A stretch of DNA of 64,000 nt from an uncultured virus (IMG/VR IMGVR_UViG_3300042887_005646) (Duplodnaviria > Heunggongvirae > Uroviricota > Caudoviricetes), in the IMG/VR virus record IMGVR_UViG_3300042887_005646; one strand, 5' to 3'. This document shows positions 1 through 64,000 of this stretch, piece by piece. The notes beneath the pieces were generated by a model that saw only the letters and a list, made by a program, of their open reading frames with translations, did not search any database and was not told the DNA's origin. The position numbers were made by a program, and so were the translations under genes. Within the stretch, counting starts at the first letter, position 1; each line of letters opens with the position of its first letter.

Positions 1-56
1 GCCCCGCGCCCCGCGCCCCGCGCCCCGCGCCCCGCGCCCCGCGCCCCGCGCCCCGC
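1..56. repeat. Perfect heptamer tandem repeat (GCCCCGC)x8, running off the left window edge
   Basis: Directly read: gccccgc repeated 8 times from base 1. Confidence 0.95.
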
Positions 57-313
57 AACCTAAAGCGGTTGCATCAAAGCGGTTGCGTGGGTGGTGGCGC
101 GAACAAAAAAACAACCTCGCCCTGAGCGTGATGCTCAGGGCGAGGAAGAGGAGGAGACTTATTCCTTATTGCCTTTCGGCGGGCTGGGCTGCGCGTCGAT
201 GTCGAGGATCTTGAAGAGCGCGCTCTCTTCATAGAGCGCGCCCTGGAAGAGGACGACACGGCTCTCGCGGCCGGAGGAGGGGAGACGGGCGGCTTCACTA
301 GGATGATTATACT

Positions 314-715
314 TCATTCACTTCCTTTCTGTTTGAGGGACTCGATGTCTTTCTGCAGCGCGAGAACCACCTTGCGCAGCTCTTCCATTTTGTTGACCAT
401 GTCGACGTCTCTCTTGAGGGAGAGAATCATCTCGCGCAGATCATCTACCTCGGGTCTGGCTGTGTGGCCTTCTTGTCTGGCTGTGTAGCCGACTGGTCGA
501 CGCGACAGCTCTTCAAGGCCATTGTTCATGGCAAGCCTGAGGATGGCTGATCTATTCGGGGCGTTGCGTCTGAACTCTGGCCAGTCTTCGGCCCGAGCTA
601 CAAGAGACGCCCCATGATCCAAGGTTGTCTGGAGGACTCGGAGAGTGACGTCCTGCATCATGCCTCCCGGCAGAGGCGGACGGCCTCTCTTCTTCTTAGG
701 GACTTCTTCAGACAT
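314..715 (-). CDS. Putative DNA-binding protein (AT-hook-like KKRGRP plus ribbon-helix-helix-like region, C-terminal coiled coil)
   Basis: 133 aa; AGGAG SD upstream; KKKRGRPP; VTLRV...RSAILRLAM resembles RHH strand and helix B. Confidence 0.6.
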   Translation of the reverse strand: MSEEVPKKKRGRPPLPGGMMQDVTLRVLQTTLDHGASLVARAEDWPEFRRNAPNRSAILRLAMNNGLEELSRRPVGYTARQEGHTARPEVDDLREMILSLKRDVDMVNKMEELRKVVLALQKDIESLKQKGSE

Positions 716-731
716 GCTTTACTCCTAATGA

Positions 732-807
732 CGGGGGGCTCTGGTCTGCTGGAGGCATGCCTCCCCCTCCAGCAGACCAGAGCCCCCCGGGCGAACCCGG
801 GGGGAAC
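732..807. other. Perfect 24-bp intergenic stem-loop plus small CCCGGG-cgaa-CCCGGG hairpin (RNA processing site or terminator)
   Basis: cggggggctctggtctgctggagg (732-755) pairs with cctccagcagaccagagccccccg (766-789). Confidence 0.75.
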
Positions 808-814
808 ATTCACG

Positions 815-2494
815 CTACTTCCGAGCGACGGCGCGAGCCGCGAGCGCGGAGGCGTCTCCGTTGAGGAGATCGTTGCTCAGCAGCATACGATCTCCGGCCA
901 GCTCCTTGAGAACGGGCATGACGCAACAGTCGGAGGCGCCCACGACAAGGTAGTTGAGGTTGCGAGACCTAAAGACCTTGCGGGCGTGGTCGTCGTCGAC
1001 GTCACCCTGACCATCGGAGATGAGCAGGACGTCGTCGCAGTAGCCCAGCGACTCGACGTGATGCATGAGCGGCACGAAGGACGTGCCACCACGCGGCTCG
1101 ACCCGCAGCATAGCCTCGATGAAGGCGGCGCGGCTGGCGGGGTCCTCGCCAGCAAGAGGGATCTCCTCGATGCTGGTGTCGAACACAGTGCAGCTAACCT
1201 TGCGGCGCTGCTCCAGCGAGTAGAGAACGGCAGCGCAAGCGAAGGCGTTGCCGTAGTAGACGCCACCGGGCGAGCGGAACGAACTCATCGAGCCGGAGAT
1301 GTCCAGCGAGACGTGGACAGGGCCGTTGCCCTTGGACGAATAGTCCCAAGTGCGATAGCCCGCAGCCTGACGAGTAAGCACCCGAGTGATCTGGTGCGCA
1401 GCGATGCCGGGGACGGCCATGAGGGCCGCCTCCATAGGAAGGAGCGTGCGAAGGTCCTTGGCTCGAGTCACCCCAAGGGGGATCGTCTTGCCGGGGACCC
1501 GCTCACGAACCCGCGAACGGCGCATCGACTTCATGAAGCGGCCCACGATCTTGATGAACTCGTGGAGACGCTTCTGAGCGAGGATGCGACGAACGATCTC
1601 CATGTCAGCGTCCGTAGGATCCTTGAACACATGCTCGGCCTTCTCACGCCCGAAGGTCGTGGTGATGGCCTCGATGATGTCCGCGGAGTCCTTGGCGGCC
1701 GCCTCGACGGCGTCCTCGCCCGTCTCCCTAGCGTCCTGCTTGTCGACCCCGTCGAGGCCGGCAAGCATCTTCTCCACCTGCTTACGGAAGGCGTCGAGCT
1801 GCTCCTGCATACCCGGAGCCGGCTGCTTCTGCATGCCCTTGTTCTGAAGCTTCTCCGCAATCTTGCGGATGGCCTCCTCGGCAGCGGCCTTGTTCGGGTA
1901 GGTAGTAGAGACGGACTCGTTGAAGGGTCCGTGCTCGTCCTCTCCGGACTGGCTCACCGTGACATCGTGGGGCTGATCCGCGCCGGGGTTGTTCGGGTCG
2001 GAAGGTCGGATGGTAATCTCGACCTCCTCTCCCTTGCCTTCCCACGTTTCGGGTTCGCCTTCGCAGTCACCTTCGCAGGGATCGCCGCCGGGGCCTTTGC
2101 CCTTGCCGCGCTTCGGCGGATCCGGCCAGTCGAGGCCCGCGAGGACCTTGACAATGGCCTTAGTGGTAAGGGTGGCGTTGATCACGTTGCTCCGAGAGTC
2201 GGACTCCAGAACGGCGTAGCCCGGCACAGAGCGCATCTGAGACAGACCCCACTCGACAACCTGCCGAATGGGATCTTTGTCCGTCTTGGCGTCGACTTCA
2301 GTGGTCGGGTTGTTGAGACCAGACCAGATGTCGCGGACGATGTACGGCGAGAAAGCGCCCGTCTGCTTGGAGAAGGACTTCTCGATGTCTCGAAGCGCCG
2401 TGTACTGAGAGCGTACGCGTTCGTATCGCTTCTCCGTCAGGCCTCGAATATTGAGACGTACGTGAATGTTGTCTAGCTTCCTGTCTTCGCTCAT
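815..2494 (-). CDS. VWA (von Willebrand factor A) domain protein, ViaA-like partner of MoxR ATPase
   Basis: 559 aa; MIDAS DISGS, GGTSF, LLISDG motifs in the C-terminal third; directly downstream of a MoxR-like gene. Confidence 0.85.
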   Translation of the reverse strand: MSEDRKLDNIHVRLNIRGLTEKRYERVRSQYTALRDIEKSFSKQTGAFSPYIVRDIWSGLNNPTTEVDAKTDKDPIRQVVEWGLSQMRSVPGYAVLESDSRSNVINATLTTKAIVKVLAGLDWPDPPKRGKGKGPGGDPCEGDCEGEPETWEGKGEEVEITIRPSDPNNPGADQPHDVTVSQSGEDEHGPFNESVSTTYPNKAAAEEAIRKIAEKLQNKGMQKQPAPGMQEQLDAFRKQVEKMLAGLDGVDKQDARETGEDAVEAAAKDSADIIEAITTTFGREKAEHVFKDPTDADMEIVRRILAQKRLHEFIKIVGRFMKSMRRSRVRERVPGKTIPLGVTRAKDLRTLLPMEAALMAVPGIAAHQITRVLTRQAAGYRTWDYSSKGNGPVHVSLDISGSMSSFRSPGGVYYGNAFACAAVLYSLEQRRKVSCTVFDTSIEEIPLAGEDPASRAAFIEAMLRVEPRGGTSFVPLMHHVESLGYCDDVLLISDGQGDVDDDHARKVFRSRNLNYLVVGASDCCVMPVLKELAGDRMLLSNDLLNGDASALAARAVARK

Positions 2495-2607
2495 GACTTA
2501 CTCCTTAGGAGTGGGGGGGAACTACGCACTGTAGAACGGATAAGGGCTGAAGTCTTATCCGCTCTACAGTGCGGGCGCCTTTCGGCGCACCGCGTTCGAG
2601 CAAGCGA

Positions 2608-3909
2608 CTAGCGCTTGCGGCGGGACATGAGGGCCGAGGCGAGCGAGCGCTCGATCACCTTCTTCTTGACGGTGATCGCACGGATCGCGGACTCGACGGC
2701 CTCCTTGTCGTCGACATCGTCAGCATTCTCGAGGCTGTTGGTCAGGGCCTTGATCTCGTTGTCGATGAACTCGACAAGAGCCACGGCCACCGTGGCGCGG
2801 CGGGGATCGTTGTCGTCCATGCGGGACGACTCGACCTTGAGGCCGTTCTCGGACTGAGCGTCACGGGCGAGCCGCTTGTCACGCATAGCCGTGGCATACT
2901 CCTCGACCTTGCGGACGGAGGAGTCGGCCTCGGCCATACGCTCGGAGAGGACCTTGGAGATCTGCTCGGCGACGATGGCCTTCTGATCCGGCGTAGTCCA
3001 GAAGGCGTGCTGGAGCCAGCGCAGGTCCTGAAGCTTCACCGTGTCGCGGCCGTCGATGAGGGCGTGACCCTGCAAGGCCTTCATTGCCTTGCGCCAAGTG
3101 CGAGCCGAGACCCGAACCTGAGAGTCAGGCACGCCGTTGAGACCCTCGGGGAGAGCCATGGCGAGCTGGCGCAGAGCGTTGATCACCGTGGGCGGGATCT
3201 CGACATGCTTGACGGCAGCCTGAAGGGCGCGAACCTCTGCCTTGGTGACAGTGGTCTTGCCCAGCGCGTCAGTGACGTTGTTGAACACGACCTCCTCCCA
3301 GTCCGGAGAGCCCGGGTCCAGGGACCGGACTTCCAGCGTGTAGAAGAAACGATCCATGAAGGCCATGAGCGACTCTTCAAGGGGGCCAAGGTCACACGGA
3401 ATGCCGTGTGTCGCGCCGCGCAGCTCGGGGGGAAGCTCGTTCGAGGCAATAGCAGCCCACAGAAGCTCCGTGGGCTTGCCCTCGAACTCGTTCTCCGAGA
3501 AGAATCGCAAGCAGGCCTGAAGCAAAGCGCCTTCGGCCTTGAAGGCCTCGTCGAGAAGCAACGTCGTCGCCGTGGGCGCGAAGCCCTTGGTGTTCCGCTT
3601 GTAGGAACCCGTGGAGACGATGTGCGGGACGTCAGGCCCGCCGAAGATATCGGCATCAGTGGAGGACTTGGACAGGCCCACCGAGAAGTGGGTGCCGTCC
3701 GCAACCTTGTTGCCGATCGCCTGAGCGAGTGCCGTCTTGCCGTCGCCGGGAGCGCCGATGAGGATGGCGTGCATGCCGGCCGCGAGGCCGACGAGCGACA
3801 CCTCGACCTCGACCTGACGCTGCCTGAAGGCGGCGTTCAGCTCGGCTCGGATCGTGCCGATCTTGTTGACGATGGGGGCGAGTTGTTGGATAACTGACTT
3901 GTCTGACAT
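2608..3909 (-). CDS. MoxR/RavA-family AAA+ ATPase
   Basis: Start moved to MSDKSV (GGAGGAG SD); Walker A GAPGDGKT, Walker B LLLDEAFKA, ASNELP, AFMDRF, VSARTW. Confidence 0.9.
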   Translation of the reverse strand: MSDKSVIQQLAPIVNKIGTIRAELNAAFRQRQVEVEVSLVGLAAGMHAILIGAPGDGKTALAQAIGNKVADGTHFSVGLSKSSTDADIFGGPDVPHIVSTGSYKRNTKGFAPTATTLLLDEAFKAEGALLQACLRFFSENEFEGKPTELLWAAIASNELPPELRGATHGIPCDLGPLEESLMAFMDRFFYTLEVRSLDPGSPDWEEVVFNNVTDALGKTTVTKAEVRALQAAVKHVEIPPTVINALRQLAMALPEGLNGVPDSQVRVSARTWRKAMKALQGHALIDGRDTVKLQDLRWLQHAFWTTPDQKAIVAEQISKVLSERMAEADSSVRKVEEYATAMRDKRLARDAQSENGLKVESSRMDDNDPRRATVAVALVEFIDNEIKALTNSLENADDVDDKEAVESAIRAITVKKKVIERSLASALMSRRKR

Positions 3910-4015
3910 GACTACTCCTCCTAGGAGTGTTGGGGGGGAACTAGTAGTCACACTCTTGAAGGGGCGAGATACCCGCCCGCTCAAGGGTGTGCCGCCCGAA
4001 GGCGGCGAGGCCGAA

Positions 4016-4171
4016 CTACTCGCTCGGCTTTTCATAATCGAGGGCAAGCTTGATCATCTCAGCCTGCGTCTTGCCCTCGTAGGACTTCAAGACGCGCTTG
4101 ACCTCTTCCGCGGCCTCAGCGTCTCCACATGCCGCTCTCTCGACGAGCTTCCCGAACTTGCTCTTCATCAT
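4016..4171 (-). CDS. Small hypothetical protein (51 aa, absent from ORF track), paralog of 11971..12129
   Basis: Translated by hand: MMKSKFGKLVERAACGDAEAAEEVKRVLKSYEGKTQAEMIKLALDYEKPSE; ATGA overlap with the upstream gene; clear similarity to MNSKIAKLVNRVALGDAKAA. Confidence 0.85.
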   Translation of the reverse strand: MMKSKFGKLVERAACGDAEAAEEVKRVLKSYEGKTQAEMIKLALDYEKPSE

Positions 4172-4455
4172 TCGGGCAGCTCGAAGTAGATGGGCTGGAC
4201 GACGGGGGAAGGCGAAGGGGCCTTGGCGGCCCGCTTCTTATACTTCCGCTTAGCCTTAGGCTCGGCCTTAGCCTTTGCCTTCGGCTCGGCCTTCGGCTCG
4301 GCCTTCGGAGCGGCCTTCGGCGCGCTGTCGAGGGCGGGGTCGAGCAGAGCCCGCGCAATGCGGAGCACCCTCGACACTGCCGCGGCGTTAGCCATAAGGG
4401 CCTTCTCGAGGTCTTCTACATCCTCTAGTAACATCTCAATCGCAAGTTTGCGCAT
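4168..4455 (-). CDS. Hypothetical basic protein with PKAE/AKA repeats
   Basis: 95 aa; GGAGGAG SD in the conserved leader. Confidence 0.75.
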   Translation of the reverse strand: MRKLAIEMLLEDVEDLEKALMANAAAVSRVLRIARALLDPALDSAPKAAPKAEPKAEPKAKAKAEPKAKRKYKKRAAKAPSPSPVVQPIYFELPE

Positions 4456-4560
4456 GACTTACTCCTCCTTAGGAGTGTGGGGGAACTAGTAGTCACACTC
4501 TTGAAGGGGCGAGATACCCGCCCGCTCAAGGGTGTGCCGCCCGAAGGCGGCGAGGCCGAA

Positions 4561-4956
4561 CTAGTCGACCTCTTTATAGATCGTAACTTTCACGGAGTCT
4601 TCCCCCGTGAACTGGAGGGTGATCGGCGGCATGTCCTTCCGGACACGCTCGACGCCGGCGTCGTTCTCCTCGAACGAGGCGAGGGCGACATGGTCGTCCT
4701 CGTCTACAACGGCGCCGACGCGCTTGAGGAGCTCGGCCTGGATCTTCTCGAACACATCGTCGACGAGGTGCTTTACCATGATCGACTTGCCGTTGATCTC
4801 GACGTTACCGTCGAAGAGATCCTCAAGAGAGAGGACGGCCACGGCCGCCCTCACCTGAACGAGCTCCAGAAGGAGCTCGTCCGTCTGGGTGAATCTGAAC
4901 CACGCGTCGTTGACGCGGGCCAGTCTCATGATGCTTGCTTCCACTACTTTCTTCAT
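4561..4956 (-). CDS. Hypothetical protein
   Basis: Start moved to MKKVVEAS (131 aa), preceded by GGAG SD and the conserved C-run leader. Confidence 0.75.
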   Translation of the reverse strand: MKKVVEASIMRLARVNDAWFRFTQTDELLLELVQVRAAVAVLSLEDLFDGNVEINGKSIMVKHLVDDVFEKIQAELLKRVGAVVDEDDHVALASFEENDAGVERVRKDMPPITLQFTGEDSVKVTIYKEVD

Positions 4957-5233
4957 GACTATCTCCGTTGTGGAGTGGGGGGGAACTAGGTTCACTTGTC
5001 CATCGTCGGAGCACCTAGTATTACCTACATGCGGCATACTAACGGCTTGGGGGGACGCATAAGAGCCGTCCGACGATGGGCAAGTAGACCTACTTACCGC
5101 GATAATACAAACACAAGAAAGCGCGAACGCTGCGCCAGCGGCACGCGGGACACTCGACCCACACACCACAAGCACAACAGTCGCGCACCACACTCGCGCC
5201 TCCAGCGTGGCGTTGTTGTTGTTGCCACACTTC

Positions 5234-5310
5234 CTACCACTAATGGGGGGCAGCAGGAGCCTCTCCCCCCAGACCGGCCACAACCCTCGCGCATTATACG
5301 CGCGGGAGGC
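5234..5310. promoter_or_regulatory. Copy 1 of a duplicated 77-bp structured element upstream of a leftward operon
   Basis: 75/77 identical to 18321-18397; G6...C6 hairpin and minus-strand TATAAT inside a CGCG palindrome. Confidence 0.65.
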
Positions 5311-5637
5311 TCACCGAAGACACCACCACAACCCGGACTCCGGTAGGCGTTGTGGAGGCTCTGGTAGTGGTGGCTCCCGCAAGACTATAGTGGCTCCCGT
5401 AGTAGTGGTGGCTCTGGTAGCCGCGCCGGAGCCACCCTGCGGGAGACGCTAGACCCTAGGCCACACTTCTTATTGTAATAGTTTTATTTATAAATATATT
5501 TAAAGTAGGCCGCTACGTTTCTAGAACTAATTGCCCTATCTTAAAGCGGTTGCGTAGAGCCTGAGTAGACAAATAAAAATAAAGCGGCAGCTTGGTAGCC
5601 GCCGCTCTATCTTCTAGCTCTCTATCTTCTAACTCAG

Positions 5638-5719
5638 TGGGCCTGGTGGGACTCGAACCCACAAACTTGTTCAGTAGAGGATTTTAAGTCCGCCGCGTTT
5701 GCCTTTTCGCCACAGGCCC
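5638..5719 (-). tRNA. trnL: tRNA-Leu, anticodon UAA
   Basis: Acceptor GGGCCTG/CAGGCCC plus discriminator A; anticodon loop CTTAAAA; long variable arm; T-arm GTGGG-TTCGAGT-CCCAC; CCA not encoded; one mismatch in the anticodon stem. Confidence 0.92.
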
Positions 5720-5750
5720 TGCAGCGCCCGAGGGCGCCTTCCGTTTTCGT

Positions 5751-6089
5751 CTACCGCTGAGCAGACTTCATGGCCGCAAGGGCCGTCTGAATCTGCCGCT
5801 CAGTCTTGATGGCACCGGCAAGCTTAGCATACTGCCTAGCCTCCTTAACTGTATTGCGAAGCTTGTTGAGCTCCCGAGACTTAAAGAGCTTAGTGTAGGT
5901 AGCGCTACCTTCATCTGCGGAGCTTTCGATCCGCTCGAGATTGCTCTCGGCCATCTCAAGCTCTCGGAGGAAGACCTCCTGAGGAGTCATAGGCTCCCCG
6001 GCAGCGTCGTCATCGCCCTGGCTCACATGCGCCTCAGCAGTAAGGTTGTCGAGGTCAATCTCTTCACTGTTAACAAACTCGCTGTTCAT
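5751..6089 (-). CDS. Hypothetical protein
   Basis: Start MNSEFV (112 aa); TAATG overlap with the upstream gene; AGGAGG SD. Confidence 0.75.
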   Translation of the reverse strand: MNSEFVNSEEIDLDNLTAEAHVSQGDDDAAGEPMTPQEVFLRELEMAESNLERIESSADEGSATYTKLFKSRELNKLRNTVKEARQYAKLAGAIKTERQIQTALAAMKSAQR

Positions 6090-6799
6090 TAGCCCTCCTT
6101 TGTGGACCGAATGGTCCAAGTAGCCTGGTCGAGAATCGCATCGAAGCGGGCTTCGATCTCCTTTAAGGTATCCGAAACGGTAGGCACCTTGACTGGCGCC
6201 GGCGCCGGCGCTGCCGGGGGCGCGGCGGGCGAGGAGACAGCAGCGGCCTTCTTCGGGCGGCGCACCGGTGTCTTCTTTTTCTTAATCGGGCTGATGAGTG
6301 AGGCCCGCTTCGAGGGCTTAGAGGGCCTCGCCGGCTTCACAGCTTCAGGCCTCTGCTCGCTCACGGCGGGCTTGGCCGCGGACAGCAGGGAGTCGAACGC
6401 CTCAATGGCTGCACGCTCCTCGCTGACCTTGGGGGCCACCACCTCAGTCTTCTTCTTTCTCTTGCCGCTTCCAGGGCGAGGGCCGCCCCAGTTCCCCCTG
6501 CGAACGTAGGGCTGGCGCGAGTTATTGGATGCGTATCGGACGGGGGGCAGCTCCTTAAGAGACTCCTCGCCAAAAAAGATGCGCATCGTATCTGTAAGAG
6601 GGCCTAGAAGATTAACAACGCTCTTAAGAGCATCGGCCATCTCCTTTACTGCCTCTTCGTTAGGCGACTTACTCTCGAGCTCTTTCTTGAGGTCCTTGCG
6701 AAGGGACTCTCCGAGGTCGAGAAGGTAAGCCCGAAAAAGAGGAAGGGCTTTAATCCAAGCGTACTGGAAACTATGAATCTTTTCTTTTGTGGTAGCCAT
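6089..6799 (-). CDS. Hypothetical protein with WGGPRPGSGKRKK basic motif and Pro/Ala/Lys-rich linker
   Basis: Start probably MATTKEK (236 aa); motif resembles GGxRxGxGR DNA-binding hooks. Confidence 0.7.
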   Translation of the reverse strand: MATTKEKIHSFQYAWIKALPLFRAYLLDLGESLRKDLKKELESKSPNEEAVKEMADALKSVVNLLGPLTDTMRIFFGEESLKELPPVRYASNNSRQPYVRRGNWGGPRPGSGKRKKKTEVVAPKVSEERAAIEAFDSLLSAAKPAVSEQRPEAVKPARPSKPSKRASLISPIKKKKTPVRRPKKAAAVSSPAAPPAAPAPAPVKVPTVSDTLKEIEARFDAILDQATWTIRSTKEG

Positions 6800-6831
6800 G
6801 AGATATAATCCTTGGTGGTTTGGGGCTATGC

Positions 6832-7218
6832 TTAGCCCAGGGTTACGGAGGTACGAATGACTGCCTCTTCTTGAGCATCCTTGTCGGCCCACCCAAGCGT
6901 CACACGCCCAAGCGCAGCGAGGCCGCCGAGCTTGTAGACGTGGTAGAGGGCGCCGAGACGATTGCTAAGCTCTGCAGCCGCGTTCATCTTCTCTTCTACG
7001 GCATTAAGCTCTGCCTGAACTCGATAGGCCGGAAGGCCCGAAGCAACAGCCGCATCCCGCTCGCGGACCTTGATGGCGAACTGCTGCCACATATAGGCCT
7101 GATGCACCTGAGCCTGATTGAGGTCGGCCTCGATGCGGGTAATGTTAATCTCGTCAAGCGGATTGACCCGCTGCTGAGACTGCGAAGGCTGGACATTGAA
7201 GTTAGTCTGAATCTGCAT
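6832..7218 (-). CDS. Hypothetical protein
   Basis: Start probably MQIQTN (128 aa) with GAGGAG SD. Confidence 0.7.
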   Translation of the reverse strand: MQIQTNFNVQPSQSQQRVNPLDEINITRIEADLNQAQVHQAYMWQQFAIKVRERDAAVASGLPAYRVQAELNAVEEKMNAAAELSNRLGALYHVYKLGGLAALGRVTLGWADKDAQEEAVIRTSVTLG

Positions 7219-7270
7219 CTGCTCTCTCCTCTGTTGCGGCCCTTGAGGGGTAAACAAGGGCCGAGGTAAA

Positions 7271-7723
<453 letters not shown>

Positions 7724-7747
7724 AGTCTTGTCCTCCGGCTCAACAGG

Positions 7748-8344
7748 TTATGCCTCAGCAGTTTCGTTCGAGGCGTGTGTAATAGTAGCAGTAGACTTCG
7801 GCATGTCAAGTGTCTCGACCTCACTTTTTTCTTCGCCTACCAGATTCGTCTTAGGGTATTCGTAGAACTTAGTGAAGGAAGTCATCTCAGTAATAAAGGA
7901 CCTGAGCTCAGGCTGCACATGGTACTTAAAGATATCCCCAGCATAGAGGCCATGGTAGAGCCCCTTCCGCATGAAGACTCGAAGGGCCTGGCCGCTCTCT
8001 GGGCTAACAGCCTCAATAGTAATCTCAGTAACCCAGGTGTCGCCTAGGTCGCTTACAAAGGCATGCAGCGGGGCGAGATTAGGGATAGCACATTCAAAGT
8101 TAATGCGGACGGCGCCTTCAGAGTAGGTGTGAGAGAAGTCGTTGGGGACGACCTCACTCTCTAGCCGAGCAACCATCTCAACCATCTCAGCTTCTTCAGC
8201 AGCCTCACTCTCGACCACAGTAGCCTCTCTGTTGAGTAGCGCAGTGAGCGGATTATCTAACCCGCTAAGCGCCGAAGAAAGCTCAGCGTGCGTGGCAGAG
8301 TTTTCCTCAGCCGCGATAGTGATACGGACGTTCCAGTTACTCAT
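7748..8344 (-). CDS. Hypothetical protein
   Basis: 198 aa ORF in a co-oriented run, GAGGA SD. Confidence 0.75.
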   Translation of the reverse strand: MSNWNVRITIAAEENSATHAELSSALSGLDNPLTALLNREATVVESEAAEEAEMVEMVARLESEVVPNDFSHTYSEGAVRINFECAIPNLAPLHAFVSDLGDTWVTEITIEAVSPESGQALRVFMRKGLYHGLYAGDIFKYHVQPELRSFITEMTSFTKFYEYPKTNLVGEEKSEVETLDMPKSTATITHASNETAEA

Positions 8345-8374
8345 GTTGTCCTCTTTGTTCTCAATGGGGGGTAT

Positions 8375-8418
8375 GAACGAGGGGAGGAGTCGAACCTCCC
8401 ATGGGCCTATCCCTCGTC
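8375..8418 (-). other. tRNA-like minihelix (acceptor stem plus T-arm only)
   Basis: GACGAGG/CCTCGTT 7-bp stem, GGAGG-TTCGACT-CCTCC T-arm, 12-nt linker in place of the D and anticodon arms. Confidence 0.55.
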
Positions 8419-8679
8419 AGTCTCGTCCGCCTCATCTGCTTCCTCAGTCTCTTTGACCTCCGGTGCAGAGACGGCCTCAAAGACTTTAGGAATTTCAATG
8501 CCTAGGAGACGGCAGGCTTCAACCATTTTTTCTCTAGCCTGTTTGTAGGCCTCAGTGTCCCGGACACTTTTAATGTTGTCGTCGTATTGCGCCTCGGAGG
8601 CCGCAGCGTAATCTTTAACAGCGTTAAGAAGCTCGAGGACACTCTCGTATTGCTTTACAGATAGGGAGCGTGGCTTCAT
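8407..8679 (-). CDS. Hypothetical protein
   Basis: 90 aa, acidic tail, in operon context. Confidence 0.7.
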   Translation of the reverse strand: MKPRSLSVKQYESVLELLNAVKDYAAASEAQYDDNIKSVRDTEAYKQAREKMVEACRLLGIEIPKVFEAVSAPEVKETEEADEADETDEG

Positions 8680-8688
8680 GATTAGGCC

Positions 8689-9330
8689 TTAGCCCTTACG
8701 GAGATTCGCCGCCGCCTTGGCCTTGGCGTCAGCATCTTGCTTAGCGAGCTTGAGGCGCGAACGAACCCCCTTTCGAGAAACTTCCTCAGCATCAAGCGCC
8801 TTCTTAGACGCTTCAACTTGGCTCTTGAGGTCGGCGTTAGCGGGGTCGGTCTTGTACTGCTCGGTCAGAGTGGCGAAGGCATCGCGCATCTCATTGAGCC
8901 GCCTCTTAGCCGCAGCGTTCTCAGCAGTCACAGCCTCAAGGGTCTTGCGGGCCTCCTTAGCATCGGCCTTGGCCGAGGAGACAGCAGAGACATGGTCAGG
9001 GCTCTTAGCAATAATCTGGAAGGCAGCCTTCTTAGCCGCCAGGTACTGCGACTCGCGCATCAGAAGGCTGTACTTGTCAGAGAGCTCGGCCATGACCTCA
9101 GCCATCTCAGCTTCGTACTTATTCTTAGAATCGTAGTAGGCAAACTTGGCCTTCTCGTAGGCCTGGACCAGGGACTCTTGCTTGCTCGGCTTAGTCTCAG
9201 CAGCAGGGGCCTCAGCAGCAGGGGCCTCAGCAGCAGGGGCCTCAGCAGCAGGGGCCTCAGCAGCAGGGGCCTCAGCAGCAGGGGCCTGGTCAACAACAGT
9301 GTCAGTGCTAACAGTATCAATCTCGCTCAT
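8689..9330 (-). CDS. Coiled-coil protein with N-terminal APAAE repeats
   Basis: 213 aa; 15-nt unit x6 at 9196-9285; Ala/Lys/Glu-rich helical body; GAGGA SD. Confidence 0.8.
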   Translation of the reverse strand: MSEIDTVSTDTVVDQAPAAEAPAAEAPAAEAPAAEAPAAEAPAAETKPSKQESLVQAYEKAKFAYYDSKNKYEAEMAEVMAELSDKYSLLMRESQYLAAKKAAFQIIAKSPDHVSAVSSAKADAKEARKTLEAVTAENAAAKRRLNEMRDAFATLTEQYKTDPANADLKSQVEASKKALDAEEVSRKGVRSRLKLAKQDADAKAKAAANLRKG

Positions 9331-9390
9331 CTTGTCCTCTCATCTGTGGCCTCTCGGCCGTTGTAGGTTCTTAGCGTGTTCTTCTGCGGT

Positions 9391-9418
9391 GTATATGCAG
9401 CACACGGAGTCAAGTCAA
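9391..9418 (-). promoter_or_regulatory. Sigma70-type promoter candidate
   Basis: TTGACT-17 nt-TATACA on the minus strand in an intergenic gap. Confidence 0.5.
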
Positions 9419-9426
9419 GTTATTTT

Positions 9427-10005
9427 TTAATTGAAGGCGCCCAAAGAGATCAGCTTACTGTAGTGCTCCACGACAGACTCTTTGCATTTGTGAGTCACAA
9501 AGCCCATGAGCGTCTCAGAGAAACGGTCCTCTCCCATTCTGTTTTTGGCCGCCAACACTTTCTTTAAGAGTGAGCTTGTCTCAGGGGAGTCCTCGTCATC
9601 ACCCGCGTCATCACCCGCGTCATCACCCGCGTCATCACCCGCGTCATCGGCCTCAGCATCGCCGCTCTTATTAAGCGGGCTAATCACAGCGCCGTTTGAT
9701 TTAGCTACGACGCGATCAACATCGCCGGCATGAGTAAGACTTTGGATGAAGGCGTCCACATCCTCAGGAGGGAAGCCGTGAGAGGTGAAGCGAAGATCAA
9801 AGCCCTTTTTATTAGAGTTAGCCTCTCTAATCGGCGTAGTGAACTCACCAGTCTCATCGTTCTGGAGATGAGCCATAATGATAGGCACACCCGCTTCAGA
9901 AGCTAAAGCAGCTATGATTCTAACAACATCAGGCAGACTTAGATTATTTATCTTAGCCGCTATCTGATCTACTTGCTCATCCGAAATGCCTTTGCCGTGT
10001 CTCAT
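9427..10005 (-). CDS. Hypothetical protein with DAGD repeats
   Basis: 192 aa; GAGGA SD; 12-nt repeat x4. Confidence 0.75.
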   Translation of the reverse strand: MRHGKGISDEQVDQIAAKINNLSLPDVVRIIAALASEAGVPIIMAHLQNDETGEFTTPIREANSNKKGFDLRFTSHGFPPEDVDAFIQSLTHAGDVDRVVAKSNGAVISPLNKSGDAEADDAGDDAGDDAGDDAGDDEDSPETSSLLKKVLAAKNRMGEDRFSETLMGFVTHKCKESVVEHYSKLISLGAFN

Positions 10006-10029
10006 CGAGTCCTCTCTAGGGTGGGGTGT

Positions 10030-10455
10030 CTAGTTTAAGTCTTTTTTATTTGCTGCTTTGCTTGGCTTACCAGTGGCGAGTTCAAGCCCCTGTTTAATCC
10101 GCATCCTTCCTACGCACTCTGATACATTCAGTTCAGCCTCTTTAATACCGAGCGTGGCAGCTCCGTTGAGCTTCATCGCAGCACTCATCACTAGCCTAGC
10201 AGCGAGAGCGTAGTCGTACCCGGCATTGTCTTTTCTATCTTCGTTTATCCCGTCCATGGTTGACTCCATGACTGAGAAAGATATCTGCCTGGAGATTTTG
10301 GTAAGCGCCGTGACACTATCTGCAAACTTTATGAGAGCCTCAGACAGTTCAGCCCACCTCCCCGCCTCTTTTTCGGACAGGCTACCTTGGATAGCCTCAG
10401 CGAGGGCCATATAGTTTTTAGCTAAGTCAATTATCGAGTCTTGTTCTGAGCTCAT
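10030..10455 (-). CDS. Hypothetical protein
   Basis: 141 aa; ATGA overlap with the upstream gene. Confidence 0.75.
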   Translation of the reverse strand: MSSEQDSIIDLAKNYMALAEAIQGSLSEKEAGRWAELSEALIKFADSVTALTKISRQISFSVMESTMDGINEDRKDNAGYDYALAARLVMSAAMKLNGAATLGIKEAELNVSECVGRMRIKQGLELATGKPSKAANKKDLN

Positions 10456-11003
10456 GGCTTAGCCTTCTTAGTCTTACGAGGGGCCTCCACTAAGGCCGGC
10501 TCAGGAGCAGACTCAGGAGCAGACTCAGGAGCAGACTCAGGCGCCTCCGCTAGGGCCGGCGCAGGAGCAGACTCAGGAGCAGACTCGGGAGCAGGGACTT
10601 CCTGGATATCCAACAGCGAAGCGCCCGCCTCTTCCCGCATACGGGCAATCGTAGCATCCGCAGTCTCGCCACTAGCGGCGTTAGCAATATCCTCAATGAG
10701 GGATTCTCTGCGCGAGTCTATGCTGTCGTAGAAGAACTTTAGAGCTTCCATCCGTGGACGATTCCCATCTTGCTTAGCAAGAGCGTGGGCTAGGGAGATC
10801 TCAGAAGATACTTCATCAAGCTTAGTGATAAGATAATGAACAGCCGCGGTGACGCGGTAGTACAGTTCACGCTTCTCATCACAGGCGGCAAAGAGGTTGC
10901 GAATCCGACCCTCGTAGTCGCCCTTGATCTCGTTGTAAGCAGCCTCGAGATCAGCCTCGCTGATCGCAGGAGCCGGGATTGATCTAATAATCTTTTTCGC
11001 CAT
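10452..11003 (-). CDS. Hypothetical protein with APES repeats
   Basis: 183 aa; GAGGAG SD. Confidence 0.75.
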   Translation of the reverse strand: MAKKIIRSIPAPAISEADLEAAYNEIKGDYEGRIRNLFAACDEKRELYYRVTAAVHYLITKLDEVSSEISLAHALAKQDGNRPRMEALKFFYDSIDSRRESLIEDIANAASGETADATIARMREEAGASLLDIQEVPAPESAPESAPAPALAEAPESAPESAPESAPEPALVEAPRKTKKAKP

Positions 11004-11033
11004 TCGTTACTCCTCTCTGTTGTCGATTTATTT

Positions 11034-11285
11034 TTATTCAGATGCCGCCGTAAGAGCCTGGCGGATACGATTAAGCTGAGACACGACGGCGCCACCACAA
11101 AAGGTAATGAACCCCATCAGCGCAATAAGAAAGCACTCAATCTCCTGGATCGAAGTCTCCGCAGCCTGAAAGTAGCCCCAAGCAATAACGAGCATAACAA
11201 TACCCACGAGGTAGAGAAATGCGGCCATGCCTCCGACTGTCTGCTCAAGGGCGGGCTTGTTAGTATTAGATTCAGTGTTGTCCAT
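11034..11285 (-). CDS. Small membrane protein (2 predicted TM helices)
   Basis: 83 aa; two hydrophobic stretches; GAGGTG SD. Confidence 0.75.
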   Translation of the reverse strand: MDNTESNTNKPALEQTVGGMAAFLYLVGIVMLVIAWGYFQAAETSIQEIECFLIALMGFITFCGGAVVSQLNRIRQALTAASE

Positions 11286-11315
11286 ATGTCACCTCTCTTG
11301 TTTATTTGTTTTTAT

Positions 11316-11900
11316 TTACCAGTCAGCCCGATAGTAGACAGCGAAGCCGGCGCTAAGTAGCTTACGCGCCTTAGCTACAAACAACAGGTCGTCTGCCTTA
11401 GTGGCCTCATCTTGCTCATTGTCGCCGAAGAAAGGACCCTCGGTAAGCGGGAGAGCCTCCGCCTTGATGTCGGCCTCGAGCCGAGCCAGATCATGTAGAG
11501 TAATACGGATAGCTTCCCTATTGAACTGGCTGACTGGCCTAGAGTGCTCTTTCTTTATCACCTCTAGCATTTCAGGGTGGTTAGCGCGAAGCTCTTCCAG
11601 AGTAGGCGGCTTCTTCGTAATCTTCCCATCGGGCGTAGTCATCTTCCCATCGGGCGTAGTAATATTAAGGATAATCGACCTGCCGATTTCCTTCTCGACG
11701 TCAATCGGAGGATCCTGCATGGTCTTTTCAATCATGCCGGATTCGATGCAGCGCATAGCCCAAAGTCGCTCCATCCACCCGTGAAGCCGAGCGTGCTTGC
11801 GCCACTTGTGAATGCCGACAAGCTCTTTAGGGTTGAATACATTGAAGTGGTCGATAGCGTTTTCGCTATGCGTACCATAAGCACACATGTCTAATCCCAT
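11316..11900 (-). CDS. Conserved phage hypothetical protein (MGLDM...WRKH..LHGW...FF family), paralog of 16460..16900
   Basis: 194 aa; shared motifs MGLDM, WRKHxxLHGWM, LPxTxGxFFG; carries an insertion relative to the paralog. Confidence 0.8.
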   Translation of the reverse strand: MGLDMCAYGTHSENAIDHFNVFNPKELVGIHKWRKHARLHGWMERLWAMRCIESGMIEKTMQDPPIDVEKEIGRSIILNITTPDGKMTTPDGKITKKPPTLEELRANHPEMLEVIKKEHSRPVSQFNREAIRITLHDLARLEADIKAEALPLTEGPFFGDNEQDEATKADDLLFVAKARKLLSAGFAVYYRADW

Positions 11901-11931
11901 CTTTGTTCTCCTTTACCGGGGGGTGGTACTA

Positions 11932-11960
11932 GCTCTAGGCTAGATTAAAGAATCTGTCAA
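11932..11960 (-). promoter_or_regulatory. Sigma70-type promoter candidate
   Basis: TTGACA-17 nt-TAGAGC upstream of 11900. Confidence 0.45.
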
Positions 11961-11970
11961 GCGCAGGCTA

Positions 11971-12129
11971 TTAGTTTTTACGATCTTTACTTTCATATTT
12001 AATGGCCATCTCGAGCATCTCTGCCGGAGACTTACCCTGATAAGAGTTAAGGATCTCTTTAAGCTCTACAGCGGCTTTAGCATCGCCGAGAGCAACCCTA
12101 TTAACCAGTTTAGCAATTTTACTGTTCAT
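11971..12129 (-). CDS. Small hypothetical protein (52 aa), paralog of 4016..4171
   Basis: Start moved to MNSKIAK with AAGGAG SD; paralog similarity. Confidence 0.8.
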   Translation of the reverse strand: MNSKIAKLVNRVALGDAKAAVELKEILNSYQGKSPAEMLEMAIKYESKDRKN

Positions 12130-12158
12130 TTTTATTCTCCTTTTTGTTGGCGCCAGGT

Positions 12159-12205
12159 CGCACTGTTGAGCAGAAGGACCACCCCCCCTTCTGCTCAACG
12201 GTGCG
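12159..12205. other. 19-bp intergenic stem-loop
   Basis: cgcactgttgagcagaagg / ccttctgctcaacggtgcg. Confidence 0.7.
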
Positions 12206-12224
12206 GCATAGTGCCGCATTTGTT

Positions 12225-12791
12225 TTACTCTGTAGGAGTAGGAGTAGGAGTAGGAGCAGCAGCGGCAGGCGGCACAATTGCCTTGAAGCAATTGAGCCGC
12301 CGCAGAGCATCAGCCGCCCCGGACACAGGCATATCAACTAGAACCAGATTCCTTCTCTGGAGCGTCCAGAATCTGAGCATGAGCCGGCCGGAAAGAAGGC
12401 CCCGAGCCATCTTCAAACCAGAGTCATCCCAGAACCTAAGGCTCTCTGAGTCGTCAGAGACGTTAGCCTCTTCAGTCTCAACAGTGGCGTCTCCAGCTCT
12501 ATACTCCACAGAAGCCGTCCTTATGATGCTAGAACCCGAGTAGTCGGAGTCGTAGTCAACCAGAATGTTTTTGAAGTTAAAGGAGACAGAGGGTGTGTTA
12601 CGACCAGCGATGCAGCTTGCCATTACGAACCCACTAGTTCCGGCCGAGGTAAAGTCAGCGGTAGCAAAGACACTAACTTTATCCGTCATCTTGTCGACCA
12701 CCTCATGCAGCACCCACGCATCTTTCGCGTGGGCATCGGCAGCTACAAGAGTGGAAAGAAGACAGATTGCACTACTAATAATTCTCTTCAT
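12225..12791 (-). CDS. Secreted protein with signal peptide
   Basis: 188 aa; MKRIISSAICLLSTLVAADAHA signal with AxA cleavage; PT-repeat tail. Confidence 0.8.
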   Translation of the reverse strand: MKRIISSAICLLSTLVAADAHAKDAWVLHEVVDKMTDKVSVFATADFTSAGTSGFVMASCIAGRNTPSVSFNFKNILVDYDSDYSGSSIIRTASVEYRAGDATVETEEANVSDDSESLRFWDDSGLKMARGLLSGRLMLRFWTLQRRNLVLVDMPVSGAADALRRLNCFKAIVPPAAAAPTPTPTPTE

Positions 12792-12880
12792 GACTCCTCC
12801 TTAGGAGTTTGTGGGTGGGTAACTTTAGAGATTAGAGACAAGAGCCTCGGAGAGAGCCTCAGGATCAAGCAGATTTAATT

Positions 12881-13114
12881 TCAGACGCAGTACCAGCTCT
12901 GAAGATACCAGCCACAAGCCTCTGTCTCTGGATTTTCACAGAGCGTGTAACTACATCTATCATTATCGTAGTGGGCGCAGTCTCCATACTCGCTTGCGTA
13001 GTAGCCACTCATTTGTGCTCCCTCGTAGGAGTCTGGAGCGCTATCGCAGGGGTCGCATCCCTGCATGAACAATGTCGATGCCAACAGACAAAGACCGCAG
13101 ATAATTCTCTTCAT
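12881..13114 (-). CDS. Small Cys-rich lipoprotein
   Basis: 77 aa; lipobox-like MQGC after a hydrophobic stretch; 6 further Cys. Confidence 0.75.
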   Translation of the reverse strand: MKRIICGLCLLASTLFMQGCDPCDSAPDSYEGAQMSGYYASEYGDCAHYDNDRCSYTLCENPETEACGWYLQSWYCV

Positions 13115-13147
13115 GACTCCTCCTTAGGAGTTTGGGGGTGGGTAACT

Positions 13148-14671
13148 TTAGAGCTTAGCGGCAGCCTCTTCCATCTTAGAGACAATCTCCTTGGAGAGAG
13201 CCTCAAGATCGAGCGTGGCCTTAGCGCCGGAGCATACAGTCTGCTTGTCGCGGAGTAGGCGCCAGGTAGCGCCGAACCCGTCGTCGTATCGGATAACAAT
13301 CGAGAAGCCGCGGGTTTCGACCACAGCCTTGCCAGTCTTCTTAATACTAGACCTGACCTCGTCGGTGTCGAGCAGGTAGCCCAGGTTAGCTTTCTCCACG
13401 GCGCGCTGAGCCTCCATGATCGCCGTCACCTTGCGAAGGTCCTCGTCGATCTTGTCTTGGAGAGTGTCCGGGACTTCGATCTGAGCCTCAGCCTCGGCCT
13501 CGATCTCAGCCTCGATCTCAGCTTCCTCTTCAGGAGTAAGATCGTTGTCATCATCATAGGCCTCCTCAGACTCCTCAGACTCTTTCGACGAGTCAGCCTC
13601 AGAGACAGAGACGACGACAGAGGCAGCAGCCGGCTTAGCCTTAGCTACCTTCTTTGAAGCCTTCTTAGCCGCCGTCTTGGCATCATGAGCGTCCATCATC
13701 GTGAGTACGCGATCGCCGATGCTAGTAAGGTCGTCGCCGGCCATGCCCCATACCGTTTTATAGATCTGGACCTGAGCCATGATCTCAGAGACCCGCTTTC
13801 TGCGAACGTCATTCTGACCCTCGCGGAGGAACTCTAGCTCTGAAACCTCAGTCTCTAGAGAAGCAAGCGTCTCAAGGAAGTCCTCGCGGGCAACCTCAGA
13901 GGCACCCTGAATCGAGGTGGCGTCCTTCGGCACGTGCATAGTAGTGAATCTAACACTATTGCCCGTAGCCTCAGACATAGCCGCCGCGATCTTGTGGCCC
14001 ACCCCATAGGGGCAGGTCGCGCCATCGAGCCGGGGCAAGAACCAGAAGCCGCCGCGACTTGCGACAGAGAAGCCGCCGCTGCTCTCGAAGCCTACCTTGA
14101 TAGCCTGCTTGAGAGTAGAAGCACTGTGCGCGCTGCACCCATCGAACCTCGCGGCGTCTTCGATAGCCCTATCTGCGAAGGCAGCAAAGTCGAGACAGTC
14201 GGAGCGCGTTAGCGACGGATCGTGCTCGAGATTACGATCAACGTAATCCGCAAGCGTCTCGCCTTGAAGCCTCGCGCCGCAGGTGAAACGCCACCACATA
14301 GCATCGTTAACTTTACGGAAGCTCATCGTGCCAACTGGGGCAAGACGGGCCTTCTCAGTCTCCGAGCTAATGATGTTAACACTGAACTCGTAGCTTGTGA
14401 CGTCCTTGTCTGGATGCCTACACTCGTTAGAGCGCATGGGGCGCTCAGAGCTAGCTCGGCTGACAAGGTGATTTTTCACAAGCTCCTTCCAGCGAACAAG
14501 GGGCGTGCATCCTGCCGGCTTGTAGTTAGGCAGACCGCGATCAGTCAGGGCCTTCTCTACATCAGCAGTGGCCACACACAGGTTCGCAGGAACGTTCCAT
14601 GCGATAGTGCATCCGAGCTTATGCTCATCGGCCAGGTTCATTAGTCCAATCTTCGAATCAACGTTTTCCAT
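13148..14671 (-). CDS. Hypothetical protein (possibly of the DUF3150/DUF6744-like type associated with AAA-VWA operons)
   Basis: 507 aa; AGGAGG SD; GxxIAW and RGGFWFLP motifs recalled from that family (family call tentative). Confidence 0.7.
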   Translation of the reverse strand: MENVDSKIGLMNLADEHKLGCTIAWNVPANLCVATADVEKALTDRGLPNYKPAGCTPLVRWKELVKNHLVSRASSERPMRSNECRHPDKDVTSYEFSVNIISSETEKARLAPVGTMSFRKVNDAMWWRFTCGARLQGETLADYVDRNLEHDPSLTRSDCLDFAAFADRAIEDAARFDGCSAHSASTLKQAIKVGFESSGGFSVASRGGFWFLPRLDGATCPYGVGHKIAAAMSEATGNSVRFTTMHVPKDATSIQGASEVAREDFLETLASLETEVSELEFLREGQNDVRRKRVSEIMAQVQIYKTVWGMAGDDLTSIGDRVLTMMDAHDAKTAAKKASKKVAKAKPAAASVVVSVSEADSSKESEESEEAYDDDNDLTPEEEAEIEAEIEAEAEAQIEVPDTLQDKIDEDLRKVTAIMEAQRAVEKANLGYLLDTDEVRSSIKKTGKAVVETRGFSIVIRYDDGFGATWRLLRDKQTVCSGAKATLDLEALSKEIVSKMEEAAAKL

Positions 14672-14702
14672 GAGTGCCTCCTGTTGGAGTGGTGGTGTTT
14701 CA

Positions 14703-14730
14703 ACAGTAGCGCCTATCTTTACTTTGTCAA
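14703..14730 (-). promoter_or_regulatory. Sigma70-type promoter candidate
   Basis: TTGACA-16 nt-TACTGT upstream of 14671. Confidence 0.5.
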
Positions 14731-14749
14731 GTGTTCACTAGCGCTTTTA

Positions 14750-15124
14750 CTAGTTAGGAAGGAAGCTATCGTCGGCAGCCAAGGCCAGTACGATCGGCGT
14801 GAGGCCATAGACTTCTGTAAGATGCGTGTGATCCGCAGCCCATGAAGGAGGGCGAGTCATATCGACCTTGCCCGCCATGAAGGACACAGCCACGATATGA
14901 GTAAGCTCGCTCTCGCCGAAGCCGTAGACGATGACGAAGTCCGTCATCTCTTTCGGGGTGCCCTTAAGCTCCCTAGAAAGGTTGCGAGGCTCGCCCTTTA
15001 GAACTTCCGGCGTAAGGTCTTTCGGAAAGTACTTAGCGAGACAGCGGGGGTTCTGCCTCAGATTGAGCATGAACTCAAAGAGGCTAATCCCCGCATTAGT
15101 ATAGGGTTGAGTGTTATCAGTCAT
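14750..15124 (-). CDS. Hypothetical protein
   Basis: 124 aa; AGGAG SD. Confidence 0.7.
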   Translation of the reverse strand: MTDNTQPYTNAGISLFEFMLNLRQNPRCLAKYFPKDLTPEVLKGEPRNLSRELKGTPKEMTDFVIVYGFGESELTHIVAVSFMAGKVDMTRPPSWAADHTHLTEVYGLTPIVLALAADDSFLPN

Positions 15125-15133
15125 GAAAGTCTC

Positions 15134-15556
15134 CTATTCGATTTCGCCCGCGTCTGGATTGACGGAAGCTGTTAGAGTGTACCCATCTGGCCACGCGACA
15201 TGTTCGATTAGATCGCTCTCGAAGGTCAGGCCTTCGATCTTTGCGCAGGCCAAGTTTGCGCCTATGAAGCTTGTTCTAGAGAGCTTCGCGCCTCGGAGGT
15301 CCGCCGCGCCCAAGTTTGACTGATTGAGATTAACACCAGTCAGGTTAGCGCCGCACAGAGTAGCGTGCTCAAGGTTAGCGTGCTGCAAGAAAGCCCCCTC
15401 CAGGTTTGCGCCCGTCAGGTCAGCCCCCGGCAGCGAAGCACTCCGCAGATCAGCACCCCTCAAGTCCGCGCCCCGAAGGTCCGCATCCGGTGAGATGAGA
15501 TACTTTTGAGAAAAGTAGTAAACCATCGTTTTATTCGTTTTCTTCTTAGCAGCCAT
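15134..15556 (-). CDS. Pentapeptide repeat protein
   Basis: 140 aa; A(D/N)Lxx repeats; ends in a VAWP cap. Confidence 0.9.
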   Translation of the reverse strand: MAAKKKTNKTMVYYFSQKYLISPDADLRGADLRGADLRSASLPGADLTGANLEGAFLQHANLEHATLCGANLTGVNLNQSNLGAADLRGAKLSRTSFIGANLACAKIEGLTFESDLIEHVAWPDGYTLTASVNPDAGEIE

Positions 15557-15569
15557 GTTACTTCTCCTC

Positions 15570-15779
15570 TTAGGGGGTGAGATTGTCTAGGGCATCGGCG
15601 GCGATTCCGTCGCGTGTCTCAAAGTATGAGGTAAAGAGGTTCACGCCGCGCTCGGCTACGGCATCAGCGACCTTTTGCCACTCCTCATCAGTGAGAGAGA
15701 CTGAATAGATCTGTTCGATCTCTTCACGGCTAAAGGTGATTGTGAAAGTGCATTCATTGTCGTTAATCGTTTTACTCAT
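15570..15779 (-). CDS. Small acidic hypothetical protein
   Basis: 69 aa; GAGGAG SD; fills the operon gap. Confidence 0.65.
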   Translation of the reverse strand: MSKTINDNECTFTITFSREEIEQIYSVSLTDEEWQKVADAVAERGVNLFTSYFETRDGIAADALDNLTP

Positions 15780-15794
15780 AGCGAGCGTCTCCTC

Positions 15795-16397
15795 TTAAGT
15801 GTTAATCGTATCGGGGTGATTGACCGGCCACACTACATCCCGAATCTTTGCGCCGTGTAGTTTAACATCGGTAAGGCAAGCTCCGGTGAAGTTAGCGCCC
15901 TCTAGATTCGCGCCTGTCAGGTCAGCGCCAGTCAGGTCAGCGCCCGACAAGTTCGCATTAATCAGGTTAGCGTCTTTAAGATTGGCGCGGATGAGGGTAG
16001 CTCGCCTTAGGTTGGCGTCCTCAAGGTTGGCACCCTCAAGGTCGGCAAAGGACAGCCCAAGCTCCTCAAGATCCGCGCACTCTAGGTTAGCGCCCTTCTC
16101 GAGTATATACTTCTTAGTTACACAACGAGTGTTTGCTTCCCTCTCCGTCTTGAGATTGTGGAAGTGGTGTTGCGCGTATGATAGTGGGATAGAGGCGTGC
16201 GTCTCGATACTGTCTAGCAGCGACTCAATGTCCCTAAGCTTAGCCATGGTTAGAGTGCCACTATTCATAATAGAGATAGCCGTCAGAGCTGTACTAACAA
16301 GCTTCTGACCATCATCTCGGATCGCGTTTAGGACGCTGCGAAGCTCTTCCTCGTCGGACCCGTCACCCCATTTATTACTATCTCTCCAATCGCTCAT
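15795..16397 (-). CDS. Pentapeptide repeat protein with N-terminal helical domain
   Basis: 200 aa; C-terminal half is A(D/N)Lxx repeats with a VVWP cap. Confidence 0.9.
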
Positions 16398-16422
16398 CTA
16401 GCCCTCCTCTAGTCTAGTGCTA

Positions 16423-16451
16423 AAGATAGCACTGTTGTTTGTGTCAGTCAA
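16423..16451 (-). promoter_or_regulatory. Sigma70-type promoter candidate
   Basis: TTGACT-17 nt-TATCTT upstream of 16397. Confidence 0.55.
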
Positions 16452-16459
16452 GCGTTTGT

Positions 16460-16900
16460 CTACCACCAGGAGTTGTAGTAAACGGCATGCCCGTTCTTTA
16501 TAAGCTCAGCCGCATCTTCGATGAACTTGATGTCCTCGGCCTTGGTCTCTTCGTCTGGCGGGTTATCACCGAAGAAGAACCCGTTAGTCGCAGGCAGGTT
16601 GTCGCTGACTACATCTTCACGCAGCTCAGCCAGATCCTCTAGAGTTAGACGGACAGGAGTGCAGTTGAAGTCGTCCGGAGTAGGGTTAGCGTCACTCAAG
16701 CCAGTAAGGGCGTTGATGCCCTTACTAACAGCCGATGCGACTGTTACCTTGCTCATCCAGAGACGCGTCATCCACCCGTGTAGGTCGTGATGCTTCCGCC
16801 AGTAGGCGATTCTCTTCACATTAGGAGAATCCTTCTTGTAGGCGAAATCATCGACCACGTCAGCTTCAGGTACAGAGTAAGCGTACATGTCTAGTCCCAT
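16460..16900 (-). CDS. Conserved phage hypothetical protein (MGLDMY family), paralog of 11316..11900
   Basis: Start moved to MGLDMY (146 aa) with GAGGAG SD; YWRKHHDLHGWM, LPATNGFFFG, YYNSWW. Confidence 0.85.
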   Translation of the reverse strand: MGLDMYAYSVPEADVVDDFAYKKDSPNVKRIAYWRKHHDLHGWMTRLWMSKVTVASAVSKGINALTGLSDANPTPDDFNCTPVRLTLEDLAELREDVVSDNLPATNGFFFGDNPPDEETKAEDIKFIEDAAELIKNGHAVYYNSWW

Positions 16901-17206
16901 TGTTTCTCTCCTCTCTATGTTGTGGGGGGGGGATTTATAATAAACGCCCTTTGTGCATGACATTCGACTCATGTCTTTCCCCGCCGAATGCCATGCACAA
17001 AGAGCATCTACCCGCAGCCTTGGAGGGAGCGGTTGCGTGCGCTCCGTTCTTCATGCTCTCTAGTTTCAATCAATCTGCGCGATGCCGGCCGCGCCCTACC
17101 TTGCGAGCGGCCCGCTCGCGCAGCCTTGGAGGGAGCGGTTGCGTGAGTCCTGGCCACTAAAGCGGCGAAAGGCGCCCCGCCTTGCGAGCGGGGCGCCCCT
17201 ATGAGG

Positions 17207-17698
17207 CTAAGTCTTATTCTTGATGCCTTCGATGTATTCTTTGATCGCGCCCGAAGCGTCGAGCATGCCCTTGATCGCGTCTCGGAGCTTCTTTGTGAGA
17301 GCAAGCTCCTCAGTCATATCGGGCATGTCGTCATCCCGAACGACGAGATACTTCTCCAGAGCGCGAACATCGTTGTTCAGGCTATCCAGAGAGGACGAGA
17401 GGCCGGTAAGCTCCGAAGATGCGTAGGGCAGAGAGATAGTCCGCATGAAGGCACTGGCCGCCATGAGGACGAGAGCGGAGGACGGGTTGTCCTTCGCAAG
17501 CTCACCGATCTTGCCGCCGATGATCTTCGTCAAGACCTCGATAGCCTCCGCCTTGTCGGGAGAGTTATCGCCGTTATCCTCGTCGTCGCCAGAGTCTCCG
17601 ATCGAGTCTCTGAAGGCCTTCTTGGCCTCTTCTGCGCCGTCGAGACGGATGAGAGCGAACTTGTAGATGTCCTTGTCGTTGTTTCCGATACTTGCCAT
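17207..17698 (-). CDS. Hypothetical helical protein
   Basis: 163 aa; AGGAG/AAGG SD. Confidence 0.75.
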   Translation of the reverse strand: MASIGNNDKDIYKFALIRLDGAEEAKKAFRDSIGDSGDDEDNGDNSPDKAEAIEVLTKIIGGKIGELAKDNPSSALVLMAASAFMRTISLPYASSELTGLSSSLDSLNNDVRALEKYLVVRDDDMPDMTEELALTKKLRDAIKGMLDASGAIKEYIEGIKNKT

Positions 17699-17709
17699 GT
17701 TCCCTTCTC

Positions 17710-18156
17710 CTAGTTGAGGCCGCTCTTGCGGACTGCCTTGATGTATGCGTCACTTTCCGGCGTGCGGAGCGGCGGGAAGTCCGTCGAGACGGCGGACTCC
17801 GGCACAACACCGTGGGCTTCCGTAATACCCTCGTCGTCGAGGGAGAACGCACCCATAGCCTTCATCGCATCGACAGTGCCGATCTGGCAGTCGAGAGCGA
17901 CATTAGTCGCAGACTCGATGCGGCGCATCCAGTCGAGAACGATCTCTTGGACCTCCTCCTCCGAGTCCGTCTCGAACGCCACTTGGAGCACGCCCAGTGG
18001 CGCGTTGTCGGGCTTCTGAGCGGAGACAAGAGTAAACTTGTCACTGGTGCGCTCAGCCGCCTTCACGGCCTTCATGAAGCGAAACGCAAGATCGTCGAAA
18101 CGAGCCGTGTGAGTCGGGAGCATGATCATGTATCTACTAACCTTCTTCTCTGACAT
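17710..18156 (-). CDS. Hypothetical protein
   Basis: Start moved to MSEKKV (148 aa) with AAGGAGG SD and the conserved C-run leader. Confidence 0.75.
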   Translation of the reverse strand: MSEKKVSRYMIMLPTHTARFDDLAFRFMKAVKAAERTSDKFTLVSAQKPDNAPLGVLQVAFETDSEEEVQEIVLDWMRRIESATNVALDCQIGTVDAMKAMGAFSLDDEGITEAHGVVPESAVSTDFPPLRTPESDAYIKAVRKSGLN

Positions 18157-18320
18157 GTTGCCTCCTTGTAGGAGTGGGGGGAACGCATACTCACCGCAAA
18201 GGTGTAAGCACACTAGCAGACAAGCGCAAAGTGTCAAGCACAACCCGTATCAGATACGAGAGGCACAGACCCGCTTGTGGTGGGCGCCACCATTGTGGTG
18301 AGTTATTGTTGTGGCAACAT

Positions 18321-18397
18321 CTACCACTAATGGGGGGCAGCAGGAGCCTCTCCCCCCAGACCGACCACAACCCTCGCGCATTATACGCGCGCGAGGC
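18321..18397. promoter_or_regulatory. Copy 2 of the duplicated 77-bp structured element, in the divergent intergenic region
   Basis: 75/77 identical to 5234-5310; followed by TGGTGGCTC repeats and an AT-rich tract. Confidence 0.65.
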
Positions 18398-18757
18398 CTA
18401 CCGGAGCCGCAACCACTATCCGGCTCTCCCGTAGGATTGTGGTGGCTCCCGTAGGGGTTGTGGTGGCTCTCGTAGAGTAGTGGTGGCTCCGGCAAGGGTG
18501 CTCCAGTAGGACTAAAGCGGCTCTTGCAGATGGCTCGCGCAGGACTAAAGTGGCTCTTGCAGGCAACCCCAGTTTTTTTATTATAACATTATTTTTTTAC
18601 TTTATTTTATTTTTCAGGACCGTCTTTTTTGGGCTTTTGGGCCAAATAGAAAACGCAACCGCTTTATATAGCTTCTGTAAGCGGCTATAGTAAAAGCGCT
18701 CTAGTCCTTAAGCGGCAATAGATCTTATCTAGCAGCCACAGTACCCAGGCGTCGATA

Positions 18758-19750
18758 ATGGCATACAGAGAAAAATATTCGCTAGTAAGCCAGCGCGGGA
18801 CCCGGTTTATGATTGAGCCCTACTCTAAAATGTCCCACGTGCACTTTAGGCGGGACAACCTCAGCAATACGGATCTTGTCGGGGCTAGTTTCTATTATTC
18901 TCGTTTAGAGGGGGTTAGCTTTGAGGAGTCCAATCTAACGCGCGCGGATTTTTCAGCGTCCGACATAAATCCTTTTCTTGGAGCAGCGGGCCTAATCTTT
19001 CCTACTTTTAAAAACGCAGATTTAATCGACACTAACTTCAGTAACTCCAGCATTACCTCAGCAATAATGTCTAACGCCCACGCCAAAAGGGCTAATTTTA
19101 AAAAGGCGGATTTAGATAAACTTAATTTTAGGTCCGCATATTTAGCTGATTCTGATTTCACTGATGCCGTCTGCAGAGAGGCAGATTTCACCGAGGCTAT
19201 ACTTATTGGCGCTAATATAAAAAAATGCAACTTCTCTGATTGTGTGTTTTCTTCAACTCGAGGATTGGCCGGCAGAGATTTATTAGGGATTAAAATCACA
19301 GGAAGCACGTTTGCTAAAATAGATTTAAGTAAAACAAACTTTAATTCGGCCGATCTGAAAAAATCTACTTTCACAGAGGCATATTTAGTGGAAGCATCGT
19401 TCAGAGACGCTAATGCCGAAAACTCAAAATTTTATCACTCCGCTATGACCATGGCGGACCTATCGGGCGCATATTTAAGAAATACTAGTTTCGTAGATGT
19501 CTCACTAGCGTATGCTGATTTATCAGATACAAACTTAGCCTACGCCAATTTAAGCGGCGTGAACCTATTTTCCGCTAATTTAGAGAGAGCATACTTAGAA
19601 GGCGCCAATTTCAGAGGCGCAAATCTTAACGGAGCTAATTTATTCTTAGCAGATTTCGGGGCCGAAAGCGGCCGTCCCGCCTCGTTTACTGGGGCGATAA
19701 TGGAGAAGGATTTAGAGAATTATATTTCAGATAATGGAGGTATTCTCTGA
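18758..19750 (+). CDS. Pentapeptide repeat protein, array gene 1 (divergent N-terminus)
   Basis: 330 aa; pentapeptide repeats; NLFLAD...YISDNGG cap. Confidence 0.92.
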   Translation: MAYREKYSLVSQRGTRFMIEPYSKMSHVHFRRDNLSNTDLVGASFYYSRLEGVSFEESNLTRADFSASDINPFLGAAGLIFPTFKNADLIDTNFSNSSITSAIMSNAHAKRANFKKADLDKLNFRSAYLADSDFTDAVCREADFTEAILIGANIKKCNFSDCVFSSTRGLAGRDLLGIKITGSTFAKIDLSKTNFNSADLKKSTFTEAYLVEASFRDANAENSKFYHSAMTMADLSGAYLRNTSFVDVSLAYADLSDTNLAYANLSGVNLFSANLERAYLEGANFRGANLNGANLFLADFGAESGRPASFTGAIMEKDLENYISDNGGIL

Positions 19751-20694
19751 TGCCTATAGATCCAAACACAGGCACCGGGGTAGTTAAAGGGTACACAATA
19801 GGACGGGGCGCGAACTTGCAGGGCGCAGACTTGTCGGGCTATGATTTGGATAACGCGGACTTGCGGGACGCGGACTTGAGGGGGGCTAACTTGAAGGGCG
19901 CGAGTCTCTGTAACGCGGATTTGAGTAACGCTGACCTGGAGGGCGCGGACTTGCGGGACGCGCACCTCGGGCGTGCGAACTTTAGTGGCGCGATTTTTAG
20001 GAACGCGTACTTGAGTGGCGCTAGCTTGGTGGACGCGAACTTGACAGGCGCGAACCTTGTGCGCGTGAGATTGGAGAATGCGTGTTTACAGAAGGCTAAC
20101 TTGTCTAAAGCCTCCCTGCTGTTCGCTAACTTGGATAACGCGAACTTGAGGGAAGCGAACTTGAGTGGCGCTTACTTGGGGGAGGCCTACTTGACTAAGG
20201 TTATTGCTCCGGGCGCGAACTTTCAGAACGCGGACTTGAGCAACGCGAGCGGAAAGGGCGCTTACTTTCCGCGAGCGGATTTTGGCGGAGCTAAGCTTTC
20301 GGGCTCGGATTTTGCTGGAGCGGACTTTAATTCTGCAAATTTGGTCGGCGCTTCCTTCAGTGGCGCTCGGCTAAAATGCGCTCAGTTTAACGCCGCTCGC
20401 CTATCCAATTCGAACTTCAGAGGGGCTGACTTGAAGCTAGTGGGCTTTCGCCACTCGGACCTTACCGGGGCTAATTTTATTTTTTCTCTCTTGGACGAGG
20501 CCTCCTTGAGTTTCGCAAACTTGGAGCAGGCTAGCTTTGATGGCGCCCGCTTGCGCAACGCGAGTTTTATGCACGCGAATTTATTTTTAGCTAGTTTTAC
20601 TGACTGCGAGGAGATAGATAGCGCTAATTTTGACGACGCCTACATGGACCCGCATCTACGTGATTATATTTCTTTTAGAGGGGGCAACGTATAA
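19750..20694 (+). CDS. Pentapeptide repeat protein, array gene 2
   Basis: 314 aa; MPIDPNTGTG N-cap; TGATG overlap. Confidence 0.95.
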   Translation: MPIDPNTGTGVVKGYTIGRGANLQGADLSGYDLDNADLRDADLRGANLKGASLCNADLSNADLEGADLRDAHLGRANFSGAIFRNAYLSGASLVDANLTGANLVRVRLENACLQKANLSKASLLFANLDNANLREANLSGAYLGEAYLTKVIAPGANFQNADLSNASGKGAYFPRADFGGAKLSGSDFAGADFNSANLVGASFSGARLKCAQFNAARLSNSNFRGADLKLVGFRHSDLTGANFIFSLLDEASLSFANLEQASFDGARLRNASFMHANLFLASFTDCEEIDSANFDDAYMDPHLRDYISFRGGNV

Positions 20695-21476
20695 TGCCCA
20701 TAGACAAGAGCACAGGCACCGGGGTAGTTAAAGGGTATACAATAGGGCCGGGCTCTAACTTGGAAAACGCAGACTTGTCGCTGGCTGACCTACAGGGCGC
20801 GAATTTACAATACGCAAACTTGGTGGGCGCCGACTTGACGGGCGCGGACTTGACGGGCGTGCTTTTTAGTGGCGCGAACATGTCCTACGCAACTATGTTG
20901 GATGCTAAGCTACTAAGAGCGAAGGCCACCGAGGCCAACCTGTATAGCGCCGACCTTAGACACGCAGTTCTAGAGGAGGCACGCCTTAGTTGTACTAACT
21001 TAAGTTTCGCGAATTTAGAGCGCGCAAACCTAAGGAACGCCGTTATTAGTGAGTCAAACTTGGATGGGGCGAACCTGTTTAACGCGGAATTGAGGAAAAC
21101 TTATTTTTTGCTCTCGCGCTTAAACGGCGCTATCCTGAACAGCTCGCACTTAGAGAAGGCGTCTCTCAGGCGTTCGAGCCTTGTGGGGGCGGACATTAGT
21201 CACTGTTTCTTAAACGGGGTGGACCTCGAGGACTCGGACCTGTCTGGCGCTAACCTGCAAGGGGCAGACCTGCGGGGAGCGCGCCTCATCGGCGCTAACT
21301 TAGAGGGGGCGAACTTGTCCCGGGCATTATTAGAGCGAGCTGACTTCAACGGAGCAAATTTATTTTTAGCCGATATAAATATGGGCAGTCATTTGTTTAA
21401 TGGCGTTGATTTTGCCGGCGCCTTCATGGATTACAAACTAAGGGATTATATTATTGCTCGGGGAGGCAGAGTATAA
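20694..21476 (+). CDS. Pentapeptide repeat protein, array gene 3
   Basis: 260 aa; shared caps; TAATG overlap. Confidence 0.95.
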   Translation: MPIDKSTGTGVVKGYTIGPGSNLENADLSLADLQGANLQYANLVGADLTGADLTGVLFSGANMSYATMLDAKLLRAKATEANLYSADLRHAVLEEARLSCTNLSFANLERANLRNAVISESNLDGANLFNAELRKTYFLLSRLNGAILNSSHLEKASLRRSSLVGADISHCFLNGVDLEDSDLSGANLQGADLRGARLIGANLEGANLSRALLERADFNGANLFLADINMGSHLFNGVDFAGAFMDYKLRDYIIARGGRV

Positions 21477-22105
21477 TGTCTATAGACCCAAAGACAGGCA
21501 GGGGGATAGTTCACGGGTACACAATAGGCCCGGACGCGAACTTGGAGGATGCAAACTTGAGAGCCGCAGACTTGTCGGGCGCGGACTTGGCGCGCGCGAA
21601 CTTGTTGGAGGCGAACCTAAAGTACGCCAATCTGGAGAGCGCATGTTTAAAGAACTCCAGCTTGAGAAACGCAGTTTTGCTCGGCGCCAACTTGCGGCGT
21701 GCGAACTTGGCGTTCGCCTACCTAAAGGAAGCCGACCTGGAGGGCGCGGACTTGACGGGCGCGGACTTGTACGGCGTGAGCCTAACGGATGCGGATTTAA
21801 GGAGCGCGAACTTGCAGGGCGCTACCTTGTTTGGCTCTGACTTGTATTGTGCAAGCTTCTGGCGGGCTAACTTGCGGGGCACGCAGTTCGTCGAAGCGAT
21901 CTTGGTTAGCGCCTACCTAGAGGGCGCGGACCTTGAGGGGGGTAATCTCCGTTGCGCTGTACTAAGGGACACTATCTTTAGAAATGCTAACTTGTTTTTA
22001 GCTGATTTTACTGACTGCCAAGGTATAGAGTCGGCCAATTTCGAAGGCGCCTTCATGGATAACAAACTCAGGGAGTATATAAGATCTCAGGGAGGCAGAG
22101 TATAA
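21476..22105 (+). CDS. Pentapeptide repeat protein, array gene 4
   Basis: 209 aa; shared caps; TAATG overlap. Confidence 0.95.
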
Positions 22106-22524
22106 TGTCAATCGACCCAAATACAGGCATCGGTATTTTTAACGGCTATCTGATAGCTCCGGGCGCAAACCTGGTGGACGCGCACTTAGCGTGGGCGGAC
22201 TTGACAGGCGCAAACTTGTTTGGCGCGGACTTGCGTGGCGCTAACTTAGAAGGCGCGATATTGACCCGCGCGTCATTAAGTAGCGCGGACTTGAGTGGCG
22301 CGAACTTGAGTGGCGCGAACTTGTATTGCACGGCATTGAGTGGCGCAAACTTGGAGGGCGCGGACTTACGTTTAGCTAACCTAAGGTATACTAACTTCTA
22401 CTACGCGAATTTATTTTTTGCCAACTTAGACAACGCGGAGCTGATTTCGAGCGCCCGCTTTAGTGAAGCTGACATGGACCCTAAGCTCCTCCAGTATATT
22501 ATTAGCCGTGGAGCAATACTGTAA
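22105..22524 (+). CDS. Pentapeptide repeat protein, array gene 5
   Basis: 139 aa; shared caps; TAATG overlap. Confidence 0.95.
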
Positions 22525-22988
22525 TGTCAATAGATCCTAAAACAGGCACCGGGGTGGTTAAAGGCTATACAATAAGGCCATATGCCTACTTAAAAGGCGC
22601 GAATTTGAGTTATACGGACTTGTCGGGCGCGAACTTGAGGGGCGCGAACTTGGAAGGCGCGTACTTGGAGAGCACGGAGCTTGATGACGTTGACCTGGAG
22701 GGCGCAGACTTGGTGGACGCTACCTTGAGGAACGCCGTCTTGGGGGGAGCAAACTTAAGAAGAGCGTGCTTGGTGAGAGCGAACTTGAGTGGCGCAGACC
22801 TCTTTAATGCAGACCTTGAGGGGGCAAACCTAAGTCGCACTATATTGAGCGGCACTGACTTTAAAGCGGCTAACTTATTTTTAGCTGATTTTACTGACTG
22901 CAGAGGTATAGCGTCGGCCAATTTCGAGGACGCCTTCATGGATGACAGGCTTAGAGATTATATAAGATCTCTTGGCGGTAACATATAA
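22524..22988 (+). CDS. Pentapeptide repeat protein, array gene 6
   Basis: 154 aa; shared caps; TAATG overlap. Confidence 0.95.
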   Translation: MSIDPKTGTGVVKGYTIRPYAYLKGANLSYTDLSGANLRGANLEGAYLESTELDDVDLEGADLVDATLRNAVLGGANLRRACLVRANLSGADLFNADLEGANLSRTILSGTDFKAANLFLADFTDCRGIASANFEDAFMDDRLRDYIRSLGGNI

Positions 22989-23512
22989 TGCCTATAAATC
23001 CCAAAACAGGTACCGGTATTATTAACGGCTATAAGATAGCCCCCGGCTCGGACTTGGAGGGCGCGGACTTGGCGGGCGCGCGCTTGTATCGCGCGAAGTT
23101 GAGGGATGCGAACCTGGAGGGGGCTAACCTGAGGGGCGCTAGCTTGGTTGGCGCGAGGTTGGGGGGCGCTAGCTTGGTTGGCGCGAGGTTGGGGGGCGCG
23201 TACCTGGAGGGCGCGGACTTGTCGCACGCGAACCTGTTTCGCGGGGACTTGACGGGCGCGGACTTGTATAGCGCGAACTTGGAGGGCGCGGACTTGGCGA
23301 GCGGGGTCTTGGGCGGAGCGAACTTGAAGCAGGCGAACTTGGAGGGCGCGAACTTGAGGTACACGGACTTAGATAGAGCTAGCTTTGGAGAGGCCAACTT
23401 ATTTTTAGCTGATCTCTATGGCGCCAAAAACATAGACAAAGCCTTTTTTTATGGAGCCTTCATGGATGACAGGCTTAGAGATTATATAAAGTCTCAGGGC
23501 GGTAAGGTTTAA
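22988..23512 (+). CDS. Pentapeptide repeat protein, array gene 7
   Basis: 174 aa; shared caps; TAATG overlap. Confidence 0.95.
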   Translation: MPINPKTGTGIINGYKIAPGSDLEGADLAGARLYRAKLRDANLEGANLRGASLVGARLGGASLVGARLGGAYLEGADLSHANLFRGDLTGADLYSANLEGADLASGVLGGANLKQANLEGANLRYTDLDRASFGEANLFLADLYGAKNIDKAFFYGAFMDDRLRDYIKSQGGKV

Positions 23513-23513
23513 C

Positions 23514-24140
23514 ATGGCTATAGATCAAAATGGCACCGGGGTAGCTAACGGGTACACAATAGGACCTGGCGCTATCTTAATTTGCGCAAACTTGGCGCGC
23601 GCGGACTTGCGTGGCGCGGACTTGATCGACGCTCTCTTGACTGACGCTGTCTTGACTTACGCGGATTTGCGGGGCGCGTATCTTTATAACGTGGACCTCG
23701 AGCAGGCGGACTTGAGAGGCGCTAACCTAGCGGACGCGAACCTGTCGGAAGCAAAGTTGGCGGACGCGAAGTTGGCGGGCGCGAACTTGAGGGGCGCTAT
23801 CCTGGAGTCCGCGCACTTGCTGGCCGCGGACTTTGTGGGCGCTAACCTGGAGGGCGCGGACTTGAGGGGCGCGGACTTGCAGAGCGCGCGCTTCTGGCGC
23901 GCCGACTTGACCGGTGCGACCCTTAGGGACGCGGACTTGAGTTTCGTTAGTTTTATGGGTGCAGATCTGTCGGGCGCGAACTTGCGGTACACGGACTTAG
24001 ATAGAGCTAGCTTTGGAGAGGCCAACTTGTTTTTAGCTGATCTCTATGGCGCCAAAAACGTAGACAAAGCCTTTTTTGGTGGAGCCTTCATGGATGACAA
24101 ACTCAGGGAGTATATAAGATCTCGGGGGGGTAACATATAA
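23514..24140 (+). CDS. Pentapeptide repeat protein, array gene 8
   Basis: 208 aa; shared caps. Confidence 0.95.
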   Translation: MAIDQNGTGVANGYTIGPGAILICANLARADLRGADLIDALLTDAVLTYADLRGAYLYNVDLEQADLRGANLADANLSEAKLADAKLAGANLRGAILESAHLLAADFVGANLEGADLRGADLQSARFWRADLTGATLRDADLSFVSFMGADLSGANLRYTDLDRASFGEANLFLADLYGAKNVDKAFFGGAFMDDKLREYIRSRGGNI

Positions 24141-24634
24141 TGCCAATAAACCCAACGACAGGTATAGGTACATACCGCGGATATAAGATTCGCCCCGACG
24201 CCGATCTCTCAGGAGCTAATCTTGAGGGGGCGGACCTGCGTGGGGCGTACCTGTCTGGGACAGATCTTAGAGGGGCTAACCTTAGAGGTGCTAACCTGAC
24301 TGAGGTGGCACTGCAGCGGGTGGACCTGAGGGGTGCGGACCTGAGTGGGGCAATACTGGAGAGGGCAAATCTGACGGGAGCGAACCTGAGTGGGTTGTAC
24401 CTTGCAGGGGCGCGCCTGGCCATGGCCATCCTGGGGGAAGCAGACCTGAGTGGGGCCGACCTGGAGGGGGCTGACTTGAGAAGGGCGGGCATTAGTAGTA
24501 CTAACCTGAGGGGGGCGAATTTATTTTTAACAGACTTATATTCGGCACACCAAATAAACACAGCCTTCTTTGAAGACACCTTCACGGACCCTAAGCTCCG
24601 GAGGTATATTATTTCTCGGGGGGGTAACATATAA
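24140..24634 (+). CDS. Pentapeptide repeat protein, array gene 9
   Basis: 164 aa; shared caps; TAATG overlap. Confidence 0.95.
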   Translation: MPINPTTGIGTYRGYKIRPDADLSGANLEGADLRGAYLSGTDLRGANLRGANLTEVALQRVDLRGADLSGAILERANLTGANLSGLYLAGARLAMAILGEADLSGADLEGADLRRAGISSTNLRGANLFLTDLYSAHQINTAFFEDTFTDPKLRRYIISRGGNI

Positions 24635-25443
24635 TGCCAATAGATCCTAAAACAGGCACCGGTATTGTTAACGGCTATCATATAGGCCCCGACGTGGACC
24701 TTACTGGCGCGGACTTGAGGGACGGGTACTTGAGTGGCGCGGACTTGAGTGGCGCTAACTTGAGTAGCTCGGACTTGACTCACGCGTACTTGCTGCACGC
24801 GGATTTGAGTAGCGCAAACTTGTACGACGCGAACCTGACGAGCGCAAACCTAAAGGCCGCTAATTTATCCGGCGCAAACCTTTCGGCGACTACCATGAGT
24901 TTCTCAAACCTTTCGGGCGCGGACTTGAGGGGCGCGGACTTGACTGGCTCCTACTTGCTGAGCGCGGACTTGAGTGGCGCGGACTTGTGGGACGCGAACT
25001 TGAGTAGCACGTACTTAGTGAGAGCGAACTTGAGGGGCGCTACCCCGGTGGGCGCAAACTTTACTGGGGCGAACCTATCGAGCTCGAACTTGGTGCGCGC
25101 GGACCTGGAGGGCGCTAACCTGGAGCGCGCTAACCTATATTACGCTAACTTGAGTGGCTCAAACTTGGCGTACGCTGACCTCTCGCGCGCTAACCTGGTT
25201 GCCACGGACTTGAGTGGCGCGAACTTGACGGGCGCTCACCTGACGGAAGTTAGATTTATTGATGTAGATCTGGCGGGCGCTATCTTGTCGAACGCGGACT
25301 TGAGTGGCTCGGACTTGAGTGGCGCGAACTTATTTTTAGCTAATTTTACTGACTGCCAAGGTATAGAGTTAGCGAATTTTGATGGAGCCTTCATGGATGA
25401 CAAACTCAGGGAGTATATAAGGTCTCGGGGGGGTAACATATAA
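24634..25443 (+). CDS. Pentapeptide repeat protein, array gene 10
   Basis: 269 aa; shared caps; TAATG overlap. Confidence 0.95.
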   Translation: MPIDPKTGTGIVNGYHIGPDVDLTGADLRDGYLSGADLSGANLSSSDLTHAYLLHADLSSANLYDANLTSANLKAANLSGANLSATTMSFSNLSGADLRGADLTGSYLLSADLSGADLWDANLSSTYLVRANLRGATPVGANFTGANLSSSNLVRADLEGANLERANLYYANLSGSNLAYADLSRANLVATDLSGANLTGAHLTEVRFIDVDLAGAILSNADLSGSDLSGANLFLANFTDCQGIELANFDGAFMDDKLREYIRSRGGNI

Positions 25444-26036
25444 TGGCTATAGACCCAAAGACAGGCACCGGACGAGTTAATGGATTCTTAATACGCCCTC
25501 AAATTAACCTTCGGGGCGCTAACCTTTCGGGCGCTAACCTGCGCGGCGCAAACCTTTCGGGCGCTAACATGGAGGGCGCTAGCCTGGCAAAAGCGGATCT
25601 GACCGGAGCTAACCTCAGTGACGCAGATCTTAGAAGGGCGGACTTGTGGGGCGCGGAGCTGACGTCTGTGGACTTGAGTAGAGCGGACCTTTATGCCGCT
25701 ACCCTAACTAACGCAAAAATTTTGCGTGCCAACTTATCTTGCGCAAGCTTGCGCACGGCCACCCTGAAAGGCGCAAATCTTAACTCAGCGGACCTTAGCA
25801 GAGCGGACCTCGTATTGGCATACCTTTGTGAAGCCGACTTAACCCTAGCTAACCTGGAGGGAGCTGACCTTAGGAACGCTACATTGCGCAATGTAAATTT
25901 TTATCTAGCTAACCTGTTTTTGGCTAAATTATACGGCGCGAAGATGATAGATACCGCTTCCTTTGAAGCCGCTTACATGGACCCTAAGCTCTTTGATTAT
26001 ATTATATCAGAGGGAGGAGGTAACATATGGCTATAG
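25443..26036 (+). CDS. Pentapeptide repeat protein, array gene 11
   Basis: 197 aa; shared caps; C-terminus reads 2 codons into the next gene. Confidence 0.95.
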   Translation: MAIDPKTGTGRVNGFLIRPQINLRGANLSGANLRGANLSGANMEGASLAKADLTGANLSDADLRRADLWGAELTSVDLSRADLYAATLTNAKILRANLSCASLRTATLKGANLNSADLSRADLVLAYLCEADLTLANLEGADLRNATLRNVNFYLANLFLAKLYGAKMIDTASFEAAYMDPKLFDYIISEGGGNIWL

Positions 26037-26605
26037 ACCCAAAGACAGGCACCGGCATTGTTAACGGCTATGAGATAGCCCCGGGCGCTTACTTGCTTGG
26101 CGCTAACTTGAGGGGCGCGGATTTGGTGGGCGCAAACTTGTTTCGTGCAGACTTGTATGGCGCGGACTTGGCGGGCGCAAACTTACAGGGCGCTAAACTT
26201 AGTCGCGCGGACTTGAGGGGCGCGAACTTGAAGGACGCGATCTTGAGGCAAGCTAACTTACAGGGCGCGAACTTGAGGGGCGCGTACTTACAGGTTACTA
26301 ACTTATCGGGCGCGGACCTGCAGGGCGCTGACTTGGAGGGCGCGATCTTGTATAAAGCGAACTTGGAGGGCACTAACTTGACAGGCGCGACCCTTAGGGA
26401 CGCAAGCTTGAAGGACGCGTACTTGTGGGGCGCAGATCTGGAGGGCGCGAACTTGACGGGAGCAAACTTGGAGCTAGCGAGCTTTGGAGAGGCCAACTTA
26501 TTTTTAGCTGATCTCTATGGCGCCAAAAACATAGACAAAGCCCTTTTTTATCTCGCCTTCATGGATGACAAACTCAGGGAATATATAAGGTCTCGGAGGG
26601 GGTAA
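26027..26605 (+). CDS. Pentapeptide repeat protein, array gene 12
   Basis: 192 aa; shared caps; ends SRRG from a +1 shift in the G-run. Confidence 0.95.
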   Translation: MAIDPKTGTGIVNGYEIAPGAYLLGANLRGADLVGANLFRADLYGADLAGANLQGAKLSRADLRGANLKDAILRQANLQGANLRGAYLQVTNLSGADLQGADLEGAILYKANLEGTNLTGATLRDASLKDAYLWGADLEGANLTGANLELASFGEANLFLADLYGAKNIDKALFYLAFMDDKLREYIRSRRG

Positions 26606-26611
26606 CATATA

Positions 26612-27268
26612 ATGGCTATAGACCCAAAGACAGGCACCGGTATTGTTCCCGGGTACACAGTAGGCCCGGGCCCGAACTTATACACAATAGGCCCGGGCGC
26701 AAACTTACAGAACGCGATCTTGACGCACGCGAACTTACAAGGCGCGGACTTAAGTGGCGCAAACTTGAGTGGCGCGGACTTAAGTGGCGCGAAGTTACAG
26801 GGCGCGAACTTACAGGGCGCAAACCTGGCTCGAGCGTACTTGTGGGGCGCGGACCTGGAGCAGGCGAACTTGAGAGGCGCTAACCTTTCGGCCGTTAACC
26901 TGGCGGAGGCCTACCTGAGGGGCGCGGACTTGAGGGGCGCGTACTTGATTGGCGCGAACTTGTATTACACGGCATTGAGTGGCGCAAGCTTGGAGGACGC
27001 GTACCTGGTTAACGCGATCTTTACCTGCGCGGAGTTGCATGATGCGAACCTGTCGCGCGCCGACTTGACTTTCGCTAAATTTAAGGGCGCGGATTTGCCG
27101 GGCGCGAACTTTATGGGAGCGGACTTAGAGACAGCTGACTTTAAAGATTCCAACTTATTTTTAGCTGATTTTACTGACGCCAAAAACATAACCACAGCCC
27201 TTTTTTATGGCGCCTTCATGGATGACAGGCTTAGAGATTATATAAGATCTCGGGGAGGTAACATATAA
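26612..27268 (+). CDS. Pentapeptide repeat protein, array gene 13
   Basis: 218 aa; duplicated YT(V/I)GPG in the N-cap. Confidence 0.95.
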   Translation: MAIDPKTGTGIVPGYTVGPGPNLYTIGPGANLQNAILTHANLQGADLSGANLSGADLSGAKLQGANLQGANLARAYLWGADLEQANLRGANLSAVNLAEAYLRGADLRGAYLIGANLYYTALSGASLEDAYLVNAIFTCAELHDANLSRADLTFAKFKGADLPGANFMGADLETADFKDSNLFLADFTDAKNITTALFYGAFMDDRLRDYIRSRGGNI

Positions 27269-27825
27269 TGGCTATAGACCCAAGGACAGGCACGGGGATT
27301 GTTAATGGTCACAAGATAGTCCCGCGTGCGTACCTACCTGGCGTGGACCTGAGCGGCGCTGACTTAACGGGCGCGTACTTGGTGGGCGCAAACTTGGAGG
27401 GCGCAAACTTACAGGGCGCGATCTTGGTGAACGCAAACTTGTCGAAAGCGAACTTGTGGGACGCGAACCTAGAGGGCGCGAACTTGCGTAACGCGAGCTT
27501 ATCTGAAACAGACTTTAGGCGCGCCACCTTGGCGCGCGCAAGCTTATCGCACGCGACCTTGCGAGGCGCTAAATTAACAAACGCGAATTTGAGCTTTGCT
27601 GATCTGGGTGGCGCGCACCTGAGTGGGGCTAACCTGCATAGAGCTGACCTTGAGCACGCGAACTTTATGGGAGCGGTCTTAGAGAACGCTGACTTTAAAG
27701 GCGCTAATTTATTTTTAGCTTATTTTTTTAGTTACTGCAGAAATATATCGTCAGCGAATTTTGAGGGTGCCTTCATGGACGACAAACTAATGAGTTATAT
27801 AATCTCCAAAGGCGGCAGGTTTTAA
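27268..27825 (+). CDS. Pentapeptide repeat protein, array gene 14
   Basis: 185 aa; shared caps; TAATG overlap. Confidence 0.95.
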   Translation: MAIDPRTGTGIVNGHKIVPRAYLPGVDLSGADLTGAYLVGANLEGANLQGAILVNANLSKANLWDANLEGANLRNASLSETDFRRATLARASLSHATLRGAKLTNANLSFADLGGAHLSGANLHRADLEHANFMGAVLENADFKGANLFLAYFFSYCRNISSANFEGAFMDDKLMSYIISKGGRF

Positions 27826-28621
27826 CTACTATACTCAGTAGGTTGTTGTTGTGGTTGCGCCTGCGGCCCTACCCACGGCCCTATAACCATCAGGCCCGCC
27901 GGCGCGCCCCTGCAGATAACGCAGCCGGTTAACGGCGCGACAGCATATGCTCCTGCGAAAAGCCCGCATATGAGCGTCGCTAACACAACGAAGACCGTGC
28001 ATTAAGCAGCGAACGTAATAAAAATACGTAAAAGTAGGCGGCTGCTTTATGAAACGCTGTAGATTCGATGATGTAGTAGGCGCCTACATGCTAAAAATTA
28101 CTATTTTCTGCTCAAAACAGCCATTTTCAGGCCAAAAAGCGCCTAAAAACTACGTTTTCGGGCGCTTTTACCGTCTACCAGGGCGCACAAGGCGGTAAAT
28201 CCCTAGTGTTTATGCGGGCTTCCGGTACCAAAAATGTGTCAATAATACCCCTATCATTGACACATATTGGCTGTTTTGGCTCAAAAACGGGCTGTCAAAA
28301 CAGGAATTCTAGCTGACAGGGCACAAATAGTAGGTGAAAAGTAGGCGTGAACGAGCCACCTACTTTCGTTATATTTTTACAGCAGACGTTTTTATTACCA
28401 TACATTAGCGCTACGCCGGTACATTACCGCCGCACTGTCACAGTTATTGCGTCGGTAATGTACCCCCGCCAGGCAGAACGCACCTTAAACGGGGTCCGCG
28501 CTAAAAATAAATATACACACAAACATTAAGCCGCGCTTAATGTTTGCGCCTGCCCACCACAATAGACGTGGTGGCCTCTCTATGCACGAGGCCGTGGGGG
28601 GTTAAGCACGCTAAGGCCGGA

Positions 28622-29488
28622 TTAAGGAATCGGGGGCAGAATGCTATTGTCTACATCGCAGTGAGATGCACGAATAAGCTGATACAGCTTTGGGTCTAAC
28701 AGCGAGCTGTCGAAGGCGGTTTTTTTATTTGCCTTCATAGCTGTGAAGTCAGCCAATAATAAATTTGAGTTTAAAAAGGAGGCGCTACAAATGCTGACAA
28801 AAGGTAAGCGCGCGCCTTCAAGATTTACCCTTTCTAACACAGCGAAGTCTAGGTCAGCGCCCCTGAGGTCTGCGCCCACCAAATCCACGTCCGTCAAGGT
28901 TGCGTAACTTAACCCCGCGTACTCAAGATTAGCGCCCGTTAAGTTTGTGCGCTCAAGGTGCGCTCGCGCCAAATTCGCATCTCGAAAGTCAGCCCCCTCT
29001 AAGTTTGCATCTATAAAGTTTGCCCCACGCAAAACTGCTCGCCGAAAATTTGCCCCCCGCAAATTTGCGCATGGCAGTCTAGCGCCATAAAAATAGGTGC
29101 CAAATAAATCAGCCCCTTCCAAATCTACACCAAATAAATGAGCGTTCTTAAAACTAGCATACTTGAGAACTACGCCCGCCAAGTTAGCCTTATGCAAGTT
29201 TGCGTCAGTGAAATTAGTTTGATATACAAGCGCACCACGCAAATTTGCTTTAATTAAAGTAGCGTCCGTTAGTTCAGCTGAATTTAGCATAGCGCCCTCA
29301 AGATTGGCGCGCGATAGATTAGCGCGGCTAAGGCTAGCACCTACCAGATTTGCGCCGGACAGGTCAGCATAGCTCAGATTTGCGTCCTCTAGATCAGCAC
29401 CAGATAAGTCCGCGCCGCTAAGTTTAGCGTAAGGCTTTATCTCCAGCCCCTTAACCCAACCTTCCCCGGTGTTAATGTCTATGCTCAT
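28622..29488 (-). CDS. Pentapeptide repeat protein of the array family, inverted copy
   Basis: 288 aa; MSIDINTGEG N-cap, NLLLADFT...DPKLYQLI C-cap. Confidence 0.92.
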   Translation of the reverse strand: MSIDINTGEGWVKGLEIKPYAKLSGADLSGADLEDANLSYADLSGANLVGASLSRANLSRANLEGAMLNSAELTDATLIKANLRGALVYQTNFTDANLHKANLAGVVLKYASFKNAHLFGVDLEGADLFGTYFYGARLPCANLRGANFRRAVLRGANFIDANLEGADFRDANLARAHLERTNLTGANLEYAGLSYATLTDVDLVGADLRGADLDFAVLERVNLEGARLPFVSICSASFLNSNLLLADFTAMKANKKTAFDSSLLDPKLYQLIRASHCDVDNSILPPIP

Positions 29489-29844
29489 TTAACTCCGCCA
29501 TTTCTCTGAACAATTTTATTTATCAAAGACCCGGGCACATTTGCATACACCGAGTCTGTGGGCGGGATGTCGTCGCTCTCTACATACGGCATAAGGTCCG
29601 GAATATACCGCGACGGGAAGCCAACCTCGAAAGCTTTCCACGGCCCGCGGGCCAGACGAGGCGTGCAGTAGTTATAGGCACCGGCCTGGACAGATAGGCT
29701 CAGACCATTTTTGCAAACTATTCTAGGAATGACGGAGTTAATTCCGCTGCCGATAATGGCTTTGTGCGACATGACATAGTCATTTATGTCGAATATAGGG
29801 CTGAATAAATCATCAGGGTTATTAACTCTAATATGACGACTCAT
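29485..29844 (-). CDS. Conserved phage hypothetical protein
   Basis: 119 aa; CxNGxSLSVQA...YCTPR...EVGFPS...VYxxVP motif pattern recalled from phage hypotheticals; AGGAG SD; ATGA overlap. Confidence 0.75.
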   Translation of the reverse strand: MSRHIRVNNPDDLFSPIFDINDYVMSHKAIIGSGINSVIPRIVCKNGLSLSVQAGAYNYCTPRLARGPWKAFEVGFPSRYIPDLMPYVESDDIPPTDSVYANVPGSLINKIVQRNGGVK

Positions 29845-29853
29845 AGTTTACTC

Positions 29854-31623
29854 CTAAAAACAATCTCCGCAGAAGACATTATTATTGCTAGCCATCAAGC
29901 TGCCCGGCTCGCCGCAGACGCAGCACTCTTCCTGGTACCTAGGGGGGATTCCTGGGTTGGGTTTATAGTAAGAGACCTTGCCGAGAAGCGGCTTACGGAC
30001 GGGCACCGCAGAGTCCCGCTTTTCTCGCATACCCATTCGCCTTGGCAGGTCTGTATAGACGGGTTTAGGCGGGCATCTTTCTATATCATCGTCGTCTGTG
30101 TAGCAGAAAGGCAGCTTATCTTCATACCCTAGCATCTCGACAGTGTATCCCCTCGCCGCCGCTTCCTCATAGATTAAGCCTATCGCGTCTTCGTAGAAGC
30201 GATCCAGGGCGGGTTTTATAATAGCGACTGCCTCGTGGAGTTCCTCCCGACTAATATGATAGTTCATTAATCTATCATCAGATATTTCTTTTATTTTTTT
30301 GTTATGGATGTCTGTCTGAATCTCCTCAATTAGCATTACTTTATGTCTTTCGTCCACTGCGTATCTCACCCACCCAATAGTCAGTAGAGGACTTTTCTCA
30401 TGCGGATGCATAGCGTGTACACTAAAGAGCTTAATTAAAATTTGTAATAGTGTTTTCTCGCGCTCTGTATAATTGCTGCTCTCTGTGTCTATATTAAGCA
30501 AAATGTTTATATTTGGATTTTTGCTTAATCTCTGAGTATTTTTTTTCCACAATTTTCGCGTAAGCACCCAGTCAAAGGGGGTGTGGTATTTATCTTTAAT
30601 AGCTACTTTCATATTTTCGTTAAAGTCTCTGCCTCCCATATCGGCTTTGAGACGCTCAAACTCATACGGATAGGTTTTTTTAAACTCAGGCGCCTTTAGC
30701 GGCGCGTCAGGCCTACTCATTTTGAGTATAGGACCAGTCATAAAGCCATAGCTCCTGGCGGGAGTCGGCGGAGTCGGAAAAACCGCGCCCTTCACTTTTG
30801 CGCCATCTAGCTTAGTCGACAACAAGATAGCGTCGGTAAAGTCGGCCCCTCTTAGATTGGCCCCTCTCAGATTGGCCCCAGAGAGATTCGCCTTCTCAAA
30901 ATCACAGTTTGTAAGATTTGCTTCACTCAGGTCCGCATTTTTCATTTTTGAGGCAAAGAAAGGCGAACCCGTCATATTTTTGCCACTGAAATTGGATCTT
31001 ATAAGCCTGCTGTTTGTAAAACTGACGCGGGAAAAGGTACAATTTTCAAAATTAATACGGGATAAATTCGACTTAATGAACCTTGTTTGTATAAATTTAG
31101 CGCCTTCTATTTTTGCGAGTCTGAGATCGCAAGCAATAAAAAATACACCTTTACAGGTTATATTCTTTAAATTTGATGCTGCAAAATTGCACCTATTAAA
31201 AGATAAGTCATACAAAACTAGATTTTCTAAATTTGCCCCTCTTAGATCTGCGTCATTAAAATAGGCCTCTCTCAGGCGCGCGCCATTAAAGTTTGCATTG
31301 ATTAACGCGGATCTGTCATGAAAAGACGCATATTTTAAATTAGCCCCTTCAAAGCTAGCTTCTGAAAAATCCGACGTAAAGAATTTGCATTCCTCTAAAT
31401 TAGCATCTTTTAAAATGGCCCCTTCAAAGTTCGATCTTCGAATAATGGCGCGACTTAGCTTAGCGCCAGTTAAATCGGCATGGCTGAAATCTACGCCCTT
31501 AACCCCTAGTGATTCGAGGTTTGCACCACGAAGGTCCGCCCCGCTTAGATTGGCCCCGGACTCTATTAGATATCCATTAACGACGGCAGATTTCTTAACC
31601 GCAGATTTCTTAGCTCGGTACAT
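29854..31623 (-). CDS. Pentapeptide repeat protein + C-terminal GWVR...IEEIQTD domain + C4 zinc finger
   Basis: 589 aa; repeats to about residue 280; HPH..GWVRY..LIEEIQTD; terminal CVC...CGDCF. Confidence 0.88.
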   Translation of the reverse strand: MYRAKKSAVKKSAVVNGYLIESGANLSGADLRGANLESLGVKGVDFSHADLTGAKLSRAIIRRSNFEGAILKDANLEECKFFTSDFSEASFEGANLKYASFHDRSALINANFNGARLREAYFNDADLRGANLENLVLYDLSFNRCNFAASNLKNITCKGVFFIACDLRLAKIEGAKFIQTRFIKSNLSRINFENCTFSRVSFTNSRLIRSNFSGKNMTGSPFFASKMKNADLSEANLTNCDFEKANLSGANLRGANLRGADFTDAILLSTKLDGAKVKGAVFPTPPTPARSYGFMTGPILKMSRPDAPLKAPEFKKTYPYEFERLKADMGGRDFNENMKVAIKDKYHTPFDWVLTRKLWKKNTQRLSKNPNINILLNIDTESSNYTEREKTLLQILIKLFSVHAMHPHEKSPLLTIGWVRYAVDERHKVMLIEEIQTDIHNKKIKEISDDRLMNYHISREELHEAVAIIKPALDRFYEDAIGLIYEEAAARGYTVEMLGYEDKLPFCYTDDDDIERCPPKPVYTDLPRRMGMREKRDSAVPVRKPLLGKVSYYKPNPGIPPRYQEECCVCGEPGSLMASNNNVFCGDCF

Positions 31624-31795
31624 ATCTGTCTCCTAAATTATAAGTAGGTCTTTAGAGAAAACCGATAGGAAACGCAATAAAGCGCTTAGCCCGTAGTCTA
31701 TAAAACACAAAGAACAACGCTTTATCGGTAGACACATAAGGCTCAAACTTGTATATTATTTGGCTGCCAGTGTCTGTGTTTGAGAAAGAGGTAAA

Positions 31796-33196
31796 ATGTC
31801 TGACTTCTCAGGAAAAAAAGGCGAGCCTGTGCCCGATCCCAACGATCCCCAGGATGACCGCATAGATGAGTTCCTTGAGGCCTACAGCTCTACACAGGAC
31901 TTTGGTATACAGCACAGATCTCAGATTTTTGCTCTTGTAGAGGCGCTAAAGTCAGATAGTAGTCCTACCACTATTCGCAGACTGCGGAGCCTTTTGAGCA
32001 GCAAGGGGATAAATATGACCCAGGCTCACTGGGATAGAATAGCGGAGGCCGACATAGATTTTCACTTCATGCCCTGCAAGGAAACGCTAGATGCTCTATT
32101 GATATCCGTCGTCTTGGGCTGGGCGGGCGCAGTAATCTCCTCTATGGCCGACGATGCCGGGAGAATATTTGCAAACGAGGCAAATAAAATCTCACAGGAG
32201 GCATCACTTTCTATCAGAAAGGCACGTGAGCGCAGCCTCGAGCTTTTTTATCGCGATGTGCGTAAGTTTCTAGAGGGGCCGGGTAGCTCCTCCAGAAGAG
32301 ACATCATTGCCTTCGATGAGTTCATTGAGGCAACAAATCGCCAATATCATGAACTTGCCGGTAAAAATAATAGGGATCTTCGCGCAGCTCTCAAAAAGGC
32401 GCTTGTGGGCGGAAAAGTAGAGATAATTAAAAACAATATAAAAAAATATGGCTCACCCTCGATTGATGGCAAAACCTATGGCTGCGACATACGGCTAAAA
32501 GTCGACAAATGGCGCGGCAGCGACCAGGCTAAGTATAGTGCAGTAGAGGCTATAAAAAGCTGGCAAGCCCTTGTTGTGCCTAGCCTTATAAAAGGAATGT
32601 CACAGTTTAGGGTTACCGTTAAGTTAGGCGGTCCGCGAACTTACGGTATGCCCACAAACGTCGCAGCCAGCTACAGCCCCTTGGATAGCACCGTGGTTAT
32701 ACCCCACAACTCGCGCCAGACAGGCAGCACCAAGGCAGAGCTAATGTCTGAGATCGCTGACAGAAAGTGCTACATCTATCATGAAATGACCCATATTCTG
32801 GGCAATGTTAACCCTAGTATTCCCTTCGGCAACATGGACAGATGGGGAGATACCTATTCGCTTGTAGATACTAGTATCGCCCTTTTGGCTGATTTTATGC
32901 GCGATAGAGATCCCGGAGTACCCCTTAATAAATCCGTAAAATTATTACCGTCAGTTAGTTCCCCGGTTAATCCTGCGTTTGGAGTTAGGGACTCTCTCGT
33001 TAATCCCTATGCGGGGGTTCTATACAGGTCGCCCAAAGATAACGGTCAGAGTATATTTGAGACAGAGGCGCTCACCTCTGCGGTAGAGAATTTTAGCAGT
33101 GCCGAGACTATGCTGAGTCTGTTTATGACAGACAGAGAGCTATTTTCGCACGCGCTCGCCCTGTTTTACGGAGAGTACTTCAATGAAGAAGTCTAA
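31796..33196 (+). CDS. Putative zincin-type metallopeptidase domain protein
   Basis: 466 aa; YHEMTH (HExxH), downstream YAGVLY...ETEALTSAVE third-ligand region; GAGG SD. Confidence 0.7.
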   Translation: MSDFSGKKGEPVPDPNDPQDDRIDEFLEAYSSTQDFGIQHRSQIFALVEALKSDSSPTTIRRLRSLLSSKGINMTQAHWDRIAEADIDFHFMPCKETLDALLISVVLGWAGAVISSMADDAGRIFANEANKISQEASLSIRKARERSLELFYRDVRKFLEGPGSSSRRDIIAFDEFIEATNRQYHELAGKNNRDLRAALKKALVGGKVEIIKNNIKKYGSPSIDGKTYGCDIRLKVDKWRGSDQAKYSAVEAIKSWQALVVPSLIKGMSQFRVTVKLGGPRTYGMPTNVAASYSPLDSTVVIPHNSRQTGSTKAELMSEIADRKCYIYHEMTHILGNVNPSIPFGNMDRWGDTYSLVDTSIALLADFMRDRDPGVPLNKSVKLLPSVSSPVNPAFGVRDSLVNPYAGVLYRSPKDNGQSIFETEALTSAVENFSSAETMLSLFMTDRELFSHALALFYGEYFNEEV

Positions 33197-33584
33197 AATT
33201 GTGATAGAGGGAGATGGCGGTGAAGGCGCCTGCCTCACATTCAGCTACGAGACTTTCCCCTTCTTAGGTGAGACTTCTCTTAGCGGAGATCCTTTTATAG
33301 TAGACATCTTAAGAAAAAATCTATCTCTCCCTCAGGCAATAAGCCGCCGCGGAATGTATCCGGCGCCTCTGAGCAAGGGCTATCTACACGCTTTTGCGGC
33401 CGCGAGAGCCACCGCAAATACTCTCGGGCTAAATCTACATGTTATAGATGAGCCTTTTTACCCAGATCCTGAAGAGCTAGAGCGCTACGCCCCGACGCTT
33501 GCCGATGAGGTGGAGGCTGACGTCTACTCGGATGCGCAGGTGGCCGAGCTTCTTAACTTTGAATTTATAATAACCTCGCGCTAA
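33183..33584 (+). CDS. Hypothetical protein coupled to the metallopeptidase
   Basis: 133 aa; overlaps the upstream stop; GGAG SD. Confidence 0.7.
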   Translation: MKKSKIVIEGDGGEGACLTFSYETFPFLGETSLSGDPFIVDILRKNLSLPQAISRRGMYPAPLSKGYLHAFAAARATANTLGLNLHVIDEPFYPDPEELERYAPTLADEVEADVYSDAQVAELLNFEFIITSR

Positions 33585-33609
33585 TTTATACTGAAATTAG
33601 AGGTGCGAA

Positions 33610-34326
33610 GTGAAAAAATATACTATTAATAGATGGTCAGGAATGCGTCACGGCCACAATATTGCGCCGCACTCAGTCCTAATAAATGCTAACATGCATA
33701 GTCTATATCTAAGGGACGCCGATTTGCGCTTTGCAGACCTGTCTGGCGCGAATCTTCAACAAACAGACCTTTCGGGGGCAGACCTAACAGGCGCTAATTT
33801 AGCGGACGCTGATTTATCTGGCGCCAATCTCGAGGGCGCTATTTTAGAGCAGGCAGACCTAGCAGGTGCATTTTTAAACCAGGCTCAGCTTACCAACGCT
33901 AATTTAACCGACGCAGATCTAAGAAGAGTAAAAGGCGCGAGCTGCTTCCTTTTAGGCGCCAACCTAAAAGGAGCTAATATGTACTCGGCTGACTTTACTG
34001 CTGCTGACTTCTCAGCGGCTATACTGTCTGATGCTAATTTAATTATGGCGCAATTGTCTAATTCTAGGTTCCATGACGCGGACTTGTCCCGAGCGATTAT
34101 TACCGGGGCTGATTTGCGTGAGGCTGACTTCTGTGGCGCTAATTTAGAGTTTGCAAATTTGACCGGCTCAGACTTAAATAGGGCAAATTTTGAAGGTGCA
34201 AATTGTTTTCTCACTATCGGCGGCTTTACCAGCATGGGGAACATTCGCGCGACAATATGTATCGAGGGAGCATTTTTTGACCCTAAGCTGGCCTCTTTCA
34301 TAGAGTATATAAGGATTAAAACATAA
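33610..34326 (+). CDS. Pentapeptide repeat protein
   Basis: 238 aa; GTG start with GAGGTG SD; NCFL...GAFFDPKL..I C-cap like the array. Confidence 0.92.
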   Translation: MKKYTINRWSGMRHGHNIAPHSVLINANMHSLYLRDADLRFADLSGANLQQTDLSGADLTGANLADADLSGANLEGAILEQADLAGAFLNQAQLTNANLTDADLRRVKGASCFLLGANLKGANMYSADFTAADFSAAILSDANLIMAQLSNSRFHDADLSRAIITGADLREADFCGANLEFANLTGSDLNRANFEGANCFLTIGGFTSMGNIRATICIEGAFFDPKLASFIEYIRIKT

Positions 34327-36710
34327 TGGCTATAGACCCAAAGACAGGCACCGGTATTGTTAACGGCTATCAGATAGGACCAGGCGAGGACTTACAGGAC
34401 GCGAGCTTACAGGGCGCGGACTTGCGTGGCGCGGACCTGTCACGTGCTTTTTTATATGGAGCAAACCTAAAAGGAGCTAATTTAGCCGGGGCAAACCTAT
34501 CGGGCGCTGGCTTTTATAATGCCAGCCTAGAGGAGGCAAACCTTGAGGGAGCAACCCTCGATGGAACTGACTTTATGTCGGCGAACCTTTATAAAACGAA
34601 CCTCTATAAGGCTAGCCTTATCGGAGCCATACTAGCCTGGGCAAATCTTGCAGAAGCTCGGCTGGAGGACGCAAACTTATATAAGGCCAATCTATCCGAA
34701 TCGGACCTCAGTAGAGCTAACCTAAAGGGAGCAAAGCTTATTCGCGCGGACCTGAGCGGCGCGCAAATTTACAAAACGGATTTTTTTCTAGCCGATCTAA
34801 CTCGCGCCAATCTATCGTACGCAATTCTAGTTGAGCCGGTAGTTTCATTTGCGTGTCTCTCAAGCGCAAATTTAGAAGGAGTTCACGGACAGACTGTTAA
34901 ATTTCTCAACTGCTGCATGGATAATGTAAATTTATCAGAGTCTAATTTTTTTTGGTATAATAGCGATATGGAGTTTGACCCGCCGAGGTCTGTTCTTTTT
35001 ATAAATAGCTCGCTAAAAAGAGCTAACCTGTTGGAAGCCACTCTAGGGGGCGCTCTATTCTTCCAGACAGACTTAGATGGGGCAGATTTTACCCTTTCTG
35101 ATTTAGAAGGGGCCATGTTTAGTGATGCCCCCGGTTTATTAATAGGAAATAATGCTTTCTATACTAAAATGGACGAGAATCGCTTAAGTAGCTTAGACAC
35201 AGAAATTTTTAAAAAATATAAAAATAAAAAATATAAAAATAATTTAAAAAATGTTAAATTTATTCAGACAAATTTAAATTTAGCCACTTTTGTAGATCTG
35301 ACCATAGATGCTAATTTTAAAAAAGCCTCTTTATTGGGGGCCTCTTTTGTAGACTGCGATTTAACAAAATCTACAAATCTGGACGAGCGGCAGTCAGCTA
35401 GGTTTATTTTTGAGGGCAACACAAAAGCCCCCCAGGGGTTTACCATGTCTGATTACATAGACATAAACGGGCACAAAGTTGGCCCCGGTATGGACCTAAG
35501 GGGGGCTGATCTACATGATGTAAATTTAGCAGGCGCAGTTCTCGATGGCGCGAATCTATCGAGGGCCAATCTCACAGGAGCAGATCTTAGCTACTCTAGG
35601 ATGAATAAAACAAATCTGTCCAATGCGGATCTGAGTGATAGCTTTGCAAAAAGCGTAAAAATAAATAAATCTAATCTTACCGGCGCAAAACTAAAAAGTT
35701 CTATCTTTGCAGATTCTACTGTATCTCATTCTAACCTATCAAAAACTGTTGCGCCTCATATAAAAATAACAAAGAGCAAGCTAAATAATAATAATTTTAA
35801 AGACTCTGATCTGTCCGGCGCACATTTATCAAACATAAATTTAAATAAAAATAAATTAGATAACACATCGTTCGACAGCAGCTCTATCATAAATTCTGAA
35901 TTTGAAGACAATGAGTACAATAAGGTTAATTTTAAAAACGCCTCATTTACAGGGTCCCTTTTTGATGAGCGAGATTTAGCAGATTCCGACTTCAGAAAGG
36001 CGCGTATAGATAGAACCTTTTTTGGGAGCGGCGGAGGCGCGCCTGTAGATATGCGCAGAGCAAAGTTCAAAAACGCTAAATTCTATGACGATAAACCAAA
36101 TACTATACCTTATCTGATGTCCGAAGATCTTCTGAAGATCTCCGCCGAGGACATCGCAAAAGCCAGGTCTGAGATAGGCTCAAAAATAGAGTCTCATCCG
36201 GATTATTTAGGGCGCCGCTACGGACTATGGATGCACATGACTGAGCACCCCAAAGTAGATTATTATGGTCAGCTTTCTGTAACTCCCTATGAGGCGGGCG
36301 AACGTAGTGCCTATGAAGAAAGCTTAGAAATAACTAAAGAGTATGGGGTTGTTTTTGAAGGTACTGCGACTCTTTTTAAAGGGGATGTAATTAGCGCAAA
36401 AAGTAATTTTGGTTTTTTAGAACCCGCTTATTCTACTTATTATAAAAATATACTATCTGAGGGCGGCTACAAAGAGGGATTTTTAGACACCCAGGCGGCT
36501 AAGATAGTTCAGCTGAATGTGCTGGGGTGGCAGGGGAATCCTAGCATAATAAAAAAATTTAAAGATAGTGGGATACCCGTAAAAATATTCAAGAGGGGCG
36601 TCGCGGTGCCTCCGAGAGAACCTAACCCGAAGGAGAGCTGCTGCGAGTGCGGCCGGCGGGCTAGCCTCATGGACCCACGCGGCAATACTTTTTGCGAAGA
36701 GTGCTACTAG
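34326..36710 (+). CDS. Two-solenoid pentapeptide repeat protein + putative ADP-ribosyltransferase-like domain + C4 zinc finger
   Basis: 794 aa; MAIDPKTGTG cap; LWMHMT, LSVTPY, YGVVF, KEGFLD; CECG...CEECY. Confidence 0.85.
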   Translation: MAIDPKTGTGIVNGYQIGPGEDLQDASLQGADLRGADLSRAFLYGANLKGANLAGANLSGAGFYNASLEEANLEGATLDGTDFMSANLYKTNLYKASLIGAILAWANLAEARLEDANLYKANLSESDLSRANLKGAKLIRADLSGAQIYKTDFFLADLTRANLSYAILVEPVVSFACLSSANLEGVHGQTVKFLNCCMDNVNLSESNFFWYNSDMEFDPPRSVLFINSSLKRANLLEATLGGALFFQTDLDGADFTLSDLEGAMFSDAPGLLIGNNAFYTKMDENRLSSLDTEIFKKYKNKKYKNNLKNVKFIQTNLNLATFVDLTIDANFKKASLLGASFVDCDLTKSTNLDERQSARFIFEGNTKAPQGFTMSDYIDINGHKVGPGMDLRGADLHDVNLAGAVLDGANLSRANLTGADLSYSRMNKTNLSNADLSDSFAKSVKINKSNLTGAKLKSSIFADSTVSHSNLSKTVAPHIKITKSKLNNNNFKDSDLSGAHLSNINLNKNKLDNTSFDSSSIINSEFEDNEYNKVNFKNASFTGSLFDERDLADSDFRKARIDRTFFGSGGGAPVDMRRAKFKNAKFYDDKPNTIPYLMSEDLLKISAEDIAKARSEIGSKIESHPDYLGRRYGLWMHMTEHPKVDYYGQLSVTPYEAGERSAYEESLEITKEYGVVFEGTATLFKGDVISAKSNFGFLEPAYSTYYKNILSEGGYKEGFLDTQAAKIVQLNVLGWQGNPSIIKKFKDSGIPVKIFKRGVAVPPREPNPKESCCECGRRASLMDPRGNTFCEECY

Positions 36711-36743
36711 ATGATATTTAGCGCAATTAACTGAGGTAGGTAA

Positions 36744-39700
36744 ATGGCTATAGACCCAAAGACAGGCACCGGTATTGTTAACGGCTATCAGATAGGACCA
36801 GGCGCGGACTTGCGTGGCGCGGACTTGCGTGGCGCGGACCTGACGGGGGCGAACCTTAGAGAGGCGGACCTGACGGGGGCAATTTTACATCGCGCCTCTA
36901 TTATTGATGCGCATCTTACAGATGCCGTCTTGGTCGACACTGATTTTAGTTTTTCGACCATAGAAGGCAGTAGAGTCAATGGCACCATCGTTAACTGCAA
37001 TTTTGATAATGCTAGAATAGCTGGCGCGGTCGGTGGCATATCAGAGGCATTTATCTGGAACTCCTCCTTTAAAAAGACAACTTTCTCCGAGACTTCTATT
37101 ACCGCAAGTGAGCTATTAGAGTGTGACTTCACCGGCTCAGAATTTTATGTTAAAGCGCGTGAAGGCGCCCAACAGATAGAGCCTAATGGTTTTATAGGAT
37201 GCACTTTAAATATAAAAATTGATAACTCACACCTCTCTTATTGGACTTTTACTAATTGCCAGGGTTATATAAAAGCGGGAAACTGCGAGATATTATATTG
37301 CGAATTCTTAATGTCGGACCTGCTAGGATCAGAGTTCATAAAAAATGAGTTTAACTCTACGCAGTTTTCAAAATGCAATCTTGAAGGTGTCGAGTTTTCT
37401 TTTGTAGAAAAAACTAAAAAAAGCAATAAGAAAGATGCGAGCTACACTGCGACGTTTGCGGCGGTGTCTTTATCACTGCAGTTTTGTAATCTGAGTAGCT
37501 CGTCTTTTAAGCTATTAACGGCTTTTGCTCTAGATCTGTTCGGCTCTGATCTGACCTATTCTGATTTCTCGGGGGCGCGCATCGAAGTTATCCGAATTGC
37601 GGGGGCGCAATTTATGGGCGCTAACTGGAGTAATGTAGAAATACTGTGGCACGACTATATGATGGACGTAACGGGCGGCGGACCGGGCTTCGAGGATTTA
37701 TGCCCACTATTTATGCCAGAAGCGGACGTTAAAGAATACTTAGAGACAGACGACTATGAGCTGTATATTAAAAAATTTAAATCAAATATGGATGCCGGCA
37801 TTCTGGCTTCAGACATAGATAAAGTAGAAAAAGAAAGAGATAGCTTCTATAAAGAACTAAAAAAGCGGGCCAATTTTCTTGCTAAGATGGCCTCAGCTGG
37901 CAAAGAATTCGACGCAGATTTTCTTGCTAAGGTGGCCTCAGCTGACAAAGAATTCTACGCAGATTTTCTTGCTAAGGTGGGCTCAGCTGGCAAAGAATTC
38001 TCCGTAGATTTTCTTGCTAAGATGGCCCGAGCTGGCAAAGAATACCCCGCAGATATTAGAAACCGCGTTAAATTAAAGGCTGTAGAGGCGTTTCCTGAGA
38101 TTTTCGATGTTTTGGATGAGCAGGCGGAAATCGAAAACGATCTCCATACTAGAATATTAAAAGCCTGGCTTAAGTCGCCCGTTGGGACGACTGGAGGGTT
38201 CTACAAAATATGCAACGACCAGAGACACCTCGGGAAAAGCACCATTATTGCTGACTTCACAGGCGCTAACTTAGACGGGGCTATCTTTAATGCTCTGAAA
38301 TCTGTGGGCGGATTGCGCCTAAACAAGGCCTCTATGAAAAAGGCAGAGCTTGTAAAATGCGACTTAATATATGCGGATTTTGTAGAGACAGATCTAAGAG
38401 GCGCCACAATATTAGATTCTGTCTTTAATGGCATTATGTTCCAGCTAGCAGACCTGCGCGGCACAACTATAATTGGGTCAGTAATAAACGGAAATTTCAA
38501 AGACGCTGACTTAAAGGGCGCAAAGATCTTAGGAAGTTCATTTCTTTCCTCCGACCTCTCAGAAGCTAAGAATCTAAAAGGAGATACTTTAGCTAGAGCT
38601 TACCTAAGCAACGCTACTAAGCTCCCCCCTAATTTTAAACAAAGTGAACATATCTACTTAAGGGGCCTGAAGGTAGGTCCGGACGCCTCTCTGGCGGGCG
38701 CGGATCTTCATGGCACTAATCTCTTAGGAGTCAACCTGGAGGGAGCGGATTTGTCCGGGGCGAATCTCGAGGGTGCGGATTTAAGTTACGCTAATTTGTT
38801 AGAGACAAATCTACAGGGCGCTAATTTAAATAAAACGACATTAGATAGGACTAAAATTATAAAGTCTGACCTGTCTGATGCAAAACTAATAAAAGCAAAA
38901 ATAAAAGGGACTAATAATAAAGTAAAACTAAAGATAAAAAATACTAATCTATCTCACGCAGACCTGTCAGATGCTCGTATGAGGTACATTAGTATAATGG
39001 ACTCAGATCTCAGCCACGCTAACATTTCCGGCGCTAAAGCGGACTATGTGGGTATAGCGCAATCTGATGCGTCGAATCTGAACGCCAAAAAAATGAAGGC
39101 TAGAAGCATACATCTCTACAAGAACGACTTAACGAACGCGGATTTTTCAGGCTCCCGTATGCAGGGGGCCTTTATTAGAAATAAATTAAAAAACACTTCT
39201 TTTGATGGCGCTTTTCTTGGGGGGCCTCTATCGGGGCAGGACGACGAGCTCGATGACGAACCAGTCAATTTCACCTTCGGCGCGGAAAATAAATTTATTA
39301 AAACTGGCTTCCGCGGGGCTAGATTAAATGCGACTGATTTTACCCTCGTCGAAGACTTAGGGTCTTCTGATTTTAGTAACGCGCGTATAATAAAGCCAAA
39401 GTTTGGCCATGGCACCGATGCCAGAAGGGCCTCTTTTGCGAATGCTAAATTTCTTTTAGATAGGCCATTTGAAGAAGGTGGGAGTATTTCCTCGTCCGAG
39501 TCATCGTTCATGCTGCCCTCTCTTATGCCTAAGAATTTAAGAGAGCACCTTAAGGGCGATATAGATAAACACGCCGCAGCAAGAAAAAAGGCAATAGAGG
39601 CTGACCCAAGATACCTGGGTATGCGTACAGGGCTCTGGATTCACATGACAAATCAGCCTCAGACCAAATATGTGGGCGAACTTTGTGTTAGCCCGTATGA

Positions 39701-40166
39701 AGAGGGTGAGCCTATATTTGAAACGCGAGGGGCATATGGAATTGTGTTCCAAGGCACGGCGCCTCTATTTTCGGTGGATGTGTGGAGCGAAAAGGACCGC
39801 TATGGTGGCCTGTTCCCTGGCGAAACTCCTGATGACTGGAAAGAGACCTTCAAAGAGGGTTTCTTAGACGCGGACAACTCCAGAATAGTACGTCTGAACA
39901 TACTAGAGGGGTTTGAGCGGCCCTATGTAATACGAAAATTTAAAAACGCGGGAATACCGGTACACTCAGTAGAGGGCAGCGAGAAGGCCAAAAAACGCTT
40001 AGCTAAATTTCGCCCGGATGCCGCCACTTATAAAAAAGCGCTCAGCAAAATAGAACCTAGAGATGACTCTGGCAGAATAGCAAACCCCAGCACCTGCCGC
40101 GTATGTGGGCAGCACGCTACTCTTATGTCCCGCAGCGGCGCGCCTATCTGCGAAGATTGTTATTAA
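36744..40166 (+). CDS. Large pentapeptide repeat protein + putative ADP-ribosyltransferase-like domain + C4 zinc finger
   Basis: 1140 aa; same N-cap; LWIHMT, LCVSPY, YGIVF, KEGFLD; CRVCG...CEDCY. Confidence 0.85.
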   Translation: MAIDPKTGTGIVNGYQIGPGADLRGADLRGADLTGANLREADLTGAILHRASIIDAHLTDAVLVDTDFSFSTIEGSRVNGTIVNCNFDNARIAGAVGGISEAFIWNSSFKKTTFSETSITASELLECDFTGSEFYVKAREGAQQIEPNGFIGCTLNIKIDNSHLSYWTFTNCQGYIKAGNCEILYCEFLMSDLLGSEFIKNEFNSTQFSKCNLEGVEFSFVEKTKKSNKKDASYTATFAAVSLSLQFCNLSSSSFKLLTAFALDLFGSDLTYSDFSGARIEVIRIAGAQFMGANWSNVEILWHDYMMDVTGGGPGFEDLCPLFMPEADVKEYLETDDYELYIKKFKSNMDAGILASDIDKVEKERDSFYKELKKRANFLAKMASAGKEFDADFLAKVASADKEFYADFLAKVGSAGKEFSVDFLAKMARAGKEYPADIRNRVKLKAVEAFPEIFDVLDEQAEIENDLHTRILKAWLKSPVGTTGGFYKICNDQRHLGKSTIIADFTGANLDGAIFNALKSVGGLRLNKASMKKAELVKCDLIYADFVETDLRGATILDSVFNGIMFQLADLRGTTIIGSVINGNFKDADLKGAKILGSSFLSSDLSEAKNLKGDTLARAYLSNATKLPPNFKQSEHIYLRGLKVGPDASLAGADLHGTNLLGVNLEGADLSGANLEGADLSYANLLETNLQGANLNKTTLDRTKIIKSDLSDAKLIKAKIKGTNNKVKLKIKNTNLSHADLSDARMRYISIMDSDLSHANISGAKADYVGIAQSDASNLNAKKMKARSIHLYKNDLTNADFSGSRMQGAFIRNKLKNTSFDGAFLGGPLSGQDDELDDEPVNFTFGAENKFIKTGFRGARLNATDFTLVEDLGSSDFSNARIIKPKFGHGTDARRASFANAKFLLDRPFEEGGSISSSESSFMLPSLMPKNLREHLKGDIDKHAAARKKAIEADPRYLGMRTGLWIHMTNQPQTKYVGELCVSPYEEGEPIFETRGAYGIVFQGTAPLFSVDVWSEKDRYGGLFPGETPDDWKETFKEGFLDADNSRIVRLNILEGFERPYVIRKFKNAGIPVHSVEGSEKAKKRLAKFRPDAATYKKALSKIEPRDDSGRIANPSTCRVCGQHATLMSRSGAPICEDCY
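37874..38053 (+). repeat. 45-nt coding tandem repeat x4 (FLAKxxxAxKExxxD)
   Basis: ttttcttgctaag(a/g)tgg...gctg(g/a)caaagaat repeated 4 times. Confidence 0.9.
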
Positions 40167-40175
40167 GGAGCAGCT

Positions 40176-41306
40176 ATGTCATTAGGGCCAGACGGGACGG
40201 GCACAATAGGCACCAGTCAAAAATATAATATTCGCCCGGGCGAAGATCTAAGCAATAATAGGGCTCTAGTTAATAGAGACCTGCGGGGCGCTAACCTGTC
40301 TTACGCAAACTTGTCAGGTTCTCTGCTTTCAGGCTCAGACTTATCCGGCGCCAATTTAAGATGCGCCAAATTACACAATGCAGAGCTCGAGGGAGTGAAT
40401 CTTAGTGGCGCTGACCTTACGGGCGCTATCTTTAATGACGCTGACTTGAGCGGGGCAAACTTGGTGGGGGCTAATGGCGCTTGCGGCGATCATGGCCCAA
40501 TACGCCTGCGAACAATTTTTAGATCAGCGGACTTAAGCGGCGCTGACCTTACTGACTCTATTTTCAATGGCGCAGACTTCAATAAAGCGAACTTGCGGGG
40601 AGCCATTTTAGAAAACGCGGACCTAAGCGATGCGTTCCTTTTAGATGCGCGCCTAATAGATGCAGACCTGACAGATGCTAATCTTAAAAATGCCCATTTA
40701 GTGAACACTAAATTAACCAGGGCAAATATGGAGAGGGCTAACCTCGATGGGACAAACATACCGGGCGCTATTTTTGACGGCGCTATCCTCATAGGGGCAT
40801 CTATGAGTCGCTTTAAAGTGGCAAGCTCTTCTTATGATACCGTTAGTCGTTCCTGGGTGGTTTCAAAATGCCCCCCTTCTCCGAAAATGACTATCTCTAT
40901 GAGGGGCGTAGATATGCGAGAGTTTGCAGATTACTCAGTGGACCACTTTTTAAGCGCGTCATCAAAGACCACTATGATAAATACTATTTTTAATCGCCAA
41001 GACCACTACGGCTTAGAGGATTTCATAAAGGCGAACCCGCTGACTTTATTTTTGAGCGAGGTAGGGCTCGATCTCAGCTTTATTATAGCTGCTGCCTCAG
41101 ATGGCTACGCAGAATACTTAAACTCTGAGCTGGATAAACTAGAAGACCGAATCATTGCTTTAACGGGCTGCAAAAAAGGAAATAAACCCTCTGCCACGAT
41201 AAAGCGAGCTCTAGATTACCGCCCGGAAATGGCAGATGAGATATTTGATGAGGTGGACAGGACTGTCGATGAGTGTCTTTCTAGAAGAGATATGCGGCTG
41301 CTATAA
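40176..41306 (+). CDS. Pentapeptide repeat protein + conserved C-terminal helical domain
   Basis: 376 aa; AAGGAG SD; C-terminus aligns by eye with 41403, 60538, 61541, 62650. Confidence 0.88.
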   Translation: MSLGPDGTGTIGTSQKYNIRPGEDLSNNRALVNRDLRGANLSYANLSGSLLSGSDLSGANLRCAKLHNAELEGVNLSGADLTGAIFNDADLSGANLVGANGACGDHGPIRLRTIFRSADLSGADLTDSIFNGADFNKANLRGAILENADLSDAFLLDARLIDADLTDANLKNAHLVNTKLTRANMERANLDGTNIPGAIFDGAILIGASMSRFKVASSSYDTVSRSWVVSKCPPSPKMTISMRGVDMREFADYSVDHFLSASSKTTMINTIFNRQDHYGLEDFIKANPLTLFLSEVGLDLSFIIAAASDGYAEYLNSELDKLEDRIIALTGCKKGNKPSATIKRALDYRPEMADEIFDEVDRTVDECLSRRDMRLL

Positions 41307-41393
41307 GACAGCTATCTTTTATCTGTGCTATGCAGGCAGCACGCGACTCTTACGTCCCGCAGCGGCGCGCCTATTTGCGAAGATTGTTATTGA
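41307..41393 (+). pseudogene. Orphan zinc-finger cassette remnant, in frame behind the stop of 40176..41306
   Basis: Translates DSYLLSVLCRQHATLTSRSGAPICEDCY*, nearly identical to the end of 36744..40166. Confidence 0.8.
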
Positions 41394-41402
41394 GGTATTA
41401 AT

Positions 41403-42536
41403 ATGTGGCATGCTGAATATAAAAAGAGACCTGAACGCCCGCGCTCTATTCGGCATCCGGACGGCTTTATTATAGGGCCCCGAGCGGACCTGCGCGGTAA
41501 GAATCTGTCCGGCATGGATCTTAGCTTTGTCGACCTGCGCGAAGCTGACATACGCGAGGCTAATTTTAACGACTCTGATTTAACGGGCGCAGATTTTAGA
41601 GATGCCACAGGGGATGAGGCCTCCTTTAAGAGAGCTATCTTAACGGACGCCCATCTCTATGGCGCAGTACTTAGAAAAGCTAACTTTGAGGGCGCCATAA
41701 TAAAGGGGGCTTTTTTTAATAGTTCTTATTTAGGGGAGTGTAATTTATCCGGCGTAGTGACGCAGAGCGACGATTATAGTCTTAACGATATGACCTATTT
41801 TATTGACACCACTCTGGTAGGGGCCTCTCTAGTTTCTGCCAAAATAAAAACAGTAACCTTTGAATCTTCGAACCTAAGCTCAGCTAATCTCGAGAATGCC
41901 GAACTAGATGACATAGCATTTAGCTATTGTGCCATGCATAACGTTAATTTAAAAAATGCTAAAATATCTTACTGCTCTTTAGTATATGCGAGACTCCAGG
42001 GCGCTGATTTTTCGGGCGCCCATATCTACGCTAGCGACTTGTCCGACGCCCTATTTTTACATAGTAATAACCTCGGGGGCCCTAATCTTAAAGACACAAT
42101 TTTTAATTTTTGTTATTTTACTGACAGCACCTATATGGAAATTGTAGAAGAGCTGGGCGGCACAATAACTAATTGTGTAGATTATGATAAATTTGAGGTT
42201 GCAGAGGTAATAGTTGCAGATTTTGCAGAAGGCATGGGCTTGGATCCCGCCGAGCTAGGTCTCATCGATCTCGCTTATTTAGGTGATAGAGGTGAGCCCC
42301 TGCCCTATATATCTTGGCCGTATGATAAGAGCATAAAAGACTCCATGCTGGTAAATAGCGTACTCGAGTCGCTGGAGCTCGCTGCCTGTGAGTTAGCGCA
42401 AGTCAAAAAAAGAGGTACTGTCGCCGAGACTGTTACTAGGGCGATGTATGCCGCGCCGGCCGTATCGGATACTATTTTAGGTATGGCCTATGAAGCTCTC
42501 GAGATATGTATAAAGATAATAGACTCCCAAGACTAA
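41403..42536 (+). CDS. Pentapeptide repeat protein + conserved C-terminal helical domain
   Basis: 377 aa; GAGGT SD; repeats followed by a helical domain ending EALEICIKII. Confidence 0.88.
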   Translation: MWHAEYKKRPERPRSIRHPDGFIIGPRADLRGKNLSGMDLSFVDLREADIREANFNDSDLTGADFRDATGDEASFKRAILTDAHLYGAVLRKANFEGAIIKGAFFNSSYLGECNLSGVVTQSDDYSLNDMTYFIDTTLVGASLVSAKIKTVTFESSNLSSANLENAELDDIAFSYCAMHNVNLKNAKISYCSLVYARLQGADFSGAHIYASDLSDALFLHSNNLGGPNLKDTIFNFCYFTDSTYMEIVEELGGTITNCVDYDKFEVAEVIVADFAEGMGLDPAELGLIDLAYLGDRGEPLPYISWPYDKSIKDSMLVNSVLESLELAACELAQVKKRGTVAETVTRAMYAAPAVSDTILGMAYEALEICIKIIDSQD

Positions 42537-42575
42537 TCTGCTATATTGACTAACAATATAAGCTAGGGACCAAGA

Positions 42576-43259
42576 ATGAAAAGAAATTACTTCAACATGT
42601 ACTCCGACATGTACGCCCCTGGCCGCGAAGAATACGAATTCTACAGCCGCGCGAGTAACCCAGAAAACGACGGCGGACTCGTGAATGGCTGCGGTACGGT
42701 GGGTGGCTATTATATTGGCCCCGGTGCTGATCTTAGAGAGGCTGTTCTTACTGACGCCGACCTTAAAGGCGCTAACCTCAGAGGGGCTAATCTTAAAGGC
42801 GCCATACTCTGGAGAGCAAACCTTAAACTGGCTTTCTTAGAAGACGCTGACTTAAGGGGCGCTATTTTAGACAGGGCTGACTTATCCCGGGCGCACCTCG
42901 AAAGAGCGCGCTTAGACGGCGCCGATCTCTCAGAGGCAATACTTAGCCGCGCCTATCTGACGGAGGCAAAGCTGCCGCGAGCCACGCTCACAGGCGCTGA
43001 TCTTGAAGGGGCCTTCATGCAGAACACGGCAATTAACGACGCCGACTTAATGAACGCAAATCTTAGAGAGGCCAAGTTAGCCTACGCTAACTTATCTAGG
43101 TCTAATCTAACTTCCGCTGATCTATCTTACGCTAATTTATACGGCGCTGAGCTGTCGCGGACCGAAGTCTGGGACGCGGACTTTACCGGCACAGTCCTAG
43201 ACGGCGCAAAGATCCCGCCCAGAACTATGGCATACATACGAACTAGACGCGGAAATTAA
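42576..43259 (+). CDS. Pentapeptide repeat protein with N-terminal RASNP leader
   Basis: 227 aa. Confidence 0.92.
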   Translation: MKRNYFNMYSDMYAPGREEYEFYSRASNPENDGGLVNGCGTVGGYYIGPGADLREAVLTDADLKGANLRGANLKGAILWRANLKLAFLEDADLRGAILDRADLSRAHLERARLDGADLSEAILSRAYLTEAKLPRATLTGADLEGAFMQNTAINDADLMNANLREAKLAYANLSRSNLTSADLSYANLYGAELSRTEVWDADFTGTVLDGAKIPPRTMAYIRTRRGN

Positions 43260-43310
43260 ACCCAATCTACGAATCGATCTACAAATCGATCTACAAAATT
43301 AAGGCAAAAA

Positions 43311-43736
43311 ATGAATAAAAGAAATAATAGAACAAGACCTGCACGCAAAGGCTCTGACGGAAATGCCTTCTTCCCTATGGGGTCTCAGCCCTATATGCCT
43401 GATACCAGCTATACGCTCCGGCCTTCTGGCGAAAACGCATTCTTCGGAAGCGGAGCTCAGCAGTCAATCTCTCATGCCAGCCCTACGCGCCGGTCCTCTG
43501 GCGAAAACGGATTCTTCGGAATGCGAAGCGCGCCGATTGTTTTACCGGCAACGGTCTTTAGCTCTAGCCCAAACACGCCCACGGTATTCAACCCGGCGGA
43601 GTCGGCGCTAGTAAAAGCGTCTTCGGAACTCGGCTCAATAAGAACAGAGAAAAAGAGCAATTGGCTCTCTATCTTCCTGGCCGCAGCCGCTGGCGGCCTT
43701 CTGACCTATTACATCGTGACTAAACTAGCTAAATAA
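43311..43736 (+). CDS. Hypothetical protein with three R..S..N(A/G)FF repeats and a C-terminal TM helix
   Basis: 141 aa; WLSIFLAAAAGGLLTYYIV. Confidence 0.75.
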   Translation: MNKRNNRTRPARKGSDGNAFFPMGSQPYMPDTSYTLRPSGENAFFGSGAQQSISHASPTRRSSGENGFFGMRSAPIVLPATVFSSSPNTPTVFNPAESALVKASSELGSIRTEKKSNWLSIFLAAAAGGLLTYYIVTKLAK

Positions 43737-43745
43737 GGACCCTGC

Positions 43746-44471
43746 ATGGCTAGCAAGAAAAATTATTACCTAATAGCGGCCGCGGCAATTGGCGCGATTT
43801 TCGTCATTAGGAAGCTTGCCGCTCAGCCTCCGTCTGGGCAAGCCGAGCTGCCTGGCGGCCAGGACACAGTCACTGGAGGTTACACACCTAAGGCCCTCAC
43901 TGCTTCCGCAGCCCAGGGCGCGCCGCTAGATCTCAAGGGCCAGCGCGTTCTTCTTGTAGGCTCCTCTTCCACGCTCATGATTGAAAAAGCGCTCAAGGCA
44001 GCGCTTCTAGCAGAGGGCATCGGAGAGTTTAAGAATGTCGGCGTGGGCGGCACGACGATTCGTAAATGGAGCGACAATAGCTTTAAAGAGGGTAAGACCC
44101 TTGAGGCAGAGCTTGCTAGCTACAAGCCGTCGCTGGTTATAATTATCCTCGGCACCAACGACGAGGGCGCTAGGCAGACAAAGTATAACGGCCCTACCTA
44201 CGACGTGGCCAAAGCCAACGCCAAGAGCGTCGCCCGTTTCAAGAAAAAGCTAGAGGGCGTGCGCAGTATCTTCATAGGCATGCCCAAGCCTGATCTCTGG
44301 ACGCTGGACCGGAATTTCAGAGATATGTTGGCGGCGACCTGGGGTCCCGACTTCTTCCGCACCGAAGACCTCGGGCTTCAGAAAGCGGGTGACAAGTTGC
44401 ACCTTTCTCCGAGCGGCTACAAGAATTTGGTCGACGCGCTCATGCCCTGGCTCAGGCAGAAAAAGGGTTAA
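43746..44471 (+). CDS. Membrane-anchored SGNH/GDSL hydrolase-like protein
   Basis: 241 aa; N-terminal TM; LLVGSSS, GVGG, LGTND, DKLH blocks. Confidence 0.82.
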   Translation: MASKKNYYLIAAAAIGAIFVIRKLAAQPPSGQAELPGGQDTVTGGYTPKALTASAAQGAPLDLKGQRVLLVGSSSTLMIEKALKAALLAEGIGEFKNVGVGGTTIRKWSDNSFKEGKTLEAELASYKPSLVIIILGTNDEGARQTKYNGPTYDVAKANAKSVARFKKKLEGVRSIFIGMPKPDLWTLDRNFRDMLAATWGPDFFRTEDLGLQKAGDKLHLSPSGYKNLVDALMPWLRQKKG

Positions 44472-44473
44472 CA

Positions 44474-45277
44474 ATGGCATCAAGGCGGCGTAATCCTAGT
44501 TCAGATTTGCTTATGATGGGCGCTGCCTTTATCGGCTCGTTTTTCGTCGCACGAACTGCCGTAGCGCGGCCCGGCTCCGGAGCAGGCTCCATGAGCCCAC
44601 TTCCGAGCGCGGCCTTGCCCGCGCAAAATAGCCCTCCGCAGCCGACGATACCCGGCCCGGTACTTCCTCAGTCGAGCGGACCTCAGTCTCTTTCTAAGCA
44701 CCGGCCCATAGACATGACCGGGCAGCGCGTTCTTCTTATCGGCGACTCGCTGGGCGTGGGAGTCGGTCCGGTCCTGGAGCGTGAGCTTCGTCCGCTCGGT
44801 ATCGCCAGCTTCAAGAACATCTCCGTTGGCGGCACAAATATAATGCAGTGGGTGGTCGGGAGATACCAGCAGTGCAAGGACCTAGACGCGGCCTTGGCCT
44901 CCTATAAGCCAACGATCGTCTTTATAAGTCTCGGCACAAACGACGAGTCCTCTCGCAGCTATATAATAATGGGTAAACCCTTTGTGCTTCCCTACGGGCC
45001 GACCTTCGATGTTGCCAAGCAGCGCGCGCCCCACGTTGCTAAAATGCGGGAAAAGCTAGCAGGCGTTAAGAGTATCTGGCTCGGCCCCCCGATCTCTCAC
45101 CCGGACAAGTGGCCGGCTGACAGAAAGTTTAGAGATATGATTGCTGGTTCCTGGGGCGAGGACTATTTTAATACCGAGGCTGTTGCCCCGGCAAAGACCG
45201 GCGACAAAATACACTTCACAGGCACGGGAAATAAGACCTGGGCGAGCGCAATCGCAAACTGGATTCGCGGCGGCTAG
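44474..45277 (+). CDS. Membrane-anchored SGNH/GDSL hydrolase
   Basis: 267 aa; LLIGDSL, SVGG, LGTND, DKIH blocks; paralog of the upstream gene. Confidence 0.87.
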   Translation: MASRRRNPSSDLLMMGAAFIGSFFVARTAVARPGSGAGSMSPLPSAALPAQNSPPQPTIPGPVLPQSSGPQSLSKHRPIDMTGQRVLLIGDSLGVGVGPVLERELRPLGIASFKNISVGGTNIMQWVVGRYQQCKDLDAALASYKPTIVFISLGTNDESSRSYIIMGKPFVLPYGPTFDVAKQRAPHVAKMREKLAGVKSIWLGPPISHPDKWPADRKFRDMIAGSWGEDYFNTEAVAPAKTGDKIHFTGTGNKTWASAIANWIRGG

Positions 45278-45322
45278 ATTTAGCGCTTGTGTGTGTTTTA
45301 TTCTCCCAAAGCACGGGACAAC

Positions 45323-45350
45323 TTGACGGCTTTGGGTGTTTTTGTACGAT
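45323..45350 (+). promoter_or_regulatory. Sigma70-type promoter candidate
   Basis: TTGACG-16 nt-TACGAT upstream of 45383. Confidence 0.45.
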
Positions 45351-45382
45351 TAAATTGCTGCAATAATTAATAGGAGTCTATC

Positions 45383-46423
45383 ATGTACGGAAGACATAGA
45401 AATGGATTAGGTATAGATCCCGCAACGGGCGCCGGCACTGTTATTGGTGGGGCGTATGGAAGGAAATATGAGATTGGGCCCAGGGCGAACCTGAGGGGGG
45501 AGGACCTGACGGGGGCGAACCTGGAGGGGGCGAACCTGGAGGGGGCGAAGCTGAGGGGGACGGACCTGAGGGGGGCGGACCTGACGGGCGCGCAGCTGAG
45601 GGGGGCGGACCTGAGGGGGGCGGACCTGAGGGGGGCGGACCTAACGGGGGCGAACCTAACGGGGGCGGACTTGGAGGGGGCGAAGCTGAGGGAGGAGTCC
45701 CCATGGGAGGCGGAGCTGAGGGAGGGGTCCCCACGGGAGGCGCACCTGAAGGGGGCGCACCTGAAGGGGGCGAACCTGACGGGGGCAAACCTTAATGACG
45801 CGTGCCTTTACAATGCGAGCCTGCAGGGGGCGACCCTGGATGGGGCGCACCTAGAGGAGGCGCGCCTTTACAAGGCGAGCCTGGCGGGGGCGAGCCTGAA
45901 GGGGGCGCACCTGAAGGGGGCGAACCTTACTTTGGTGGAGCTGAAGGGGGCGGACCTTACTGAGGCGGACCTTACGGGGGCGCGGCTGCAGGGGGCGGAT
46001 CTGTATGAGGCAATCCTCGTCGGGGCGGACCTAACGGGGGCGAACCTGACGGGGGCGTTCCTGGAGGATTACGGCGGTAGGGCGGGGGGTCTGGATGCGG
46101 ACCTGCGTAGGGCGAACCTGGAGGGGGCAATCTTTGTAAATGCAAAAATGGAGGGGGCAAAACTGCTGGGGGCGATTATGAGGGGGGCGGACTTTACGGG
46201 GGCGTGGGGGGCTAGGAATGGCCTGATTTGGGCGAGCCGTGAGGGGGCGGACCTTACTGGCGCAACAATGCCAGACGGCAAGATTTACTCCGGTCGCATC
46301 TCCAACCCCGGCTACGGCTATAACTATGAGGAAGATCCTTACGACGACTCCTCCGGCGGGTTTGGCTATGGCAGAGTAATGAACCCCGGCCACCGGCATC
46401 ATCGCCGTGGCTACGGCCGTTAA
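45383..46423 (+). CDS. Pentapeptide repeat protein with NPG.. His/Arg/Gly-rich tail
   Basis: 346 aa; AGGAG SD; GATMPDG cap; HRHHRRGYGR end. Confidence 0.92.
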   Translation: MYGRHRNGLGIDPATGAGTVIGGAYGRKYEIGPRANLRGEDLTGANLEGANLEGAKLRGTDLRGADLTGAQLRGADLRGADLRGADLTGANLTGADLEGAKLREESPWEAELREGSPREAHLKGAHLKGANLTGANLNDACLYNASLQGATLDGAHLEEARLYKASLAGASLKGAHLKGANLTLVELKGADLTEADLTGARLQGADLYEAILVGADLTGANLTGAFLEDYGGRAGGLDADLRRANLEGAIFVNAKMEGAKLLGAIMRGADFTGAWGARNGLIWASREGADLTGATMPDGKIYSGRISNPGYGYNYEEDPYDDSSGGFGYGRVMNPGHRHHRRGYGR

Positions 46424-46512
46424 TTAGAATTTAGCTCCGCTCCGCCCCGTAGGTTCACACCACGGGGTTTTGGCGGTAAAAGGGTAAATTCACACAAACA
46501 TAGGAGTGTATC

Positions 46513-47577
46513 ATGGGCATGCGTGCTATTGGATTGGATGGAACGGGTATTGTTAACGGCTATCAGATTGGGCCGGGCGCTAACTTGTCGGGCGCTAACT
46601 TGTCGGGCGCGGATTTGCACAACGCGCGCTTGCAGGGCGCGAACTTGGCGGGCGCGAACTTGGAGGACGCGGATTTGCGCGGTGCGCACTTGCAGGGCGC
46701 AAACTTGTCGGGTGCGGACTTGTCGGGCTCGGATTTGTCGGGTGCGACCTTGGAGGGCGCTGACCTGACGGACGCTAACCTGGTGGACGCGAAACTCCCA
46801 TTTTGTGTTTTATATGGCGCTATTTTGAGTGGTGCAGATTTAAGCCACGCAATCTTTGATTTTGCCTACGTTGACCACCAGCATATCCCGCTTATAGTGG
46901 AGGCCTCGAAAAAGGCGCTTCAAAATACGCTTCGCTCCATAGAAGAGAGCGCGGAGATAGAAAGAGGCAGAGGCAGGGCCGGGGCTGGCGCGGTCGGCAA
47001 CGGGTACGATAGAGTCTCGGGTACCATGTCGGAGCGGATGCGCCTGGCTACCATGCCCGAGCAGGAGAGAGCGGAAGATAGGTCCGACTTTCCCGCCGAG
47101 CAGAATAGCCGGAACTCCCGGCTTGGGTTCTTCAACCCCGCTCGCCGCCGCACCCCGAACCCCAGATATAGCGACAACATGCCGGGTACTTATTTAGTAG
47201 ACGGAGTCGGTACTGTCGTAATTCATGACTCCTGGGGGCCCGGAGCCGACGTGGAACACGACATTCATCCCAACGTAGATCTTACTGGCGAATATTTAGG
47301 CCATGTGGATCTTGATGGAGCTAAGCTCTCCTTCGCTGATCTTAGCGACGCCTCTCTCTTTAATGCCTCACTTCGCGGCGCTGACCTTGCACACGCAGTA
47401 CTTAGGGGTACAAATCTCTATGGCGCGGACTTAACGGGCGCGGACTTAACGGGTGCGGACTTAACGGGGGCGGATTTAACGGGCGCTACTATGCCCGACG
47501 GCACGATTTACTCCGGGCGCGCCCCGAACCCCGGGCATCGTCACGGCCATCACCGCGGCCACGGACGTAGACGTTAA
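46513..47577 (+). CDS. Two-module pentapeptide repeat protein with His/Arg tail
   Basis: 354 aa; modules separated by RRRTPNP. Confidence 0.92.
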   Translation: MGMRAIGLDGTGIVNGYQIGPGANLSGANLSGADLHNARLQGANLAGANLEDADLRGAHLQGANLSGADLSGSDLSGATLEGADLTDANLVDAKLPFCVLYGAILSGADLSHAIFDFAYVDHQHIPLIVEASKKALQNTLRSIEESAEIERGRGRAGAGAVGNGYDRVSGTMSERMRLATMPEQERAEDRSDFPAEQNSRNSRLGFFNPARRRTPNPRYSDNMPGTYLVDGVGTVVIHDSWGPGADVEHDIHPNVDLTGEYLGHVDLDGAKLSFADLSDASLFNASLRGADLAHAVLRGTNLYGADLTGADLTGADLTGADLTGATMPDGTIYSGRAPNPGHRHGHHRGHGRRR

Positions 47578-47598
47578 TTTTTACTTAAGGAGTGTATC

Positions 47599-49611
47599 AT
47601 GGCTATTAGAGAAGATGGCACTGGAGAGGTTAAAGGGTATTACATAGGGCCGGACGCAGACTTGCAGGGCGCGCAATTGATGGGCGCCGATTTGGCGGGC
47701 ATGGACTTGCATGGCGCTGACTTGACGGGGGCCTACCTAATGGGCGCTAGCCTGTGGGGAGCGGACCTTACGTACGCAGATTTGCGGGGCGCGAAATTAA
47801 TGGATGCGGATTTGCAGGGCGCCGAGCTTATGGGCGCGGACCTGTCAGGTGCGATGCTTATGGGCGCTAAGCTTAAGATTGCGGACTTAAGAGGAGCGAT
47901 CCTGGATGGTGCAGAGCTGTCGAACGCCGATTTTACGGAAGCTAGCGTTGACCCTGAACATGTTTTGCTGATTAAGGCCGTTCCATCGGCTATTAGCAAT
48001 TCTCTAAAAGTGAGCGACGACCGCGTCCATAACCCCGGCTATCCCGAGATGGCCAGGAAGTATAGCATCACTAAGAATTGGAGCGGTATCTATTGGACGG
48101 GTACAGTCGACGGCGTGCCTATTAGGCCGGAGATCGACCTTACTTTCGAGGATTTCGAGGGCGCGGACCTTGAGAGAGCAAACCTTGAAGAGACGACGTT
48201 AACCAATGCTAACTTAAAAAACACTATTTTGCGTAGGGCAAACCTGCGTAGGGCTAACCTGCGCGGTGCGCGCCTAGAGGGCGCAATCTTAGATTCGGCC
48301 TACCTGGAAGACGCCCGCCTGGTTGGTGCTCACCTGGAGGGTGCGCACCTGTGGAATGCTATACTCTATCGCGCTGACCTGAGCGGGGCGCATCTAGAGG
48401 GAGCGCGTCTAACTGGGGCGCTTCTGGAAAATGCTATTCTTCGCAACGCCCATCTGCAGGGCGCGGACTTTGGGGCTGACCCTAATTACGAATGGGCCGG
48501 CGCTCGCCTAAGACATGCAGACCTGCGTGGCGCAAATCTTACCGGGGCTAACCTTGAAGGCGCCGACCTGACGGACGCTGACTTAAGTGGCGCAATATTA
48601 GATGGCGCTATCATGCCCGATGGCAAGGTCTACGCCAGACGCGCTGCTAATCCAGGCTATCCCGAGACCGAAGAAGAGCGGGAGTTGCGTCACATCCGCG
48701 ATAGGTCATGGCGCCATGAACACCAGGACGCCCCTGAGTATCGCGCACTAGTTAACGCCAACAGCCAGCGGGAGTTAGCGCTGCTAGCCGATCAGTTTGG
48801 GACTAAATTGCATACAGCAGCGCTGCCTACTCAGCGCGAGAAGGTCAGACTCGAGGAAGAACGGCGTGGGTACTTTCATCCCGCAAAGGTGAACGCGCCC
48901 CTCAAGTCCGCTTCCGCCAAGTCCGCACCCGGCTACATGGATTACGACGAGGATCTGGAGGAGCGCCTCTTTGACGCGCAGCTTTGGCAGCGGGAGCACG
49001 GACAGAGCCCCGAGGGTCGCGCTGTCGCTAACGCCAACAGCCAGCGTGAGTTAGGCCTTGTTGCAGATCAGTTTAATCGCAAGATTCCTTGGTACGTTAT
49101 GGTGTCTCGGCGCAGGGAGATCGATAGAGAAAACTCTAGTCGAGGGCTCTTCGCTCCCGCTCGCCGCCGCACCCCGAACCCCGGCCAGCCGCCCGCTTGG
49201 GGGCCTCACCACGATTCCTATTACGCTCACCCTTCGGTTAGAGACCATGTGGCCCTCCGAATCACCCCCGCGGGGCGCGAGCATTTAAAAAATTCGCAAG
49301 GCCCCTCTTTTCATCTAACCGTTTTAGAGCGCCTCTGTGAGGTGCCAAGCCTGCCGCAGTTTGTCCTCGAAGGCGAGCTTGGCGAGACAGTCGGAGGCGA
49401 GTTTGGCGAGCGTAGCCCAAGCGGCGCTATGGTGCATTCTCTCTGTGAAGAGGGGCTTATCGAAGCTTTCATCGAAGACAGGCCCCCACGCCCGCAATAT
49501 GTTGAGCCTTACGAGTACAACTATTACGATAATGACCTCGAATATCTGCACCGCGAGATGCTTAGGCGCCGTAACCCGGGGCACCGCCGCGGCTACGGCC
49601 GTAGACTTTAA
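47599..49611 (+). CDS. Multi-module pentapeptide repeat protein (2 solenoids, duplicated NANSQREL unit, His/Arg tail)
   Basis: 670 aa; four RxxNP junctions. Confidence 0.92.
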
Positions 49612-49631
49612 TTTTACTTAAGGAGTATGTC

Positions 49632-50231
49632 ATGGCTTTAGTAAATGGAATTGGCGAGGTTGACGGCTATCAGATTGGGCCGGGCGCGCACTTGCCGCGC
49701 GCGTACCTTGAGGGCGCGTACTTGTTTCGCGCTAATTTACAATACGCAAACTTGGTGGACGCGGTCTTGTCGGGCGCGGACTTGCTCGCCGCGCACTTGC
49801 AGGGCGCGAACTTGCAGGGCGCGAACTTGACGGGCGCCAACTTGCAGCGCGCGAACTTGACGGGCGCGAACTTGAGCGGCGCGGCCTTGAGTGGCGCGAA
49901 CTTGACGCACGCGGACTTGACGGGCGCGAACTTGGGGGGCGCAAAATTGGAGGGCGCGAACTTAGTGGGCGCTAACTTGTTGGGCGCAAACTTCGCTTAT
50001 GCTGGCGTTGATCTAGCGCATGTTCCGTTAATTGAAAAAAGCTTTTATGAAACGCTAGACAGCCTCAGAGTAAACGACGGCGGTCGTCCTCACGTCCTCC
50101 TCAACCCCCGCACCTTCGCCGCCAAGCAAGACGACTCCTACAAAGCCGCGGCCATTCCCGTCAAAGTCAACCCCTTCCAAGTCGCCAAATTCGAAGACTT
50201 CCTCCACCGCGGCCACGGACGTAGACGTTAA
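49632..50231 (+). CDS. Pentapeptide repeat protein with HRGHGRRR tail
   Basis: 199 aa; AAGGAG SD. Confidence 0.93.
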
Positions 50232-50261
50232 TTTTAGTTAAACTTACTTAAGGAGTGTATC

Positions 50262-50705
50262 ATGGCTTTAGTGAATGGAAGAGGTATTGTTAACGGATAT
50301 CGGATTGGGCCGGACGCAAACTTGTCGGGCGCGAACTTGTTTGGCGCGAACCTGAGTGGCGCGCGCTTGGTGTGCGCGGACTTGGAGGGCGCGGACTTGG
50401 CGGGCTCGCGCTTGTCGGGCGCGTTCTTGTTGGGCGCGGACTTACATGGCGCGGACTTGTCGGGCGCGGACTTGACGGGCGCGAACTTGAGGGGCGCCGT
50501 GTTGGTGGGCGCGGACTTGTCGGGCGCGGACTTAACGGGCGCGGACTTAACGGGCACTAACTTCACCGGCGCTACCCTCGACCCGCAACATATCCCGCTG
50601 ATTGAGGCCGCGTTCCGTGAGATGCTGTCGTCTATCAAAGTAAGCAGGGGCCGCACCCCTAACCCCGGCTACGGGCATCACCGCGGCTACGGCCGCAGAC
50701 GTTAA
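50262..50705 (+). CDS. Pentapeptide repeat protein with HRGYGRRR tail
   Basis: 147 aa; AAGGAG SD. Confidence 0.93.
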
Positions 50706-50735
50706 TTTTAGTTAAACTTACTTAAGGAGCGCGTC

Positions 50736-51227
50736 ATGACAAAAACAAGACTAATAAAAATAAAAGACAGACTCCTGCCTCCTGGCTCCTATTTTGTGGG
50801 GCATCCGCACTCTCTCAGAGGCGCCCTGAAAAAAACCTCTGAGAGCTACAAGATACTGGAAAGTATTGATGAAAAACTAGAAAAAATAAACCGGCCTAGT
50901 GGGGTTTTCTTAGACCCGGAAAGCGGAGTAGTTTTTTTCAATGGCCGCGCCAATAGCCCTTGCGTGTACACCGTCTACAAAACCGCAAAAAATAGGCTTG
51001 GGAATTGGACAAAGATGTGGGAGATCCACCTCGACTACCCCTTTATAATAGCGTTTCCTGCGCCCTCTAAAGATGAGTTTAAAACGGCTAAGAGTCCTTT
51101 TAACACCGCCGGCTCGGTAAAGAAGGAAATTAGGCACTTCAAAAAAGAGCCAATAATCGCGGCGGCCTCCCGGGGCTCTAACAGGCTTATGGTCATAGGC
51201 GATTTAGTACTGGTCTGTGACACTTAA
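50736..51227 (+). CDS. Hypothetical basic protein
   Basis: 163 aa; AAGGAG SD in the duplicated junction. Confidence 0.72.
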   Translation: MTKTRLIKIKDRLLPPGSYFVGHPHSLRGALKKTSESYKILESIDEKLEKINRPSGVFLDPESGVVFFNGRANSPCVYTVYKTAKNRLGNWTKMWEIHLDYPFIIAFPAPSKDEFKTAKSPFNTAGSVKKEIRHFKKEPIIAAASRGSNRLMVIGDLVLVCDT

Positions 51228-51252
51228 ACAGCCGCGTTTTTAAGGAATAACT

Positions 51253-52806
51253 ATGCCGCTCAATAAAAAAGGTACGGGTACTATTAAAGGCTATAAGATA
51301 GGCCCTGGCGTGAATCTTAGCGCCGCCGTTTTACCTAACACGAGTCTTAAGGGCGCGGACCTGCGCGGTGCGAACTTACGCAACGCCGAGCTGGCGCACT
51401 CAGACCTATCTAACGCCGACCTCACCGGGGCTGACCTTAGGGGCGCTAACCTGGAAGGCGCAAAGTTACACGATACGATCATAGACGATGCTGACTTCAC
51501 GGGCGCTAACCTGCGCAAAGCGTGTATCTATAAAGCCGGCACCCACGATAAAGATGGCCATGGCAATTATATTAGTGAAAGACCTAACTTTCACGACGCG
51601 GACCTATCCGGCGCGACAATAAAATATACCGAGTTTATGTTTCCGGATTTTAGCGAGGCAGATGCGGAAAGAGCAAAGATAGATCAGTCTTACTTTAGAG
51701 GGCCCGATATGCGCGATGCCGACTTCTCCAAAAGCCGGTGGGCCGGCAGCAGAGGTAGCGCCGGCGGTATATCCCAGGGGTATCTTGGGGATAGCCGTGG
51801 TTCTAAGGATGCGGACCTTAGGGGCGCTAATTTTACAAACTCTAAATTCATAGACTACAGCATAAGAAACGCAGATTTAGAAGATGCAGATTTCTCAGAT
51901 AGTAAATTTGAAAACGTATCTTTTTCGGACAATAATTACAAAAATACAAAATTTGATAGGTCTCATTTTGGGCCTAATAAATTAAAAAAAATGCATGGGC
52001 ATTTAGATCAGCGCGCGTCCAGTTTTGGGGACTACGATGTCGATACGAGTGGTCGCCACGGCTCTATAAAACAGGCCTCCTTTAAAGACGCCACATTTGA
52101 GCTTTTGCCCAAAGGCGGCGGGTTTAAATTTAACGATCTGACAGTAATGCCGGATAGCATGTACAAAGTTTTAAAGCCGGAGATAGAAAAGGAGCGCGCC
52201 GAGATTGACGAGATTATAAAAAATCACCCAAATTATATGGGCGAAATAGATGGGCTCTGGATGCATATGACACCCGCCCCCTTTATGGAGATCTCTAGAA
52301 CAGAGCTATCAGTCAGCCCATATCGCCCCGGGGAGACTTACTATAATCAATGGGGGGACTCTATATACGGGCTTGTGTTTAGGGGCAGAGCGCACCTGTT
52401 TGACCTAGACGTGAACACTAGAAACGGTCTGAGTCACTTTGGTTATATGGTGCCGAAGCATGCCGGCGTTCGCGGCAATACCGATATGATACATAAAGAG
52501 GCGCTTTTAGATATGGATAGTGCCGAGTTCGTTGGTTTGGAAATAGACAAGAGTATCTTAGATGAGTTTGTAAAAAGAGGGCCTGATTATGCTTACTCTT
52601 TAAATAAATATAAAGAGTTTATAGAGAGGATTAAAGCGGCTAAAATCCCGATCAAATATGTAAAAAAAGAGGCCGATCGCGGAAAGGTCACTGACTGGGT
52701 CAAGGGCGCAAAGCGAAAGAAGAATCCCGAGTGCTGCTGCATCTGCGACCAGCCCGCTAGCTTGATGTCCGATAGGGGTGATGTTTTCTGCGAAGATTGT
52801 TTTTAG
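51253..52806 (+). CDS. Pentapeptide repeat protein + putative ADP-ribosyltransferase-like domain + C4 zinc finger
   Basis: 517 aa; LWMHMT, LSVSPY, YGLVF, KEALLD; RKKNP then CICD...CEDCF. Confidence 0.85.
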   Translation: MPLNKKGTGTIKGYKIGPGVNLSAAVLPNTSLKGADLRGANLRNAELAHSDLSNADLTGADLRGANLEGAKLHDTIIDDADFTGANLRKACIYKAGTHDKDGHGNYISERPNFHDADLSGATIKYTEFMFPDFSEADAERAKIDQSYFRGPDMRDADFSKSRWAGSRGSAGGISQGYLGDSRGSKDADLRGANFTNSKFIDYSIRNADLEDADFSDSKFENVSFSDNNYKNTKFDRSHFGPNKLKKMHGHLDQRASSFGDYDVDTSGRHGSIKQASFKDATFELLPKGGGFKFNDLTVMPDSMYKVLKPEIEKERAEIDEIIKNHPNYMGEIDGLWMHMTPAPFMEISRTELSVSPYRPGETYYNQWGDSIYGLVFRGRAHLFDLDVNTRNGLSHFGYMVPKHAGVRGNTDMIHKEALLDMDSAEFVGLEIDKSILDEFVKRGPDYAYSLNKYKEFIERIKAAKIPIKYVKKEADRGKVTDWVKGAKRKKNPECCCICDQPASLMSDRGDVFCEDCF

Positions 52807-52914
52807 GCGCGCCTGACTGTCTCTGTGTTTTACAGATTATAGCTTATCTGCTTTATTGCATTTTCTATTAGACTCATCTAAAGGTCCTTTAAATTAAGCC
52901 TTAGTCGGTGCCCT

Positions 52915-53781
52915 ATGGACGATATTTTAATCTACGCGTTGGCTGGGGCCGGTGGTTATCTACTCACAAAGACCTCATCTGGTGCGTCTAAAGAGGTAGG
53001 AAATAGAGCCGATGGTCACCCCGATGCGCAGGCCAAGGCGGAAAGAGAGGCCCGAGTCATCGCAGCTAAAGAGCCACCCATCTCGGCAGTGCTCGGCCCA
53101 GACAAGCTGCCGATGTCAAACTCGGTCACGAACAAGGGAATTTCTCTGGCCACGGGAAGAACAAAGCCGCTCAGAGATAGAATAGTTCAGTCCGCGCTTA
53201 ATGAAGAGAGCATGCACATAAGAGAGCTGCCCCCCAGAGACCGCGGTCCTCGAATTGATATGTATCAGCGCGCCGTTGGCCTTACTCCTCCTTCGCTTTG
53301 GTGCGCAGCTTTCGTTAGCTGGAACGTCATGAACGGAATGGGGCTCAGCAAAAAGCCTTCTTGGGCGAGCGGGTCGACCTCCGCCATGATGGCTAAAGCG
53401 CGTGACGCCTTCAGAAAGGGTCACCTTCCTGGCGATTATATTCTCTTCAATCGTGATCTCATCCGAGATCCGTCTCTCAAAAGCCGCGTGCAGCCCGGTT
53501 GGGTCTGGATACGAGGCTCGACGGCCAATGGCTCGGACCCGCTCGAGGCGCCCGCTGGCGGCTGGAAGGGCGGTCACACCGGCCTTGTAGTCGCGACCAC
53601 AGGCATAGACGCAAACCACTTCACTACCGTTGAGGGTAACACCTGGGCGCGAGGCGGAGATGGCCAGGGCGTTTACATGCACAAGAATAAGAAATGGGGC
53701 GACCCTGGGCATGTTATCTTCTTTGATCCTGTTGCGCTTAGTGAAGCCTACGGCTTAGCTATACCTGGGCTTAACGCTTAA
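52915..53781 (+). CDS. CHAP-domain (NlpC/P60 superfamily) peptidoglycan hydrolase with N-terminal membrane anchor
   Basis: 288 aa; WCAAFVSW (Cys), GHTGLV (His), TVEGNT. Confidence 0.87.
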   Translation: MDDILIYALAGAGGYLLTKTSSGASKEVGNRADGHPDAQAKAEREARVIAAKEPPISAVLGPDKLPMSNSVTNKGISLATGRTKPLRDRIVQSALNEESMHIRELPPRDRGPRIDMYQRAVGLTPPSLWCAAFVSWNVMNGMGLSKKPSWASGSTSAMMAKARDAFRKGHLPGDYILFNRDLIRDPSLKSRVQPGWVWIRGSTANGSDPLEAPAGGWKGGHTGLVVATTGIDANHFTTVEGNTWARGGDGQGVYMHKNKKWGDPGHVIFFDPVALSEAYGLAIPGLNA

Positions 53782-53796
53782 TAAACGAGGAACTTT

Positions 53797-54363
53797 ATGA
53801 CTATCAGATACTCCCGACACCAGAGAACTGCTAACCCGCCGTGGCAAGAAGGCCCTGACGTCTTCGAGTCTATCATAGAGACTACCGGCTATTCGCCGGC
53901 GGGCGATAGAGATATGTTCAGATCTCGCAGCTATGCAGGTGTGTCTGCGCAGCTCATGGAAGCTGTCGCAGCCTACCTCGCGATCCTTAGAGAATATTCG
54001 GACTCCATCGGTGCCTCAGCGGTATCGCGGGCGCTGAGCAAACGCGTGGATACTTTGGAGGACGCCTTCTATCTTAATAAGGCGCTCCTGACCATCCCCG
54101 ACAGTGCATGGAAAACACCCGCGCTTAAGAGATCCGCGCTAGACGTATTTGGTCTTTTTGTGGACAGCAAAGAGCCGGACCGCTGGAGCGATAGCGAGGA
54201 GTACATCGACGTCCCCTACACCGAGCTTGCTCTTAGGGGAGATGGCCTCATTAACAGAATTTCGAGCAGCATCAGCGTCGGTCTCAAACAGATAGAGATG
54301 GAGACTGGCGGCGGAGCATCTAAGCCTGGCACTCAGACTTTCTTTAGAAACCTAGGCATTTAA
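53797..54363 (+). CDS. Hypothetical protein with N-terminal RTANP
   Basis: 188 aa; GAGGA SD. Confidence 0.75.
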   Translation: MTIRYSRHQRTANPPWQEGPDVFESIIETTGYSPAGDRDMFRSRSYAGVSAQLMEAVAAYLAILREYSDSIGASAVSRALSKRVDTLEDAFYLNKALLTIPDSAWKTPALKRSALDVFGLFVDSKEPDRWSDSEEYIDVPYTELALRGDGLINRISSSISVGLKQIEMETGGGASKPGTQTFFRNLGI

Positions 54364-54377
54364 TATAGAGGTATAAG

Positions 54378-54695
54378 ATGTCTGAGCCAATAATCGTTTC
54401 TCCGCGGAATATTCCTCACCCCGACCGACCGGGCGAGGTTCTCCCGCCTTCTCCCCCGACCGACGGTAAAACTAGTATTCTAGTAATTTTTGCGTTGGCT
54501 TTAGGTGCCTACGGCATTTATAGAATGGTGCAAGAGGACAAGGAGCGGGAAAGAGAGCTGGAAAATGACGAGGAAGACGAGGAAGACGAGGAAGACGAAT
54601 ACGAAGACGAATACGAAGATGAAGACGATGACGGTGGCCCGCCCGACACCGGCCCTTTTAGCGGTCCCGACACCGGCCCTGTCCGCCCCTACTAA
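54378..54695 (+). CDS. Single-TM protein with acidic tail
   Basis: 105 aa; ILVIFALALGAYGIY followed by a D/E tract. Confidence 0.75.
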   Translation: MSEPIIVSPRNIPHPDRPGEVLPPSPPTDGKTSILVIFALALGAYGIYRMVQEDKERERELENDEEDEEDEEDEYEDEYEDEDDDGGPPDTGPFSGPDTGPVRPY

Positions 54696-54706
54696 AGAGA
54701 GAAACC

Positions 54707-56137
54707 ATGCATAGACGCACGCCCAATCATCATAGAACTGGTCTCATCGGCGACGATTATCCTATCGACCCATACAAGCGGGGCGAGATGACCGATGATC
54801 CCTACAATCGTTATTGGACTGAGGAGTCTATGACGCTCTCGGCCCGTAAGAGAAATCCGGAGGAGGAAGCGGAGGAGCCGCTCTCACTTAATAAAGCCAG
54901 GTCGATGGCCCGTAACGCAATCGGCACCGGGCGCGATTACATGTACAGGGCTAAGCGGGCCGTTGCTCCCCTCGTAGTAGGAGTCTACGCTGCGCCGCTT
55001 GCGCCGGTCGCGAGCAAACTCATAAGTATGACCCCCGAGGAGCGGCCCGCTGACTTTGGCGATTCTGTTGCCGATAGGGTCTTTGGTGCCAGAAAAGCAA
55101 ACCCCGGCTACGGCCGCACGCCCAATCACCATAGAACTGGGCTCATCGGCGACGATTATCCTATCGACCCGTACAAGCGGGGCGAGATGACCGATGATCC
55201 CTACAATCGGTATTGGACTGAAGAGTCTATGACGCTCTCGGCGCGTAAGAAAAATCCCTCTTCGCTTTACTCTGTCGCAGTAAACGGCCGTCCTGTTTAC
55301 TGCAGCCATATCAAAGACCAGGCGATGCGCCGTTTTATGCACCAGCGCTCCGCTGGCGCCGGTGAAGTCACGCTCTCGATAGATGGCGATGTCGCATACA
55401 GAACGGGCCGCGGCGGAGCTATGCGCGTCGGAAACCCGCCCCCCGGTAAGTTCACAGTCGACGGTCGACCTGTTCGCAATAACCATTATAATTTTAAGCC
55501 CGGGGCTAACCTCCAGGCCGCAGACCTCTCATACTTTAACATGGCAGGCGTAGATCTCGAGGGCGCTAACCTCAAATATGCAGACCTTAGACATGCCGAC
55601 TTTAGAGGCGCTAATCTAGATTCTGTAGATCTTACTGGCGCAGACCTTAGGCAGGCCAACTTCTCGGGGGCTAGCTTAGAGAACACTATCTTCTCAGAAG
55701 CGCTCATGATCGGGACAATCTTTGAGGACTGCGACTTAGACTATGCCCAGCTCAATGCCATCGATGCCTCCTATGCTGACTTCGACGGCGCAAGCATGAT
55801 CGGCGCAAAACTCAAAGACGCTGATCTTACTCGCGCCCTCTTTAACAAGGCGGACCTTTCTAAGGCTGACTTTGAGAGGGCTAACCTCAGACGCGCCGAG
55901 TTCTACGGAGCTGACCTGTATGAGACGAACTTCCGCAGTTCCGATCTTCGCGGCGCTTACTACTTAGAGCAGGCAAAAAACGCAGGGAAAGCAGACTTCT
56001 CTTACGCGCAGGCATACAGAGAAGACCTCGGGCCTTTCTTGAAGAAATATCCTGACAACAGCTTCGGATTCGAGTATACTGAGAGGCCTGTTGAGACGCT
56101 GGTGCGTGGCCCCAGGATCCACAGTGACGAAGACTAA
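54707..56137 (+). CDS. Multi-module protein: duplicated N-terminal unit, four RxxNP sites, C-terminal pentapeptide repeats
   Basis: 476 aa; RTPNHHRTG...SARK(R/K)NP unit present twice. Confidence 0.88.
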   Translation: MHRRTPNHHRTGLIGDDYPIDPYKRGEMTDDPYNRYWTEESMTLSARKRNPEEEAEEPLSLNKARSMARNAIGTGRDYMYRAKRAVAPLVVGVYAAPLAPVASKLISMTPEERPADFGDSVADRVFGARKANPGYGRTPNHHRTGLIGDDYPIDPYKRGEMTDDPYNRYWTEESMTLSARKKNPSSLYSVAVNGRPVYCSHIKDQAMRRFMHQRSAGAGEVTLSIDGDVAYRTGRGGAMRVGNPPPGKFTVDGRPVRNNHYNFKPGANLQAADLSYFNMAGVDLEGANLKYADLRHADFRGANLDSVDLTGADLRQANFSGASLENTIFSEALMIGTIFEDCDLDYAQLNAIDASYADFDGASMIGAKLKDADLTRALFNKADLSKADFERANLRRAEFYGADLYETNFRSSDLRGAYYLEQAKNAGKADFSYAQAYREDLGPFLKKYPDNSFGFEYTERPVETLVRGPRIHSDED

Positions 56138-56158
56138 GATTCGCCCGAGGAATAATAC

Positions 56159-56863
56159 ATGTACGAGCAAAATTCGGAAAAACTTAACGAGATCGCAGTC
56201 GCGCTCGTTTACAAAATCCTCAAGTCAGAGCTCTCTGCATTAGAGACTTTGGCTAAAAAAAGGCTCGAAATCCTAGAGGCGCTCCAGGAGCATAATAGAT
56301 ACACTAGAGATCTCTGTAAAAAGCTGAGCACCGTCGGCAAAGAGCTTGGTGATATCTCTATCATTGAGGAGGCCTCTGTGCAGGGCACAAAGCTCGGCTC
56401 CCTAGCTGACCTCGCCGGCTCCTACTGGCCGCAAGATGAGCTCACAAGAAGAATAGAAGAGATTAGTAACTTGTTAGGCCGCATGGAAAACCTCGGCGTC
56501 AGCCAGTACTTTGCTAACGCCACCGACACCAGCGAAGATGCTATCCTTGATGCCACAAAAGACCATCGTGGTGTGAGCTTTATAAAGTCTCAGCCTAGCC
56601 TCGAAGAGACTCGCAGAGCGATGTCGGAGCGCCCCAAAGATCCAATGGCTCAGTTCAAAGAGGCGATAGTTAGCGGTATGCAGCGCGCAATCGCAGCCGG
56701 TCCGATGGACGAGATTGAAGATGAGGAAGTTGTCTACGAGGATAAAAACTATAAGCCCTCCTCGTTTGGCGACCCTGCATACAAGCCGGTCGAGAACGAT
56801 GACTATATTGAATTTGCGGGGATTAAAATAAAACGCGCTCCGTCTGGCGGCTTTAAGCACTAA
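56159..56863 (+). CDS. Hypothetical coiled-coil protein
   Basis: 234 aa; GAGGA SD. Confidence 0.75.
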   Translation: MYEQNSEKLNEIAVALVYKILKSELSALETLAKKRLEILEALQEHNRYTRDLCKKLSTVGKELGDISIIEEASVQGTKLGSLADLAGSYWPQDELTRRIEEISNLLGRMENLGVSQYFANATDTSEDAILDATKDHRGVSFIKSQPSLEETRRAMSERPKDPMAQFKEAIVSGMQRAIAAGPMDEIEDEEVVYEDKNYKPSSFGDPAYKPVENDDYIEFAGIKIKRAPSGGFKH

Positions 56864-56890
56864 ACCCATATACTATTTAGGGAGTCTAAG

Positions 56891-57661
56891 ATGCCTAACT
56901 GGTGCATTAATCAGCTTACTATTACGGTCCCCGAGTCGATAGGCAATCAGCTAATCCGCGGCTTAGAGCTAGTGCAAAACGGTGCGGATCCTTATCAAGG
57001 CGCCGTAAGCACGGACGATCTCTTTCAGGACAAAGACCTTAACGAGGCGCGCACAGCTGCTGGGGTAGGGCTTCTTGAGTTCTTGGCTCCGCTCTACACT
57101 TTTGTAGACCCTGAAGACGTTTTAAAATCCAAAATCTACAGCCCCAAGGTAAGGGTGGAAGATATCTGGGGCACAACAGATATATCGGAGTTTGATATGT
57201 CTGTCGATACAGTACGCACACAAAACGGCGTTCCCTTAATGGATATAAATATAAGTTTTACTAGCAGATGGTCACCCCCAGTCGGTGCAATGAATAAGTT
57301 TATTGAGCTGGTGCCTGAGGCAGACCTGCTTTTGTTCTATGCAGAGCCCGGGGGTGACTTTTGCGGCGAGGTCGCAAGGCTGCGGCCTGAGATGAGTAAC
57401 GTAAGCGAGCCCGTTTACCGACAAGATCTTACTTGCTCTCTGAGTGTATTCTGCGACGATGCCGACAAGCACATAGCAGATTTAGACTACATCCAAGACA
57501 GAGAAATCCAAAGGCTAGCCGAGGCGTTTGGCCTCACCTTTGCTGCTACTGAGTGGACCGTCTACCAGTTCATCGACACAGTGCAGGAAATACGTGATGA
57601 GCGTCTAGAGCTGGAGGGGCCAGAAGAGGACGAGGAAGAGGACCCAGAAGGGCCTTTTTGA
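56891..57661 (+). CDS. YubB/DUF1281 (Api92-like) ferredoxin-fold family protein
   Basis: 256 aa; MPNWCxN, WGT, FTSRWSPP, YAEPGxxFxG motifs. Confidence 0.78.
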   Translation: MPNWCINQLTITVPESIGNQLIRGLELVQNGADPYQGAVSTDDLFQDKDLNEARTAAGVGLLEFLAPLYTFVDPEDVLKSKIYSPKVRVEDIWGTTDISEFDMSVDTVRTQNGVPLMDINISFTSRWSPPVGAMNKFIELVPEADLLLFYAEPGGDFCGEVARLRPEMSNVSEPVYRQDLTCSLSVFCDDADKHIADLDYIQDREIQRLAEAFGLTFAATEWTVYQFIDTVQEIRDERLELEGPEEDEEEDPEGPF

Positions 57662-57709
57662 GAGCTTTCTTAATTATACTCTAAATTAAGAAGTAGACCG
57701 AGTAGCGCG

Positions 57710-58276
57710 TTACGTAATAGTCTTAGAAGTATTTATATCTTTTATGAACAACGGCGGGGCATATGTTCTCTCAGGCTTAAATTTAGCGCCGGTGAGACCC
57801 ACAGAGACGAGTCTGCAATTTATGAAAGAGGTGTTTATGAGGTCGCAGCCGCTCATGTTCACGTTTCTAAATAGGCAGTTCTCAAAGGTGAAGTTAGCTA
57901 GATTCTGGCCTCTTAGGTTTATATCTATAAACGAGCAGTTACGGAAAACGCACAAATCCGAATAGATATAAGAATAGATGAACCCCAGAGTCGCCTGCGA
58001 CATGTCTATGCCGGCAAAGAGACACTGCTCGACAACGGCCCCGTGAAAGTCTGCAAATTTTAAAACGCTCCCCTTAAAAGAGCAGCCTAAAATATGACTG
58101 TTGCCGAAAAAAGCGTTCGAGAGATTCGCTAAATCAAAGACGCACCCACTCAGCTTAGACGAGTCAAACTTGGACCCCATGGCCGTGGCCTTGGTAAAGT
58201 CGTAGTTTGCGATCCGTCGCTTTGCGAAGTCACGGCCCTGAATCTCTACGCCGGCGTAATTAGTGCCTCTTTGCAT
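57710..58276 (-). CDS. Pentapeptide repeat protein (Cys/Phe-rich variant)
   Basis: 188 aa; xxCxF / ADF repeats. Confidence 0.85.
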   Translation of the reverse strand: MQRGTNYAGVEIQGRDFAKRRIANYDFTKATAMGSKFDSSKLSGCVFDLANLSNAFFGNSHILGCSFKGSVLKFADFHGAVVEQCLFAGIDMSQATLGFIYSYIYSDLCVFRNCSFIDINLRGQNLANFTFENCLFRNVNMSGCDLINTSFINCRLVSVGLTGAKFKPERTYAPPLFIKDINTSKTIT

Positions 58277-58281
58277 TAGAT

Positions 58282-58881
58282 CTACTTTCCGGCGCTTTTG
58301 GATTTGCGGGTTGTTTTACCCGGGGGTTTCTTCCTGGCGTTCGGGGCCCTGCCCAAAGCCACCTCAACCTTATAGTTACTAAGCTCGTCCGCATACTCGG
58401 CCGCGGTCTTAGTTATATCTTCTCTGTTTGCGAAAGTTTTAGGGTAAAACTTGTTGCCGGTATAATAGGTGACATAGGCCGAGTGATCGAGATCATCGGC
58501 GATGGTCTGGGGCGTGAGATTGAAGTATTTCTTAATAATAGAGTAAAGCGCCTTGTACTCTGCCGCGAGCTGGGGGCTAATCATAGATTGCTGCACGGTC
58601 GCGAGCTTAAGCGAATTTAAAAGAGTGTCTAAAGAGGTCACCTCTCGGGCATGTAACTTAGAGGTCACGCATGGAAGAGCGAAGTTAAGCTCGATCAGCT
58701 GCCGGAGCGCGGAATAGGTAAAGAACTTACCCATCAGGCGCTGGACCTCGGGAGCGGATCTTTCGCCTCTCTCCCATCGCTGCATCATCTTGGGGAAGTC
58801 GTGCTCTAGCTGGTCCACATACATAGTCAGATAGCTTATGAGTAAAAGCTTATCTGCTGCGGCTTTGTCTTTGCTGGTCAT
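58282..58881 (-). CDS. Hypothetical protein with basic C-terminal tail
   Basis: 199 aa; GGAG SD. Confidence 0.75.
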   Translation of the reverse strand: MTSKDKAAADKLLLISYLTMYVDQLEHDFPKMMQRWERGERSAPEVQRLMGKFFTYSALRQLIELNFALPCVTSKLHAREVTSLDTLLNSLKLATVQQSMISPQLAAEYKALYSIIKKYFNLTPQTIADDLDHSAYVTYYTGNKFYPKTFANREDITKTAAEYADELSNYKVEVALGRAPNARKKPPGKTTRKSKSAGK

Positions 58882-58921
58882 CGGCTAGCTCCGCTCGATT
58901 ATCTATATCTAGTATCTATAT

Positions 58922-60055
58922 CTAGTTTATAGAGGCCTGTAAGGCAATAAGACACTGGCGGGCTATCTGTCGAGCGGCATCTCTTTCGCTTAAACCTCTG
59001 CGCTGTTCGACCTCTAACTGTCGGCTAAGGTTTGAGATGTACCGATCGAGCGCGGCTTTTCTGCCTGGGCGAAGGTTGCTCGAGTCTATCGAACGGTCAA
59101 AAAGACTCTCGAGATCGCCGGGAGTCATTCTAAATCCGGCCCGCATAATGATTTCCTCAATAGCGCCCTTAGTGTCGGTCTGATTTAGCGGTCTGGCAAC
59201 GGGACCGTTGTGCGAACGCGTAATGCGGACCCCCGGGCTGTTGTCGTCAATCGTGTAAGTAGTTTTACCCCGGCTCGGCGGGTTAGTAACTCTAGTCTGG
59301 ACCGTAGGAAGATTATCGAAAGAGTAGCCTGGATTAGCGACTCTTTCGCTCGCTGATGACTCTACTACAGAATCCAAAGGTATCGAGATCTGGTCGGTCG
59401 GAGGCGAGTCTTCATACATGTGAGTAATCTTTTCTTTCTTCTTATCGGCAGCTCTTTTGAGGCCGTGGCTGATAAGACTCGTCGCAGTGGGAGAGAGCCC
59501 GACGGCTTTTCTCACAGCGCCCGGGTTCTTAAGGCGCAATGAGCCTGGGTCTCTCATAATGGGCGGCGGGGGCTCGGTCGATTTGATGAGCTGAATGAAA
59601 AGGGGGCCTGATCTGAATCTATAGGTAGACGTTTTATCGTCCGCGTAGATGTAGGTAGAGCTTATGCCGCTAAAGTTTGCGCCCTCTATGTCGGCGCCCT
59701 CAAGAATAGCAAAGTCTAAGATGGCGCCCGTAAAGTCGCACATAGCCAGCACAGCGTCTTTGAAAGAGGCGTTTCTTAAATTGCTGCCAATGAAAGTCGC
59801 GTTAGTCAGATCCGCGCCCTCGAAGTTAGCGCCCGTAAGATCCGAGTTATCGAAATTGGCATTGGTCAAAACAGCGCTCTCAAACCCGATATTATTAAGG
59901 GGCCTGTTGCTGAGATCTACACCTGGAAGAACGGCGCCCGACAGCGATGCAAATGGGCGGACTCTGGCGAGCAAAGAGAGCGAGACCTCGCTAAGAGGAC
60001 CAGGGCCCTGAGGCTCGCCATTTCTTTTTCTTCTTATTTCGTATGTGTATTCCAT
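58922..60055 (-). CDS. Pentapeptide repeat protein with three RxxNP-delimited C-terminal segments
   Basis: 377 aa; repeats at about residues 35-135; RLKNP, RVANP, RVTNP. Confidence 0.85.
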   Translation of the reverse strand: MEYTYEIRRKRNGEPQGPGPLSEVSLSLLARVRPFASLSGAVLPGVDLSNRPLNNIGFESAVLTNANFDNSDLTGANFEGADLTNATFIGSNLRNASFKDAVLAMCDFTGAILDFAILEGADIEGANFSGISSTYIYADDKTSTYRFRSGPLFIQLIKSTEPPPPIMRDPGSLRLKNPGAVRKAVGLSPTATSLISHGLKRAADKKKEKITHMYEDSPPTDQISIPLDSVVESSASERVANPGYSFDNLPTVQTRVTNPPSRGKTTYTIDDNSPGVRITRSHNGPVARPLNQTDTKGAIEEIIMRAGFRMTPGDLESLFDRSIDSSNLRPGRKAALDRYISNLSRQLEVEQRRGLSERDAARQIARQCLIALQASIN

Positions 60056-60123
60056 GCTATTACTTACTTTGAGGTATTGTAATTGATGTAGATCTAGGCC
60101 CTAACGTACGGGATTACTTAAAA

Positions 60124-60525
60124 TTACTTAAAGTTCTTCCTGTAGTATTGCAGCGCCTTCATGACCTTAGGGTCGTCAGAGTATCTTTTAGCAATCTCGT
60201 GCTCGACCGTGTGGTAATCCTCGGCGCTGCCGAAGCCTCGCTCCATATAGGTAATCGCAAGTATGGCGTGGCGCTGATCGTGAATCGGCCAGCTCTTTTT
60301 ATCGGGCATAGCGAAATCTCTCGGGCGAAGGTGCGCCCGCTCAGAGGCAGTAAGCCCTCCAAGTTTGCCCGGGTTGTCCATTCTGCCCGACGGGTTCTTA
60401 GGTGCGATTGGTGCCGCGAAATGGCGGCCATCTCTGCTGCGGGTAGCAATGAACCTCTCCGGGTCTAAGCTAGATGCCGGATAGTTAGTAAGATAAAAGA
60501 GCATCATTTCTTTCTCGCTCATCAT
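60124..60525 (-). CDS. Phage protein, DUF6582-like domain preceded by RMDNP
   Basis: 133 aa; LTxxERxxLxxxDFAxP..WPIHD..HA..A pattern recalled from that family (tentative). Confidence 0.7.
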   Translation of the reverse strand: MMSEKEMMLFYLTNYPASSLDPERFIATRSRDGRHFAAPIAPKNPSGRMDNPGKLGGLTASERAHLRPRDFAMPDKKSWPIHDQRHAILAITYMERGFGSAEDYHTVEHEIAKRYSDDPKVMKALQYYRKNFK

Positions 60526-60537
60526 ATAAGACTCCTA

Positions 60538-61536
60538 TTAGTAATAATCGGTCAGTATATTAAGACAGTCGTCGATCGCCTCAATGACCATCTCGATGAT
60601 CTCATTGGTTTCGTTATCCGGCGCCTTTTTGATGCACCGCAGGATTCGCTCGCCCGGGGTTCCACTATGTCGTTCGATCTTTAGGTAATCTTCCGTTTCA
60701 TCGGCGCACTTATCGAGTCTGTTCTCTAGCCGAATCTCGGCCTCTTCAATATAGGTCCTGCTGATATCTACAGCGAATCCGCACAGGTTAACAACGTCTG
60801 CTAGCGCCGGGCTAGCGAGCTCGTCCTGATAATCTATAGCTTTCTTAATTACATTCTCAATAGCGTCTTTTATATAGAGGGCGTTATTAGGAGAGTCGGT
60901 CTCCTCGTAGGCCTGAACGATTACGCTAGATATTCCCTCGGCTAGCCAGATAGAGTCAATAAAGTATTCGGTTCTCCAGGCTTCAGAATCTTTCTCTTCT
61001 GGCGGGCAGTTTGAGTAGAGCGACATTTGAGCGCGAGATAGTGCTAAATATAGCTTACTTATAAGACCGTCACCTTTAAATTCTTCAGACTTGCTTACTC
61101 TTTGCAGTTTAAGGAGAACAGCTTCGAGGCTGTTAGCCGTGTTGTCTATCTTTAAGAATATAAGCTCTTTAGCCAGTGCTTTATATTCGGCCGCGTTATT
61201 TCGCCGGGTCAATAAAACGGTCGGGACAACCGTGTTCACCAAAAGAGAAAGCAGGGCTAAAGCCTCCTCGTAGACGTTTTCTTCGTGCCAGTTAATATCT
61301 TCGAAACTGATGCGATTCTGTATGAACTTTTTATACTCGGACTCGCCCTCATAGAGATCGGGGTACAGAGAAGCCGCGCACTCAGCTCGGTTTCTCTGCT
61401 CGTCTTCTATTGTCATAGAGGGGCTTATTGTAATAGTTCTGCGCCCCATGCCGTAAGCTCTCCGGCCGTTTGCCCGCATCTTATCGTGCATATAGGCAAG
61501 CATCTCATGTATTAATTTGCTTTTAACAAATGACAT
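60538..61536 (-). CDS. Hypothetical helical protein with conserved C-terminal domain
   Basis: 332 aa; SPAL...EAIDDCL. Confidence 0.8.
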   Translation of the reverse strand: MSFVKSKLIHEMLAYMHDKMRANGRRAYGMGRRTITISPSMTIEDEQRNRAECAASLYPDLYEGESEYKKFIQNRISFEDINWHEENVYEEALALLSLLVNTVVPTVLLTRRNNAAEYKALAKELIFLKIDNTANSLEAVLLKLQRVSKSEEFKGDGLISKLYLALSRAQMSLYSNCPPEEKDSEAWRTEYFIDSIWLAEGISSVIVQAYEETDSPNNALYIKDAIENVIKKAIDYQDELASPALADVVNLCGFAVDISRTYIEEAEIRLENRLDKCADETEDYLKIERHSGTPGERILRCIKKAPDNETNEIIEMVIEAIDDCLNILTDYY

Positions 61537-61540
61537 GCGT

Positions 61541-62563
61541 TTAATCCTGAGAGTCGCCGATTTCTAATAGGGCAATACAGTCTTCCACGGCCGCGGCTAT
61601 GGTAGCGCTGGACTCCTCTAAAAATTTACCTTTTTTGAGGGCTAGCACGGCTGCCTCGCCGGCGCTTCTGCAGTTGCTGAGATCTAGGCCAGTTATTTCC
61701 TGAAGCTCACGAATGCAGTAGCTCAATCTGGCTCTCACTTTTGCCTCCAGCTCAGGGCTGGTGCCCGATGGGACCTCTGCCAGAAAGCCTGTCTGATATA
61801 AGAACTGCGTCAAGGCAGGGCTCTCGTTCTCAGGGCTCTCCATCTCTAGAATTCTCTCTAGCGTATCCGATATTGCCACAGAGGTATCTTTAATGAACTT
61901 CTCGGCGATATCTTCCGGCCAGTTTAACTCGGCATAGTAAATCATTTTGAAAATAGGCAAAACGATTGCTGCTGCTCTATTAGGTAAAGAGAGTAGAGCG
62001 CCTTCGGCGCCAGGGTAGAGTCTCTTTGCCATCAGTCTAATATAGGCGCCCATGTTTAGTGGTTTATCCACATCCATAAAAAGACTGCCGATATAGGTAT
62101 AGCTCGTAGTGCTAAGTAGCGGAGGGCATGCCCTAAGCTCGCGGGCGAAGAACTCATACTCCTCCGGATCGCCTTTAGTAATGTCCCCGATAAAAACCTC
62201 AGTCTCTAGAAAATTAGGGTAGATCTCACGGCAGACCGTGTCTGCTAGCATCATCGCGCCCGTGTTATTTGTGGTGATCCCGAACTTTTTCCTGTCGGAG
62301 TCAAGCGCGCGTTTGAGGCGCCTCACTACAGTGGGGTAGATAATCCCTGCCGTTCTTTCCGTTAAGCTGTCGAACGGCGTCTCCAGAGAATGCGCGGAGT
62401 TGTAGCTCTCTAATAGGCTTTGAAGCTCTCTGCTGTCGTAATAGTCATTGAGCACAATGTTTTTAGGGACAAAGGGAGACTCAGACTCGGGCCAAATATT
62501 GGATAGAGTCCAGATATACCGGGCTAAAAAAATCTCAATTATATTATCGGGCCTTGTCTGCAT
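61541..62563 (-). CDS. Hypothetical helical protein with conserved C-terminal domain
   Basis: 340 aa; SPALTQFL...AAVEDCI. Confidence 0.8.
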   Translation of the reverse strand: MQTRPDNIIEIFLARYIWTLSNIWPESESPFVPKNIVLNDYYDSRELQSLLESYNSAHSLETPFDSLTERTAGIIYPTVVRRLKRALDSDRKKFGITTNNTGAMMLADTVCREIYPNFLETEVFIGDITKGDPEEYEFFARELRACPPLLSTTSYTYIGSLFMDVDKPLNMGAYIRLMAKRLYPGAEGALLSLPNRAAAIVLPIFKMIYYAELNWPEDIAEKFIKDTSVAISDTLERILEMESPENESPALTQFLYQTGFLAEVPSGTSPELEAKVRARLSYCIRELQEITGLDLSNCRSAGEAAVLALKKGKFLEESSATIAAAVEDCIALLEIGDSQD

Positions 62564-62649
62564 GGTAACCCCATTATCTAAATATCATTATACCTTTAAC
62601 ATTAAGATTAACAATGCCGCAGGCCAAAAAAGCCGTCTAAGATCGGGTG

Positions 62650-63714
62650 CTAAGCTACAATCTCAGCCCTGATTATCTTAGCGCAGTCATCTATAGCATC
62701 GAAAATATAGGCCAAGACGGTGTCTGACTCGCCCGCGCGGGACAGGGCTTTTTTTGCTACGGCGCCTGGCGTGTGCTTACTGTCATGCTCATCGGAGACT
62801 GCTTTAACAGCAAAAGGCGTAAGGATTTTCTGGAGATCCTTCAGGCGGGTCTCGACGGCTAGCTCCTGATCCAAAGTTATTGTGTCAAATGCGCGGACTC
62901 GGATCGGGATGTTCGTCTCCTCCAGAAAGGACTCAAGGGACTTACTGGCCTCAGATACCTGCAGAATGTTCTCGAGCATGTCGTTCATTCTACCGAACGC
63001 CCACTTAGTATTCTCTATGTAGTAATGCGGCTCTCCGCCTGAGGGGTCTGCAAAGGTCTTAGATGCCCAGAAAATTACAGCGGCTATGGAAGCTGCAACG
63101 TCATAGGGATTAGTGAGCTTGCCGTACTCTGAGTGGGTGACCTTAGGAAACCCGGCCTCGATTGACTCCATCACCGGGTCCATGAACTTAAGAAGCTCGG
63201 AGTACTGAATTAGAGCTACCTTAAAATTGAACCTCTCGAGGGTATCTTCGCTAGACTGATTTGCTGCGAGATACCTGTCGATCTTATGAGCGAGCTCTTC
63301 GTAATTTTTATGTGAGCTCGCTTTGCACTTCGCTAGGTCTAGCTCCAGCTCTTGTGCCAGGCCCGATATTCCTTTTGCGGCCTCGCATGGGATGTCTCGA
63401 AGGATCCACAATAACTCCAGAGCCGCTGCGTGGATTCTGTCAGCCAGGACAGGCATCTCGTTGGGCGCTCCAGGAATAGGCTGCTTCTCTACAGTCTCAC
63501 TCTTAACCGGCGACGCCATAAGGTTAAGGTAGTAGCTCGGCTCTTTATATGCGCTGTAGACCCTAAACATAGTGTGAGCGCCGTATTTAATGTCTCTCTT
63601 TTTAGAGAAGGTCCCTAGAAAAAAAGGCGTTATGGCGGTGCCGGCAGTTGTATCAGGTGCGGCATACTCGTTGATGTAGCACTTTATGATCCTATAGACT
63701 AATTCGCTGTTCAT
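62650..63714 (-). CDS. Hypothetical helical protein with conserved C-terminal domain
   Basis: 354 aa; SLESFL...DAIDDCA. Confidence 0.8.
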   Translation of the reverse strand: MNSELVYRIIKCYINEYAAPDTTAGTAITPFFLGTFSKKRDIKYGAHTMFRVYSAYKEPSYYLNLMASPVKSETVEKQPIPGAPNEMPVLADRIHAAALELLWILRDIPCEAAKGISGLAQELELDLAKCKASSHKNYEELAHKIDRYLAANQSSEDTLERFNFKVALIQYSELLKFMDPVMESIEAGFPKVTHSEYGKLTNPYDVAASIAAVIFWASKTFADPSGGEPHYYIENTKWAFGRMNDMLENILQVSEASKSLESFLEETNIPIRVRAFDTITLDQELAVETRLKDLQKILTPFAVKAVSDEHDSKHTPGAVAKKALSRAGESDTVLAYIFDAIDDCAKIIRAEIVA

Positions 63715-63746
63715 TTAAGCACTTGTGGCTGTTGGTGTTGTTCGGC

Positions 63747-63775
63747 GGTATAGTGAAGGGGCCGTGTACTGTCAA
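63747..63775 (-). promoter_or_regulatory. Sigma70-type promoter candidate
   Basis: TTGACA-17 nt-TATACC upstream of 63714. Confidence 0.5.
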
Positions 63776-64000
63776 CTTGAATAAATTAATCTAATTTATG
63801 TGCTCTCTGCTTAGACGCCAAAAGCGTCTAAAATATAATCTAGGGTCTCATCGGGGCGGGGGCTCAAGGCTACGGCAAGCTCGAAGGCGTCGGCAAGCCT
63901 TTCTTTTAGTGTCTCATCATACCCAACTGCGAGATCTTGTCTGCCGGCATTATGTAAATTTCTCAAGCTGGCTCTTGTAGCCTCAATTTTAGTGATACTA

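What the first reader, a model, noticed from the sequence alone, without database searches (positions are those of the whole stretch)
34326..60525. R-x-x-N-P motif at module junctions of 13 proteins: candidate polyprotein-cleavage or virion-sorting signal
Seen: 23 exact RxxNP pentapeptides. They are REPNP (34326), RIANP (36744), RASNP (42576), RRRNP (44474), RISNP/RVMNP (45383), RTPNP/RAPNP (46513), RVHNP/RAANP/RTPNP/RRRNP (47599), RTPNP (50262), RKKNP (51253), RTANP (53797), RKRNP/RKANP/RKKNP/RVGNP (54707), RLKNP/RVANP/RVTNP (58922) and RMDNP (60124). Near-variants are YKPNP, RHRNG, RKRNG and RTPNH. I found none in the left arm or the 14-gene array. The motif occurs in unrelated proteins (an SGNH hydrolase, PRPs, hypotheticals). 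It mostly sits at a boundary: after a short leader, between solenoids, or just before a zinc finger or His/Arg tail. Established: large viruses use short motifs for maturation cleavage and cargo targeting (T4 gp21 and the capsid-targeting sequence, vaccinia I7 AG/X, adenain). Inference: RxxNP is such a signal, making 46513, 47599, 54707 and 58922 polyproteins of virion cargo.
Basis: partly seen in the sequence, partly recalled or inferred. Interest (0 to 1): 0.9.

Follow-up and report, generated by a model that had tools for sequence, protein, structure and literature searches.

The report
Arg-x-x-Asn-Pro joints in virus proteins
In an uncultured lake virus-like element, a five-residue signature (Arg-x-x-Asn-Pro) marks the joints where protein modules and short end-tags are swapped; it looks like an undescribed cutting or docking signal, but no cut and no enzyme has been shown.

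Summary
It is a peptide signal: codons vary, and Arg sits at -3 in 23 of 36 Asn-Pro pairs. 22 of 24 copies lie outside folded blocks. In an ADP-ribosyltransferase-like family, 13 of 13 tailed members keep R, N and P directly before the tail while the two middle residues take nine forms. Near-identical strains swap a zinc-finger tail for an Arg/Gly/Tyr tail right after Asn-Pro. Not shown: cleavage, packaging, a capsid gene or a protease; about 36 kb of the contig was out of reach, and several homologous joints lack the motif. Best reading (0.45): a cut site for a viral protease that removes interchangeable tags from cargo proteins; rivals are an uncut docking motif (0.25) and a hinge (0.2). My literature searches found no description. 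This scan has noted Asn-Pro joints before on other viral DNA, including the same Arg-x-x-Asn-Pro form.

The parts
29485..29844 (-).
   Evidence: kept in 3 of 3 cluster members
29854..31623 (-). Pentapeptide-repeat protein + unknown domain + CxxC..CxxC finger; variant YKPNP (29953-29967) before the finger, no Arg at -3
31796..33196 (+). 466-aa protein with an HExxH zincin-like C-terminal domain, first gene of the + strand block; the only protease-fold candidate in the window; link to the motif not shown
   Evidence: HEMTH in the sequence; Atlas leads to Peptidase_M90/ATLF/MA-type clusters, TM 0.38-0.56 by query, all under the naming bar; no Pfam or NCBIfam hit
34326..36710 (+). Pentapeptide repeats + ART-like domain + REPNP (36615-36629) + 26-aa zinc-finger tail
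36744..40166 (+). Pentapeptide repeats + ART-like domain + RIANP (40074-40088) + 25-aa zinc-finger tail; motif in coil in the model
41307..41393 (+). Decayed copy of the zinc-finger tail, in frame just after the stop of ORF 40176-41306; no RxxNP
42576..43259 (+). 24-aa leader + RASNP (42648-42662) + pentapeptide-repeat module of the type found without a leader in the 14-gene array
44474..45277 (+). RRRNP (44483-44497) + hydrophobic anchor + SGNH-type hydrolase; its paralogue 43746-44471 (40% identical) lacks the motif
45383..46423 (+). Pentapeptide repeats + RISNP (46295-46309) + 26-aa peptide + RVMNP (46373-46387) + His/Arg tail
   Evidence: peptide duplicated between motifs in contigs of runs X2 and X7
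46513..47577 (+). Solenoid + peptide + RTPNP (47149-47163) + solenoid + RAPNP (47518-47532) + His/Arg tail
47599..49611 (+). Four-motif multi-module protein: solenoid, RVHNP (48022-48036), solenoid starting at Met 48049, RAANP (48640-48654), duplicated peptide, RTPNP (49168-49182), unknown module, RRRNP (49564-49578), His/Arg tail
49632..50231 (+). Solenoid + His/Arg tail without an exact motif (Arg lies six residues before Asn-Pro at the homologous joint); counter-example
50262..50705 (+). Solenoid + RTPNP (50652-50666) + His/Arg tail
51253..52806 (+). Pentapeptide repeats + ART-like domain + RKKNP (52714-52728) + zinc-finger tail; a member of its 90% cluster carries the Arg/Gly/Tyr tail instead
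53797..54363 (+). 9-aa leader + RTANP (53824-53838) + unknown domain
   Evidence: kept in 6 of 6 cluster members that include the N-terminus
54707..56137 (+). Duplicated 45-aa peptide ending in RKRNP (54845-54859) and RKKNP (55244-55258), plus RKANP (55091-55105) and RVGNP (55424-55438), then a solenoid
58922..60055 (-). Solenoid + RLKNP (59522-59536) + RVANP (59330-59344) + RVTNP (59279-59293) + helical domain
   Evidence: all three kept in 6 of 6 cluster members, one with RITNP
60124..60525 (-). 47-aa leader + RMDNP (60370-60384) + DUF6582-like domain (Pfam E 0.045, below cut-off)

Best explanation
RxxNP is a recognition site for a protease of this element, most likely cut after Asn (Arg at P4, Asn at P1, Pro at P1'; a cut after Pro is possible). 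It joins a payload (pentapeptide solenoid, ART-like enzyme, SGNH hydrolase, small domain) to a short interchangeable tag: a CxxC..CxxC finger or an Arg/Gly/Tyr/His tail at the C-terminus, or a basic leader at the N-terminus. The tag would bring the protein to the assembling particle and be removed at the motif. Gene fusions through the motif give multi-module proteins that the same cut would resolve. Shown: the motif, its specificity, its conservation, its position outside folds, and tail exchange at it. Inferred: that the element is a virus, packaging, cleavage, the cut position and the enzyme.
For: 24 against 1.6; Arg at -3 in 23 of 36 Asn-Pro pairs against 7.9% at the other seven offsets; five Arg, two Asn and four Pro codons used; 117 unrelated pentapeptide proteins have 14 against 15.4 expected. 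13 of 13 tailed ART-family proteins have it directly before the tail, with nine forms of xx and linkers of 11-38 residues, and 0 of 3 tail-less ones have it after the domain. Two unrelated tails follow it and are exchanged right after NP in near-identical proteins (P0219 against 51253; P0027 against 47599; contig joint 49572 to 46382 in run X7). In 10 of 10 similar motif pairs the similarity lies on one side only, and in 8 of 10 it ends within 3 residues of the motif. It occurs at both ends of proteins, so it is not part of one tag. T4 offers the template: tag plus short cut motif, with its ART cargo Alt trimmed at both ends (PMC9026906, passages).
Against: No capsid, portal, packaging ATPase or known maturation protease among the window proteins scanned; about 36 kb of the 99,922-base contig and all complete relatives were out of reach. 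Homologous joints exist without the motif: 29854 (finger tail, YKPNP), 49632 (His/Arg tail), 43746 (anchor plus SGNH), and the first copy of the repeat in 47599. Nearness to recognised edges was not significant (P 0.17) and a masked BLAST test was weak (2 of 11 ends, P 0.04). Motif pairs are paralogous and not independent. Pro at P1' blocks most proteases (own knowledge). Exchange at the motif can also follow from shared codons giving microhomology.
Confidence: 0.45

Rival explanations
1. RxxNP is an uncut docking motif: it binds a capsid, scaffold, membrane or chaperone protein and so recruits proteins; it sits in linkers and ends because it must be exposed, and several copies raise avidity.
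For: All the enrichment, specificity and conservation data fit equally. Pieces that a cut would release are often only 7-27 residues. Up to four copies per protein.
Against: Does not by itself explain why unrelated tails start exactly after NP and why the motif goes with the tail in the ART family (13 of 13 tailed, 0 of 3 tail-less after the domain). No binding partner identified.
Confidence: 0.25
2. RxxNP is a structural joint (Asn-Pro turn or cap with an Arg that contacts DNA or acidic lipid) that spread by gene duplication, fusion and recombination at shared codons; nothing reads it as a signal.
For: Asn-Pro is a common turn and helix-cap pair (own knowledge). Many copies are paralogous, and strain joints fall at the shared codons. 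Homologous joints without it exist.
Against: About 17 copies have unrelated upstream sequence (my grouping). Lys does not replace Arg (KxxNP 1 against 1.4) and Arg is confined to -3, which a general basic hinge would not require. Codons vary synonymously.
Confidence: 0.2
3. The Asn-Pro bond breaks without a separate protease: by asparagine cyclisation (as in YscU, reovirus mu-1 and RsgI), perhaps assisted by the Arg or by the particle, or by a skip during translation.
For: Asn-Pro self-cleavage is documented (PMC3207474, passages; PMC10328401, passages). No protease was identified in the window.
Against: In those cases the site lies inside one conserved fold; here it lies in unrelated contexts and in coil. 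The likeness of NPG (12 of 24) to viral 2A peptides is recalled, and 2A is a eukaryotic mechanism, whereas these genes have Shine-Dalgarno-like sites.
Confidence: 0.07

Closest known systems
T4 gp21 / capsid-targeting sequence and SPN3US gp245 head maturation
   Same: Short motif with fixed and free positions between a short tag or propeptide and a payload; an ADP-ribosyltransferase cargo (Alt) trimmed at both ends (PMC9026906, PMC10052503; passages).
   Different: Those cut after Glu (L/I-x-E, A-x-E) and mostly remove N-terminal propeptides; here the motif is R-x-x-N-P, tags are often C-terminal and interchangeable, no gp21-like gene was seen, and no cut is shown.
Asparagine peptide lyases and RsgI (YscU Asn-Pro-Thr-His, reovirus mu-1, RsgI Asn-Pro)
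   Same: Asn-Pro as the candidate scissile bond.
   Different: Their sites sit in one specific fold; here the pair lies in linkers of unrelated proteins and has a fixed Arg at -3.
Pro-Pro endopeptidase PPEP-1
   Same: An HExxH zincin that reads Asn-Pro at P2-P1 in repeated sites of neighbouring genes (PMC8610288, passages); ORF 31796 is a zincin-like protein next to the block.
   Different: PPEP-1 needs (ILV)NP-P(AIV)P; only 3 of 24 motifs are followed by Pro and none by P-x-P; PPEPs are secreted Firmicute enzymes.
Phage polyvalent proteins and head-packaged ARTs
   Same: Multi-domain proteins with ART-fold modules, proposed to be packaged and injected (PMC9503650, passages).
   Different: The passages read mention no junction motif and the text has no 'pentapeptide'; no MuF or portal fusion was detected here.
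Adenain, vaccinia I7, ASFV pS273R (clan CE)
   Same: Motif-directed processing of core precursors and polyproteins (recalled).
   Different: Gly-Gly or Ala-Gly motifs in eukaryotic viruses (recalled); no such protease recognised in the window.

Membership tests
T4 gp21 / SPN3US gp245 prohead-protease maturation | Short motif with fixed and free positions at tag/payload borders | tested here: met
T4 gp21 / SPN3US gp245 prohead-protease maturation | Cut after Glu in L/I-x-E or A-x-E | tested here: not met
   The motif is R-x-x-N-P; Glu motifs
T4 gp21 / SPN3US gp245 prohead-protease maturation | A prohead protease gene in the genome | tested here: inconclusive
   None among 64 (Pfam) and 52 (PHROGs) window proteins scanned; about 36 kb of the contig not seen
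T4 gp21 / SPN3US gp245 prohead-protease maturation | Motif in capsid, portal or scaffold proteins | not testable with these tools
   No such gene in the window; no whole genome held; no related contig with structural genes found
T4 gp21 / SPN3US gp245 prohead-protease maturation | Cleavage shown in particles | not testable with these tools
   Needs proteomics
Asparagine peptide lyases / RsgI | Conserved Asn-Pro pair | tested here: met
Asparagine peptide lyases / RsgI | Site embedded in one conserved folded domain | tested here: not met
   22 of 24 outside folded blocks; coil with pLDDT 61-74 in the one usable model
PPEP-1 substrates | NP followed by P-x-P | tested here: not met
   3 of 24 followed by Pro, 0 of 24 by P-x-P
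PPEP / ATLF-fold zincins (ORF 31796) | HExxH zincin fold | tested here: inconclusive
   HEMTH present; Atlas leads under the naming bar; own single-sequence model unusable, pLDDT 35
ADP-ribosyltransferase superfamily (domain before the motif in 34326, 36744, 51253) | ART fold | tested here: inconclusive
   Model pLDDT 85; best Z 5.3 (tRNA 2'-phosphotransferase, 89 aligned, rmsd 2.9), most of the 40 rows are ART-fold chains, none at Z 8; Foldseek no match at E 0.001; Atlas lead Arr at 0.83
Clan CE viral maturation (adenain, I7, pS273R) | Gly-Gly or Ala-Gly cut motif (recalled) | tested here: not met
   The enriched motif is R-x-x-N-P
Phage polyvalent proteins | Fusion to MuF or portal, or head-packaging gene context | tested here: inconclusive
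   No MuF or portal hit in the window; rest of contig unseen

The most novel reading that the evidence does not exclude
An undescribed lineage of large bacterial viruses uses its own Arg-x-x-Asn/Pro-specific protease and a plug-in scheme of interchangeable cleavable tags (zinc finger, Arg/Gly/Tyr tail, basic leader) to load captured bacterial pentapeptide solenoids, ART-fold enzymes and hydrolases into particles, with new cargo made by recombination or gene fusion at the motif.
Probability: 0.33. Interest if true: 0.85.

Novelty: new variant of a known kind. Interest (0 to 1): 0.6.

Why it matters
If RxxNP is cut, it gives a new protease specificity (at or next to an Asn-Pro bond, which most proteases avoid) and a readable code for which proteins of an uncultured virus are processed or packaged. 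Natural tail swaps at the motif in near-identical strains make the claim directly testable with short reporters. If it is an uncut docking motif it is still an undescribed sorting signal. If it is a hinge, the interest falls to a note on how modular viral proteins are shuffled.

Tried and rejected
Genomes of relatives: protein scans of IMG/VR, JGI metagenomes and GTDB genomes (41) returned no loci. A finger-tail pattern gave 0 viral loci and 1 genome locus without the motif. A triple-motif pattern gave 119 viral loci that are background: 65 RxxNP against 37.3, 1.9 per 10,000 aa against 21 in the right arm, at most 3 per locus, and biased upward by the pattern. A pattern for the solenoid start gave 2 viral and 103 metagenome loci, mostly bacterial secreted-type proteins or off-frame hits; only L140 is a clear relative. 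A DUF5872-end pattern gave 18 loci, all with a stop inside the would-be motif. Annotated phages gave no close relative. The homologue search for ORF 60124 among longer proteins found none; the one with alignment A2 was flooded by unrelated pentapeptide proteins, used as a control. The complex prediction of the 31796 domain with a motif-bearing peptide gave no verdict (score 0.02, controls not folded) and counts neither way. The single-sequence fold of 31796 failed. A DNA-level element was rejected because codons vary and Rfam finds only the tRNA (102); 20 further RxxNP lie in frames outside my gene set (44 in six frames), about what I estimate chance gives. The near-variants were rejected as unenriched. 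A tankyrase-type RxxxxG motif and sortase-B NPxTx (both recalled) were considered and dropped: eukaryotic partner, and no Thr after NP-x.
Full report
1. Setting. The window has dense small genes, AGGAG-type ribosome-binding sites, one tRNA-Leu, a MoxR/vWA pair, a protein with a PHROGs endolysin hit (E 1e-7) and about 35 pentapeptide-repeat genes. Its proteins are on record on a contig of 99,922 bases, so about 36 kb is unseen; no whole genome is held. Five runs, all labelled lake-water metagenome, hold half or more of the words of 50,000-59,900, one marked as the possible source. No capsid, portal, terminase or packaging ATPase was recognised among 64 proteins scanned against Pfam and 52 against PHROGs. 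That this is a bacterial virus is therefore an inference (I put it near 0.85).

2. The observation. In my hand-picked set of 76 ORFs the right arm has 24 against 1.62 expected (maximum 7 in 300 shuffles); the left arm and the 14-gene array have none, against only 0.51 and 0.16. Block shuffles that keep local composition give 1.5 (maximum 8 in 1000). The signal is the spacing: 23 of 36 Asn-Pro pairs with eight upstream residues have Arg at -3, against 7.9% at the other offsets (P 4e-17). Lys does not substitute, nor Asp for Asn, and RxxNG is not enriched. Codons vary (Arg CGC 10, AGA 9, AGG 2, CGT 2, CGA 1; Asn AAC 18, AAT 6; all four Pro codons), so it is a peptide feature; Gly follows in 12 of 24. 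Controls: 117 unrelated pentapeptide proteins, 14 against 15.4; 119 viral loci, 1.9 per 10,000 aa against 21 here. By my grouping about 17 of the 24 copies have unrelated upstream sequence.

3. Position. With blocks defined without reference to the motif (56% of residues), 22 of 24 copies lie outside and the other two touch the cap of a solenoid (Fisher P 0.003 against other prolines). Nearness to a block edge or terminus was not beyond chance (13 of 24 against 10.6, P 0.17), partly because several modules have no recognised boundary. An AlphaFold model of the end of ORF 36744 (15 sequences, pLDDT 85) puts RIANP in coil of pLDDT 61-74 between a helix and the CxxC..CxxC finger. The domain before it resembles ADP-ribosyltransferase folds weakly but consistently (best Z 5.3; most of 40 rows are ART-fold).

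4. Conservation and exchange. A profile of that domain found 15 cluster representatives (P0014 is a spurious repeat protein and P0013 a fragment, both left out; P0001 shares a cluster with 36744 and was not counted). With the three window proteins and P0054 and P0055, 13 of 13 tailed proteins have RxxNP directly before the tail, with nine forms of xx and linkers of 11-38 residues (measured for 11). The three tail-less ones (P0010, P0011, P0012) have none after the domain; P0011 has one between a DUF5872-like module and a solenoid, and P0015 has one on each side of the domain. In 18 viral loci selected for the same DUF5872 end, a stop follows that Arg within two codons, so the module ends there. 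Two unrelated tails follow the motif. P0219, in the same 90% cluster as ORF 51253, has the Arg/Gly/Tyr tail in place of the finger, starting right after NP; P0009 and locus L140 have that tail too. P0027 has the body of 47599 with the tail of 45383, and a contig of run X7 makes the same join at the Asn codon (49572 to 46382; 107 letters on the short side). Among window motifs, 10 pairs reach 35% identity on one side and none on both; in 8 of 10 the similar segment ends within three residues of the motif (pairs not independent). A masked BLAST version was weak (2 of 11 ends, P 0.04). Other strain joints (laid at 82% likeness, so less secure): the peptide between the two motifs of 45383 is duplicated in frame with a new RVPNP (X2, X7); and an intergenic stretch with a ribosome-binding site leads into Met 48049, five residues after RVHNP (X7, 36 letters on the short side), which suggests that 47599 arose by fusion of two genes through the motif.

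5. Against. Homologous joints without the motif exist: the finger tail of 29854 follows YKPNP in 3 of 3 cluster members; 49632 has the His/Arg tail without an exact motif; the SGNH paralogue 43746 lacks it; the first copy of the internal repeat of 47599 has lost it. A decayed finger without the motif lies after the stop of 40176. Pieces between motifs in 54707 and 58922 are mostly 17-82 residues with no known domain. Shared codons at the motif could themselves draw recombination.

6. Enzyme. The only protease-fold candidate in the window is ORF 31796, an HExxH zincin-like protein heading the + strand block; Atlas leads point to Peptidase_M90, ATLF and MA-type clusters, under the naming bar. 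PPEP-1, a zincin, reads NP at P2-P1 but needs P-x-P after it (PMC8610288), which 0 of 24 motifs have. The Atlas's nearest clusters are widespread unnamed bacterial and phage proteins, so 31796 may as well be an effector. Nothing ties it to the motif.

7. Mechanism. The layout, payload + RxxNP + interchangeable tag or leader + RxxNP + payload, works like the T4 scheme of targeting tag plus short cut motif, where the ART cargo Alt is trimmed at both ends (PMC9026906; PMC10052503). It is not a member of that family: the motif has no Glu and no gp21-like gene was seen. I put a protease site at 0.45, an uncut docking motif at 0.25, a hinge at 0.2, self-cleavage or a translational skip at 0.07; the small rest is a modification site. 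Placing the cut after Asn rests on analogy and on unchecked earlier notes of x-x-Asn motifs in other viruses, not on a test here.

8. What is known. Searches for 'RxxNP' (3 papers hold it, 2 listed, neither on viruses by title), 'RRNP' with 'virus' (30 of 72 listed, none relevant by title), 'NP motif' with 'bacteriophage', R-x-x-N-P spellings and Asn-Pro with autocleavage, virion and bacteriophage (20 of 74 listed) found no description; I saw listings and abstract starts only. Passages read: PMC5894146 ('protease' 0 times in the main text), PMC6260650, PMC10052503, PMC9503650, PMC8610288, PMC9026906, PMC3207474, PMC10328401. No supplements were read, and most subscription papers are outside the library, so absence from print is not proven. 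This scan's unchecked notes report Asn-Pro joints in several other uncultured viruses, one with the same Arg-x-x-Asn-Pro form in a 175-kb membrane-type phage; I could not reach those genomes, and they are not independent support. What this window adds is the strict Arg at -3, cargo-type payloads, and tail exchange at the motif among near-identical strains.

9. Verdict. Observation confirmed; interpretation partly supported. A real and apparently undescribed junction code whose function is untested. New variant of a known kind; interest 0.6.

Noticed in passing
window 18758-27825: The 14 array proteins mostly end in a Gly-Gly motif plus two residues, which looks like a ubiquitin-type end, but the Gly codons overlap the G-rich ribosome-binding site of the next, coupled gene; this is the simpler explanation.
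   Followed up: partly
window pentapeptide genes; loci L122-L224: The start of the element's solenoids (GTGxVxGYxIGP) recurs in many metagenome proteins just after what looks like a signal-peptide end, which suggests capture of the mature part of a bacterial secreted protein.
   Followed up: partly
L182:3727-5684: Four small paralogous, apparently secreted proteins next to such a pentapeptide gene and near an integrase-like gene end in RAPNP, RAPNP, RTVNP and RRPDP (3 RxxNP against 0.31 expected). May be paralogy or a clue to the motif's origin.
   Followed up: no
window 41307-41393: Decayed zinc-finger tail in frame after the stop of ORF 40176, nearly identical in DNA to the end of ORF 36744.
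   Followed up: partly
window 1-56: Eight perfect copies of a 7-base G+C-only repeat at the very start of the window; may be a contig end or an assembly artefact.
   Followed up: no
window 815-4035 and 5637-5719: vWA-like and MoxR AAA+ gene pair and a tRNA-Leu in the left arm.
   Followed up: partly
window 40176-42536 and 60538-63714: Five proteins appear by eye to share a C-terminal helical module; BLAST links 60538 and 61541 (E 1e-5). None has RxxNP.
   Followed up: no
window 31796-33584: Zincin-like gene overlapping a 133-aa gene that is conserved among strains (9 cluster members): the layout of an enzyme and partner or toxin and immunity pair.
   Followed up: partly
window 43311-45277, 52915-54695: Small proteins with single hydrophobic anchors, two SGNH hydrolases and an endolysin-like protein, as expected of a membrane-associated or lysis block.
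   Followed up: no
window 27826-28621: An 800-base stretch without a long ORF between the converging array and ORF 28622.
   Followed up: no
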